Source: Mytilus edulis (Eukaryota). From it: a DNA stretch of 64,000 bases. The notes beneath the pieces were generated by a model that saw nothing but the letters and a program-made list of their open reading frames with translations, did no database searches and was not told where the DNA came from. Made by a program: the position numbers and the translations under genes. Shown here piece by piece: positions 1 to 64,000 of the stretch. How positions within the stretch are numbered: the first letter of the stretch is position 1; every line of letters begins with the position of its first letter. The stretch covers positions 6,944,001-7,008,000 of the forward strand of contig NC_092351.1 in NCBI RefSeq assembly GCF_963676685.1, given 5' to 3'.

Positions 1-2286
1 GTCAAATTTTTACGTTTTATGGCGATTAATGCTTATTTGGGATAAGTTTTTATTTTGCTTGCAATTATTGTTTTGCATATCAATATGGATACTTCTTAAT
101 GTTTGGTTTTCTGATTATGCATGAAATATTTCCCACTGAAAGTAACAAAAGCAACAAACAACAAAATATATCGTATATAAGTAATGCATAAATCTATATA
201 AAATGAGAAGATATATATATACGGTATGATGAGTGCCAATGAGACAACTCTCTACAAGAGACCAATTGACATAAAAAGTAATAAAATGCAATGTTTCCCC
301 ATTAAGATCCGAAAAGGAGGAAGATATATATAAAAAGTTTGTCGGGAATTACACGTTAAACGGGTATTGCTTATAAAGTTCAATTTACTTTCTTTAATAG
401 CGGTACAATTATATTAAGAAATGAAACGATTGTTAGAAAAAAAAAGAAGATAAATTATAATTTACAAGCTTTGTATGATGTGGAGAGGTATCATACTATT
501 CAATCCTATGTATTAATTATAATATTTATCATTTAGTGATTATTATAACCAAGGATTTGTATAGTGAGCCCACTATACAAATCCTTGTTATAACCAAATT
601 CAGTCATCTGTATATAATTATGTGTTTCCTTATGTTTTAAGGTGTACATAGTTGCTAAAACTATACCCTTTGGGTAGTGCTCCACAATTAATGGAGGAAT
701 ATACAAGAAACTGAACTGAACTGGTATATAGCCAATGGCACGCTTTAGGCCCAATTTCATTTTCACTTTCAACAGGAACATATATATTAAGGCTATACTG
801 TTCCCAGCTTTCAAGTTCTATACATATGAATCTTATTGCAGAGAAATAAAAAAAAAATCGAAGTTTTACGCTAGCCTTCCAAAATTTGAATATTTGAACA
901 AGATGATTTTTTTATCCTCTCGTGATACAAAACTTGTTCACAGCTTAAGAACCTCATCTAAACGAATTACCCCAGTCATCGGATTTTTTTTATATACTTT
1001 GTGGTCTTGTTGATAGTATCTGACCATCAAGCAAATTCTATCTGAGGAAATATATACAGATGATCCACCATAAATAACGTACCCCGAATCGACAACGTTG
1101 AAAACGTATGATAGATAGATAGATAGATAGGAGATAGATAGATATATTTTATTTCCAATAGTGGACCCATTACGGGCATAATCAGTACATTGATTTTTTT
1201 TATCACACAATGCCAATAGACAATAAACAAAAAATAAAAATAGAAATACGTTTGACAAAAAAACATGAAATATAAATTGAGTTAATAATTCTTGTAGTCA
1301 CATATCAAAAACCTGTATGTTTAGTGATTATTGACCATGCACCAGAAGCAGCATCACATCCATTATTTAAAAAAAACAAAAACAAACTTTGAGTTAAGTC
1401 CTTCCTCGTGGCTGATGCATATGAGCAAATAGTATTGTTGTTCATATGCAGGAGTCACCAAGGGCAGGTGCTTAAAGGTCACTCAAGCCTCTTCACAGAA
1501 ATCTGAAAAATTTAAACATTTTACAACACAAGCATAAACTAATACTTAAAAAAGAATTACTATATTGTAGTCCTCCTTGAAAATATGAAAAACTTGCAAG
1601 ACATTTCATTTCTTTCAAAAAGAAGTCGTTTTGACTACGCAAATTATTAAAAAGTATGTAGCTGTTTTGTAAAGTTAAAGTACAATCACGGAAAAGCACT
1701 ATGTAGCATGAAACTAATCTAAATTTGCAATAAATAACGTCGAAAATGACAATTTATTTGTTAAAAGCGGCGAAATCTGACATTGGACATCTTGCAAGAC
1801 ATTTGCCAGTAGCCGTTGCATTTTTATATGTAGTGTGAGTGCTGCAAAAATTCGATTTCGATATGGTCTATGTATGTACTTTTGTGAGCATAATTTACAC
1901 AAACGAAATATCATATTATCTTATATTTTAAAACCTATAAATTTTGATAACTTAACATTTTCCAAAATCTGACCATAATGAACATTATTTGTTTTTGCCA
2001 AAAAATAGCGTTGGTCGTTACAGGAACGCATATTCAGTAATATTGTAATACTTAATATATATAAATTAAAGCATATCTTTCATTCGAATTTTCGTGGATA
2101 TAACACTGTTTTGAAGAACACAAGCACCCCTGCTAAAGTTATTATGTGTATTATAGTCTGTTACGTCTGACACGCATATTTGTGATGTTTTGTCAATATG
2201 TTGCCTTATTTTAGACTATAGTAAAATATGATAAAACAATTTGTACTTTTTTTCAAAACAGTATTTACCTGTCTAGTCTATGGATA

Positions 2287-3879
2287 TGTTACAGTGAATT
2301 TGTAGAATCCCTGATTTTTCAGGGATCATGTAGAATCACTAAACTGATAAGTGATTATATATAAACCCTGAAAATGAACAGTGATTTTACATGATCACTG
2401 AACATTTTAATAATTATTCTACAAATTCCCTGAAATTATTTTAGGGATTATCAATAATTCAAAGATACTTTGTTTGATAAAAGTTAAATATGGACAAAAT
2501 AATACTTTGTTTGTTCTTATTCTTAGAAAGTTTAAGGACCATCTTTTATATTTCATACATATTGCACATCGTTATACATCAATATAGGATGTTAGCTATT
2601 GGGTATAGATAAAAAAAAAAAGTCTAAAATATTTGACGAACATTTTTTTTGGTGATTAAAGCAAAAGTAATAAAATCTAGATATACAGTTTTTTCTATGT
2701 ACTATTTATCATTATGCACATTTCTGCGATTAGCGTCTCATTTGTAAACTATTATTTTAGTCAGATTTGGGATGACTTCTGAGGCCCCCTTTTTGGGAAA
2801 AAACATTGGTTGCTTATATAGGGAATCCATGAAGCGTGACTGGAGCCTGCCCCTCTTAGGCAGTCAGTGGGCCCCACTTATGAAAATTTCTAGATCTGCC
2901 AGTGGACTTTTTGTTGAACCAAGGATTTGTATGGTCTTACTAGACAAATCCTTGGTTGAACCTATTGTTCGCAAAGAATTTAATTCATATAGACACATTT
3001 TTTTGGTTGATATGCAATCTACTAAATTTAAATTTTAATCCATCATGGTTTACTAAGATAATATGACAAAAAACTCAAGTGTAAATCCACAGTGCATGTT
3101 ATGTGTGGTTCAACAAATGGTGAATAAGGTTATTGAACATCTGTTCTGTGTATTTTATGTTTAAATGAACAAGAAATTAAAACTGAGAGATTTGCCTCAA
3201 CTAAATTTCTAGAAATACAGGCAGAACAAATGATTGGAAGTACCTGTTATGATTTAATTTATTTCTACACGATAGCCTCTAGTTTTGGTACCTCAGATGT
3301 TTGTACTGAACTCTTCATTTTTCTTCGAAGTGTAAATCTGATTAGATATGTGAAGGACAATATTTGTTAAAATGCCGATGTTGTGGTAAAAACATACTAC
3401 ATGTGATTCAAATAGATGTGCCTGTAGAAAAGCAGGGCAAATGTGCAATAGTCGATGTCATCCAAATCAATTTGTAAAAATAGATGATTGTTTTTGAAAT
3501 ATTGTTCTTAATATTTAAATATAATTATTGTGCTAAATATTTAAGTACATTGTTTCTAACATTCTAATGTATTGATGTTATCATTCTTATACATGTATAT
3601 TGTGCTTAACATTTTACAACTTTTGTTTAAAATGATGTTTTAATATGATTATTTTAGAATTAATTATCTAAATTTAATTTATTCATTTTTATATAAATAC
3701 AACTAATTCATCACTTCAGTTATTATGTATAATCCCTGACGTTTTTTCTAGTGATTATACATAATCCCTGAAAGTTTTAGTGATTATATATAATCCCTAA
3801 ACTGACCAGTGATTCTACATTATCCCTGAAATTTTCAGGGATTCAACATAATCACTGATTATACATATTCACTGTAACA
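2287..3879. mobile_element. Non-autonomous TIR DNA transposon, Ginger-like (TGT...ACA ends, 4-bp TSD)
   Basis: Perfect 13-bp TIR TGTTACAGTGAAT (2287-2299 / 3867-3879), flanked on both sides by GATA, with repeated subterminal AATCCCTG/AATCACT motifs at both ends. Confidence 0.75.
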
Positions 3880-4254
3880 GATATAAGTTTAAAATATCTT
3901 TAATACTGCTATTATAGAAAAGCTGTTGATTAGTGTGAACTTGTTGAATACGCGGTATTGACGCAATAACGTGCGTAACGTCTTTCCTAACGTCAATTCT
4001 TAATCGAATTACAATGCGCGTCAAATTCGCTTTACTGTCCAAACGACGTTAACTTTTTTAAATTCGTATTAACAAAAACGAATTTCTAATTTGAATTGGG
4101 TAATTCGAATTCGAATTAGCCAATCCGAATCAATTGGAATTAAAAAAGAAGAGTGGGAACGCGTTTAGCGAAAGAGACTGAATTTATAAAATGGGTAATG
4201 TTTTCCATTGCGGTCTGTAATATAAACCATGAAAAAAATTAGCGTCATTACGTA

Positions 4255-4400
4255 TGTCACAGTGAATTTGTAAAATCAGGGATTTTGTAAGATCCCTGGA
4301 ATAATTAGTAATTTTGTAAAATCACTAACAGTTTCAGTGAATTTTATCAGGAATTTTATAGAATCACTGAACATATTCGTAAAATCCCTTATTACAAATT
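4255..4400. mobile_element. Left end of a related Ginger-like element; no right end found
   Basis: TGTCACAGTGAATTTGT followed by the same subterminal motifs as at 2287. Confidence 0.55.
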
Positions 4401-5088
4401 TAATCTTGATATTAGAAATGTATTGTTCTTAATACAAATAAACCAATTATTAATATTTGACTACATTTCTTAATAAATAATACTAGTTAAAAGTATTGCA
4501 CAATGATTATGAATTATGATACATTGTGATGGACATAGGAACCGATATAAAAGATTAAATTACTTAATATTCGTCATATTTCTAACAGTGTTCAATATGT
4601 TGGATTTAAAATTTTCCCTCAATTATTTGAAGTAACATTTGTGTGTAAGACATGCATGTATTTGCCTGAGCCATCGAAACATTGTTTACATTTATTTGAG
4701 TGAAAATATTCCAAAATATTCGCCAATTATTTTTTAATGGTATTTATTTCAGTAATAAAGTAATTTCTATTCGAACGTTTCCTACTGTCTATATGAGTTA
4801 ATTCAATACTTTTTATCATATCTAATTTTACACATGTATATACAGAGGAACTCTTCCGAAACACGGTTGTATTCACATTGACTTTATTTAAAGCAATACA
4901 CAAGAACTGGTCGATTTATTTCCATTGTTACTTTTATCAGACCTAAATTTCAATTAAGTCGCTAGGAGGAATACAAACAAAAAGTGATTTAATAATTAAT
5001 TAAAAATTGTGCACATGTTGTGTGTAGGAAATCATTGACCATGTATTTATCCAGCAATGGTTATGGATAAAACTAATAACATTTATGC

Positions 5089-8000
5089 ATGGATATGATG
5101 CTCACCTATTTCCTGTTAGCCAGTCTGGCTTTTGTTTCAATTGGTAAGTATACATAGAGATCGACATAAAACAGTTATATTAAATATTCAATACGACTGG
5201 TCTTCAGATATATAAATAGATTTATGTATTATCATTTATATTTGCATTTTTTTGGGCAACTGCACATATAGCTACACGATGCACGACACTTATGAGTCAA
5301 CCACTTAGAGATAAATGCACCAACAGATGGAAATCACTTAAAATACTCATTATATTAATACAGTGATGCATTTCACTGTAAGGCATACACAATAAAAAAT
5401 GGCAATAGCTCAATAGAATAAACACCTTTAATTTAATATGCAATAGAAATCATAAAAGACGGTTCTTACTGTACAAAATCTATAATGTATGCATGCTCAT
5501 AGCATGCATAGCATATATGTGCACTCTGAAAAAATAGTGGACGATGAAGTGAGTGAAATGATATACTGTATATGGTATAACACATCCTGTATGTTGAGCT
5601 CTAGATTTTCTTTTGAATCTTGTGTTGTTGGGTTGCTGTTTAATTTACCCCATGCCTTCTTTTATTGAAACACTAAATAATGTTATATAATGTTGTTGGT
5701 CCATAAGGTATAGAACCACTAATTCGGGACAGGTCAGAAAGAACATAAGAAAGTAGTACATATTTTAAACAGAATAGTTCCTACGCATAGCTGTAACTAT
5801 CAGTTAGTATTTTGATAAATTTGGTATCAAATAAAAACTTTAAAACTTGTGATCAATGCAAGAGCTTTGTTGAAAGTTTATTTGGAATAGTACAAACATA
5901 TAATGAAATTATGATAAAAGGGCACATTTGCCCTGTTGTTCAGCCGGTACGACGTACATGTTTTTGAACTACCAAACTTCTGGGAACCAGTGCGCTCTAA
6001 TATGCAATAAGGGTGTGTTGAATTTTTCAGAATTCAGGATAGAGGATACATTGTAGTTTAAACATAATATAACTGCCAGTTTATTTAAACTTAAAACACA
6101 AAAGCCACAAATACTTTAAATTGCAACAAAAACCATATTTGTATTAAACATTCCATTCTCAAATATCTTTTTTTGTAGACTGGGTGCCTAGCTGTGAGTG
6201 CCCCTCTGAATTTAGAAGATATTATACATACATATCTCTTTATTTTGTAGAGAACACATGTGGAGGTAAAATAGCAAAAATTTCTAACTCCAAGGTATTC
6301 AAAACGGAATTTTCCTTAATAATTGGCAAACTAACTGTCATATTCCTGACTTGATACATGTATTTCCTTATGCGTTTCCCATTGAAATGAGTGGAGATGA
6401 AAGATATATATTTTTATTTTTTATTTTGTAGAGGGCGCCTGTGAGTTTCCCGCTGAATTGAGAGGCTATGATTGGTACACGACTAGTAATGGGAAAGTAA
6501 CAATACCATCTGATGGCAGTACTATAGTAAACTTTGAATCAGCAATACAGAGCGCGACGTTTACTTTAACCTGTTCAGAATATGACAGTGACACAGACCG
6601 TTATATTAGCACGTGAGTAGAAAGTATTCTAATAGGGATTCAAGACTGTCTATTGTTGCTTTTAACTTAACAATCAATATTTTAGGTGTCATACCACCAA
6701 TTAAAAGTCCCTATCTGTTCAACCAAATTTTACAATTTTCACAGCTTTCTAAATATTTTACCTTAAGTTTAACTTCATAGAAACCAGGTATATCCTGAAT
6801 CGTACATGTATCAGCTTTCTACATGCCAATTTTCAACAGATGTTTAAAATCATATACAAAAAGAAAAGGTCTTCCGAATAGAAGTAACACTAAAAATAAC
6901 CCCTGGTTTTCTGGAAATCTTAAATAAGTATTACTATGGAGTGCATTAATCCTCAATTTTGAATGCAAACTCATAAACAAGTAAAATTAAGCTCAAAAAG
7001 GTGGCATATTAAAGTTTAATTTTTATGGTGTGAAGAGAAGAGTTATACAGGTATAATACATTCCCGCGTCTTTCTTTAAACTCAAAGTTAATTGTCTGTT
7101 GGCAAAACTTGAAATGTTAATGGTCTATTCCATGAGAGAATTTAAAATTTTTAAGAAAACAAAACAAATGTCTAAATTTTTAACATTGTCAATTTAAACC
7201 CTGATTTGTACTAAACTGAGTCGGACACACTGTTCGTACGCACTGTATTATACACTCGACTGCGGCGATCATACTACCAAATAAACTCATCATAGATACC
7301 AGGACTAAATTTTGTATATATGCCAGACGCTCGTTTCGTCTACAAAAGACTCATCAGTGACGCTCGAATCCAAAAAAGTTAAAAAGGCCAAATAAAGTAC
7401 AAAGTTGAAGAGCATTGAGGACCAAAACTCCTAAAAGTTTTGCCAATTACAGCTAAGGTAATCCATCCCTGAGGTAGAAAAGCCTTAGTATTTCAAAAAT
7501 TCAAAATTTTGTAAACAGTTTAAATAGACTAAATTTTGCATATACGCCAGACGCGTTTCGTTTTATTATTTAGTGTATTGTATTTGCGTTTGTCGTAGAA
7601 TTTTAAAAACGTTAAAAAATTGTTGAAAAAACATTTGAAGCATTTGTTAAAAAGCAATACTTTTCGTGCATGCAAATGTCAAAATTTCATCCCAAATTTC
7701 ATTTCAGGGTACAGTTTAGATTGTTCGGTGCAGTGGACAATTTCAAAGCCTTTTTCTGTATGAAGTTTACCAAAATAACGTCAATGAAGTATATTATGAC
7801 GTATGACGCAGGTAAGTTCATTTGTACATTCAGACATATGGCATTTCTATTCCAGATTGTTGTGGCTTTGTATTCATGACACACGACGTATGATACATTG
7901 CCATGCCGTTCGCGATTCCATATTGAAATCTGTATCATACAATGTCATATCCTATGTGATACCCTATCATAGTCTACATAATATTCCAGCAGATTCGACA

Positions 8001-11000
8001 TGGTCTCCGAGCATATTACACTTGACAGTATCGTACCTGAAACCATGGTATATCTTACTCAATACCGTGTCATATCCTTCATTAAAACTTAGTATATTTC
8101 CTTTTTGAAACTCTAATATATCCTTGTTGATACCCTGAATAATTGTTTTACATATGTACATTGTTCTCTGACACTCTGGAATATTTAACTTGATAACATG
8201 ACATATATTTATGAAATCATTTTACAAATCCTATATATGAGTAATGATACACTGAAATATTCTTCATTATACTCTATCACATATGCTCCTTCGCTTTTTT
8301 GTGTGTTTTTGTTGTTGTTGTTGTGCATGTTATGTCATGGATGGATGGATTGTTCATATCCTTTTTGGCTCACCGGAGCCCGAAAGGACCCATGTGTGCT
8401 TATGCCATCACTTGGCGTCCGTCGTTGTCCTTCGTCTGTCGTCGTTAACTATTTCAAAAAAAAAATATCTCCTCTGAAACTACTGGACCAAATACCTTCA
8501 AACTTTCACTTAATGTTCCTTAAGGTATTTAGTTTATAAAGTATATCCGGAGTTTTGATCCATCGACAAACATTGCCACCATGGCTAAAAATAAAACATA
8601 GGGGTCAAATGCCATCGAATTGGTAGTTTTAAAAATTTTTTGCAGTTTTTGTTATTCACTTGAATATTATCATAGATAGATATAAAATGTAAACAGCCAT
8701 AATGTTCAGCAAAGTAAGATCTACAAAAACTTTAATATGACCAAAACTGTCAATTGACCTCCTAAGGAGTTATTGCCCTTTAAAGACAGTTTTACGCAAT
8801 TTATTTATCAAATTTGCTAATATTTAAAAAAAATTTCATCTGAAATACAGGTGAGCGATTCAGGCTCTTGAGAGCATTGAGAGCCTCTTGTTATATTTGT
8901 TGATAATGTGACATATCCAATTTAATACCTTACAAAATATCCTAGCATGTCCTGCCTGGTACATGTACATGTACCCTAACCTGGCTTACAAAATATCATA
9001 GAATATCCTACCTGATACCCGAACATAACTTACAAAATACCACAGAATATCCTAATTGATTGCAAGACAAACCATACAAAATATCATAGCATTTCATACC
9101 TGATACCAAGGCAAACCATACAAAATATCATAGCATATCATACCTGATACCAAGGCAAACCATACAAAATATACTAGCATTTCATACCTGATACCAAAAC
9201 ATACCTTACAAAATATTATAGCATTTCATACCTGATACCAAGGCAAACCATACAAAATATCATAGCATTTCATACCTGATACCAAGGCAAACCATACAAA
9301 ATATCCTAGCATATCCAGACATACGTTGAAAAAAATGCCCAAGCATATCAATACTGATACTCAAACACCCCGTACAAAATACCCCAACATTTCCTACCTT
9401 ATACCAAAGCACCCTACAAAATACCCTAGCATATCCTTCCTGATATTCAAACATACCATACAAAATACCATATTATTGCATAGCAATATTATATTTTCCA
9501 CTGAAAGTAACCAAAAGTTAGCATGCAATAAATTCTAATATTGCACTAGTGCAATATATCGTTAAAATTTCATGACGTTATCAACGACAAAATCTTAGTT
9601 TAAACCCATTTTTACTGTCAAATATTATATTGCTGTACAATAAAAGGGTTATTGCATGAATATTGGGGATATGTCCCTCGTAGAACATATATTTCATTCA
9701 TTCATTCATTTCTTTATTTCCTATCAAGAGATTCAATGAACAACATATATTAACAAAGTTTACAAAACAGACAACACAATACAATATTACACTATTTACA
9801 ATAAATTAACTATAGCATATTACCAAAAGAACATTTTAAGACAATTGCTCTCACTAACGACAGTTCATGTACTAGCACGCTACTGTATTATCCTTCTCGT
9901 TACTCTGCTATACTCAGCAACACAGAGTGCAACGTATACGTGGCACAAACTAAGAAAACTGTCAGTGTCGATATTTACTGTTGTTATGTGCTTGCCTAAA
10001 AGAATGCAGTATAACTGTTCATCGTCGTATGAATACAGTTCGACAAATAATTGCAATGGAAACCTTTCAATAATGAAATCCCACCATGCATCTCTGCTGA
10101 TTGATTGAGTACCACAAAAACTACAACACGCATGTACGTACACATCTAGACCTAGTTGAAGTTCTCAAGTCTAAAATACGCTTGACTATAAAGTGCTGAA
10201 AACAATTCAACGTTGGTATATCGTTTGACTTTAAATTTGTCCACATTTCAGAACCATACAGTACAGTAGGTAACACAATAGACTTATACAGTTAAAGTAG
10301 AACGCATGGATTTGCTGACTTGAGACATATACCGTTAAGAGCGAAAAATAATTGCGAATATCAAATTCTACTCGGGACAATATTTCCCAATATTCATGCA
10401 ATAACCCTATAGTATATACTACCTGACACCTACACATCCCAGCATATCATACTTGAGACCACAATTAAAAATATTTTGGTTTACCCAAACCCTACCCAAG
10501 GTTGAGACAGTGGGTAGGTAGGTAGGCATTTCTTTTTTTTTTTTTTTTTTTTTTTTAAGAAATTTACGTATCAGCTGTTTATTAGTCTTCATGCCAAATC
10601 TGATTAAAAAAAACTTCCTCAAATCAGGACAATAAAAGAATTTGAGTAGGCAGCTTTTTTCTGGGTATTTAGGGTTTGGGCAAACAACCCAATTCTTTTT
10701 TATGGCCTGATATCAAGACATATTTTACATGATACCCTAATATATTCTACATGATACCCTAATATATTCTACATGATACCCTAATATATTCTACATGATA
10801 CCCTAGTATATTCTACATGATACACCATTTGTATCTTATATAGACTTAGATAATTAAAATAAAAATAGATACATCTTGATATATAGTTTATTTATACTTT
10901 TATGAGTACTTATGATTTTACATACTCTTTACTTGTATCTTTACATTGTTCAAATCCGTGCGTTTCTCAGGCTGAGAACGATGTCTATCAACTTAATTCG

Positions 11001-14000
11001 TTTAATGTGTACTTATTGCTGCTTTAGTCTGATGGATCAGGGCCAATTTATGAGTTGTAAAATGGCTTTGTGTCGATTTACCTTTTGTAAGTTATTTCTT
11101 TTGTTTCGTAATGATCTATTAGTCAGATGAGTTATTTGCAACTGAATTTACAGTTTATTCTTTTGTTGTGCCGTTAAAAATTGTCTTATGCAAAATGGAC
11201 GAGAACTCACAAACTTGTTCAAGCACTACACATTATTGGTTTGCCTATTCCGAGTCAATGGGTGCCAATTGTTCGTGTCTGTCGTATTTTTTATATACAG
11301 TTCATGTTGCTCAAACTTCAGTTTTTGTGCAGTGTTTTTTGGACTGTCTTTTCATTGTTTACTATGGCAAACAATGTCTCTAACGAATTCCAATGCCTAT
11401 CTACACATACAGTATTGTACATGCTATCACATTCACATATACCAAGCAATGCACAAATGATCTTTTAAACTAATTGATCATTACATCACAAATATATAAG
11501 ACTATGTGTGGATAATTCGTCTTGTGTCTATGCTATAAGCCACGAATGTAATTAACAGCAAGAGTTCGAGCATTTGATTTTAAGAATGCAATAAGGGAAA
11601 AACAGTGAACTTGTTAATTTGTGAAATAACAAAGCTTTGTTCATGCAGAATCAGTAGACTTGAATTGAAAAGTCTGTTTTTTTGTAGCGGGACGGCTGCA
11701 GTGCAGGCGATTTGGTGTCACGATATCACAGTAGCATGGGTTCGAATCCCGGCGAGGGAAGAACCAAAAATTTGCGAAAGCAAATTTACAGATCTAACAT
11801 TGTTGGGTTGATGTTTAGACGAGTTGTATATACATTATGTACACAGCCATGTATCACCATCATTGATGGCGATCAGATGGATACATCGGTTGTAGGGTTG
11901 TCACTGACTCAGACGTACTTATGAATATAATTATTTTCTGTGACTGTATCTTACATTAATTTGTAGGATCCTTTACTATAGATAATTTAGCTGATCTGTA
12001 ACAATAACATATATATATATATATATAACTATCTTTTAAAAAGACGCAGCAGAGCTGCTTTGAATTCTGCATCCAAAAAAGCATAGACAAAGGGATTAAC
12101 AATACTGTTGACAATGAATAAATGGTAGAATGGAATGACGATAGCCAGCTCTGTCGGATGTAGCCCCTCCCAAAATGTTGGGTTTAAACCTTCTAACACA
12201 ACAATTGATCCAACGGGGAAATAACATAGGAGAGAAACGGAGGTAATGATGATAAACATGATGGAGAAATTTCGTTTTACACGTCTGTTTCTTTTCTCCA
12301 AATGATCTTCCTTTACTTTATTGCTTACAATAGCAACTTCTTTTTGTCCACTACTAGAATCAGTGCATACGTTTGATACTATTTTATGCTGTTTCTTTGA
12401 ATTCATTTCTATTAGGTTTCCGTTCCTCTCAGAGGTGTTTTCTGCCTTACACATTGTGCCCAAGTTATTCTCATTTTCTCTGCTTTCTATATCTATATTG
12501 ACTTGACTATCTGAAACAACATCCTTATCTTCTATAGGTGTATCAGTGTTTTCTTCAGATCCCGATTTTGGGATAGTGCTGTTCGACGCTTGTGTTTTCT
12601 TACATTTATCGGACTTGAAATGTTGGAATATTTTTAAACCAACTTTACCATAGAGAAATGTTAATGCAACAACAGTTAAAATCATCAAAACCCCAAACAA
12701 TATTGCATAAGCAAATCCAGCTTCATAATAAGCATACTCTTTTAGCCTACCACACCGGCTCCCATACTTAATTCCATCTACAAGAAAGTCATTTGATCCA
12801 TATAAGATAAGGTATGGAAAACATAGAATAACCGAGATAATACAGATGGATACAACCATCATTCGGCGAACTTTTAAACTTAAGGTATGGTCTCGGCAAA
12901 TTTTGAAGTATCTTTGTACAGCAATACATTGTAAAAGCCATAAAGATAAGGAGGCCGGTACGGTGAGACCGCAGAATGTTAGTTTACATAAAATGTTATG
13001 TGAGAACTTGATCTGATTTACGTCCCAGATAATAGCTGCCACCGAACACACAACGGACGCAAACATGTCTGCAATTGCTAACTTTGGAATGAAATATCTT
13101 TCATCTGAAGTACCTTTCATCTCATATCTATAGACCAATAGAACTACGAAATTTCCAATAATTCCAACGATGATATACAGCACAAGTAATGCCATATCAG
13201 GTATAAGGTTTCTTTCAACTAATTGTATCCAGTCTTCTACAATTTTGTCAGTCATATTGAGCTCTTTTGCATCTGAATTCCCCGGCATGCTTCCGTTAAC
13301 ATTTGTCAATGAACGCATGGTTACTTTGGTCCACAGTGTCTTAGAAACAAAAGAACATGCATAAAATACAAGACATTAAGAAATTAAATCTTAAAACGTG
13401 AACGTTGTCATGAGATAAGGGCTAAACAATGTAGAAAATGTATGATTGTTTGCTTCGCATCACGGTGCGAAGCTATTAGTTTCAGTCGACATACACGCCA
13501 TCTTGAATTAATTACTTAATATCACATAAAGGTTCTGATTGGTTGCAATATGATGCGGCTGCGATATAGCAACAGCTATTGGCTTAAGGTGGTACCCAAC
13601 ACTTTCACTAAAATTAATTTGGCTCGTTTAATTTTCATTAAATTTTGTCAAATTATTTACTTTGACACTTTAACAAAAATATAAAAATTTAAAAAATTTT
13701 GAACCAACCGTTTTGTCAGAAAAATTACACTGGTTATATAGCAATTTGACAAACACCAATTTTGATCATTGAGAAGCTTAATATTCTGTTTACAACACAA
13801 CGTAATTAAAACGTTTAGCTGACTTTACAGAGTTATCTCCCTGTAGTGTTAGGTACCACCTTAAACGAGATAAAGAATAATTTGCTTTTCCCGTCCGAGA
13901 ATGAGACATCAAATGCCCGAAAATTTACTATGTGTATTTCAGTTCCGATCAACTGTTATTAATTCATGTTATTTTTTTTCATGTTTTTTTCATGCATATA

Positions 14001-17000
14001 TTTCACAGATAAATTCAATATCGAAATATCAGTTTATTTGCTTTTTTTAATCTGCAATATGCACGATTTGCTTTGCTAAACAATTTTCATATACAATGTT
14101 TACAAAAATGCATTTCATAACTGTATTTTATAACTTTTGACAATCTAGGCACACCTCCAGAGAGGAACACCCAATAGTCGTTTCTATTTGTAATTATTTT
14201 AATTTTCAGCAAGTAGTTACAAAATCTTTAAGGCACACTCTTAAAGTAAATCTGTTTTGTATTAATCAATATCTAAAAATACCACATTTTCAATACTAAA
14301 TCAACAACCATATGCACACACATTTTACCTTAAATTATGACAGAACGAAGCAGTCCATGGCTTTTTAGAAAGCTCAAACTTGTTGCTTCATTACTTTCAA
14401 TGCAAACAGCTATGACGGCTTAGTTTGATTACATTAATCATTACACAGGCGTAAAACCGCATATCCTGTTTATTTTAATTCATTTAATGCACATCTTTAT
14501 ATCCTAATATGTGAGTTTAGTCCACATACAATTTATAAATTCCGGGATCATTGACATTGTATTTTGGTGTTTTGCTGGACAGGATCTATTAGGAAATTTA
14601 ACAACTAGTATTTAGAAGTTATTTAAATATTTATGAATTTTGTATTTAATGTGAAATAATAATGAAAAATGGTTCAAAGAACTAAAATATTCATTATAAG
14701 GTTACAAGAGATGTATTAAATGCGTAACACCTCCATCAGGAGGGAGGTAAAGGATTTGCCGTTGGTACAGGTCTTTCTTTTGAGGAATCAACCCGAACGA
14801 TACCAAATTTCATTTTTGGTTTAAGAAATAACATAAAACCCTGTGTAAGATCATTATTTTCTTTTGATTAAAATTTACTTGAACATTTCATTCATTTGAT
14901 AGTGTTAGTGTGTTGTGGATTAAGGCAAAACAATCCGTTTATGGTCTACACATCTTCAGATTTTATTAAGAATTTTCCCGTTTTTATTCACGTTTATTAT
15001 CATCTCTTTACTAATTATTAGATAAAACTGAATTACTTTTTTTTTATTGTTTTCGTAGTCAGTTTTTGTTTTATGATATGTATCAACATCTCATAAACTT
15101 TTATGTCTTTACATAAATAATTAATGTTATGTAGTTTTGAATTTCTGCATTTATTATATTTTGCAATATCCGTAAAAGACCATTTTCACAGTCTTGATAT
15201 CTACATTTAAGAAAAATAAGGACAGTATATTTTTTTTTTTAGAAAAAACGGTTTGTTTATTAGTTGTAATTGGCTTTCAACTAGCTGCTAGTAACTGCTA
15301 GTATTCTTATTTCGGTGTATTGCGTATTTTGTGTTTCGTAAGTTGTATAATCTTTTCTGGCAGAGCCAATTTACAGTTCGTTTTTGTGTTGTGCTGTATC
15401 AGCATTGTCACATGTAACGGGGAGAAGTAAGCGCTCACACATATGTCTACTATTAAAGAAAAATTGTTGATTTTATTGGAAGTTCTTTTGACTTAAGAAG
15501 AACAGGTTTTGATACTGCTATTTATTATCAATGTGTTTGTTGTTTGATATTTTAATTATGTTTTGGCTCTGATTCTGAATGCGCCTGTCCAAAGTCAGAA
15601 GACTGTAATACAATGGTTATCGTTGTCTGTCATAGTTGTATTCGTAAATTGTTTTGTTATAAATTAGGCTGCCAATTTTGTATAATTGAAATGTTTCACA
15701 TTTTTTATGCTGGGACCTTTTTTAGCCGACTATACGGCCTTTCTCGGTGTTGAAGGCCATACCCTTGTCTATTATTGCTTACATCTACCTTATTTAAACT
15801 TTGGTGGATAGTTGTCGCATTGACAATGATACCACATCTCATAATATGTGAATAATAGAAAGTACTTACTTGATGGCCAAGAATAATCATCCACAATTTC
15901 GAAACGATAGCTGAGTTTGAAGCAGAAAAATATTTTTTTTCTCTATGGACCTTATTATATGTAAATGAGTATTGGTATTAATGAAATTGATTTCAGTGAA
16001 TCACCGTTCTTGGTAAAAGCTTGTTTTCCCTGTAGAAATGCATATCAACAATCTATAGAAACTGATGACTACTTGCTTATTTACTAAGTTAGGCAGGATT
16101 TTAGCGTCACAATCAATGACGACATTACAGCCCACTTATCACTCATAAAACAAGATAACACTGATTGAGTAACAACTCAAGCCATTGATATCAATTTTTG
16201 AAATAGCAAGTCAGATTGAATACGGAAAATAGTAGATATAGGTGTCTGAATTAGATACATTAACATGATTAAGTTTATATTTATTGGAATATGTTTTGGC
16301 TGTTTTAATAACATGATAACAAACTGAATTAATATCATCTGTATCAAGTAGTTCATATTTTGATATTTTCTTCGGTGGATATATTTTTGTGAATAAAATG
16401 TTTATAAAATAGACATGGTTTTTCAAAAACCTTGCACAAAGAGCTGGAATCAATCTGCGTATATAATAGTGCTTACATAATCTATTGAGGTAATAATCAA
16501 AACAAACGTTGTGTTTAGAGAAATCAACTTTCAGTTCCTGTTCTTTTTTTTAAAGCCTATGAACTATCATATTATTGTGCGAAATAGATTACATATAGCA
16601 TCAAAAACAAGATTTAGTTTTGTTTAGTATTGGTGTTCGTTTCAAATTTAAAAAAAAATCCTTGACAGGATAACAATATTTAAATTTTAACATTTATTAT
16701 TAAAAACAAAATAATCAATAAAGCACCCTTTTTTGGATACTATTGGATACTTGACAATCATACATCATGTCCTTAATTTATATTGTCAGTCTAAGGAAGA
16801 ATTTTAATCGTTAACATTGGCAGAATACATGTATTAATCATTCATTTCTGCCAATGGAAACATCCATCGACAATACGTTTGTGGTGAAATGTATAATTGC
16901 ATATTGTCCTTGAAACCATAATTATGGTTAAGTTATGTTTCTGTGATTTTTGTGGTGTAATTCAAACTAACTTAGGAATGAAAACGGTTGTTTCGTAGTT

Positions 17001-20000
17001 TGAGAATAACATTCATACTAATTTTCTAATAACTCTGTCTTCCTAATCATCACATGTTCACATGGACTATTTCCTGACGGAGGAAATAATTATACGAAAA
17101 ATAAAGAGAAAACATGTAATGAAATGTATATCTCATCAATTACTCGGTGCTTAATTTGAAAATAATGAAAAATAATTAACCAGACAGATGTTTTGATATT
17201 AGAATATATTACAGCTTAAAGTACATATATTTGAAACCCCTTGTAGAAAACATGATGTGATAATTAACATGATATGAATAAGAATATAACGTTTACAGTG
17301 TAAAAAGATCGGTACTTTTCTATAAAACAAACATATAGGAACCTGTTGTTTGAAGTGGTTGTCGTAGTTTGTTGGGGGTTGAGAATCATTAGCGATTTCG
17401 TTTTTTCTTTTTTATAATATAGATTAGACTGTTGGGTTTCTTGTTTGAATTTAATTGTTTTACACAATTCTTTTGGAGTCCGTTATAGCTTGTTGTTGGT
17501 GTGAGCCAAGACTTTGTTTTAAAGGCCGTACTTTGACATAAAAAGTTTACTTTTTATCTTTTTTGTGACTAAGATAAAGAGTTGGCACTTATTCCACATC
17601 TTTTTATTTATATTATAAGTTGCACTTTCATTTAAGTCAATCTTGTATAAAATGAGATGTGGGGAAGACTTTATTAAACATCTGAAGGTTACATATTGTC
17701 TTTAATAGTAGCTAAGTGCAGTTAATTTCAAATAAAGTAATGCGTTGGTTTTCTAATTTATAGACATAATGGTGTTTGAGTTTATCGTCAATATCTAACC
17801 ATGGGAGTAAAATCAATATATGTTCAATCCACCACTTTCTGCATTAGAAAATGCCTGTACCATATGTACCAAGTTAGGAATATGACAGTTGTTGTCCATT
17901 CGTTTGATGTGTTTTGTCATTTGATTTTGCCTTGTTATTTTGGACTTTCCGATTGAATTTTCCTCGGAGTTCTGTATTTTTGTGATTTTACTTTTATCAA
18001 TATAATACTTCCATGATCCAACACACTTTTATAAAGTTGTCTATTTACCATTGTAATGTTAAAGTCACGAGTAACACTTTTAGCAGGAACTTTTTTTCCC
18101 GTTCTAAAAACAATATCCCAGTTTTGGGAGGGTTCCTCTTACAAAACCTTCAGTTTTCTCTACGTTGGCATTGTACTTGTTGTCTAAAGCTATGCAATAC
18201 AATGTCAAGGTTTCAGTCTTGAATTGCGTTGCTGTATATGATTATTTTTAGCAAGCTGAATTAGAAATCAGGCAATCATTTTATGTTCTTTTTAACTGTA
18301 TTTATTAACCTAAAAAAGAATGAAAGTGAAAGCATATCCCTTTGCAGATTTTCTGTCGCATTAATTTTTTTTTCTTTGAAATATTTTCCTTCAAATATGG
18401 TTTGTATTATGAAGTTGTTCTGTACAGCTGAATATAATACAGAAAGTTAAAAAAAAAATGATGACATGTATTTCGATAAAAAAAAAGACTTTGTAACTAT
18501 TTTGTGTTTTACAAAATTTAAGTCAATTGGATTACGCTAGTCATGTCAGTGTTGAGGTTAATACTAACAGAACAGCACTTTGAGTTTTACCTGAGTTATG
18601 AATATCTTTAAAGATTTAATATACTCATTTGCACCTTACAATTCGTCTACAATTATTTTATATTATATGAATTTCGTGCGTCTGGAGCCTTTTCGGGGAT
18701 TGTCGTTCACAAGAAACGTTCAAACCCAAATATTAAAAAACATAGATGTAAGAAGCTAAATTACAGAATGGACATGAACAGAACTTGATAATCATTTTTG
18801 ATGAAATATTCAATACAAACAGAAAGATGTGGGCATAATAAAAGCATGCTAAATATTAGGTTAAAACCGGTCTTAAGTCGTTTATAATTTATTAATGCTG
18901 TCAAGTCACAATTTCAGAAATTTGGAAAGTCATTGTAAATATTGTAGCCATGGGGAGACATCACTACTTAATTGATAGGAGGTACCGCTGAGGATCTGTT
19001 ACCCCACCCTTTTCATATAATTTAGATATAAAACTGTCACCTTTTCCTATATTGTTTGGGTTTCTAGTTTCAAAATTAGGAAATAATGTGTGTACTTCAA
19101 AATATACAAAAATGAAATGATTGAACTACTACATAATACTTTTCACTTTTTCTATTACCCAAAACTAGATTTCTTTACTCTTGAATCTAATGAACTATTT
19201 TACTGTAAAAAGTAATGCTCTTCGTTTTTCTTTTATTAATTAGTTTTAGATTTTTAAATATGTATGCCGGGAGCATATGAAGAGGTATTTATAGTCGAAA
19301 TGCGGATCTTAGCAGTAAAACTGGTATTGTTAATTTTATTTCTTCAGATTATTCATATCTCGTCATATAAAAAATTCTTTACTTGTGATGAAATTTTAAA
19401 ATGCGGCCAATTTCGTGTATTTTATGCTGGCAAATAACATGTGTTCTTTGAAATCCAAGTCGTTACAGATAATTCGCGAATATCGAATTATTTGGAAATT
19501 ATAAGATTCTATTCATTTGAAATTTTCCATAGTACATTTCGTGTTTCCATGTTTTGATGTCTCATTGTAATGTTATAGTTACATCTTTCTTTTCTCAGGT
19601 TTCAGTTGAATATAACATTTCATTAGTAACATAATAAATTCTTCCTGTTTATTGCAAATGAAAATGAAAACTCTTTCCTGATGGAGGATATCATTGTAAA
19701 AAACAATATGCTGTTCCTTTGAACAATCGTGATCTTATATCATGTTATATATACATTGTGAAAAAGTAATTTATCAGCAGCCTTTTTGATTAATAACTGT
19801 AAATAAAAGATGAAAATAGCCCAACATTACGATTTAGAGAAATTCTAACAGAAAAATTAAAATATTAACCAATAAGATCGGGGTATTCATGTTATATTCA
19901 GTCTATAAACTGACTTAAAGAATCAAGTGTCCCCCTCGCCCACAATCTTCTTGACCGCGTGTCCCTTCGTCAATATCAAAATATTGATTTGTTTAGATTT

Positions 20001-23000
20001 TAGTTTTATAACATTACTGTTATAACTGTGTTAAATTGCAAGCTAAACGAATCCATACAATGTCGTCCTAAGAATCCCTTTTGGCATATTGGTTTACATT
20101 TGCACAATATATTACGTATTTGTGAATAGAAAGAATAAATCAGACAGATTTCGAAGCATGGTGAAACACATTATGATTATTATTTTAAGTGTATCACCAT
20201 GACATTTCTGTCTTTTTTCATTTTTTAGCTCACCTGGCCTAAAAGGCCTAGTAAGCTTTTCTCATCACTTGGCGTCCGGCGTCCGTCGTCGTTAACTTTT
20301 ACAAAAATCTTCTCCTCTGAAACTACTGGGCCAAATTTAACCAAACTTGGCCACAATCATCATTGGGGTATCTAGTTTAAAAAATGTGTGGCGTGACCAG
20401 GACAACCAACCAAGATGGCTGCCATGGCTAAAAATAGAACGTACGGGGTAAAATGTAGATTTTGGCTTATAACTCTAAAACCGATCATTTAGAGCTAATC
20501 TGTCAAAGGGATAACTTGTTTATCAAGTTAAGATCTATCTGACCTGAAATTTTAAGACGAATCGGACAACCGGTTGTTGGGTGGCTGCCCCTGAATTGGT
20601 AGTTTTTAAGGAAATTTTGCGTTTTTGATTATTATCTTGAATATTATTGTAGATAGAGATAAACTGTAAACAGCAAATAATGTTCAGCAAAGTAAGATCT
20701 ACAAAAAAACCAAACATGACAAAACTGGTCAGTTGACCCCTTAAGGAGTTATAGCCCTTTACAGTCAATTTTTAACAATTTTCATAAATTTTGTAAATTT
20801 TTGTAAATTTTTAGCAAAATATTTTCCTCTGTAACTAATGGGAAATACATCACTCCGGTTTCTCATTGTAAGTGGCAAGAATGTCCAGTAAAGTAAGATC
20901 TACAAACTCATCACCATCACCAAAACACAATTTTGTCATTAATCCATCTGTGTCTTTTGTTGAATATGCACATAGACCAAGGTGAGCGACACAGGCTCTT
21001 ACGAGCCTCTAGTTTCACCAGAAAATTGTCAATTTGTGTACGACGTATGAGGTTTTTGTGTCAGTTTGTTTACGACGTATGAGTTTTTTTTTTAAATATT
21101 CCTCAAGTATCTTCATTCTCTCTTTAATCCGCTTTCATTGGTATTGGTGATTTTGATTACGTTCTTTATCTTTAATTACAAAAAAATATGATATGAACCG
21201 TTCTATTGAGTGGCCTTTTAATTTGAACGAGACATCTAGCCAAAGCAAGTGCTTACGACTTATAAAAGCTTAAGGGACACCAACTTATACGCATATAATA
21301 TAAGGAGAAACGGATCACCCATAGAAAACCATTAATTGAGTAAAAGCATCATTGTATAGAAGTTAAAGTCTAAATAGATGGATCTAAATTACTATCAAGC
21401 ATACTTCCTTGTCTTTCACTAAACATGTATAACACGAACATTAATGCAGAGGTGGGGAACGACACGCGAACATATTAGGTTGAACTATAGTCATAATAGA
21501 CAAAAATGTATGCATTTCATTTGTAACATTATAACTTCTTCCTCTTTACTGCAAATGAAAAATGAAAACTCTTGCCTGATGAAGGATAATACGCTTTTCT
21601 TTTAATAATCGTGATCCTATACATAACTGTATATACAATATCATGGCGTGGGGCTTTCAATAAACAATGCAAGTTTTAGTTAATTCAAAATGTATACCAC
21701 CAAAATACCATGGCCCATTTTTTATATATTTCCCCTTATAAATAAACTCTTTAGAATGTGATGAGGAGTTGTGGATATTTTATACTGAACCCGGATTAAA
21801 AAAGCTAGTTAAGTTTGGTTGGTGGATAAAAAAAAACAACTAGGAATTTTCGTCCTCCGGATAAGTACACTGGCTGAATCAAACTACTGTGTCATGTCTG
21901 TCTGGCAGGTTTTATATGTCATTGATCTCATTTTCATAGTCAATGTAAAGATTATTGTGGTTTCATCTGTTTCTTAGGTATTATAATCACTAGGTCAAAT
22001 ATACTTGATTGTTAGGTGTTTGTTTGTGCTGTATTTCTGTAATGAAGTGTTATCATTTGAGCGATATTTGTTAACATTGCCATATAAGCGGGAGGTTTGG
22101 CTACCCATAAAACTAGATTCAATCCACTATTTCATCGTAGAATGCCCTGTACCTAGTCAGTAAAATGGTAGTTGTTGTCAAATAGTTTGTTTCTTTGATT
22201 GCTGGCGTTTGTTTTTGTTACTTTAGAGCTTCTGTTGTTCCTTTGTTTTTCTCTCTCAGTTAATGTTTTTTCTTCAGTTTTCTCTCAATCGATTTATAAC
22301 CATTAAACAGCGATATATTACTGTTGCATCAAAAAGGTTTATTCATTCTTTACGTGATTTTGAATATGCTTAATATTTTGCATGAGGTCATTCTTTTTGT
22401 GAATCCCCATATCATGCAGGAATTGGTTGTTGTTTTCATTGAATCTATTTCGTTCTGGAACAGTTTTATCATCAGAACGGGACAACAAGGTTCACAAACG
22501 GTTAACATCGGCCCTTAATGTTTGATGTTTTGTTTTCAAATTGGTTACATATTTCAAATATAAACAATACAATTAAGGATGAGGTTAGGTAAACATTAAG
22601 AAATTAAGAAATTAAAATTGATACTATGAGCTGGTAAAGCATCAATTAAGGATAAAGATAAGCTAAAAATATTGATAGGTCATGGACCTCCTTTTCGGGA
22701 TATTTGAGATTTAAAATATGGCGGGAAAAGGCTGACTCGGACTTTTACCTTATATTTGCATTGGTATTATTTGGGTCTTAAAACAAAAGAAAGAAAATCA
22801 AGAACTTAAATTTTGGTAAATGATTTTTAATGAGCTATTAAGTCTTATATGAGAAAATAAACGGGTGTTATGGGGCAAAATATTTTACACTTTATTGTAT
22901 GGTAAACACCACGGATATTTGACACAAATTCTAAAACCTCACCTAAGTATATGTTTTTTGCACCCTCCTTTAAAATTTATGAAGCTATGACACCTTAAAT

Positions 23001-26000
23001 AAACATTATTTGTATTTAAAGGTAACTTTTATTCCATAATTTTAATTGTTTTTGGCACAATCAACCTTGGCCGACATCTACGAGCCAAAAAGTGTTTATA
23101 TTGAAGAATTCTGTATCAAAATTGGAATCTTTTGATTACAACATATTTTTGATACTTTTATGAAAAGAAATGATTTGTTTAGCATTAAAGGGGCTCCTGG
23201 GTATAAATCAATTTTTTTTTCTAATATAGGATTTCGCTATATTATTTTTATAAATGAACTTTATCATATACTTAAAAGAAAAATGAAATTAAAAAAATCG
23301 GGTCACCGTTCATTTAAGGTCACAATCTACCTCACATACATTTTTGTTAATGTCCTTTTTTTCTGTTGAACTAATAGGAGAAATAGAGGTAATATCGAAA
23401 TAAAAAAATAACCTAATTACAGAAATCGCTTAAATTTTACAATTATTTAGTTGATGTACAGCTTATATGAAAACAATAATAAAAAATATAGGTCACCGAT
23501 GAGTTAAAAAAAATATTTCAAAGGAGTAGGTCCAGTAAGACCCCTTTTTGACCCTAAAATAAAGCAGTTTTACAAAATTGTTAAAATGTAATCTTTTGGT
23601 TACTTATTGGACAGTAAAATGCTTCTGCTACATAAATATGGGCTGTTTTTGACAATACAATGCACATATATCGGGTACTAACACCATTTGATCATGCTAA
23701 ATTAATGAAATCTTCACAATCCTTGCATTTTAGTTAATTTTTAGACGGTTTTCATGTAAAACGAAGGTGGCCGCATTTGTGTTCATCCTTAATATTGAAA
23801 TGTAAGTTGTATTTGATGATAATACATAACATATATAAAGGTTGAGGATGAACACGAATGCGGCCACTTTCATTTTTGACAAAAAGCATCTGAAAAGTGA
23901 CATTTTTCGGCATTTTGATAGATTTTTTCATATTTGAGCTTGAATCATATCGTTTTGAATAGCTAAATCAGCTAAAATCTTTCACATAAACTAATTGAAT
24001 CAAATGAAATAGCCACTTAAGTGTTTAAAAAGTGGTCAAAATCTTTCGTCAGATTAACCTGAAATTTGAGGCCAAAATCGGTCCTTACCGGGCCTAGTCC
24101 TTTAATGCCAAAAAATGGCATTTTTGCACCAAAGGGAGATAATTTGGAGCTTTTTCAATGATATAAACATTTTAAAAGTCATCTGGGGCCAAACCGAATC
24201 GATTTTTTGAGTTGATTTTTTTTACCTTATCATAAAGTAATAACTAATAGTGTAATAAATAAAATTTTTAATGAAAAAATTAAGGTTCAATTTTTTGCTA
24301 AAATTTTTGTACCCACGAGCCACCTTAAGACTTTTGGAATAAACCCATTTACGAACCAACATGTGGCCGTTTTGGGATTTATGATGAAGTTGATATGTAA
24401 GGCCATTTTTTGCCATAAGTGAACCTTGTCCTTTGCCAAACAATAGTGTTTTTACTACCTTTCTTCCATCTCCTTTACGATGTATTATGTTATATATAGA
24501 ACATGACACAAGTACAAATAACAAGTTTTATTTTCTAATTTGAAGCCACAAAACAAACAACATACATCTAATTCTAAACAATGTAATACACATAAAATAA
24601 AATATTACAAGTATATTACATGGAACTTTGTGTAAAATATTAAAGACAACTGGTATACAAGTATATTACATGGAACTTTGTGTAAATTAAAAATCGGTGT
24701 TCATGTGTAGTACCACCATTGATTTCCCGTATCAATTTTTGTTAAATTGGAACTTTAAAAAAAACCGGTGCAGAATTCATATTTGTATTAAATAGAGAAA
24801 TATTTTGCGTGAGTAGAGATTTATCCTGTCCAGTACTATGGAATAAACTTCACATAATCTTTCATTGCATAAAGGAAAATAACAATCACTGATGGTTAAC
24901 CAATCAAAGTTGCACACTTTTTTCTTACTGTAAACAAGCTTTAGTATCCCTGTAACTTCAAGTTTCCAAAATATTCTATAGAAACACCAAATAAAAAAAA
25001 AAATAATGGTGCTTTGAAACACACATTTGCAAGATATATGTAGATGACACAGCTTTTATTTACTGCAATGAAATGTGCAGACGATTGATTGATTGATTGA
25101 TTGATTGTTGGCTGCTTAACGTGGCAAATATTTCATGCATATTTAGGAAAAGAACAAGTTAACAATAAATACAATAGGTAGATACTGTCATAATAGAGGC
25201 CATCCGGGATAATGGTCGGGGAAATTTGGAATGCCACTGGAAAATGAGGGTATATTGGATATGGACTGAAATTTTGCCTTATAACAGGTCACCTACGGAC
25301 CCAAATTTATTTTTTATTTTTTAAGATTACATATTTTGAGATAATTACCAATGCATATAAGATATAAAGAAATCTATATATATGATATAGGGTGGTTTAA
25401 TTAAACACATTCATGCAGGTTTTATTCCTAAATAAGGAATTAATTAAAAAAATGTTACAGAAAATTTTCAAAACAAAAGAAATGTCACGAAAAATGTAAA
25501 TTCACAAAAATACAACGAAAATATAAAAAGTTGGACTTAACCTGATTTTGTACATAGCTAGTCGCATAGAGTTATATCAAATTGACCATTAAAATCAAGT
25601 AGAGATGTTCGATATAATAATGTTAACCTATACTTGATATTACCACAGTATACATACTTGATATTACCACAGTATACATACTTGATATTACCACAGTATA
25701 CTTGATATTACCACAGTATACTTGATATTACCACAGTATACTTGATATTACCACAGTATACTTGATATTACCACAGTATACTTGATATTACCACTACATG
25801 TAGTTTGAATTAAAATAATAAATTTCTTAGGCTGAAAAATGAGTTAGACAATTTACCTTGCATCTGAAACGAAATGAACATAATTGTCTCATTCGCAATG
25901 ATCATAACTTGCTTTGGCGGGAAAAGGATTTAGACAATTAACCTTGCATCTGAAACGAAAATACATAATTGTCCACTTCGAAATTATACCACATCTTCTT

Positions 26001-29000
26001 TTCTAGTATAAAACATTGCACGCATGCTTCAAGGCATGCACATTTTGAGAAGTATGTTATTTTTCATCAAATATACTCATTTTGGAAGCATCTTTGACAG
26101 TCTTTTTAGTCCATTGTAAAACTCGATATCCAGAAAAGCGTAGATGATTGGATTAGCGATGCTATTGATAATATACGATCGATAGAACCATACCACAATA
26201 ATGAGCTCCATCTGAGTAAGATTATCCCAGAACTCCGGAATAAACCCTTCTAACATCACGATTGCCCCAACTGGCAAATAACAAACTATAGATACACTGG
26301 TTACTACTACAAACATCAACGAAAACTTGGTCTTAAACCGCCTGTTTCTTTTGTTACGGGTATCTTTTCTGCCACTTGTTGAAGGTTCCTTTTTGGAAAC
26401 TGTAGACTCCACTGATGGTAACTCTGGTTTTATGTTCTGTGTATCAGATTTGTTGTTTCTCTGCAATGCTTCATCATTATGATGATCTGTTGATGGAAAG
26501 TTGACGTCTTCTTGGCTGATTGAGTTAATCTTTATCTCGCATGTCTTTGCTGGGGTATCTTCTGTTCGGTCATTTGATTTCTTATCGGATAAGCTTCTCG
26601 TATATTCTCTAGACGATTCTTTCATTTGCAATTTCTTCTTTTTTGACTGAGAATTAAAATACCCGAATATTGTGCAACCGATTTTGCCATAAAAGACGAC
26701 TAGACATGTGCAAGTCATTTGCATAATAACTCCGAACACAATGGAGTGCGCAACCGCAACATAGTAAACATCTTCTCGTTTGAGTCTGCCACATCGTTGA
26801 CCCCCTGATCTTCCTTCAATAGAAAACTCATTGATACCGTACGTCAATGTGAATGGTATTGCCATACCTATTCCAAGGATGGCAGAAACACCAATCATGA
26901 TTCGGCGCTGCAACAAGTTCAGTTGATACCTGCGACATATCAATAAATATCGTTGGAATGCAATGCAAAGGAAAAGGAACAGACAGAATGATGCGCTGCT
27001 TGCAATTGAAAACAGGATGACTTTACAAAGGTTATTACTTGTAAAACTCGATTGTAGGGAATTCCATATTGTACAAGTTATACAACCAACGATCGTCGCC
27101 AAGATATCTGCCCCAGCTAGAACTGGAATAAAGTATCGTTCTGTAGAAGTGTCCTTCATTTCCAATTTATACACAGCCACAACAATAGCATTCCCTATTA
27201 CTCCTATAACCATGCAGACGGCTAAAAACACACTGTTACCAATCAAGTACGTCTCAACAACCTTTGGCCAGTCTTCAAGGTCGTTTGTTGCATTAAGCTG
27301 CATATCTTCTATGACACTTTCATTAGCTTCCATGATGGAGGTGTTCATTCTTATATCGCATATATACACAATATATTAGTCTGTGCCTATAAAATTAAAT
27401 TAAGAAAAAACTAGATATATAAATGATTAAATATATGCATCAAGAGACAAATAGTTAAAGTCTAACTTCGGATATGACTGTTATCCTCTTTTATCTGGAA
27501 AATTATATAATAGCAAAGTTCAGTAACACAATTGATGAATAAGGTACAGAATGAAAAAAAATCAGTATAAATAGTTACATACAAATTGATAAATGCTAAA
27601 GTTTTTTTTAAATATACACTTATATACATACTTTACCTTTGGGTGTCTTAATGCAATCACATGTATTGGTTGTTTGGTTGTAAGTTAACTTATTCTTTAT
27701 ATAACCCTCGCATCCTTCACGTCAGAGAAAGGTGGCTATCCAATAAATGACTGATTTCATAATTGAATTTGATATATGATAGTTGTACCATCTTAATGGA
27801 GGTAATTGTCTCGTCAATAGTGTATAAATTACGAGAAACCACTAATAACAAAACCCTTGAAGATAACGGAAGAACTGGTATAGCTTTTAGATACCCTTGT
27901 ATTATATAACTATAAGCTTGCCATCTTATATTTATATAATTTGTTTATGTGAAAGAATATTAAAAAATCAACAAAAGGCACTAATGAGTAGGAGTATGAA
28001 AGAAAGAGAGGCAAAAGATACCAAAGGGATATCATGAGTTGAAAATAGTCAATGGCATGGCAAAAAAATACAAAACGACCAAACAACAATCAACAGTATA
28101 CGGAAAAAAAACAACATAAAAAACAAGTACTGAGCAACACAACCCCACTAAAACCCGAAGAAAGTATGTGTGGTTTTTTATTTATAAATTTATCTTTTAA
28201 TCAAAAATATGCAAACCTAAATCATGCCTTGTATACAGTGAGAAATTGAAATAGTTACAGAAAAGAAAAGAACATAAATGATGATCTACATTATGATAGA
28301 TTTTAAAGTTTTTATCTACATACTTTTACCTGCCTGAATCTAATCACATTTATAGTCTGTAAGCGCTTTGACAAGAAAGGTTGTCTCCACCTTATTTTTA
28401 ATTTACATTGTTACCCATGCATCCTTTACGCCAGAGAAGGATTTATCCCCAGATAATTATTTGATATAAGATACTGAAGTTCGATTAATGAAGGTGTTAT
28501 TCCCAGAATATTATACTAAAATCCATCAATATAAAGGAAGTATATTTTTGACATATCATATAATTTCGCTATGCAAACGGATTAGAGAATGATTTCAATT
28601 AGTGTCTATTATTAATGAGTAATTTCATCTTTAATTTGACATCTGATAGAAAAGGTCGTGTTATGAAGTCATTATTGTCATAGTAACATTCTGAAACCCA
28701 AGAAAATAACGGAATTATATGTTGTACATTATCTCATGTAAACTTGTCATCAAGCAGTTACATAACATATTATTGTAATCAGAGATGTCTCAAGTTTAGC
28801 AAAACAATATTATAACTGCAAATTAGCGTTAGAAAATGTTTGTTTGTCCCTCAACGGGATTCGAACATCTGCATCTGAGACATCGATCAGCATGTCAACA
28901 TAAATCGTCACTGGTCTACGACCTTTCACTTAACGTATTATTTAGATATTGGTCGATGCACTTTGTATGAATGCGTACGATAAGAAACTTCTATCGTTTT

Positions 29001-32000
29001 GATAATCGGAAAAGTAGAATACTTCCTTTGCAGTTTTATACCATGAATTCAAGACACTTTTCTCTATCCTCCTGTGAACAGTAGGGATATCATTCGTCTA
29101 AACTTTCCGTAACAAATACATTATAAAAGAATGTTAATTATTAATAGATTTATGAACTTGTTTTGTCGCATTTATTGCATTCTCTACGTATCATTTGTTG
29201 CCTAATGTTTAACATATATAGTTTTCATGGTTCCATATGATATAAACAAGGGTAACAGTAAAATCAATAGACTAGACCACCTCATACAGTTAATGCAACA
29301 ATCCAACAGGGAAAGCTTCTTAGACAGTACAATAAAAAAGTTTATAGAAATATCATCTTACTTTAAAGATTGTATATATTTGATAGAGTCTTAATTTGAA
29401 TTGACATGATTCATTTGTCATCGTGCTATTACCGAGGAAGGATATCTGTTATCCGAAATATCTAACATATTGTTCGTTTTATTGTGTTTTTGGTGATGTT
29501 GTACCCTTTTAGACTTGTTATATATTATATTTTGTAGTGTACTGAATCATAATTATATGATTCATCGCCCCGTAATATTTATCGTTGACTATTTATTCAG
29601 TCATTTAATATATATAAGATGTGTAAATTGGCCTTCTTTACATTATTCTTTTGTCATTTGCACTTGCCAGTCTAAATTTGAAAGAACAAGCGAGAGGGTT
29701 AGCTTTAATCCACCATTTTCTACATTTGAAAATTCCTGTACCAAGTCAGGAATATGACAGTTCTTGTCCATTCGTTTTTGATGCGTTTTGTTATTTGATT
29801 TTGCCATGTGATTATGGACTTTCCGAATTGATTTTCCTTTAAATTCAGTATTTTCGTAATTTTACTTTTTAGTCAGTATATCTCCATATAGTTACCATAT
29901 GTTTCAGAAGCACTATAGACAATTGCATATTTTTCGAACAGTCTGTCATGGCCGTACGGATATACATCTATTATTTTATGAAAACGCTAAATGGAATACA
30001 CAATAATTAAGAATATATATGCAATATAATGAGGCTTGTGTTGTAATGAAAAAACGTCGTTTCAGTATGATTCTGTCATAGTTATTTGTCTTTAGATGAA
30101 TATAGCTGACAACTGTTTGTTTACTTCTAGAAGTTGGTTATTTATTTGTGTTAACTTACATCTATTTGTCTTGGTATAACTAAAAGACACTGAAAATAGC
30201 TGTATATTATAAAAAAGGGGGGTCTCCGCTCTGAAGATAAGAGGCGATTATTTTTTTTCTTTTTCAAAAATGGATTTTGGAGTAATAAAAAAAAATGCTA
30301 TAGATAGACAGTCAGTAAAAATTAATGATATATCTCAAAATAACTCGCTATAAAAATTAATATGCATAATTTTATGCATAATTGAATTCGAAGCGAGGAT
30401 ATTACATGTATTATGTTGGGTGGTAAATTTAGATACCACTTCAACATACCATAATTTTCATATTTCTTATGCAAGGATTACCGATCAAATTCAAATGTTG
30501 AGGGTTGGAAAATATCGTATTGGACACGGTTCATTGGATATTTTGACTACATGTATAGTAGACACATTCTTTGTTTCAATAATATGCAAAAGATTTGTTA
30601 TTAATTATATGACGTCCTCATGCATGCTAGTCATTTTTGGATTATTTCTGATGAAAAACTGACATCAAACAAATTACGTGTTAAAGATATTAAGAAATCC
30701 AACCGGTCGTGAAATCTAGCTGAGTTTTGAACAGCATCGAAATCCAAATACGTGAAAATACCTCAAACGTGTCGGCAAAAAGTCAGTTATTACGAAAAAA
30801 AACTCTATAAGAAGTGTTTAGCAAATCATGAATTTATTGATATCTACATATAAATGTCATACAACATAGATCATTATGTTGCAGTTAGTGAATAAGGATG
30901 ATTTGAACGAACTAAGAGTCAGATATTATCCCAAAAATAACACTTTCATTTTTCACATCGTGCCGCAGCATTGTTTAAAAAGCTTTTTTGCTGCATTACG
31001 AAATTCAATATCCATAAAAGCATAAATCAGCGGGTTTGATATATTGTTTATGATGAATGTTCGATACAACCAAATCACTATATTAACCTGTGAACTTGAT
31101 AGTTTTTCCCAGAAGTCTGGATAGAATCCTTCCAAGGTTAAAATAGTTGAAACAGGAATGAAGCATATAAGAAATACTGTTGTAACTATCATAAACATGA
31201 AAGAGAATTTGTTCATTAGACGTCTGCTCCGCTTCCGTTTCCGGTGTTTCTTCTTCGATGGTTTTGATAAAGTTGTTGAATAGGTTTTTGTAGTTGAAAG
31301 AGAGTCTGAAGATATGTCTGACATTGGGCACGTGATTTGAAGCGAATCAATAGATTGGTCGTCCGTCATAACTCCATTATCAACTGTTCGAAAGTCTACT
31401 GTCATCGATGTATTTTTAATCTTTTGAAATCTGACTAAGTCTACATCCGGGAACGCAATGTTCTGTAATCCTTTTGCCTTCATATTTTTGTCGGATATCA
31501 TATCGTGTAATGACGATTTTCTGACATGGCCTTTGTTAGTATCCCCAAATGTTTGGAACGTTAGATTGTTACCCGTCTCACTGTTTTCTGATTGTGCACG
31601 ATCCTCGTATGATTCCTCACTTTTGCTCGGTTTGGAATTTGTTGGCGTTGAATCTTTTGGATAATGTGCATGTGTATGTTTGAATTGGTGGGTTTTAAAG
31701 TGATGATAAATTGCGTATCCAATCTTCCCATATAAAAATATGAAAGATAAATACACAAGGAAAATAAACGAAGAAACGACAATTCCGTAAAGGGCGCCAA
31801 ATATTTTGTTACCGTATTTTAACTTACTACAGTGCGATGTAATCACATGTCCATTTTTTTTGAAATGTACAATTCCGTATGTTAAACAGAGCGGTATAGT
31901 AAAGCATACTGCACACACTAAACATATAAAAATCATAATGCGCCTACATCTTAAACTCAAAGTACGCTTCCGACATATTTTCAAGTATCTTTGAACTGCA

Positions 32001-35000
32001 ATGCAAAGCAATAAGAAAATAGACATATATGTTGTATTTCCCATGAAATAGTACACTATCTTACATAGAGCTACGTTTGTAAAGTTTTCTTGGTGGTAGT
32101 TCCAAACTATCCCAAGCGAGGAGCTGACAACGCATGCTATAAGATCTGCTAGTGCCAGTATTGGTATGAAATATCTCTCTTCGGATGCCTTGGTCAAATG
32201 AAATTTGTAAACTAGAATAACTATAGTGTTTCCAACTAGACCTATTATAATGTACAGCGACAGCGTCACAAAATCTGGAATCGTATCTCTTTGCCAATCG
32301 AAGATATCTGAGACAGGAATGGCTGTCGAATTATGTGACATGTTGAGTCGATATACGTATTTTAGCTATAATAAAGAAAGAGAATTAACATTTCATATAT
32401 AAACAACATGTTTCAACGATATGATAATTTTATAGGTGCCTATGGGAAAGTGTAAAAACAATTAATTGATACCAGGAAGTTGAATGTAACTAAATTAAAC
32501 AAGTGTTTCAATAATAGAGTATAAATCAAACCTAAATATGTTAAGAGTTCTACTCAAGAGTTTTAGCTTTGTCTGATACGTTCTATGATAATATTTAGAC
32601 TAATTACCCCTCATTATCCCTCTAAATACCTCTTATTTCCTGATACAATATGAGGCATAATATACGCTTTGTTTATTTTTTAAATATTTTTTAACAAACA
32701 GGAAAGAATACATAACTGAAATAGATAAAGTAAACGTCAACATTTGATGAAAGGTTTTCCGGCAATGAACGAGATTACTAGTACACCCTCTCGACTTCGC
32801 AAGTCCGTGACTGAATTTGAGTACCTCTGCCTTATTTATTGCCTAAATTTGACATATGATAAATTCATGCTGATTGTATTGTGCACTATTGTCTTTTCTT
32901 TCACAATCTGTCTGTTTTAACCCGTCCTGGACAGTGGTTTTCTTACTACAATAGAATAACAAGCAACTATTTCAATTTTATCAAATTTAAAAGGAGTATT
33001 GAGATGGAGAAAAACATACTATAATAATAATAATATCTTTATTTAAAGAGAGTAACTCATTTGGATTAAACCAATTTTCAATAAGGGTCTCTACATACAA
33101 TGTTCACAATATGAATCAAACATAATTAATCTACTATTACACACATGTAAACAATAGATGTATATAAAGTTTATATAACAACAACAACAAAAACACCTAT
33201 GGTATACATTGTGGTTTAACTTATAAATTTAACACTTTTAAAAATAAAATGACTTGTAAGTGTTTTTGAATGCAGATCTACATTTTGATTTTTTAATTTC
33301 ACTGGACAGTGAATTCCACAGTTTTGGATCACTAAAAGAAAAACTTGATTTGTATAATTCTGTATTTGATTTAGGGACAATAAAATTATCCTATGATGAA
33401 AGTCGAGTATTGTACGATTGTTTTCTACTTGTAGGCACAATAAGATTGGATAAATATTTTGGTGACAGTTGGTGTTTTGATTTATACATTAATAATGATT
33501 TGTGGTAAAATATTCTCTTAGTAACAGGAATAATTCCAGATTCCTTAAATAGTTCAAAATAAAATTGAGAATGGAAATGTGGAATGTGCCAAAGAGACAA
33601 CAACCCGGCCATAGAAAAAAAACAACAACAGAAGGTCACCAACAGGTCTTCAATGTAGCGAGAAATTCCAAAAGATGGTTTATGAATATCGTGTTCGTTT
33701 AAAATAATTTAAGCTGCCTTTTTTGCAATTTTTGTAAACTGTCAACTAAAAACTGAACAACAGTAATCCAAATGTGGAAGAATATACGCATTGTAAAATA
33801 AAATTCTTGCATTGTGATTCAAGTATTTCTTGATTCTTTTTAATAAAGCTAATGAATAATTAACTTTTTTTATTATATGATTAATTTGATAATACCAAAA
33901 AAAAAAGTAAAATCACAAAAATACTGAACTTAGAGGAAGATCAATTGGGAAAGTCCATAATCACATGGCAAAATCAAATAACAAAACGCATCAAAAACGA
34001 ATGGACAAAAACTGTCATATTCCTGAGTTGGTACAGGCATTTTCAAATGTAGAAAATGGTGGATTAAACCATTGATCATACCAATAGTGTAACATAGTGT
34101 ACTATAGTGTGACATAGTGTACTATAGTGTAACATAGTGTACTATATCGAAACATAGTCTACTATAGTGCATCTAGGGTCTGGAAAAATTCATATCAATG
34201 CTGTCCTGATAGACGAGGGATTTACAGAGGGTATCGAACTCGAAACTGTAATACTTATAAAGTGTAAAATAAAAAGGTCTGGAATGATGCAATTTTAAAC
34301 AATACCGTTGTATTATGTCAGATATGTAAGTAGTACAAAAAATTATGACGTCTAGGAAAGCTATTTTGAATTTTTGCTTTGGCGCCTTCGTCGACGTAAG
34401 GCGCCAAAGAAAAAAAAATATAGCCTTGATTGACGTCATTATTATTTTGACTTATATAGGAGTCTAAGGTACAATGCGATGGTGACGCTGAAGTTAAATT
34501 GTCATGCTATGCGATGGTCTACACCGAAATGAATTGGTCCATACGCGGATGTGCGATGTTCTATTTGACGCATTTTTGATAGTTTAAAATCTACAGATAT
34601 TCAATTATCATAAGAAGTAGATTTTCAAAATTAATAATGAGTACATTGATATAAATTTACATTTATTATTTTTATGGCTGTCCTTATCTACAGTTGTATA
34701 CTTAATGAGAAATCGTCCTTTTTGATATGTGGACATAATTCTGCTATTGGCATTTTATATAGGACTCTGACCCGTGATGGTACTCCGAACCGCGATAGTC
34801 ACGCTGTTGTGTGATTATTTGACGCTTAAGTACGATGGTGTCATTGTGACGCTATATTTCTTGTCGATGACTTCTCTGAAGTGCAACCAATTTCGTAAAT
34901 CATTATGTCAATGGTTTTTTTTTCATATTTGAATTTGTTGAAGAAATAAATGTTTTATTTTATGTAAACCATGGATAGTGTAACCTATTGATTTCAAGCA

Positions 35001-38000
35001 GTCATTGAATATCCAGTCCTCATTGACTATAGTTGTAGTGTATATTATACTTTAAAGATAGCAAACAGTTGTCATTCAACCGTTCAGAACTTTTTTTAAA
35101 GCAGTACTTCACATGTATTTACAATGATTAACATTGAAGTGAAAATAATTTAAGTTTGTCACAACGAAACAACTTGAGCGAAAAACGGATACGGCTCTTG
35201 TGAAAAATAACAATTGAATGTTTTGTATGCATTTAGCATCTTATGCAAAATCTAGCTCTCATAATAATTGAACATCTGTTAATTTTAAACTGGACATAAC
35301 GCGTCTTACAGACACACATCAGCGACAGGACCATCGTACATCAGCGAAATGATCAAAACCATCGCACTTCAATAGGGTTGTCATCGCACTTCAGCGTCCC
35401 AATCACACATGAGTCCTATATATACTAGTATACGGTGATTTCATTAAAATTGTACAGTATATACAATTATTGTCGAAATTTATCATGCTATAATAATTGT
35501 TGAATTCTTATAGAATTGAAAGGATTTGCAGAATAACATCATTTATATAATGTGTTGCATGTGCCTATGTGTGATTCGCCTATAAAAAATCAAACCCAGC
35601 TGACAACTTTAAAAAACGATATAAATAAAAATGTATATAAAACGCGGGGTATTGAGAGGGGACCTTTCATACATCTTTTTTCGTAATTCTATATAGCTGC
35701 ACACTTTTTTTGACAGATATCGATAGTACATCTTTAGTTAGAGTAATTGTGATCAACAATGTCACAGGAACCCTCACACCAAGTCAAGCATGCGCATTAA
35801 CTAGTTCACAGCCGGTGGGTACACAGGAATTACTAGTTCGTTCAGGTATGTTTAACACAAAGGTTTAAATATGTACATTATTAACGCGATATAATGGGAG
35901 AAGCTGATTCAGAATATCTTAGTTGTAAGCCCCACTACCACTAGACCACGATCGCACTACGCTCACCGCGTTCTTAAATTTATTCAGATCGTAGTGAGGT
36001 CGCGGTATGAGCGTCATGAAAATGTTAATTTTTGTTGTTTTCACGATGATACTACATGTACGTCCTCATTACGCTTCTACAACGATCCCGCTACGCTTTA
36101 AGCTAGGTTTACACTGCCGATCAGATCAACTCGATCAAACCCGATCAAGATAAACTAAGTGATCGGGAGACTGGTCTGATTCAATCGACAAAAATGTTCG
36201 GGATAGTCTACTTTACTCGTCATCGATCTGACTTTCTACCCGATAGTTTTTGACATGGCAAAAACAATCGAATAAGGACCAAAAAGCAAGCCACTCGAGA
36301 AGAGATCGAGAATTCGTCGAGTAGCGGTCGAATTGATCGGGTAAAGATCGTGTAGAGATCGAGTTTGGTCGGAATACAAACAAATACCGATCAGTACCCG
36401 ATCATTTCGACCTTTGCTCGACTAAAGTCCGATTATTTCCAGATTAACTCGACCAATGTCCGATCTCTTACAGATCACTTCGACTTCTATATTTATTTTA
36501 TCCCAGACCAACTCGACCAATACCCGATCCCTTCGCGACCACATTCGACCACTCTTCGATCTCTACTCTCCTATACACGAGAACACATGACTGTTACACG
36601 ATTCCCTAAAAGTGTGTGCAGATCTGATTAACTCTCATAACTCTGTCTACCCAAAAATATATTGGCAACATCATATTTAACTGTACAATACAAAAATTCC
36701 CCTATCTATATTACGTGTGTTTTCCTGTTTTGAATAGTTTTACACCAGTAATTTTGGGGCCCTTTATAGCTTGTTGTTCGGTGTAAGCCAAGGCTCCGTG
36801 TTGAAGGCCGTACATTGACAACGACGTAAGGGATGAATATCCTGCAATTTTGGCACCGGCGGATTTTTAAAATACGAAAGTAATTGAGCAATAACATTCA
36901 GTATTAGACTGTTGACGACTAAGTTATCTTTCGAAGTTGGTTTATAAGAACATCGATCAAGATTATATTTACCTGTTTTATGGGATATTTTCTGTTTTCT
37001 CTGTCCGTATTCCATTCTTACACTAGCGGTACAAACAGTTCAGCGTGCACATGTTTAGATAATTTGTTTCTAACATACTTTTGCAAAGTTTGCATAAACC
37101 TATTTTTACGCGTAATAAGTTCAAATAACTAAAATTGTGCATACCCGATTATTGCTACGACCCATATACGATCAGGTCGATCTGGTATGGTCAATATCAG
37201 ACTGAGATCGTTAAAAGGTGAATTTGGTCTAGCTAGTCGAGTAAAGATCGTATAAAGATCGTGAATGGATCGGAATTATCGAATAAGTATTCATTTTGTT
37301 GTCGGGATGGAGTCCTGATGGGGTCGTGAATTGTCGAGTAAAGGTCGTGTACAGTCGGATGGCGGTCGGGTTGAAGTCGTAAACAGGCCCGATCAAGATA
37401 TTGGTTGAGCTTGGTCGTGGAAATTTGGACAATCGGGTCCATCGAGTTGATCTGATCAGCAGTGTGAACCTAGCTTTAACCACGTTCTCACCACGCTCTT
37501 TCTACGATTATCACGATCTTACTACGCTCATCATGTTCCCACTACGACCATACCACGAGTTGTCGGATTGCAACACGATTTTACCACGCTTCTACTGCGA
37601 TTATAGCACGATCTTACCACGATTACAGGTGTAATACCACCAAATCATGGTACATCACATCCGGATGCATACGAAAGTAGGTCGAAAAAAATATTCCCTT
37701 GAATTTGACAGTTGTAGGTAATTAATCCTACATTTTATTGCAGTGAAAACATTTCTGTGTTATAAACATATGTCTTGGGTATTTCAAAACACCATTATTT
37801 TTTATTTGGGATTTCTATAGAAGATTTTGTAATCTTGAGGTTACATGGTGACTAAACCTTGTACACAGATAAAATAAGGGGAGACATTTGATTTGGTTAA
37901 CTTCCAATGATGGTTATTTTCTTATATGCAATGAAATGTTATGTGCATTTTTTTCTATAGAACTGGACAGGATAAAACTTTACTCATGCCAAGTATTTCT

Positions 38001-41000
38001 GTATTTGAAACAAAGATAAATTCTGCACATTTTTTTGAAAAGTGCAAATTTAACAAAGACTAATAGGGGGAAATCAATGGTGGTATTACACCTTAAACTA
38101 CGATCATACCGCGATCTCACTAAGTTCTTAGCAATAATGTCAACATCGTGTTCCTTATAAATACTGTTCCATTCCTTCTATTTCTGATTAATACGTATAT
38201 TTCTCAGAAACAACACAGTAGTGCCATCAACATCTACCAGAACACTTGGGCGTGGTGGTAGAGGAAGATGTTGAGGCTGAGGGAGCTCTGAAATTAACGA
38301 ATCCTGATCCAGCAGAGGTGTCGGACCGACTAATCAAACCTGAATCACAACCTATTGCTGGTACATCAAGCTCAAATGACGATGTTTTAGTAAATGATAG
38401 CAGGGATGACACAGATGTATCAAGCATGGTTGTGACGCCGTTAGAGAAAAAGGACAAGAGGTTCAAATTACAAACAAACAAACTAAACCTTGAGAGCTTT
38501 TATAAATTTTATGATGGTCGTAGTATAAACGTAGTCAGGGCGTAAGAAGAGCGTGATAAGGACAGAATGGGTGTGCTAGGATCGTACGATGGTATTGAAC
38601 AGCGTGGTACAAACGTGGTTTACTAGTAGTCGTAATTGAAGCGTAGTTGGTGGTGGTGAGAACGTGATGGTCGTAGTGAGGTCGTTATAACGTCGCTGTG
38701 AGATCGAAGCGCAGTCTCTCCGAATATAATCACGCTTTTGCTACGCTCTCGCTACAATGGTATTGCGACCTTTGCGATCTTACCACGACTTTACTGCGCT
38801 CTAATATAACTACACTTCTTTACGACCTGATTTCGCCACGACCGCACCACGATTGTTTTGAACATGTTCAAAGTTGGCCACGCTCATCACGATCACGAAG
38901 ACCTCACCACCACCGTACTACGACATTACTGCAATCTGCACGATCGCACTACGATTGTCAAAATTTTCATTTTTTTCACAGATCGTAGTGCGATCGTGGC
39001 CTAGTGGGACTGCGGTATAACAAAAAGGGTAATATTTTTTCTTGATTATAAAATTCAGTCTTTTTGGTAAAATGAGGCTCTACTGTTTAACTAAATTAAA
39101 AAAAAACACTGAAAAAGGAAAAGACGAAAGCAGCACTATATAAATCTCAAGCGTCCGAAGCGTATTTCTTTATTTCACCAGGAACGCTCAAAGCCAAAAG
39201 CCAAAGATGCATTAGAACCGAAACTTTTAAAGAACTATTTGACGAAGTCACTGACAGCTTGCTCATCCGATTTCTTGTTAATAATGTCTCGAATGTGAAC
39301 TTAATATAAAGTTAACACTAATCGTATTTTATTTATATATTAATAACACAGTTTAATAGCAAAGTATTTAATTTTAGATTCTGTCTCACCGTCAGCTATA
39401 AGCTGTCCAACATCTATCCAGTATTATTTAAGTGCCACCGTTCAGTCCAGTGGGTGTATTGAGAACTATATTGATGGGGCTGCTAAAGCTACACAGCATA
39501 CATACACATATGCATCATGTGTCACTTCAAAGTACACGTGTAAGTTATATGAGAGTGTGTCTGGGTGTTTATTAACTAACCCTTAATTCCAAAGTCTCTT
39601 CATCAACAGTATTATGCAGTAATGGATGTTTTGTTTTAATACGGATTATTGCTGTTTTATCCATACAAATATTTCAAATTTATGTGTAAAAGCACTTAAA
39701 TCGTATTCGACTTAAAGAGGTAAATCCGGAGTTTTATGGTTATTTTTTCACAGCGTGTTGGGAAGTTGTTGCAAACATATTTTTACGTTTATATTCCAAG
39801 TAATATCTTAGTTTTCTTTCCAAAACCATTAATTTATAAAATATAGTGTTTTCGATTTTACCAGGAGGAATGAAGTTAGAAATGTCAGAGCCCGGGATGT
39901 ATGATTACGTAACGAGCCAAATCACCGAAAAATAAAATAAAAAATCAAACACGATAACTCTATTAGGTCATCCTAATTCAAGTTACACAAATTTTTCATA
40001 AGTTCAGAATCAGACATAATAGTTTCCGAATTTTTGAATACACGAAGTTGACGATTGTTTGTTTCATCTTCTTTTCTTACTGCTACTAATTGTAAATAGT
40101 TACTTTGAAAATAATAACTTCACTCTTCACCCCCCCCCCCCCCCCCAAAAAAAAAAGACCAACAACAACAAAAATTTATTATATGAAGTTGGTACCCACA
40201 CAACGTCATTTTTGGATAACGATCATTAGAGATCTTGAGGTTAAAAGTTTGGAAAGCCAATAATGTTTTATGTTTTGAAATCAAAGAAGCCAAGAAAACA
40301 GCATTAACAAAATAGCCCCACATGTTCATGTAAACTCTGTTTGACGGACTTGTAACCTATATACTACTTTAAAGCACAACTGCACAACATTGTATGTATC
40401 GAAAATTTACAAACAAATATCATTCACAATATGCAGTGGCAAATATATCATGCTTATTCAGGAAAATTTGTCCTTAAATATGAGTTGTGTAAGCGATGTA
40501 TGCATTGAAATCATGATATTGGTTGTGTGTCTACCCTTAGTTGATTTAGTGGCCTATCATTCACCAAGAACACGGTTCATCTAATAGGCATTGCTACAAT
40601 GTATGATTCATATTGTGAATGATATTTGTTTGTCAATTACCTTTTCGTTGAGTTATGAAATATTTATTACTCTACGAAAAGGAAATGATGTAACTTTCAA
40701 AAGCTTTGCAAAATTTACAAAATACAAGGTATTAAATTTTGAAGATGAAATATGAAGCACAAAATAACATGGCAAAGGAACAATGCTTTAAATTGTTTAG
40801 TCAAACTTACAAGTTACTGAGGTTCAATTGAAATAATGGAATAGACGTAACTCACAGTAAGATTAAAACGCTGACGATATGTATAGATAATGTTGCCTTA
40901 TTTATTCATCGATAAATGCTATATATGACAACAAATGAAATAAGAAAGTCATAGTTTCAATAAGTTACAATTTTGAAATTTTTCTAATAGAATTTGTTAA

Positions 41001-44000
41001 CCTAAAAACATTAAATAAAAAAAGAAATACAAAACAGACAAGCAAAGGCTATTAACTGAACCCTTTGAAGAAAATTTAATAGAGAGAAAAGATGAAAAAT
41101 GATTTATCTAAATAAATATGCCTTTGCTAAAAATTATCATTGTTTTTATGCCCCACCTACGATAGTAGAGGGGCATTATGTTTTCTGGTCTGTGCGTCCG
41201 TTCGTCCGTCTGTCTGTCTGTCTGTCTGTCTTTCTGTCTGTCTGTTCGTCCGTCTGTCCCGCTTCAGGTTAAAGTTTTTGGTCAAGGTAGTTTTTGATGA
41301 AGTTGAAGTCCAATCAACTTGAAACTTAGTACACATGTTCCTTATGATATGATCTTTCTAATTTTAAAGCCAAATTAAACTTTTGACCCCAATTTCATGG
41401 TCCACTGAACATAGAAAATGACAGTGCATGTTTCAGATTAAAGTTTTTGGTCAAGGTAGTTTTTGATGAAGTTGAAGTCTAATCAACTTGAAACTTAGTA
41501 CACATATTCTCTATGATATTATCTTTCTAATTTTAATGCCTAATTATATTTTTTATCCAATTTCATGGTCCATTGAACATGGAAAATAATAGTGCGAATG
41601 GGGCATCCGTGTACTTTGGACACATTCTTGTTAATATATATATTTTTTTATAGCTGGTGGTAAATTTGATTGTATGTATTCAGTCACAGAAGAACCATAT
41701 ACTTATCTGACTGTATTTAACAATGATACAACGGTTGATGAATCTGCAACATTTAGATATTTATGCTATGCAAGTATACTTTTGTTTTACATCGAATCTA
41801 CAAAAAATGGCGATTAAATCTCACAAATGCATCAAAGTACTGTCAATAATTTATACTATTCCCTATATTTTTTCTGATAGTGTGCGAACATTTCATGTAA
41901 CAATTTTCACAATACTTGATTGTTAAGAACCAAATACAAACGTTACACTATACCACATAACTTTACAGTTTTCGGGATGACACCCGGCTAAAAAACATTA
42001 TTGCGGTGAACCATTTTTTGAACTAAAAAGTGAAAAAAGAAAACTCCATGGTTTAGTATTTCCGCTTCAGATCCTCCCCTGAAAAAAACCAAACAAAACA
42101 AGAAAAAAAAATTAACTTGTTCAAATCTAGAGGTTATAAACATGAATAATTATTATCTTTCTCTTACATGCATTCAAATTTAGAAAATTTTATAATAGGT
42201 AATTTGGAGTTATGGTCATGTTGTATACTATACATATCATCCCCAAATCTGTCAACCCCTGCAGACACCAATTCGGACGGCAACTGATGGAGTGACCGTT
42301 GTAGCTTCTAATAGTAAGTATGACATATTTAAAAATATAAATAAAAAATGAAATATTAAACATATGTTCTAGTATATCTTTTCACTATAGATTTTTTGGG
42401 GTATCTTCCTAAATTGGTTTTTAAGCATAAATAAAAGTAAAACTAACCAAAATGTGAATGATGTATATAAAAACAGACGAATACATTTTTTTCTTCTTCT
42501 AGATATGTCAAATGATGTTGGTAGCCAAATAGCTGTTGGCGTAATACTGAGTCTACTGCTGCTTGCCTTGATTGTGTTGACTATTGTTTTGTTAGTCCTT
42601 TTCCTGCTAGGACAAAGGCGTCAAAAAGCAGTCAGAATTATCGAAGAGAAAAAAGTTAGAAAAAGCAAATCAGAATCTAAATCAAAGTCTTCTGATGGAA
42701 AAGCAAAACATGATGAAAAGAAAAAACACAAGAAAACGAAAAAGAAGAAGACAGACAATGAGCAAAAAACGGATCAAAACCAGAATATGAATGTTTCTTT
42801 AAGACGAACAGAATCCATGAAAGAACAAGTGAGTAATGGTTTCACGATTCACACTTTTCTGTTTTCTGTAATCTCCTGGTTAATTTACAAGTACAGCGTT
42901 ACCACATTTTTTTATAATTTGACATGACGTTTAATGTTTATGCGTCTGCATACATGTATCAAGCAGTCAGTATTCTCTTTTGATTTTTTCCAATTTTTGG
43001 CATATGTCATGTATTATAGCTTACTAAAAAATGTACACAGTATGCGTTTTGCTCATTGTTAAAGGCCATACAATCTTCTATTATAAGTTATATAGTTTGC
43101 TTTAGGTCCACTACGGATCCATAGAGGATAAGTAAAATACATAGGGGATTACTCTATTTATCTGTAGGTATTCAGTAACGAACCGTTTACAAACATTATT
43201 GCATACATGACTTTTGCATAAAAAAAACCCAGTGAAATACAAAAACACAAACATACAACGCGCCGAACTAGGAGTACTCAAAATTACTGAAATCTATTTC
43301 AATCATAAACAATAATCAAACCATATTTTCCAGACAACAAATAGTATACAGTACGATTCGAAGGGATTTGGTGTACAAAAGTTATACTTGTAAACAGTAT
43401 TCGAAAAAAAATGACCTCGCGCAATATCAAAACATAAGTATCGACAGGAAGTATGCAGGATGTAAATGTTTTTACCTTTATACAACATTGGGATACTTAT
43501 AAAAACCAGCTCATTAAATGAACAGTGCTTTTGTTACATATATGTATTTCCATTGATAATTGAAATTATCCAAGAAAATAAAGAACATTAAAAAGTAAAA
43601 TCACAAACATACTGAACTTAGAGGAAAATCAATTCGGAAAGTCCATAATCACATAGCAAAATCAAATAACAAAACGTATCAAAAACGAATGGACAAGAAC
43701 TGACATATTCCTGACTTGGTACAGGCATTTTCAAATGTAGAAAATGGTGGATTAAACCTGGTTCTATAGCGCTAGACACAATAAATAAAATAGTCAAAAT
43801 ATGGGTACATCAGTCATCATCAGTCATCATAAAGTAAGACCAAGAGGTGTAATACGTCAACGTTTCTAACGGTATCCTTTTTACATGTACAACGTCTCGT
43901 TGTGTGAATCAGTTATGCATATGACATTGAATAATTTCATTATTTGACAGGCTAAAGAAAAAAAACTAAAATGGACAGATTTTGTTGGTATTAGTGGAAA

Positions 44001-45544
44001 TGTAAATGGTTTTGATAAACCGGTGAGTAATTATAAACCTTTAAATGCGATAAATCTTAATCACTTCTTAAATCTGGATATACATTATGAATATAGTACT
44101 TAAGTACATTAATGGTACCAATTATTCTGTATATGTACCAAAACTTTAAGGTAAATGATCAAAAGATGATCTATTCATTATTTAAAGTGATGCATAAGTT
44201 TGAACAGTTCGAATTTTGAAATCCGTTGAAAAAAAAAATAAGAAAAAAAAGCGTGGAGGGAAAAATATAATTTACTAAAATGGATCACAATATTATGTCT
44301 AAATAAGTTTGAAAAAAACCTGTTAAGCCTAATTGTTACCGAAAAGCATAATACCATTTAAAGTATATATATCTTGGATTCAGTATAAAGCAAGCATACC
44401 TGGCCACGTCCACTTGTATTTTTGTTCATCTGATAAGTTAAGCCTTTTTCAACTGATTTTTATAGTTCGTTATTATGTTGTACTGTTATACAACTGTCCC
44501 AGGTTAGGGGGGGGGATCCCGCTAACATTTTTTACCCCGCCACATTATTTATAAATGTGCCTGTCCAAAGTCAGGAGCCTGTAATTCAGTGGTTGTCGTT
44601 TGTTTATGTGTTACATATTTGTTTTTCGTTCATTTTTTTTTATATAAATAAGGCCGTTAGTTTTCTCGTTTGAATTGCTTTACATTGTCTTATCGGGGCC
44701 TTTTATAGCTGACTATGCGGTATGGGCTTTTCTCATTGTTGAAGGCCGTACGATGACCTATAGTTGTTAATGTCTGTGTCATCTTGGTCTCTTGTGGACA
44801 GTTGTCTCATTGGCAATCATACCACATCTTCTTTTTTATATGACATAATCAATATTTCAGATAATGTGTAACATACAGTTCTGTAGCTATACACGTAGAT
44901 TTCTGTGTGATTGTATTTGGTGCGTCCGAATCGCTTTTCTAAATTTAATGTGATCATGAACGCTCCGAGCCTTCCCCCAAGAAAAAAATAATTGAAAAAA
45001 TAAAGATGTCTACATATTCGCAATTCAACAAATTTGCTTAACGTTATGGGACTTTTTCAAATCACACAAAAATGGTAAGGTAGAGTTTTAATTAGCAAAG
45101 AAAAACAAATTTAACATAAAAATACCGCAATCCGGGAAAAATTCTAAACGGAAAATTCCTTAGCAAAAGGCAAAATCAAAAGCCCAAACACCTCAAACGA
45201 ATGGAAAACAGCTGTCATATTCCTGACTTATATATACCAATGTACATTTTAAGCAATGGCAGGTACGATGGGAACAACACAAGGATCCTGATTGGACTAA
45301 ATCTATAAGTTATGAAGATTCTGAGACGGCGAGGAGCACTGATTCTATTACCAGTACAAGTAAAATAATATGGGTGACGCCAGAGAAAGAAGAACTTGAA
45401 ACAGCTAGATCATTATGGGAAAGGGTATACCGATTGTGGTATGAACCTAGAAAAACTATTCCGGATAATAAATTTCAAGAAATGCAGAAATTGACAAAAC
45501 TTTCGATGCCTAAACATGTCAGATTCAAAGGAAATGATAAATGA
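5089..45544 (+). CDS. 10-exon gene for an uncharacterised Cys-rich type I membrane protein (signal peptide, Cys-rich ectodomain, one TM helix, long Lys-rich cytoplasmic tail), about 516 aa; host gene of the GPCR cluster
   Basis: Exons: 5089-5143 (MDMMLTYFLLASLAFVSI), 6432-6612 (GACEFPAELRGYDWY...LTCSEYDSDTDRYIS), 7708-7811 (VQFRLFGAVDNFKAFFCMKF...), 35717-35845 (IDSTSLVRV...QACAL...ELLVRS), 39378-39539 (AISCPTSIQYY...), 41654-41769 (GKFDCMYSV...FRYLCY, GC donor), 42199-42313 (VIWSYGHVVYYTYHPQICQP...), 42503-42828 (TM IAVGVILSLLLLALIVLTIVLLVLFLL plus basic tail), 43951-44022, 45254-45544 (TGA). Total 1551 nt, open throughout, intron phases 1,2,1,1,1,0,1,0,0. Every acceptor is pyrimidine tract + AG. 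Exon-by-exon similarity to the - strand paralog. Confidence 0.8.
7322..7361 (-). ncRNA. Minimal type I hammerhead ribozyme motif within a Penelope-like/retrozyme repeat end (repeat about 7280-7560)
   Basis: The - strand reads GTCA-CTGATGA-GTC-TTTTGTA-GAC-GAAAC-GAGC-GTC-TGGC: core CUGAUGA and GAAA, stem II GTC/GAC, short stem III, GUC cleavage triplet, stem I GTCA/TGGC. Confidence 0.7.
8362..8892 (+). mobile_element. Helentron-associated (HINE/DINE-1-like) non-autonomous element
   Basis: T-rich start, sub-terminal IR GCTCACC / GGTGAGC, CGTC-type microsatellite, 3' hairpin GGCTC...GAGCC. Homologous to 20221-21015. Confidence 0.65.
8990..9470. repeat. 44-bp minisatellite, degenerate at the edges
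   Basis: Unit ACCATACAAAATATCATAGCATTTCATACCTGATACCAAGGCAA starting at 9071, 9115, 9159, 9203, 9247 and 9291. Confidence 0.9.
10727..10822. repeat. 22-bp minisatellite, about 4.3 copies
   Basis: Unit CATGATACCCTAATATATTCTA. Confidence 0.9.
11686..11830 (+). mobile_element. tRNA-derived SINE-like repeat
   Basis: B-box GGTTCGAATCCC at about 11739-11750 with an A-box-like TAGCGGGACGG upstream; no complete cloverleaf. A related reversed fragment lies at about 28848-28868. Confidence 0.55.
12029..13318 (-). CDS. Rhodopsin-like (class A) GPCR, peptide-receptor-like orphan; GPCR-1, 429 aa
   Basis: Uninterrupted ORF with 7 hydrophobic segments. GN in TM1, LAIAD in TM2, Cys at the top of TM3 (LCK) and in ECL2 (RCGRL), IAVQRY at the end of TM3, CYFP in TM6, NPFVY in TM7, helix 8 (EFKAAL). 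Confidence 0.95.
   Translation of the reverse strand: MRSLTNVNGSMPGNSDAKELNMTDKIVEDWIQLVERNLIPDMALLVLYIIVGIIGNFVVLLVYRYEMKGTSDERYFIPKLAIADMFASVVCSVAAIIWDVNQIKFSHNILCKLTFCGLTVPASLSLWLLQCIAVQRYFKICRDHTLSLKVRRMMVVSICIISVILCFPYLILYGSNDFLVDGIKYGSRCGRLKEYAYYEAGFAYAILFGVLMILTVVALTFLYGKVGLKIFQHFKSDKCKKTQASNSTIPKSGSEENTDTPIEDKDVVSDSQVNIDIESRENENNLGTMCKAENTSERNGNLIEMNSKKQHKIVSNVCTDSSSGQKEVAIVSNKVKEDHLEKRNRRVKRNFSIMFIIITSVSLLCYFPVGSIVVLEGLNPTFWEGLHPTELAIVIPFYHLFIVNSIVNPFVYAFLDAEFKAALLRLFKR
13588..13860. mobile_element. 273-bp MITE with TTAA TSD (Kolobok/piggyBac-type)
   Basis: TTAA|GGTGGTACCCAACACT ... AGTGTTAGGTACCACC|TTAA; TIR matches at 15 of 16 positions. Confidence 0.85.
20221..21015 (+). mobile_element. 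HINE/DINE-1-like element, same family as 8362-8892
   Basis: TTTTAGCTCACCTGGCC... start and ...GGTGAGCGACACAGGCTCTTACGAGCCTCTAGTTT end. Confidence 0.7.
23189..24324. mobile_element. TTAA-flanked MITE containing a nested second MITE
   Basis: TTAA|AGGGGCTCCTGGGTATAAA ... TTTGTACCCACGAGCCACC|TTAA; imperfect TIRs. Confidence 0.75.
23522..24101. mobile_element. Inner TTAA-type MITE
   Basis: TCAA|AGGAGTAGGTCCAGTAAGACC ... GGTCCTTACCGGGCCTAGTCCT|TTAA. Confidence 0.75.
25629..25795. repeat. 20/24-bp minisatellite, about 8 copies, downstream of GPCR-2
   Basis: Unit TACTTGATATTACCACAGTA; the first two copies carry an extra TACA. Confidence 0.92.
26077..27348 (-). CDS. Rhodopsin-like (class A) GPCR; GPCR-2, about 423 aa
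   Basis: GN, LAGAD, LCK, IAFQRY, RCGRL, CYLP and NPIIY motifs; N-terminal sequons NTS, NES, NAT. The ORF track starts at a GTG (27369). The first ATG is at 27348, with an in-frame TAA just upstream and a splice acceptor at 27387-27388. Confidence 0.95.
   Translation of the reverse strand: MNTSIMEANESVIEDMQLNATNDLEDWPKVVETYLIGNSVFLAVCMVIGVIGNAIVVAVYKLEMKDTSTERYFIPVLAGADILATIVGCITCTIWNSLQSSFTSNNLCKVILFSIASSASFCLFLFLCIAFQRYLLICRRYQLNLLQRRIMIGVSAILGIGMAIPFTLTYGINEFSIEGRSGGQRCGRLKREDVYYVAVAHSIVFGVIMQMTCTCLVVFYGKIGCTIFGYFNSQSKKKKLQMKESSREYTRSLSDKKSNDRTEDTPAKTCEIKINSISQEDVNFPSTDHHNDEALQRNNKSDTQNIKPELPSVESTVSKKEPSTSGRKDTRNKRNRRFKTKFSLMFVVVTSVSIVCYLPVGAIVMLEGFIPEFWDNLTQMELIIVVWFYRSYIINSIANPIIYAFLDIEFYNGLKRLSKMLPK
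27637..27725 (-). promoter_or_regulatory. Putative TATA promoter and short non-coding first exon of GPCR-2
   Basis: On the - strand: CRE-like TGACGTGA (27717-27724), TATAAA (27696-27701) and donor AG|GTAAAG at 27637/27636, which could pair with the acceptor at 27387-27388. Confidence 0.45.
29690..29870 (+). repeat. Abundant interspersed SINE-like repeat; other copies at about 17820-17995, 33905-34070 (-), 43590-43775 (-), 45120-45230 (-) and 56460-56670
   Basis: Shared core GTACCAAGTCAGGAATATGACAGTT..GTCCATTCGTTT..GATTTTGCCATGTGATTATGGACTTTCCG. Confidence 0.85.
30953..32341 (-). CDS. Rhodopsin-like (class A) GPCR; GPCR-3, 462 aa
   Basis: GN, LALAD, LCK, IAVQRY, HCSKL, CFIP and NPLIY motifs; long third intracellular loop; C-terminal CC after helix 8 (possible palmitoylation). 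Pyrimidine tract + AG acceptor at 32366-32367. Confidence 0.95.
   Translation of the reverse strand: MSHNSTAIPVSDIFDWQRDTIPDFVTLSLYIIIGLVGNTIVILVYKFHLTKASEERYFIPILALADLIACVVSSSLGIVWNYHQENFTNVALCKIVYYFMGNTTYMSIFLLLCIAVQRYLKICRKRTLSLRCRRIMIFICLVCAVCFTIPLCLTYGIVHFKKNGHVITSHCSKLKYGNKIFGALYGIVVSSFIFLVYLSFIFLYGKIGYAIYHHFKTHQFKHTHAHYPKDSTPTNSKPSKSEESYEDRAQSENSETGNNLTFQTFGDTNKGHVRKSSLHDMISDKNMKAKGLQNIAFPDVDLVRFQKIKNTSMTVDFRTVDNGVMTDDQSIDSLQITCPMSDISSDSLSTTKTYSTTLSKPSKKKHRKRKRSRRLMNKFSFMFMIVTTVFLICFIPVSTILTLEGFYPDFWEKLSSSQVNIVIWLYRTFIINNISNPLIYAFMDIEFRNAAKKLFKQCCGTM
33019..33561 (-). mobile_element. 3' fragment of an L2/CR1-clade LINE
   Basis: Degenerate translation ...RIFYHKSLLMYKSKHQLSPKYLSNL...YNTR...KSSFSFSDPKLWNSL...FK is typical of the CR1/L2 ORF2 C-terminus. 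It ends with AATAAA and an (ATT)n tail. Confidence 0.8.
34085..34170. repeat. 10/20-bp tandem repeat
   Basis: Alternating AACATAGTGT and ACTATAGTGT units. Confidence 0.85.
34455..35420. mobile_element. TA-flanked TIR element (MITE-like)
   Basis: TATATAGGAGTC...GCGATGGTGACGCTGAAG at the left is mirrored by CATCGCACTTCAGCGTC...GAGTCCTATATA at the right. Confidence 0.55.
36101..37475. mobile_element. Nested Harbinger-like MITE with TTA TSD
   Basis: TTA|AGCTAGGTTTACACTGCCGATCAGATCAACTCGAT ... ATCGAGTTGATCTGATCAGCAGTGTGAACCTAGCT|TTA; 35-bp TIR with 2 mismatches. Confidence 0.88.
37628..38092. mobile_element. Nested TTAA-type MITE
   Basis: Perfect 15-bp TIR GGTGTAATACCACCA / TGGTGGTATTACACC followed by TTAA; the left TSD is degenerate. 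Confidence 0.75.
41143..41632 (+). mobile_element. HINE/DINE-1-like element of a second family, just upstream of host exon 6
   Basis: Sub-TIR ATGCCCCA / TGGGGCAT, (GTCT)n microsatellite, two internal tandem units of about 169 bp, 3' hairpin GTGT...ACAC. Confidence 0.7.
44395..44840 (+). repeat. Abundant interspersed repeat; partial copies at about 15260-15850, 17340-17610, 36705-36820 and 62545-62745
   Basis: Shared motifs GCCTGTCCAAAGTCAGGAGCCTGTAATTCAGTGGTTGTCG, TTGAAGGCCGTAC and GTTGTCTCATTGGCAATCATACCACATCT. Confidence 0.8.
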
Positions 45545-45892
45545 TTTTTTTTATGTTCACAAATATTCCCGACACTATATTAGTTCTGATCTTACCAATG
45601 CATCAACAACTTTGTTTGTACAGTTGTCATATCGTAATGTTGTTTGTTTATTTATTTGTTTGTTTTAATTTATTTTCAGTTTCCTTTAACTATTTATATG
45701 ATAAATATTTGATTTGCATACAATTAATTATGATTTGTTTTATTCGTACTCTTTGTTTTTGAAAAGAACAATCTGTTCATTATTATTTATTCATTTTTTT
45801 CAAAGAAAAAAAAGTTGCAATTTTATTAATTTATTTAAAAACAAAATATTTTACAATTTTAAAATCATACTATCTACTAATATCAAAAACAA

Positions 45893-48800
45893 TCATTGAA
45901 CAGATTCAGTGTCTTGTGTTTTTGTTGCAACGTCATCAAATCTATAATCCTCATTGGTTTTACGTTTTTTACAATTAAGACCAAGTCTTTTACGCTGCCA
46001 ATGTAAGACGAATATTAGGACACAGGTTACACTTATAAAAACAACCAGTACAATCACTACAATCACACCTGAACTTAAGTGACTTTCTATCTTTTTATCT
46101 ATTGAGATGGTACTGACGTCTTTAGAAGCTGAAAATATAATTCGAGAAAATATGTTATTGAAAAAAATAAACCCTTAGACAGAAGAGCAATACAAAATGT
46201 AGTCATATTTAAAATAAATAAAGCAAAACAAATTGAATGGCGATAAAGTTTATGAAATTCATCACAAAATGTAATGCAGTTTTCTAAAAGCAAACCATGA
46301 AGTTGTTGAAGGACACAATAAATAACTCGTCTATTTAGAAGACGTAAACACATAAAACTAACATGTAAATAAAGAAATAAGTGAAGAACAATATCTCAAA
46401 ACAAATAAAAGAAAACACATACATAAAAGCATTTACATTTCATCAATGAAATGAAGATAAAATTGAGAATGGAAATGGGGAATGTGTCAAAGAGACAACA
46501 ACAATACATCTTATACAAAAAAGGTAAATGAACATTAACATACAAGGCAATTGACAAGTGTTAGTAAATGAATGCTGAGTATAATTGCGCTAAGAGCATA
46601 ACATGAAATATATTCACATAGACGTTATAGTGTTTCACAAACCATTAATGGATTTGCCTGTAAGCTAATGCAAGAGACTTAAAGAATTCAGGCCAATTCA
46701 TAAATCAGTCGCCAATAATATGGTGACGCAAATTCATAAGTTGGTGTTATTTTTGTTAATACGTTTTTGTTTATTTGAACGTATTGATGGATACGTATTG
46801 ATGGATCGTAAAATTGAAAAAATAACTAGTTTATATTTGTTTTAAGCATTTTATGACTAGAAACATCAACTAATTTTACATCTATGTATATTGAAGCATT
46901 AGTAATTTCAACGTGATCTGGAAAGGAAATATAAATTGATTATAAAAGCAGAGTGGTGTTAGGGGTGAAACAAGCACTATGCTATTAAATAATATATAGA
47001 TAAAAAGAAAAAAAGAAATTCATTTACAGTATTAATTACATTAGGCAGAGTTGTTAAGTTGTATGCAAAATCTTGCAATTTTTTGTACTAATAAAGAAAA
47101 AAATTCACTTTGTGCTTTACTTTGTTATGTTAAAGTTCACGTCTGTGAAAACGTAAATTTCAATTTAAAACAAATGTCTCTTTAAAACGGATTAAAAAAT
47201 CTTTATGCTTAGTCAGTTCTTATATAATGTCACAGTTGATGAAATCATAAAGTATGAATAAATGGTATTGACTTTCACATTTACAATGAGTATACAGTTA
47301 TACAGGTAGTCATACTTTTATCAACACACAAATCTTATTTTGAACATATAGAATGACATTGAATATTAATTTCACTATTAATTAGATTTGAACCCCTTTG
47401 ACTCATGGATTGGTTACATTTGATTTGTAACATTTATAAAACCTACAACTCGAAATATGTGTTTTTATTTAAAAGAAACGCGCGTCTGACATACGCAACT
47501 ATAACCAGTGGTATCTTTGGTGAAATTTAACATAAATTTTATGAATTAATTGACACAAATATTTGTACTTACTGTCTTCAAAGCATTTATCTAACAAACA
47601 AATAATGAACAATAAACCAGAGTATTATAACAAGTGAGAAGTATGGTTCCTTTTATAGTTCTTTCTTTGAATGACATATAAATTAAAATTTCAGAAGTAT
47701 GTATACAGTGGTTCATCCTTTTTTGTGGAATACCATAAACGGTACCAATTTTTCGTAAAGCTTTGTTTTAGATAATCATAGCTTGTAAAATCCGAAAGTT
47801 ACGTGTTAGTCACTGGTTACGTGTATGGTATTTCTTTAAAGTCTAATCAAATGATTGATAACATAGTTTCTAGAAAAAATATGCAGTAAGCAACTATTTT
47901 CCTTTTTTTGAGGACTGAGTCTGTTAGGTTTCCTGCCGTAGGTCGGTGGTTCATTCTTGACACACCAGTTTACTCCAAAACTAGTTTGACCGTCATGGTA
48001 TAGTTCATAGAGTAATGTTAGTGGCGTTAAAATCAATAATTAATCACTCAATATCTTTATATAAAATGCCTGGCGAAAAGGACGAAATAGAGATGATCAG
48101 AGATATTTTAAAGACAAAACAAAACTCACCAAATACATCTTGTAATTGAAAACTGAGAATTGTATTATCAGCTATACTACACAGATCAGAATGAATGGAC
48201 ATTCTAACGACATCGTCAGCTTGTGAAACATTCTGTAAAATAAGTTTAACTATAATACTTATAATAAATATCACATACAGTCATATACATGTACAACTAA
48301 GAGTACCATTAACGGCAATTACATGCACAATTTTTTATTTTTAAATGGCTACTTACCTCGAAAGCAGAAGACCTTTTTTCTCTTTCTTGATATTTATGTA
48401 GGGCAAAAACAGAATATTCCTTTGTTTTATAGTATTCATTGAGGTGAGTAATGTTTAATGTTATGTGTCGGCATCTAATTCTTGTACACCACAATTCAAC
48501 TTTTAACCTCATTTAAGAAATTGATAGGCACTTTTATGTTTCATATCATTACGAATTTGAATAGGGTATAAGTTATAACAGATTAGTATATATTAGTTAC
48601 TTAAAAACTTACCATACAGAAAAATCCGAAAGGTGAATACTGCCTAAGCTTCGCATTGTCTGTCCATGCATATAAATGACTTCCACTATCGTCGATATAA
48701 TGAACGCAAGTAAAAGTTGTATTTCCTAAGAAACAATTATATAACAAATATTGTAATTGAAATCATTAAACGGGTCAGACCTTTGATGAATATATAGAAT

Positions 48801-51800
48801 TGTAGCTTGATTTATTCACTAAACGGAATCTTTAAATATCAACACAAAACATATTTCAAACTGTTACTTAATTAAAATAAAACAAAGTTGTAATAGATGC
48901 CCAATTAAAATTTAACATTGCGTAAACTGCAATAAAATGATTAACAACGTGGTATAATCACTGTATTGAATTATGCTACAACTCTCAAGACAATATTTGA
49001 TTTAAAAGCCATTTTTAGATATTGATACTGCACTTAAGTCTGTCTATATGTTTTCTCTATAGCATAACAGATTATAAGGTCATTTTATTTTTTTAAATAA
49101 AGAAACTATTATCATATGGTTGCGTACCTATCAACATACTAACAATTCGTAATCATATTTAGATAGTATTTACCAAACATATTTGAGCAGTTTTCGTCAA
49201 TATTCAACTTAAAATGAGTTGACTGTTTACAAGAATCAAAGTAGCCATCACTGCACATTCCATTCTCTGTACTGTCTTGCGTTATGTTGCCATAGTAACC
49301 TTGAATAATCTGAGGACACATTGACCCTAAGGATCTTTGCATCAACGAAACTGAACAAGAAGAAATAAGTAATTTGAGCTTTGTAAGTATAAGATATCCA
49401 CAAAGTACGTAAAATTGAGATTGGAAATGGGAATGTGTCAAAGCACATGTACACTCATATTTAACAATCTACATGTATGGTAAGTCAATGATATTTGGTA
49501 TGCAATTTTATTTGCATTTGCAAGTATAGTTTCCATGGAGATTGTATAACCCTAACCCCTCTTCATGGTTCATTGACTTTGAAACTTTTACATAACTTAC
49601 AAATTAATGTTTGTATTTAGGATTGGGAACGACTTATAATAAGTCAATGGTATTTGGTATGCAGTTGTATTAGCATTGGCACATCTCATTCACATGGAGA
49701 TTGTTTAGCAATGTAACTCAGTCATGGTTCATTGAATAATTGCATAACTTGTGTAAGATGTTTTAAAAAGTATTGCTATTTTGATGTCAACATTTGCATA
49801 ATCAAAATTACAAAAAGGTGAGACATATCTCTGTGATAACAGTTTATCATACTTACCATTTCGCACCAGTAAGATTTCATTTGCCAAACCTGGAACACAG
49901 ACTTCGTCTAAAGTACTAGTATTTGTCTTGACATGTCCTTTCATAAATTCGTTCAAATAATTGTCGAAATCTATTAAAAGACATTGTTCAATTTACGTTT
50001 TGTCCTGAATTACAGCCATATTTATTTTAACTTTGAACAAAAACTAGATCTTAGTGGTGACAAATGGCCAAAATCTTTAGTTATAACATATATAATCACC
50101 AAACAAATATTTGGGCATAAAAATGGCTAAATTGATTATATTATCCTTTACTTTGTCGATAAGAATTCAAAGTGAAGAATGCTTTCACTTTTTGTTATTC
50201 TGGTCTAACAAGATGCGTATGATGTGATACTAAGAATGTTTCCACTATAAGGATTAATTTTTTGTTAAATTTGCATTTTTCCAAAAATGTGTTGAATTAT
50301 TCTTTTTTTCAAATAAGAAATATTTGACATTTCACATTACATTTAATTTCATATAGATAATAACCATCACTGGAAGATAACCAAGCGAATTGTGACCCTT
50401 TTGTTTTTGTGTACAAGCTTTAATAACCATGTAACTTCATGTTTCCAAGTATTCTTCATATATTCTAACACTAAAAAAAACAACAAAAAACAACAAAACA
50501 AACAACAAAAAATGGTGATTTGAAACACCACAGATATATATTTATGACTTAAAAAACTGCAATCAAATTCCCTTCCACTTTCAAATTCAGGGGAATATTT
50601 TTTATCCTTTTTCGTTTACAGCCGGATGTGACGTACTATGCTTAGATGATATGACACCTTATCAAGCTTCTAATTTTTCTTTTCTTTTATATTTATTTCC
50701 TCCTGAATATTGCCTCACCTGTTCGTATGTAATATTGAAAAACAGAATCTGACTGTTGTGCCATTTCCAAACACATGTACATATGTACGTCATGTCCAAA
50801 TACTTTAAAAACGTGTGCAGACCTGCAAAATAGGGAACATGTTTTTAATATTGTTTTCATCACCAATAAGCCTGTAATATAATCAATTATTGTTTGGTAT
50901 AACGTCAGGACAGACTCGGCAAGCTGGATGTTTACTAAGACAATAGGTAGCCTTTTCAATAGTCGTCTGGCGCGAAAAGGACGATAACTCAATTTTAGAA
51001 TTTAATATTTTTGGAGACGGTCAATTTCCGGAATTCCATGCTTGATCATCCCGATTTTTTCTTTGGCCGTTGACAACAGAATTATTGCTGCATTCTTTGA
51101 CAATAAGGTATGTTTAACAAGGCAGTATTATCAATGTATTATCGTGGTATCGATATATGTTAGAAATGTTAGATACCTGAATTATTTGTAATTTTGGCAA
51201 GGACAATTCATCACGTCCCCTGAAAACATGATTTTGTAAAATATCACTTATCGGCATCTCCGGGCGGCAAGCCAGATTAATTTCCTGATATTCTTTACTA
51301 CAGCATTCTGATTGTTATTAATTGCTACATATTACCGCTTTTTTGTAAATCGATGTTTGTTTACATTATCAATAAATGTGAGTAACATTCTAGGTCGAGT
51401 TGTCGTTCGTGGTGTATAGTTTGTTCCAAACCATTGTTTGTTTCTAGTACAGGTTGGCAGTTGTTGCAACATAAACACATGTAATTTTCAGTGTGTATGC
51501 GTGTTTTTTCTTTCTTTCTAATTAGTTATGATTGTTTATGAAAACAAAATGTTTTTAAATTCATTTGGAAGACAGGATTGTCATGTAATTGTTATTTCCC
51601 TTGTTTAAAAATAGAAATTGCGTGTTTCTATATTTAACGATTTGCATGACATTATTTAGTACATATTTGTTAAATAATATAGATATTGCTGTTTTGAATT
51701 CATTGTTAAAGAGAATTATATATGTTCTAAAATTCAATATTTCCATCGTTGCTTATCGTTTGAAAATATAGTTGGTTACAAACTTCCTTCTATTGTTTGA

Positions 51801-54800
51801 TTGAAAGCAGTCAATGGCGCTTTTCAAGGACTGCCAACGCTAATAGATAAAAAAAAAAAAAAAAAAAAAAAAAAGCAGTCAATGGCGCTTTTCAAGGACT
51901 GCCAACGCTAATACTGTATATGGTTGGTAACAACATTGAATGATTGAGATGTTTATGAACTGACATTCAGTCCGACCATGGGAAGCTGTGTTCTGCCGGA
52001 TGCGTGCTCAATTATTGGAGTCATTCAATGCTACATTTCTCTACTTTAGGTCTACATAATAAAAATTGTACTTATTGAAAAAAAATATATATTGTTTTCA
52101 TTTATTTTATTTAGATAGCGCTATCACATTCGGCATCCATCGTATTTTTATTTATCAGTTCTCAAATTAGACCAAACTGTGGTCTGCATCCCCTGCATAA
52201 TTGATCCTTTTACATACATGTCAGACCCCACTCCTTTATTTCTTTAATGGCTTTCAGTTATTTGGTGGACACAGGGAATTGATTCCCAGTTCCCTCCCCA
52301 AACTCCTACTTCACTCCATATTCTGTTCCTCTGCACTCTTATTTTTTCATCAACAAGAATTATCCCTGTTTTATCAAACTTTTCTCACGATTAAGACCAC
52401 CCTGCCTCAAGCTTTCATCCATCAAATTCTCATTTCTAGTCCTCTTATTCCACAGTTCCCATAATTCTGTCCAACCCCTTTAAAGTGTCCCAATGACTCG
52501 CACCCATTAACAACCCATCATTCGACAAATTATATTAAACAACCTGATTTGTCTCCTATATGCAAAAATTACGAGTCAGGTTTTATTGCTTTAATATAAA
52601 TGTCAATTTTTTTTCAGACATCTTGTTTTTGAACTCCCATGCGTATTTGTTACTATCAACTATATGGCATCAATGCACACAATTCAAACGATCTTTTCAC
52701 AAAACCACAAAAATTGCATAGCAATTACATTCTCAGGATTTTTAATAAAGTTTACTTTGCGAGCACAAAGTGAGGAATTAATTATAAAACAATTTGGTAA
52801 AGCAAAATAAATATCTAAAAGATGTTTTAAAAATAGACTATAGTGGATGAGCTACCCCTTCGTGTAACAAGATTATCTCTACTGGGATTTAAACACATTG
52901 AGATTGAGATTGAATTGTTTCCCTTTGATAACAACCAGTTCCAAAGCAAGATTATTTGTTTGATGATTTTTAATTGATTAACAATTTTTTGATAAAGGAA
53001 AAGGATAATACTTTCAATTTCGAGGTCTCACAAAGGCTTTTTCACCTTCTATTCTAATTTTACATTAAAAACCCAAATTTAGATGAAAAGGCTACAATAG
53101 GAACATATAACATAATATATTTTCATTGTCTCCATGATTTTTTTTCTGGTAATCATTATGTCTCTCAATAGCCATCAGAATTGAAAACAATTCATTAAAG
53201 TTTAACAATTTTCAAAGATATGTCGATTGATTCAAAAGAATGAATACTTTCCGTTCAAAGTTATACCTGGAACCATGATAATTTCATGCGAACCTCAAAT
53301 TTAAAACAAGTTTCAAAAATGTATTAAAAACGTAATGGGAATTGTTTTACACATATTTAAAATCTTGATAAAGGATCCTGTGCTCTCATTAGTAATACGA
53401 GATAAAAAAAATCTATAATGGGAACATTTGTTTTGCATACAGTACTAAGTTCCTATGTTATTGTATCTTCATAATTGGCATGTGAGAAACTATACATTCA
53501 ACTAGGTAATAAGATTGGTTCTTTCAATGAAGATGACATAGATATGCGGTATAAGATAATGCGACAACAACCGAAAACCTACAGTGCTTCAAAAATACGT
53601 ATGGAGTACTACTTACAGCCGACCACCCTACAAGGTTTCTACATAATGTGTCAATCTCCAAAGTATTGAAGAAGTGACGAATAACTCCAAACATAAATAA
53701 AGGCAACAGTAGTCTACCGGTGTTCAAAAGTCATCAATCGATTGAAAGTAAACAAATCCGGGTTACAAACTAAAACTGAGGGAATCTCGTCAACCAACTT
53801 TAAGAGAAAAACAACGGAAGAACAGAAGAACTGAAGTGCAACAAAAACACCAATTCAACATACATAGAAACGAACTATTTTATCACAACTGTCATATTAT
53901 TCCTGGCTTGGTACGAGACATTTCAAAAAGAAATGGTTGGCTGAAACTAGTTAGATGGGTAGCCGAACCTCCCATTTATATGACAATGTAAAAAATACCG
54001 ATTAAATGACAAAACTACATGACAGGAATACAGTAAAAATAACAAGAACAGTCAGGTCAGAGAAATACACAAGCGAATAATATAATAGATCATTTCGACA
54101 TGTATACCATAGAATAACAACGAACATATAATATTTTTATACGACAGTAGTACCAATTAATACAGCAAAAAGAATTATGGACAGTGCGTCACACGAATGT
54201 ATGTTTGAATGTAATAGTTCTTTGAATAGAACTGTCTTACACTTTAAGGGTGAAATGAGTTGTCATGTCAAGAAAATAAGATGTAACTGACAGTGATAAA
54301 ATCTAGCATAAGTGTGTAAACATTACATTGAAAGCGCATAATGAATATACTCACTTTAATATATAGAATGTAGAATTTCTTTCAACACAATTCAGATGTA
54401 AAGTCTTCCTATTTGGTATAGATGTGTTATATCCAGAGATAGAGGAAGACCCAAAAACCATTGGACCATTATATAGACTTATCCAAACTCCTCGCAATTC
54501 ATCTGGAAAGCTGCAAACGCCATCTACAAAAGAGGGTGTTGACAAGCTTGATTAAAATTGTTTGGTCAGAGTCTTTGTTTGACCCGTCAATATAGTTGTT
54601 CACCATAAAGTATGCCAGTACGTTAAACAAAGCGTTTTATAATGATTAATATCAGTATCAAAGCGTTGACTTATACTCGCTTCGTATGCACATAGTGAAT
54701 AAATAGAATAAAAATCAAAACCCCCAAAACCCCCTCCCCGAAAAACAGTATACATTGATAAGAGGTTAACAAGGAATTGCAAAACAGTACGCGGTAAAGT

Positions 54801-54892
54801 AGACGACAAAAAATGTGTTCAATTGTAAACTTACCACAGAATGGTATACTTGTCAAAAGTAGATACGTGCCAAAAATATCAGTTATATCCAT
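45893..54892 (-). CDS. 8-exon gene for an uncharacterised Cys-rich type I membrane protein, 357 aa; paralog of the + strand host gene
   Basis: Exons (- strand): 54892-54835 (gccATGG context, MDITDIFGTYLLLTSIPFC), 54523-54355 (GVCSFPDELRGVW...LNCVERNSTFYIL), 50822-50719 (HVFKVFG...YMCLEM...), 49970-49857 (FDNYLNE...EVCVPG...LLVRN), 49350-49174 (SMCPQIIQGYY...), 48725-48613 (FTCVHY...FFCM), 48232-48130 (...HSDLCS...), 46128-45893 (TM GVIVVIVLVVFISVTCVLIFVL, short tail, TGA). Total 1074 nt, open, all introns GT-AG, phases 1,2,1,1,1,0,1. Confidence 0.88.
51804..51913 (+). repeat. 42-bp perfect direct duplication flanking a poly(A) tract
   Basis: AAAGCAGTCAATGGCGCTTTTCAAGGACTGCCAACGCTAATA at 51804-51845 and 51872-51913, separated by GAT plus an A run. 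Confidence 0.9.
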
Positions 54893-57800
54893 GGCAACTT
54901 TTACATGGGAAACACACACACAAACGTTCAAGAATGATTCCGTAATAACTGATTTTTATGAATAACCTAATCATAGCAGTATATCAAAAGAATTTAAAAT
55001 TTCGTTTAACTTCATATGTAGAATGAATCAAGTTATAATTTCAACATATACCCTGTGATGCTCAATTGATTTCAAACAGTAAACAGCTGTTAATTATCCA
55101 CAGAGCCTATAAATATGTTCATTGTATTTTTATATAGGGTATACACACATGCAAATTAAATGTTAACAAATTCACAGTGTAGTGAAGATGCTAATCTTCA
55201 ATGATGGGTTTTGGTAGATGTGATTGAAATTAAAACCTCTAATTATTTTGATAACGTTTATAAGACCTGAATTTAAGTTTATATCAAATTTATGAAGTGT
55301 TTCAATATTGTGAACAATAACATAAAAATGGACTGTAGGTAATAATTTTATCATTATATTCATAATAAATACAAATTGTAATTTATTGATGTAAATGTTT
55401 AAAACCATTAATTTATACACCGATAATGACAAGTCACACACACGCGAAATGTCTGATGTATAAAGACCAATATTTACAGCACTTCGATGTTTTTTTTCAC
55501 AATGACACAATTTTCATTTCACATATCATATTGACATTACTCTCATTGAGAAACACATCTAAATTCTGACGAATGCTTTTTTGCTGTTTAGAAAAATCTG
55601 TCTTTTTATACGATATAAAATCAACTCTTAGTAGATATAGTATGGTCTTTTTGTTACGATATCGAATGGGTTTTAAACCCATATCATCGCCTGCAACAGA
55701 TACATACATTGTATATTGGTTAGTTTAACAGATTACACGGTAGAACACCTCGGCAAAACTTTGTTGAAATCAACCAACTGTGTAACATAATTATAGCTGA
55801 TTACTTCCGTATATTTTCGGATGACGTATACGGTGCAGGAAATGCTTACTCTTCCGGAGCACCTGATTTCACTCCCGGTTTTTAGTGGAGTTCGTGTTGT
55901 TTCTTATTTATTATTTATAACTGTTGATGTAAATGTCCTTTGTTTTTTTTAGTTTTTGTTTACTCCTTGGTTTTGATTGCCATTGTCTTCTCATTGCTCA
56001 AATTTCCTTTAAAGGAATATTGCAAACAATAGAAATTTATTATTTCTAATTTAGTAAATGGTATCGCACAATCAGTCTTTATATGGCAACATGTGACAAA
56101 CACTCCTTTGTCGCGTTTTAAAATAGTGCATTTTATACTTTTTAACATACTCATCAACCTTTGTCAATTGTGTTAAAAATAAGCTTTGAATATTCTTTTT
56201 CTAGCGGTGATAGTTTTGACCAAAACTGTTTTTATACTTAGGCAATCATCCATGATAAATTTTAATTTCACTAAAGCAATAAATGAGTTTGTTACATTTG
56301 AAATATGCCTTTTTGTACTTCTTTGTGAAATATTTGTTTGTTTTTATTGTGATTAAGATGATAACACAATGTTGACAGATGTACCCCTATTTGGACATTT
56401 TTATTAATTATGTCTGTTTGTGTTGATTACGTATCGCTGTCAATATAATGGAATTGATGAGACTGTCGAACAAGTGAGAGGTTTAACTAGCTATTATAAA
56501 CCAGGTTCAATTCACAATTGCTACATAGAAAATGCCTGTACCAAGTCAGGAATAAGACAGTTGTTATCCATTCGTTTAATGTGTTTGAGCTTTTGATTTT
56601 TCCATTTGATTAGGGACTTCATGTTTTGAATTTCCCCCAAAAATCAGTATTTTCATGATTTTACTTTTTTTAGTTACATGGTGTGCTAGTGATTTAAAAT
56701 GCTGTATAATGGGTCATTCCACGGAGTAAGAACGAAGCTCGAGTCCCCATTGTGAATTTACTGACCCCATATATATATATATCGTATAAATCACTGGCAC
56801 ACTATGTAACTAATATATAGTACCGATAATATTAACATATGAGACTTAGACTAGCGGTCTATCGAAGAGATCAAGACTGGAAGTAATAATAATTAACTTC
56901 CATAATGTTTATAATGAAAGTATTGTCTAAGTATAAAAAAAAAACCCACCAACTTGAAATGTGTTTTATGGCTTTATTACAATTGTTCATTATCAATTTC
57001 TTTGTCTGTTGAAACCTATAAGATTTTCCCTCAGCACCGTGTTGTTTTAATTTTAACCATTCATATTCCTGGAAATGTAAAGGACGTTAGATAAATTCAT
57101 TATGTCCTGTCGGTAACCCACATTGTAATAAATTCTTTCTTCTCAAATACCATAATGAACTTTATATTGATGATATATATACAAAAACTAGAAGGTCTCT
57201 GTTTTATATCGTCCCTGATATTGAAACGGATGGACGACTTAAGACCAGAATATATGAACTCGTGACAATTTTCAATTCTACACTTCATAGTTTTTCAACA
57301 GTAACATAACGTCTGCAGCTAATGGTATACATGTAGTGTTTATATATTCGTTAGCAATCGGTTAGGTTATTTACCCGGGTGCAAATAAAACCAAAGCATT
57401 TTCTATAAAAAAAATTCATACATTTTATGATGGTATGATACTAAACCCCCTTACGAGAGGGATTGTGCTTGATTTTTATTCAATCAGCTTAATTGAGGTC
57501 TTGAGCTGGAATGTCAGTAACTGCTAGTAGTCCTTTGTTAATTAATGTATCATTGTCATTTTGATTAGTTTCTTTTGTTACTTATTCTGACATCGAACTT
57601 GGACTTCTTTTAAATGGAGTTAATGTGCGTACTTCTGTTCGTTTCTTTATTTTACATTGGCTTGAGGCATAATGGGAAGGTTTATATAAAAAAAAAACAT
57701 GTTTAACCCCTCAAAGTTAGGAGCCTGTGTCTTATTGTAAGTTTTGTATGTTTGTTTTTAAATTGTAGTCCAATTATATGTTTTTGAGTTTAGTATGACG

Positions 57801-58507
57801 TCTATTTTAACTTAACTAGAACACATGTTCATTTAGAGATCAGCCTATCTTCATATCCCGGGTGCGGGATTTTCACGCTGCGTTAAAGCCGCATTGATGG
57901 CCTTTGACTGTTATCTTCTCTTTGGTCGGATAATTGTCTCTTTGACATATTGCTCATTTCCATTCTATATTTTATACAACCTTTTCTGGCACCTCAGTTT
58001 GAATGAAGTTTTAGTTATGTTGTAAAACTATGAATACACATTAAGACATTAACATAAATCCCGTTAATGCATTTTTAACTGAAAAAAAAACTTAATGAAT
58101 CTCGTGCATCCGAAGCGATTTTATGAATCTAATTTCATCAGGAACGCTCAATTCTTAACATTTGAAAGCCATGAATACGTAGAATGCTACAATGCTATTG
58201 GCTTAATGATATATCTTCCAGCTTCCAGAATCAAGTAAAAAAAGTAGTTACAACATTCAATAGTGCATTACCTTCAATAGATAGACTTTTGACCAAAAGC
58301 ATAATCCGTTCAACTTCCTGTGTCCATCTTTAATTATCGTACAGCAGTTTATATCCGGTATGACTTTAATGGTTTCATTCAAACAAATGTTACCTGTTTG
58401 TTCTTATATGGTACTGTATTGAGCCATCTTTATGGTTGTATTACTGTCATAGGATAGTTCGGATAGTTTCCCCAAAATGTATAACCCAGCCTCATTAGTA
58501 CGTGAAT

Positions 58508-58708
58508 AAATAAACTCATCATAGATATCAGGATTAAAATTGTGTAATTGCGCCAGACGTGCGCTTTGTCTACAAAAGACTCATCAGTGACGCGGGACTA
58601 AAAATCAAAAGTGCAAATAAAGTACGAGGATGAAGAGCCTTGATGTCTACAAGTTCTTAAGTCTTTTTTAAAGTTACGATAATCTATTCCTGGGGTAGAA
58701 AAGTCTTA
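58508..58708 (-). repeat. Second copy of the hammerhead-bearing repeat, catalytic core degenerate
   Basis: Aligns to 7280-7490 (AAACTCATCATAGATA...GTCTACAAAAGACTCATCAGTGACGC), but the GAAAC box is mutated. Confidence 0.7.
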
Positions 58709-60677
58709 CACAGCTACTTATGCATAGGTACTATTTCTGTACTAAAAATCTGTAGTACTGGAAAAAACTTTTAATATTCAGTACTGTTTTGTTTCTTTAA
58801 AATTATTTTAATATTTAGGTACCTGTATTTTACAGTACTTAATTTGTACTTGAAATTTAGGTACTACAGATTTTTGGTTACTACCGTTACATTTTCAGCA
58901 TTTTGAAAGTTTTTCTATTCAAATCTCTTAAAATTATGATTTTCAAACATGGAATATTGTATTATTTCTGTACCAAAATATTTACACAGCAAAAAGTGCA
59001 ACGCATGTTTTACGTACGTTTTAAAAAACGTCTGTAAAACGTACGTTTTACGTATGGAAAACGCATGTTTTAGCCAACATGCGTTAAACGCCTGTACTAA
59101 AACGGGTGTTTTACGCCCGTTTTGAAACGGGCGTAATACATCACGTACGTAAAACGTATGTTTTAAAAACGCACGTAAAACATATGTTTTACGTGTGCTT
59201 TACGTGCCTTTTCATTATATATTTTTGTGTTACGCAGCCTTTTTTTTCTCATATTAAAAAACTCATTTTATAACTTCAAGAGAATTTTACATCAAATTGA
59301 ACATGTTTTTCACAATTTATTTTCCATCGCTTTTTATTTTCTAGAGAGTATATTTATAAATAGTGTATAAGCTGACAAAAAAATTAGAACTGTTACAGCA
59401 TATAAATATGAAAACATGAATATTTGCATAATGGTTAAAATTATCTGTTCATGCTAAGCCTCTTTAAGCTGATAAAATGATAAAGCACATTTTCCTCCTT
59501 TAATAAGCTATATTGTATGTATATATGTCTCTGGTATTATTAAACTTAAAATTTACACATTAAATGTAGTCATGCATGTGAATCTAGAATTTTAAAAATG
59601 CATGTGCAAATTTTCCGTTGAACTCAGAAGTAATCTTATTGGCAATCATACCACATCTCCTTATTTTTAAATGAATAAAAAAAAATCAATGTGAAAAGGT
59701 GAAACATTCATGTATTTACAATGTATGTCTTTGATACAAGTATGAAAATATCATCTCATCATATCTTTTTGTTTGAAAGGAATCATTTCCACTTAAGGTT
59801 AGATGTAACTGCTGAGGCAATGGGAGTTAATTTAAAATAATAGTTTCTATAACTGATTACAAAGTATACTCATATTTAGATAAATTTGATTTATTTCCCT
59901 TGTCCACCCCACATAGCTGTATAATACAATATATGTATCTTTTAAAAAATATATGTCTCTGATAAGTCAGGTACTACAACAGTTTTCACCCTCTTAGGCT
60001 CTTACAGTGTCTTAGCCTTACTCAATCCTGACCTTATGATTAAGCAACTGGCTTAATTACCATTTTAACAATATATTTATACACTCACTAATCAGAACAA
60101 AATAATGTTCACTGTTTTATGTAGGAAGCATGATAGAGAGCATCCCAACTTGAATTCTGTTTTCTTTCAAAGGGATAAATTGGTACAGGGGAGCGAAACA
60201 TAGCCTCTACCGGAAGCAGGACAAGTCGCCCCACTGGCAAGTCGCCCCACACATAGTCGCCCCACTTTTTCACCAACTCGCCCCACTTTTAAAAAAAACG
60301 CCACAACCTGGATCACCAACTCGCCCCACTTTTTAAAAAATCGCCCCACATGTGAAATTGGTTAAATCATGTCTAATATTACTCCTGCCAACTCGCCCCA
60401 CTTAATGGAAAACGGTAATATTTAGATATAAAATTAAAATTAAAATATAAAAACTCGCCCCACTTAAAAATAATTTTCGTATTATTGAAGAATAACTGTA
60501 TTTTTTTAAGATTAGTTATCTGCATAACAATTGAAAAGAAGCCTGTTAATTGTATCATAATGCAATATATCATAATACTTAACGGATTTCAATTAACAGC
60601 AATTTGTTATCATAGAGACATTTATGGCTTGGTATTAAAATTATAAAAAGCAAAGTAACCTTTGACATGCATTTACT

Positions 60678-60786
60678 ATGTCTACTGTGTATCCTTGTGT
60701 TGTGTGTGACGTGCACGTGCGTCCCAGACAGGAGGCACTGCAGTGTGATTCTTGTGACCGGTAGCAGCATTTTACTTGCAATTCTG
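60678..60786 (+). pseudogene. PHD-finger first exon with an in-frame stop
   Basis: MSTVYPCVVCDVHVRPRQEALQCDSCDR*QHFTCNS followed by G|GTAAGT; the TAG at 60762 replaces the conserved Trp. Confidence 0.8.
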
Positions 60787-61025
60787 GTAAGTCTTTATAG
60801 TTATACTTTATTTACTTTACATTGTACTGATGAGGTTACGGCTTTAGAAACTTACATAGTATTGTTTTTTTATATGAGTATCATTCATGTTAATAAATAT
60901 TTGTTAAAGCATTAAATATTATTCATTAAACGCCAACTAGAAATAAATATTTAAAAATATCTTTAAATAAACTATTTCTAAAAGATATTTATTACAAGGA
61001 TTTTTATAGCGCCTATCTAATAAAC

Positions 61026-61550
61026 TTAAAACATTATTAAATTATTACCTTTACAATGTAATGTAGAATCATCTGCATATAAATCTATTAATGAATTTTC
61101 TATATTAAGTGGTAAATCATTAATATATAAAATAAATAACAGAAGGCCCAGGGTAGAACCTTGTGGTACCCCCATTTTTATGCATTTAGTATTAGACATG
61201 ACGTTATTGACCTTTATTTGTTGGCTTCGTTCAAACAAGTATGACTTAAACCAGTCTAGTGTACAATTTGAAACATTATAGTATTAATTTTTTTCAATAA
61301 AACTATTTGACTAACAAGATCAAAAGCCTTCTTTAAATCTAAAAATATAACTCCGTTTATCTCTCCATTATCTATATTTTCTTACCATTCATCTACTAAT
61401 TTAGTATGTGCAGGAGTACACGAATTTTTAGGTCTGAAACCTGACTGTAGTATTAAGAAGATCATTACTATTTAAAAATATATACAAACTATTAGCTTTC
61501 TGTCGTTCTATGATTTTTGAGACCTAAGGCAAAACTGCTATTGGTCTATA
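61026..61550 (-). mobile_element. Degenerate reverse transcriptase fragment of a CR1/L2-clade LINE
   Basis: GVPQGSTLGLLLFILYINDLP and LYADDSTL motifs; frameshifted upstream YRPIAVLP, FRPKNSC and FLDLKKAFDLV motifs. Confidence 0.92.
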
Positions 61551-62782
61551 AATAATATTTACATGCATTTACAAAAGCTTATTATATATTATTTATACTC
61601 ATGTTTCTAGTGCTGACACTTAACATCTTTTTCCATAAGTGGGGCGAGTTGGCATTACTACATTCATCCTGGTTAATAATATAATATAAATCTAGATATT
61701 ATTGTTTTCTTTCAAGTGGGGCAAGTTGGCAGGAGTAATATTCACGGAATAACATCTTTTTCCATAAGTGGGGTGAGTTGTCATTAATACATTCATCCTG
61801 GTTAATAATATATTAATCTAGATATTATCGTTTTCTATAAGTGGGGCGAGTTGGCAGAAGTAATATTTACGGAATTTAAGTTATATACAACGGGATAATA
61901 CTTTTTCCATGAGTGTAGCGAGTTGGCTTTACTACATTCATCCCGGTTAATAATATGTTAATCTAGATTTTACCTCTACCTATACATTTTTACATGCAGA
62001 GAAAGGTATTAGACGAACACAATATTTTCTTTGACTGTAAAAAATAATTCGAAGAGGAATAAGTAACCAAAAATTAAAGGACATTCACAAACTATCGCCA
62101 AATTAATTACCATTGAAACCATATTTGAAAAAGATATCTATTTATAATAAATCACAGATGCTGTAGTAAAACCTGACTGACTGTGTGACCGGGCTGTGTG
62201 AATAAATGAATCAGATATTTATAAGTTAGGCCACACCAATTTGATTCCTTGTTCGACGGACCCGCCCGCATCTATTTTTTTCAAAACAGAATTTTTTTAT
62301 TTTTTTTATATTCCCGCTTCCCGCATCCGGAAATGTAATCATGTCTATTTCCCGCACCGTTTTTTTTTGTAAATATTATAAAAAGATATCAACTTTGGTT
62401 TCTTTCCCCCTTACTTATATTCCCTATCAAAAAATGTTCGTTGTAAGAATAAAGTACAAAGAACTTCTGAAGGATTTGCCTTCAGCTGCAATTATATTGT
62501 ATGCTGGCAAAACAAAACTATCTTTAGCCGCTGCATGTTTATGCACCTGTCCTGATTGATTCAAGGTCCTGTCGTTCAGCAGTTATCGTTTGTTGGTGTT
62601 GTTCATTGGTATTTTCCCGTTTGGATATATAAATTAGATCGTTGGTTTTCCTGTTCGAATTGTGTACGCTTATAATTTTGGGATCCTTTATAGCTTGCTG
62701 TTTGGTCTGTATCAAAGCCCTATGTAAACGGCCGTACTTTGACCTGTGTTTGTTATTGTCAGGTTGAGAACAACCCTCCTTT

Positions 62783-64000
62783 GGTAACAAGACAAATCGG
62801 CACCCAGACAAATCGGCACCCAAGTCCGAAGACATTTCGGCATCCATTTTGGACATTTCGGTATCCGCACAAATCGGCACCAAGACAATCCGGCACCTCG
62901 TTTTTAAAAATAAATTTATTATCAAAAATTAAAGAATTGTTGCATAGATATTATAATTTGTATATAAAATATGCATTACAAAAAGAATAATCATCATTTA
63001 ATTAAGCTCTTGAAGATTATGTACGAATAAACATAATTTAATTAAATCATAATTGATTGTTAGATATGTTGTTGATAGTTGTTGTTTGAATAAACATTAT
63101 TAAATTGAATCATAATTAAATCATAATTAATTGTAGTGATTGTAGTTATGCATCAATCAGTATGTTATGTTTAAATCTAACAATTCCTCAATAGAGATCA
63201 AAAGTGTATAGCTTGTGTTTGCAGCTTGTGTTTTCGTTTGATCCTTACATCTGTTAAGACAACACAATACTTGAAAACAATATTTTATTGTTTTAATATT
63301 AAAAGCCTTAAACATAACAGCGTGTGCAAGCCATAATGAGTAAATACCTAGAAAGGTATATAAAGGTCAACACTTCTGGGATGCTCTTTCTAACACAATG
63401 TCAGACGACAGTTGTATACAGTGCCAAAATGTTGTGCGCCCTAGACAAGAAGCTTTGCAATGTGATGGGTGTCAAAAGTGGCAACATAGAACATGCAACA
63501 GTGGTAAGTGGCTTTTAAATATTTTTTAATTATTATAGATTATCATAACTGAAATTCTCCTTGCATACTTTTCATTTCCATACTACTGTAGCCAATCTCT
63601 GATAGAGCTAAATGTATTTGTACTTAAGGGAGTAAAGGGAATCCTGCCAAAAAAATAGTAATATTAGAAATACCCTTATAAATGCAATTAAAACCCATTA
63701 TCCATATTCTAACCTGCTTCACTCTAGCTTTAAACTTAAAAAAACTGTTCTAGATCCCAATAGAAATATAAAACAATCGATGAAATAGAAAAAAATAAGG
63801 TCAATGAAGGTCCACAATCATTATGGTCATTTATCTATATACATGTATGTATAATATATTCTTATGATGTATTATTAATATTAACCGGACTTGTTTGTAA
63901 CACCTTTTTCGAGTATTGTATGTGTTTTGTCACTTTTGTATATTGTGTTTGCAATTTACATGTATCCCTCAGTGTGTCACTTTTTGCATTAAACTGATAA
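62783..64000 (+). mobile_element. Left part of a second MULE-like element with tandem AATCGGCACC motifs; probably continues past the window
   Basis: GG start, repeated ACAAATCGGCACC / ATTTCGGCATCC at 62791-62897, followed by a PHD exon. Confidence 0.55.
63398..63503 (+). CDS. Intact PHD-finger first exon, probably of a transposon gene; downstream exons not identified
   Basis: MSDDSCIQCQNVVRPRQEALQCDGCQKWQHRTCNS followed by G|GTAAGT; C-x2-C, C-x2-C, H-x2-C pattern. Confidence 0.7.

Follow-up and report, generated by a model that had tools for sequence, protein, structure and literature searches.

Three antisense receptor genes nested in one long intron of an uncharacterised membrane protein gene of Mytilus edulis

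Introduction

Clusters of homologous genes nested within a single intron are already known, such as the TipE genes and the GMC oxidoreductases. The TipE/Teh genes lie inside the gene CG18675; they are co-regulated among themselves, but independently of their host (PMC3240667). They encode ion-channel auxiliary subunits, are conserved across insect orders and have had their expression measured. A further case, cited in the same paper, is the insect cluster of GMC oxidoreductases that occupies a large flotillin-2 intron. Single nested genes are also known. For example, vertebrate LRRTM genes sit in the introns of alpha-catenin genes, and both the origin and the loss of these nests have been traced along the phylogeny (PMC3933685). 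More generally, gains of nests greatly outnumber losses, according to work cited in PMC3240667.

Here, we describe a mussel locus with this type of organisation. It was found in a stretch of M. edulis DNA of 64,000 nucleotides, taken to span 6.944-7.008 Mb of chromosome 8 (hereafter the window; all positions below are counted within it unless given in Mb). Three genes for G protein-coupled receptors (GPCRs) lie in one intron of a host gene. It is much like TipE/Teh in CG18675: several homologous membrane-protein genes share an intron of a conserved host gene to which they are unrelated, and they are kept across related species. The mussel nest differs in that its genes encode GPCRs rather than channel subunits, in that it is indicated within Mytilus only, and in that it is known from sequence. 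The likeness to the flotillin-2 cluster, as cited in PMC3240667, is that members of one family occupy one host intron. Those genes encode enzymes, however, whereas the mussel genes encode receptors and do not form a clade. The LRRTM genes are likewise membrane-protein genes nested in a host, but they are present as one nested gene per host paralog, across paralogs, whereas the mussel nest is found in one member of the host family only. The receptors themselves resemble the intronless GPCRs of rhodopsin type that have undergone lineage-specific expansion in bivalves, with a 7tm_1 domain, an NPxxY motif and mostly single-exon genes in tandem clusters.

The locus thus adds a new case to a well-known kind of nest, and the public annotation already contains its gene models. 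We consider it very probable that this is an ordinary nested-gene locus, in which a conserved host is spliced across three independent, intronless, antisense GPCR genes of old and separate lineages. Its main value is for annotation: the locus shows the reason why older mussel annotations halved the host gene, and that the newer model, in which the halves are joined, is correct. In addition, it shows cleanly how a long intron can shelter members of a large bivalve GPCR expansion. The locus would gain in importance only if host and receptors were functionally linked, and there is no sign of such a link here. A functional nest, if true, would mean that genome structure points to an accessory system for orphan GPCRs in bivalves.

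The host gene

The host gene runs on the plus strand from 5089 to 45544. Its exons were derived from splice signals and homology, and are listed here with the intron that holds the receptors.

Host exon 1: 5089..5143, plus strand; 55 nt, start codon and signal peptide, donor gtaagt
Host exon 2: 6432..6612, plus strand; 181 nt, start of the ectodomain, Cys-rich (GACEFP..LRG.DWYTTSNG)
Host exon 3: 7708..7811, plus strand; 104 nt, phase 1 end, donor gtaagt
Host intron 3: 7812..35716, plus strand; 27,905 nt, houses all three receptor open reading frames (ORFs)
Host exon 4: 35717..35845, plus strand; 129 nt, symmetric phase 1-1 and cassette-like, ag acceptor
Host exon 5: 39378..39539, plus strand; 162 nt, joint of exon 4 with exon 5 seen in RNA contigs
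Host exon 6: 41654..41769, plus strand; 116 nt, GC donor (gcaagt)
Host exon 7: 42199..42313, plus strand; 115 nt
Host exon 8: 42503..42828, plus strand; 326 nt, encodes the transmembrane helix and a cytoplasmic stretch rich in Lys
Host exon 9: 43951..44022, plus strand; 72 nt
Host exon 10: 45254..45544, plus strand; 291 nt including the stop codon, conserved WQ.RWE...DP tail

All nine acceptors of this ten-exon model are AG, and the donors comprise eight GT and a single GC (after exon 6). Joined together, the exons form a coding sequence of 1,551 nt. The resulting protein of 516 aa is identical at every residue to XP_071124673.1, which is annotated as 'uncharacterized protein [Mytilus edulis]'. 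Across the whole genome, a complete set of host exons occurs only once. A preliminary description of the locus had put the end of exon 3 at 7811 and the start of the next exon at 35717, both in phase 1, and the end of the gene at 45544. The splice signals and the ten-exon model confirm the first two positions, and the third is borne out as well. The host coordinates and the count of ten exons given there agree with the public gene model, with one refinement: exon 4 ends at 35845 and measures 129 nt.

Judged from sequence, the host remains an uncharacterised type I membrane protein that is conserved from mussels to oysters. Behind a signal peptide lies an ectodomain bearing ten conserved cysteines; a single transmembrane helix then leads into a tail that is rich in Lys and has a conserved motif at its C-terminus. 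Full-length host models of 516-517 aa are found in M. galloprovincialis, M. trossulus and M. californianus. The M. galloprovincialis model aligns to all ten exons with 89-100% identity, and exon 1 matches residues 1-18 of this orthologue at 100%.

Splicing of the host across the receptors

In the proposed gene, exon 3 is joined to exon 4 over an intron of almost 28 kb. One line of evidence comes from oysters. Orthologues from five oyster species (490-497 aa) are collinear with the host over exons 2-7 and 10, with exon 3 running directly into exon 4, and the ten cysteines are invariant between the host and these orthologues.

A second line of evidence comes from RNA-type contigs of four public runs (four organism labels, four studies), the alignment of which was confined to 35705-41704. 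The genome match of these contigs begins at 35713/35714, at the exon 4 acceptor. Upstream of exon 4, all four continue with sequence that is not that of the adjacent intron (185, 307, 154 and 71 nt). Contigs from two of the runs, X1 and X10, pass from exon 4 into exon 5 at 39376/39378, and therefore represent spliced RNA. The X10 contig is 1,427 nt long, lies within the 1,551-nt host coding sequence and starts ~33 nt past the ATG. In three contigs the genome match is lost one base earlier than in the fourth. This offset would fit an exon 3 that ends in GCAG in M. edulis versus ACAG in an M. galloprovincialis allele (VDI49853.1, ...YDTD). From the public model, the collinearity of the orthologues and the geometry of the contigs, we infer that the exon 3-exon 4 junction is present in RNA. 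That the host is a single gene spanning the receptors is supported by the ten-exon model, by the oyster collinearity and by the contigs crossing the exon 4 acceptor. The full-length models of the other Mytilus species and the single complete exon set of the genome agree with it.

The alternative is a pair of partial genes. Exons 1-3 would then end in a terminal exon at 7856-7894 and encode a secreted product of 125 aa, exons 4-10 would have a promoter of their own, and the receptors would be intergenic. Older ab initio models do split the host, into the N-terminal VDI49853.1 (125 aa) and CAG2223206.1 (370 aa, with its start inside exon 4), and the end of the former (...YDTD-CCGFVFMTHDV) corresponds to window positions 7856-7894. 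However, the VDI49853.1 model requires an intron of 44 nt (7812-7855), which is implausibly short. Moreover, contigs that carry 71-307 nt upstream of exon 4 and leave the genome at its acceptor make exon 4 an internal exon. Both halves are found in one protein, exon 3 followed by exon 4, in the oysters and in four RefSeq Mytilus models, and the phases of the two exons agree (1 to 1). The preliminary description had itself raised this split, with exons 4-10 under their own promoter, as the reading that would count against its join. Opposed as it is by the upstream contig sequence and by the orthologues, we regard it as very unlikely.

The nested receptors

The three receptor genes are as follows.

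GPCR1: 12029..13318, minus strand; intronless ORF, 429 aa, 7tm_1
GPCR2: 26077..27348 (open frame to 27369), minus strand; intronless, 423 aa from the first ATG at 27348, 7tm_1
GPCR3: 30953..32341, minus strand; intronless ORF, 462 aa, 7tm_1

All three ORFs are free of stop codons and lie wholly within host intron 3 (7812-35716), so the earlier claim of three GPCR ORFs on the opposite strand inside one 27.9-kb intron stands. Pfam 7tm_1 (PF00001) matches GPCR1, GPCR2 and GPCR3 with E values of 7e-26, 1.3e-22 and 1.9e-26, respectively. The corresponding scores (91.7, 80.9 and 93.6 bits) exceed the cut-off of 30.5, and profile positions 1-260 of 260 are covered. Each receptor has the NPxxY motif (NPFVY, NPIIY and NPLIY), and in each of the three QRY replaces DRY. 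No other GPCR fragments were found within the window, and Rfam and tRNA scans of the same 64 kb gave no match.

The receptors are also represented in public collections. NCBI contains the exact sequences of GPCR2, which has orthologues in M. galloprovincialis and M. trossulus, and of GPCR3, which has orthologues in four Mytilus species. The exact GPCR1 sequence had no match in the protein collection searched. Exact or 98%-identical receptor proteins recur in public annotations and in Logan assemblies. The names given to the receptor orthologues at source conflict (cholecystokinin receptor-like, GPR34 and D(2) dopamine receptor-like). Orthology to the cholecystokinin, GPR34 or dopamine D2 receptors was considered and rejected, given these conflicting names, a best vertebrate match of PAR2 type and the mussel-wide expansion of the family. 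Among vertebrate proteins, PAR2-type receptors match best, with E values of 1e-7 to 1e-4 over ~20-38% of the query. The nested receptors are orphan receptors.

In the nested-gene reading that we favour, the host would be transcribed from the plus strand as ten exons, one intron of which (intron 3) would have grown to 27.9 kb. Three intact, intronless, rhodopsin-type GPCR genes would have lodged there on the opposite strand, each presumably with its own promoter, and the host pre-mRNA would be spliced across them. Since the receptors are on the opposite strand, shared splicing with the host is ruled out. The arrangement requires no functional tie between host and receptors.

Origin of the nest

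A paralog of the host lies in the same window, on the minus strand and convergent with the host. Its features are given below.

Open frame with paralog exon 2: 54354..54551, minus strand; VDGVCSFPDELRGVW...
Paralog exon 3: 50719..50822, minus strand; 104 nt
Paralog intron equivalent to host intron 3: 49971..50718, minus strand; 748 nt, no ORF inside
Paralog exon 4: 49857..49970, minus strand; 114 nt, phase 1-1, encodes D.D...C...LLVR

What the preliminary description had said of the paralog (an exon 3 of 104 nt, an equivalent intron of 748 nt and a homologous exon 4 with the D.D...C...LLVR motif) proved exact in every detail. A tblastx comparison of the host region with the paralog region returned mostly repeats. 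About 2.5 kb of host intron 3 recurs elsewhere within the 64-kb window. Exon 2 of the host is ~53% identical to the oyster proteins and ~39% identical to the paralog. As the host is nearer to the oysters than to the paralog in this exon, the duplication is old or the paralog is fast-evolving.

Other loci of the host family are found on chromosome 8 (C8) at 2.9, 7.05-7.15, 45.8 and 48.5-48.8 Mb, and on C9 at 50.1 Mb. In one of these other members, ~4.3 kb separates the exon-2-like from the exon-6-like match. For two further members, the sequence before the exon-6-like match was sampled over 5.8 kb and 9.7 kb upstream, and contained no GPCR. A gain of the nest in this host copy is more parsimonious than its loss from the others, because the paralog intron measures only 748 nt, because of the ~4.3-kb family member, and because the two sampled flanks hold no GPCR.

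The receptors have a history of their own. Pairwise identity among GPCR1-3 is 40%, 35% and 33%, and each of the three has closer relatives elsewhere on chromosome 8. A maximum-likelihood (ML) tree unites GPCR2 with a pair located at 33.56 Mb (support 98/97). GPCR1 falls in the same six-member clade as GPCR2, along with a pair at 10.9 Mb. GPCR3 belongs to a separate clade, beside 56-57%-identical proteins known only from public assemblies. The three nested receptors are recovered as a clade in 0 of 200 bootstrap trees, and a tree constrained to contain that clade is worse by 161 log-likelihood units (AU p 2.7e-54). This non-monophyly rejects a simple burst of tandem duplication at this locus as the source of the three receptors. 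The preliminary description had proposed that a receptor was inserted into, or lost from, this intron and then expanded in tandem there. The short introns of the host family favour a gain in this copy, and that part is retained; the tandem growth is contradicted by the 33-40% identities and by the AU test. Either old lineages were gathered here, or copies moved between the nest and other loci, and the tree gives no direction. The receptors belong to a very large, mussel-specific expansion. At least 132 matches to the family are present in this genome, with 850 first-look candidates, and its genes are mostly single-exon and clustered.

Conservation in Mytilus and possible function

Outside the present assembly, the neighbourhood was read from consecutive accession numbers on the same scaffold, which indicate adjacency and do not prove nesting. 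The relevant accessions are as follows.

M. galloprovincialis: host XP_076117166; GPCR3 XP_076117165
M. trossulus: host XP_063415670; GPCR3 XP_063415671; GPCR2 XP_063415672-676
M. californianus: host XP_052089652; GPCR3 XP_052089653
M. edulis, older assembly: host CAG2223206; GPCR3 CAG2223207

This accession order indicates that host and receptors are neighbours across the genus, and the nest appears to be older than the divergence between M. californianus and the M. edulis complex.

The same records bear on whether the nest could be an assembly artefact, with a block of receptors misinserted between the two halves of the host. The genome is repeat-rich and heterozygous, hence the question, but no positive support for an artefact was found. 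On the contrary, in an older and independent M. edulis scaffold the record of the C-terminal host model is directly followed by that of GPCR3 (CAG2223206/207). GPCR2 and GPCR3, in turn, share an independent 41.5-kb contig of M. galloprovincialis (VDI38444/445). Consecutive accessions for host and receptors are also found in three other chromosome-level assemblies, and the window is free of N. The chance of a misassembly is, in our view, close to negligible.

A different question is whether the nest is a selected unit. The host could act as a RAMP/MRAP-like partner or chaperone of the receptors, or antisense interference could couple their expression. In four Mytilus species the host is an apparent neighbour of GPCR3, and in M. 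trossulus of GPCR2 as well; the products of host and receptors are all membrane proteins, as such a unit would have it. Against this, no second co-location of the host and receptor families was seen among the best receptor candidates scored, with flanks sampled at 10 kb each. The receptor-family loci on C8 (10.9, 27.3-27.7 and 33.4-33.6 Mb), as well as those on other chromosomes, lie apart from the loci of the host family. Beyond the genus, the host orthologue of the oyster Saccostrea echinata and the nearest listed receptor were considered as neighbours and rejected: they share a 22.6-Mb scaffold but are 367 accessions apart, which also speaks against a selected unit. A search for similarity between the host and single-pass GPCR accessory proteins (RAMP, MRAP-like) found none at the sequence level. 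In well-studied nests, moreover, host and nested-gene expression is usually uncorrelated (PMC3240667). Nests can persist simply since their deletion is costly, so that a functional tie is unneeded (Assis et al. 2008, as cited in PMC3240667). We therefore consider a selected unit very unlikely, and an ordinary nest the better account of the locus.

Features of the host protein

The host matches no Pfam family at gathering score. Weak matches to DUF7043 occur in 5 of 9 orthologues, with a best E value of 0.0014, and the match at exon 2 of the host itself is weak (E 0.061). The DUF7043 scores (~14-18 bits against a cut-off of 27) leave the host below Pfam membership. A language-model feature search put the host ectodomain beside DUF7042/7043/7044 proteins of molluscs and arthropods (score 0.91, 208 shared features). 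A distant DUF7042/7043/7044-like nature of the ectodomain is a lead only. AlphaFold2 prediction of the host alone (9 orthologues) gave no usable model (mean pLDDT 32, pTM 0.19), the transmembrane helix of exon 8 being its sole confident part. Finally, isoform X2 of the Crassostrea virginica orthologue is without precisely the equivalent of host exon 4, a skip that fits the symmetric phase of this exon.

Local and genome-wide gene families

The host gene, which encodes a Cys-rich type I membrane protein, has further family members 40–140 kb past the window on the same chromosome 8 contig of the M. edulis genome:
7045536–7045673, host-family member
7092035–7092208, host-family member
7148110–7148325, host-family member
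Therefore, the host and its convergent paralog belong to a local family cluster.

The receptor family of the three intronless GPCR genes has undergone a large expansion in this genome, mostly as single-exon genes in tandem clusters; a first look gave 850 candidates, and the matches number at least 132. Several copies contain in-frame stops and are likely pseudogenes. Clusters were located as follows:
Chromosome 8, 10.91–10.93, 27.30–27.68 and 33.37–33.57 Mb
Chromosomes 1, 3, 5, 12 and others
In a collection of 15 billion proteins, both GPCR2 and GPCR3 were found and the exact GPCR1 protein (12029–13318) was not; GPCR1 may be unannotated in the public genome, or annotated there with another start.

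Structure of the host transcript

Features of the host gene discussed here are:
6172–6222, weak exon-2-like fragment in intron 1
7856–7894, terminal stretch of an older M. galloprovincialis model, preceded by a 44-nt intron
35717–35845, plus strand, exon 4 (129 nt, symmetric)
36729–36819 and 41143–41632, repeat elements in introns, with very high representation in RNA contigs
41770–42198, plus strand, intron 6 (GC-AG, donor gcaagt)

Exon 4 is symmetric and exactly its equivalent is missing from Crassostrea virginica isoform X2 (P0008, 445 aa), being present in isoform X1 (P0012, 490 aa), so exon 4 may be a cassette that is spliced alternatively. It is included in all four of the mussel RNA contigs that align here. 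At intron 6, the LCY|VIW junction is set by identity to the RefSeq protein together with oyster orthologues.

The model ending at 7856–7894 (VDI49853.1, 125 aa; UniRef name ‘Lipocalin’) is probably an ab initio artefact, although this ending may represent a short secreted isoform.

Both intronic repeats look like abundant, transcribed interspersed elements, with summed word depths of 10^4 to 10^5 in the RNA contigs; each of the four runs shows sharp loose ends on either side of them. Rfam and tRNA scans of the window gave no match to them.

Finally, the intron 1 fragment, FVDWVPSCECPSEFRRY, is preceded by an ag acceptor and aligns weakly with FVSIEGACEFPAELRGY (tblastn E 1.9); the similarity may reflect a partial duplication of the exon that has since decayed, or chance.
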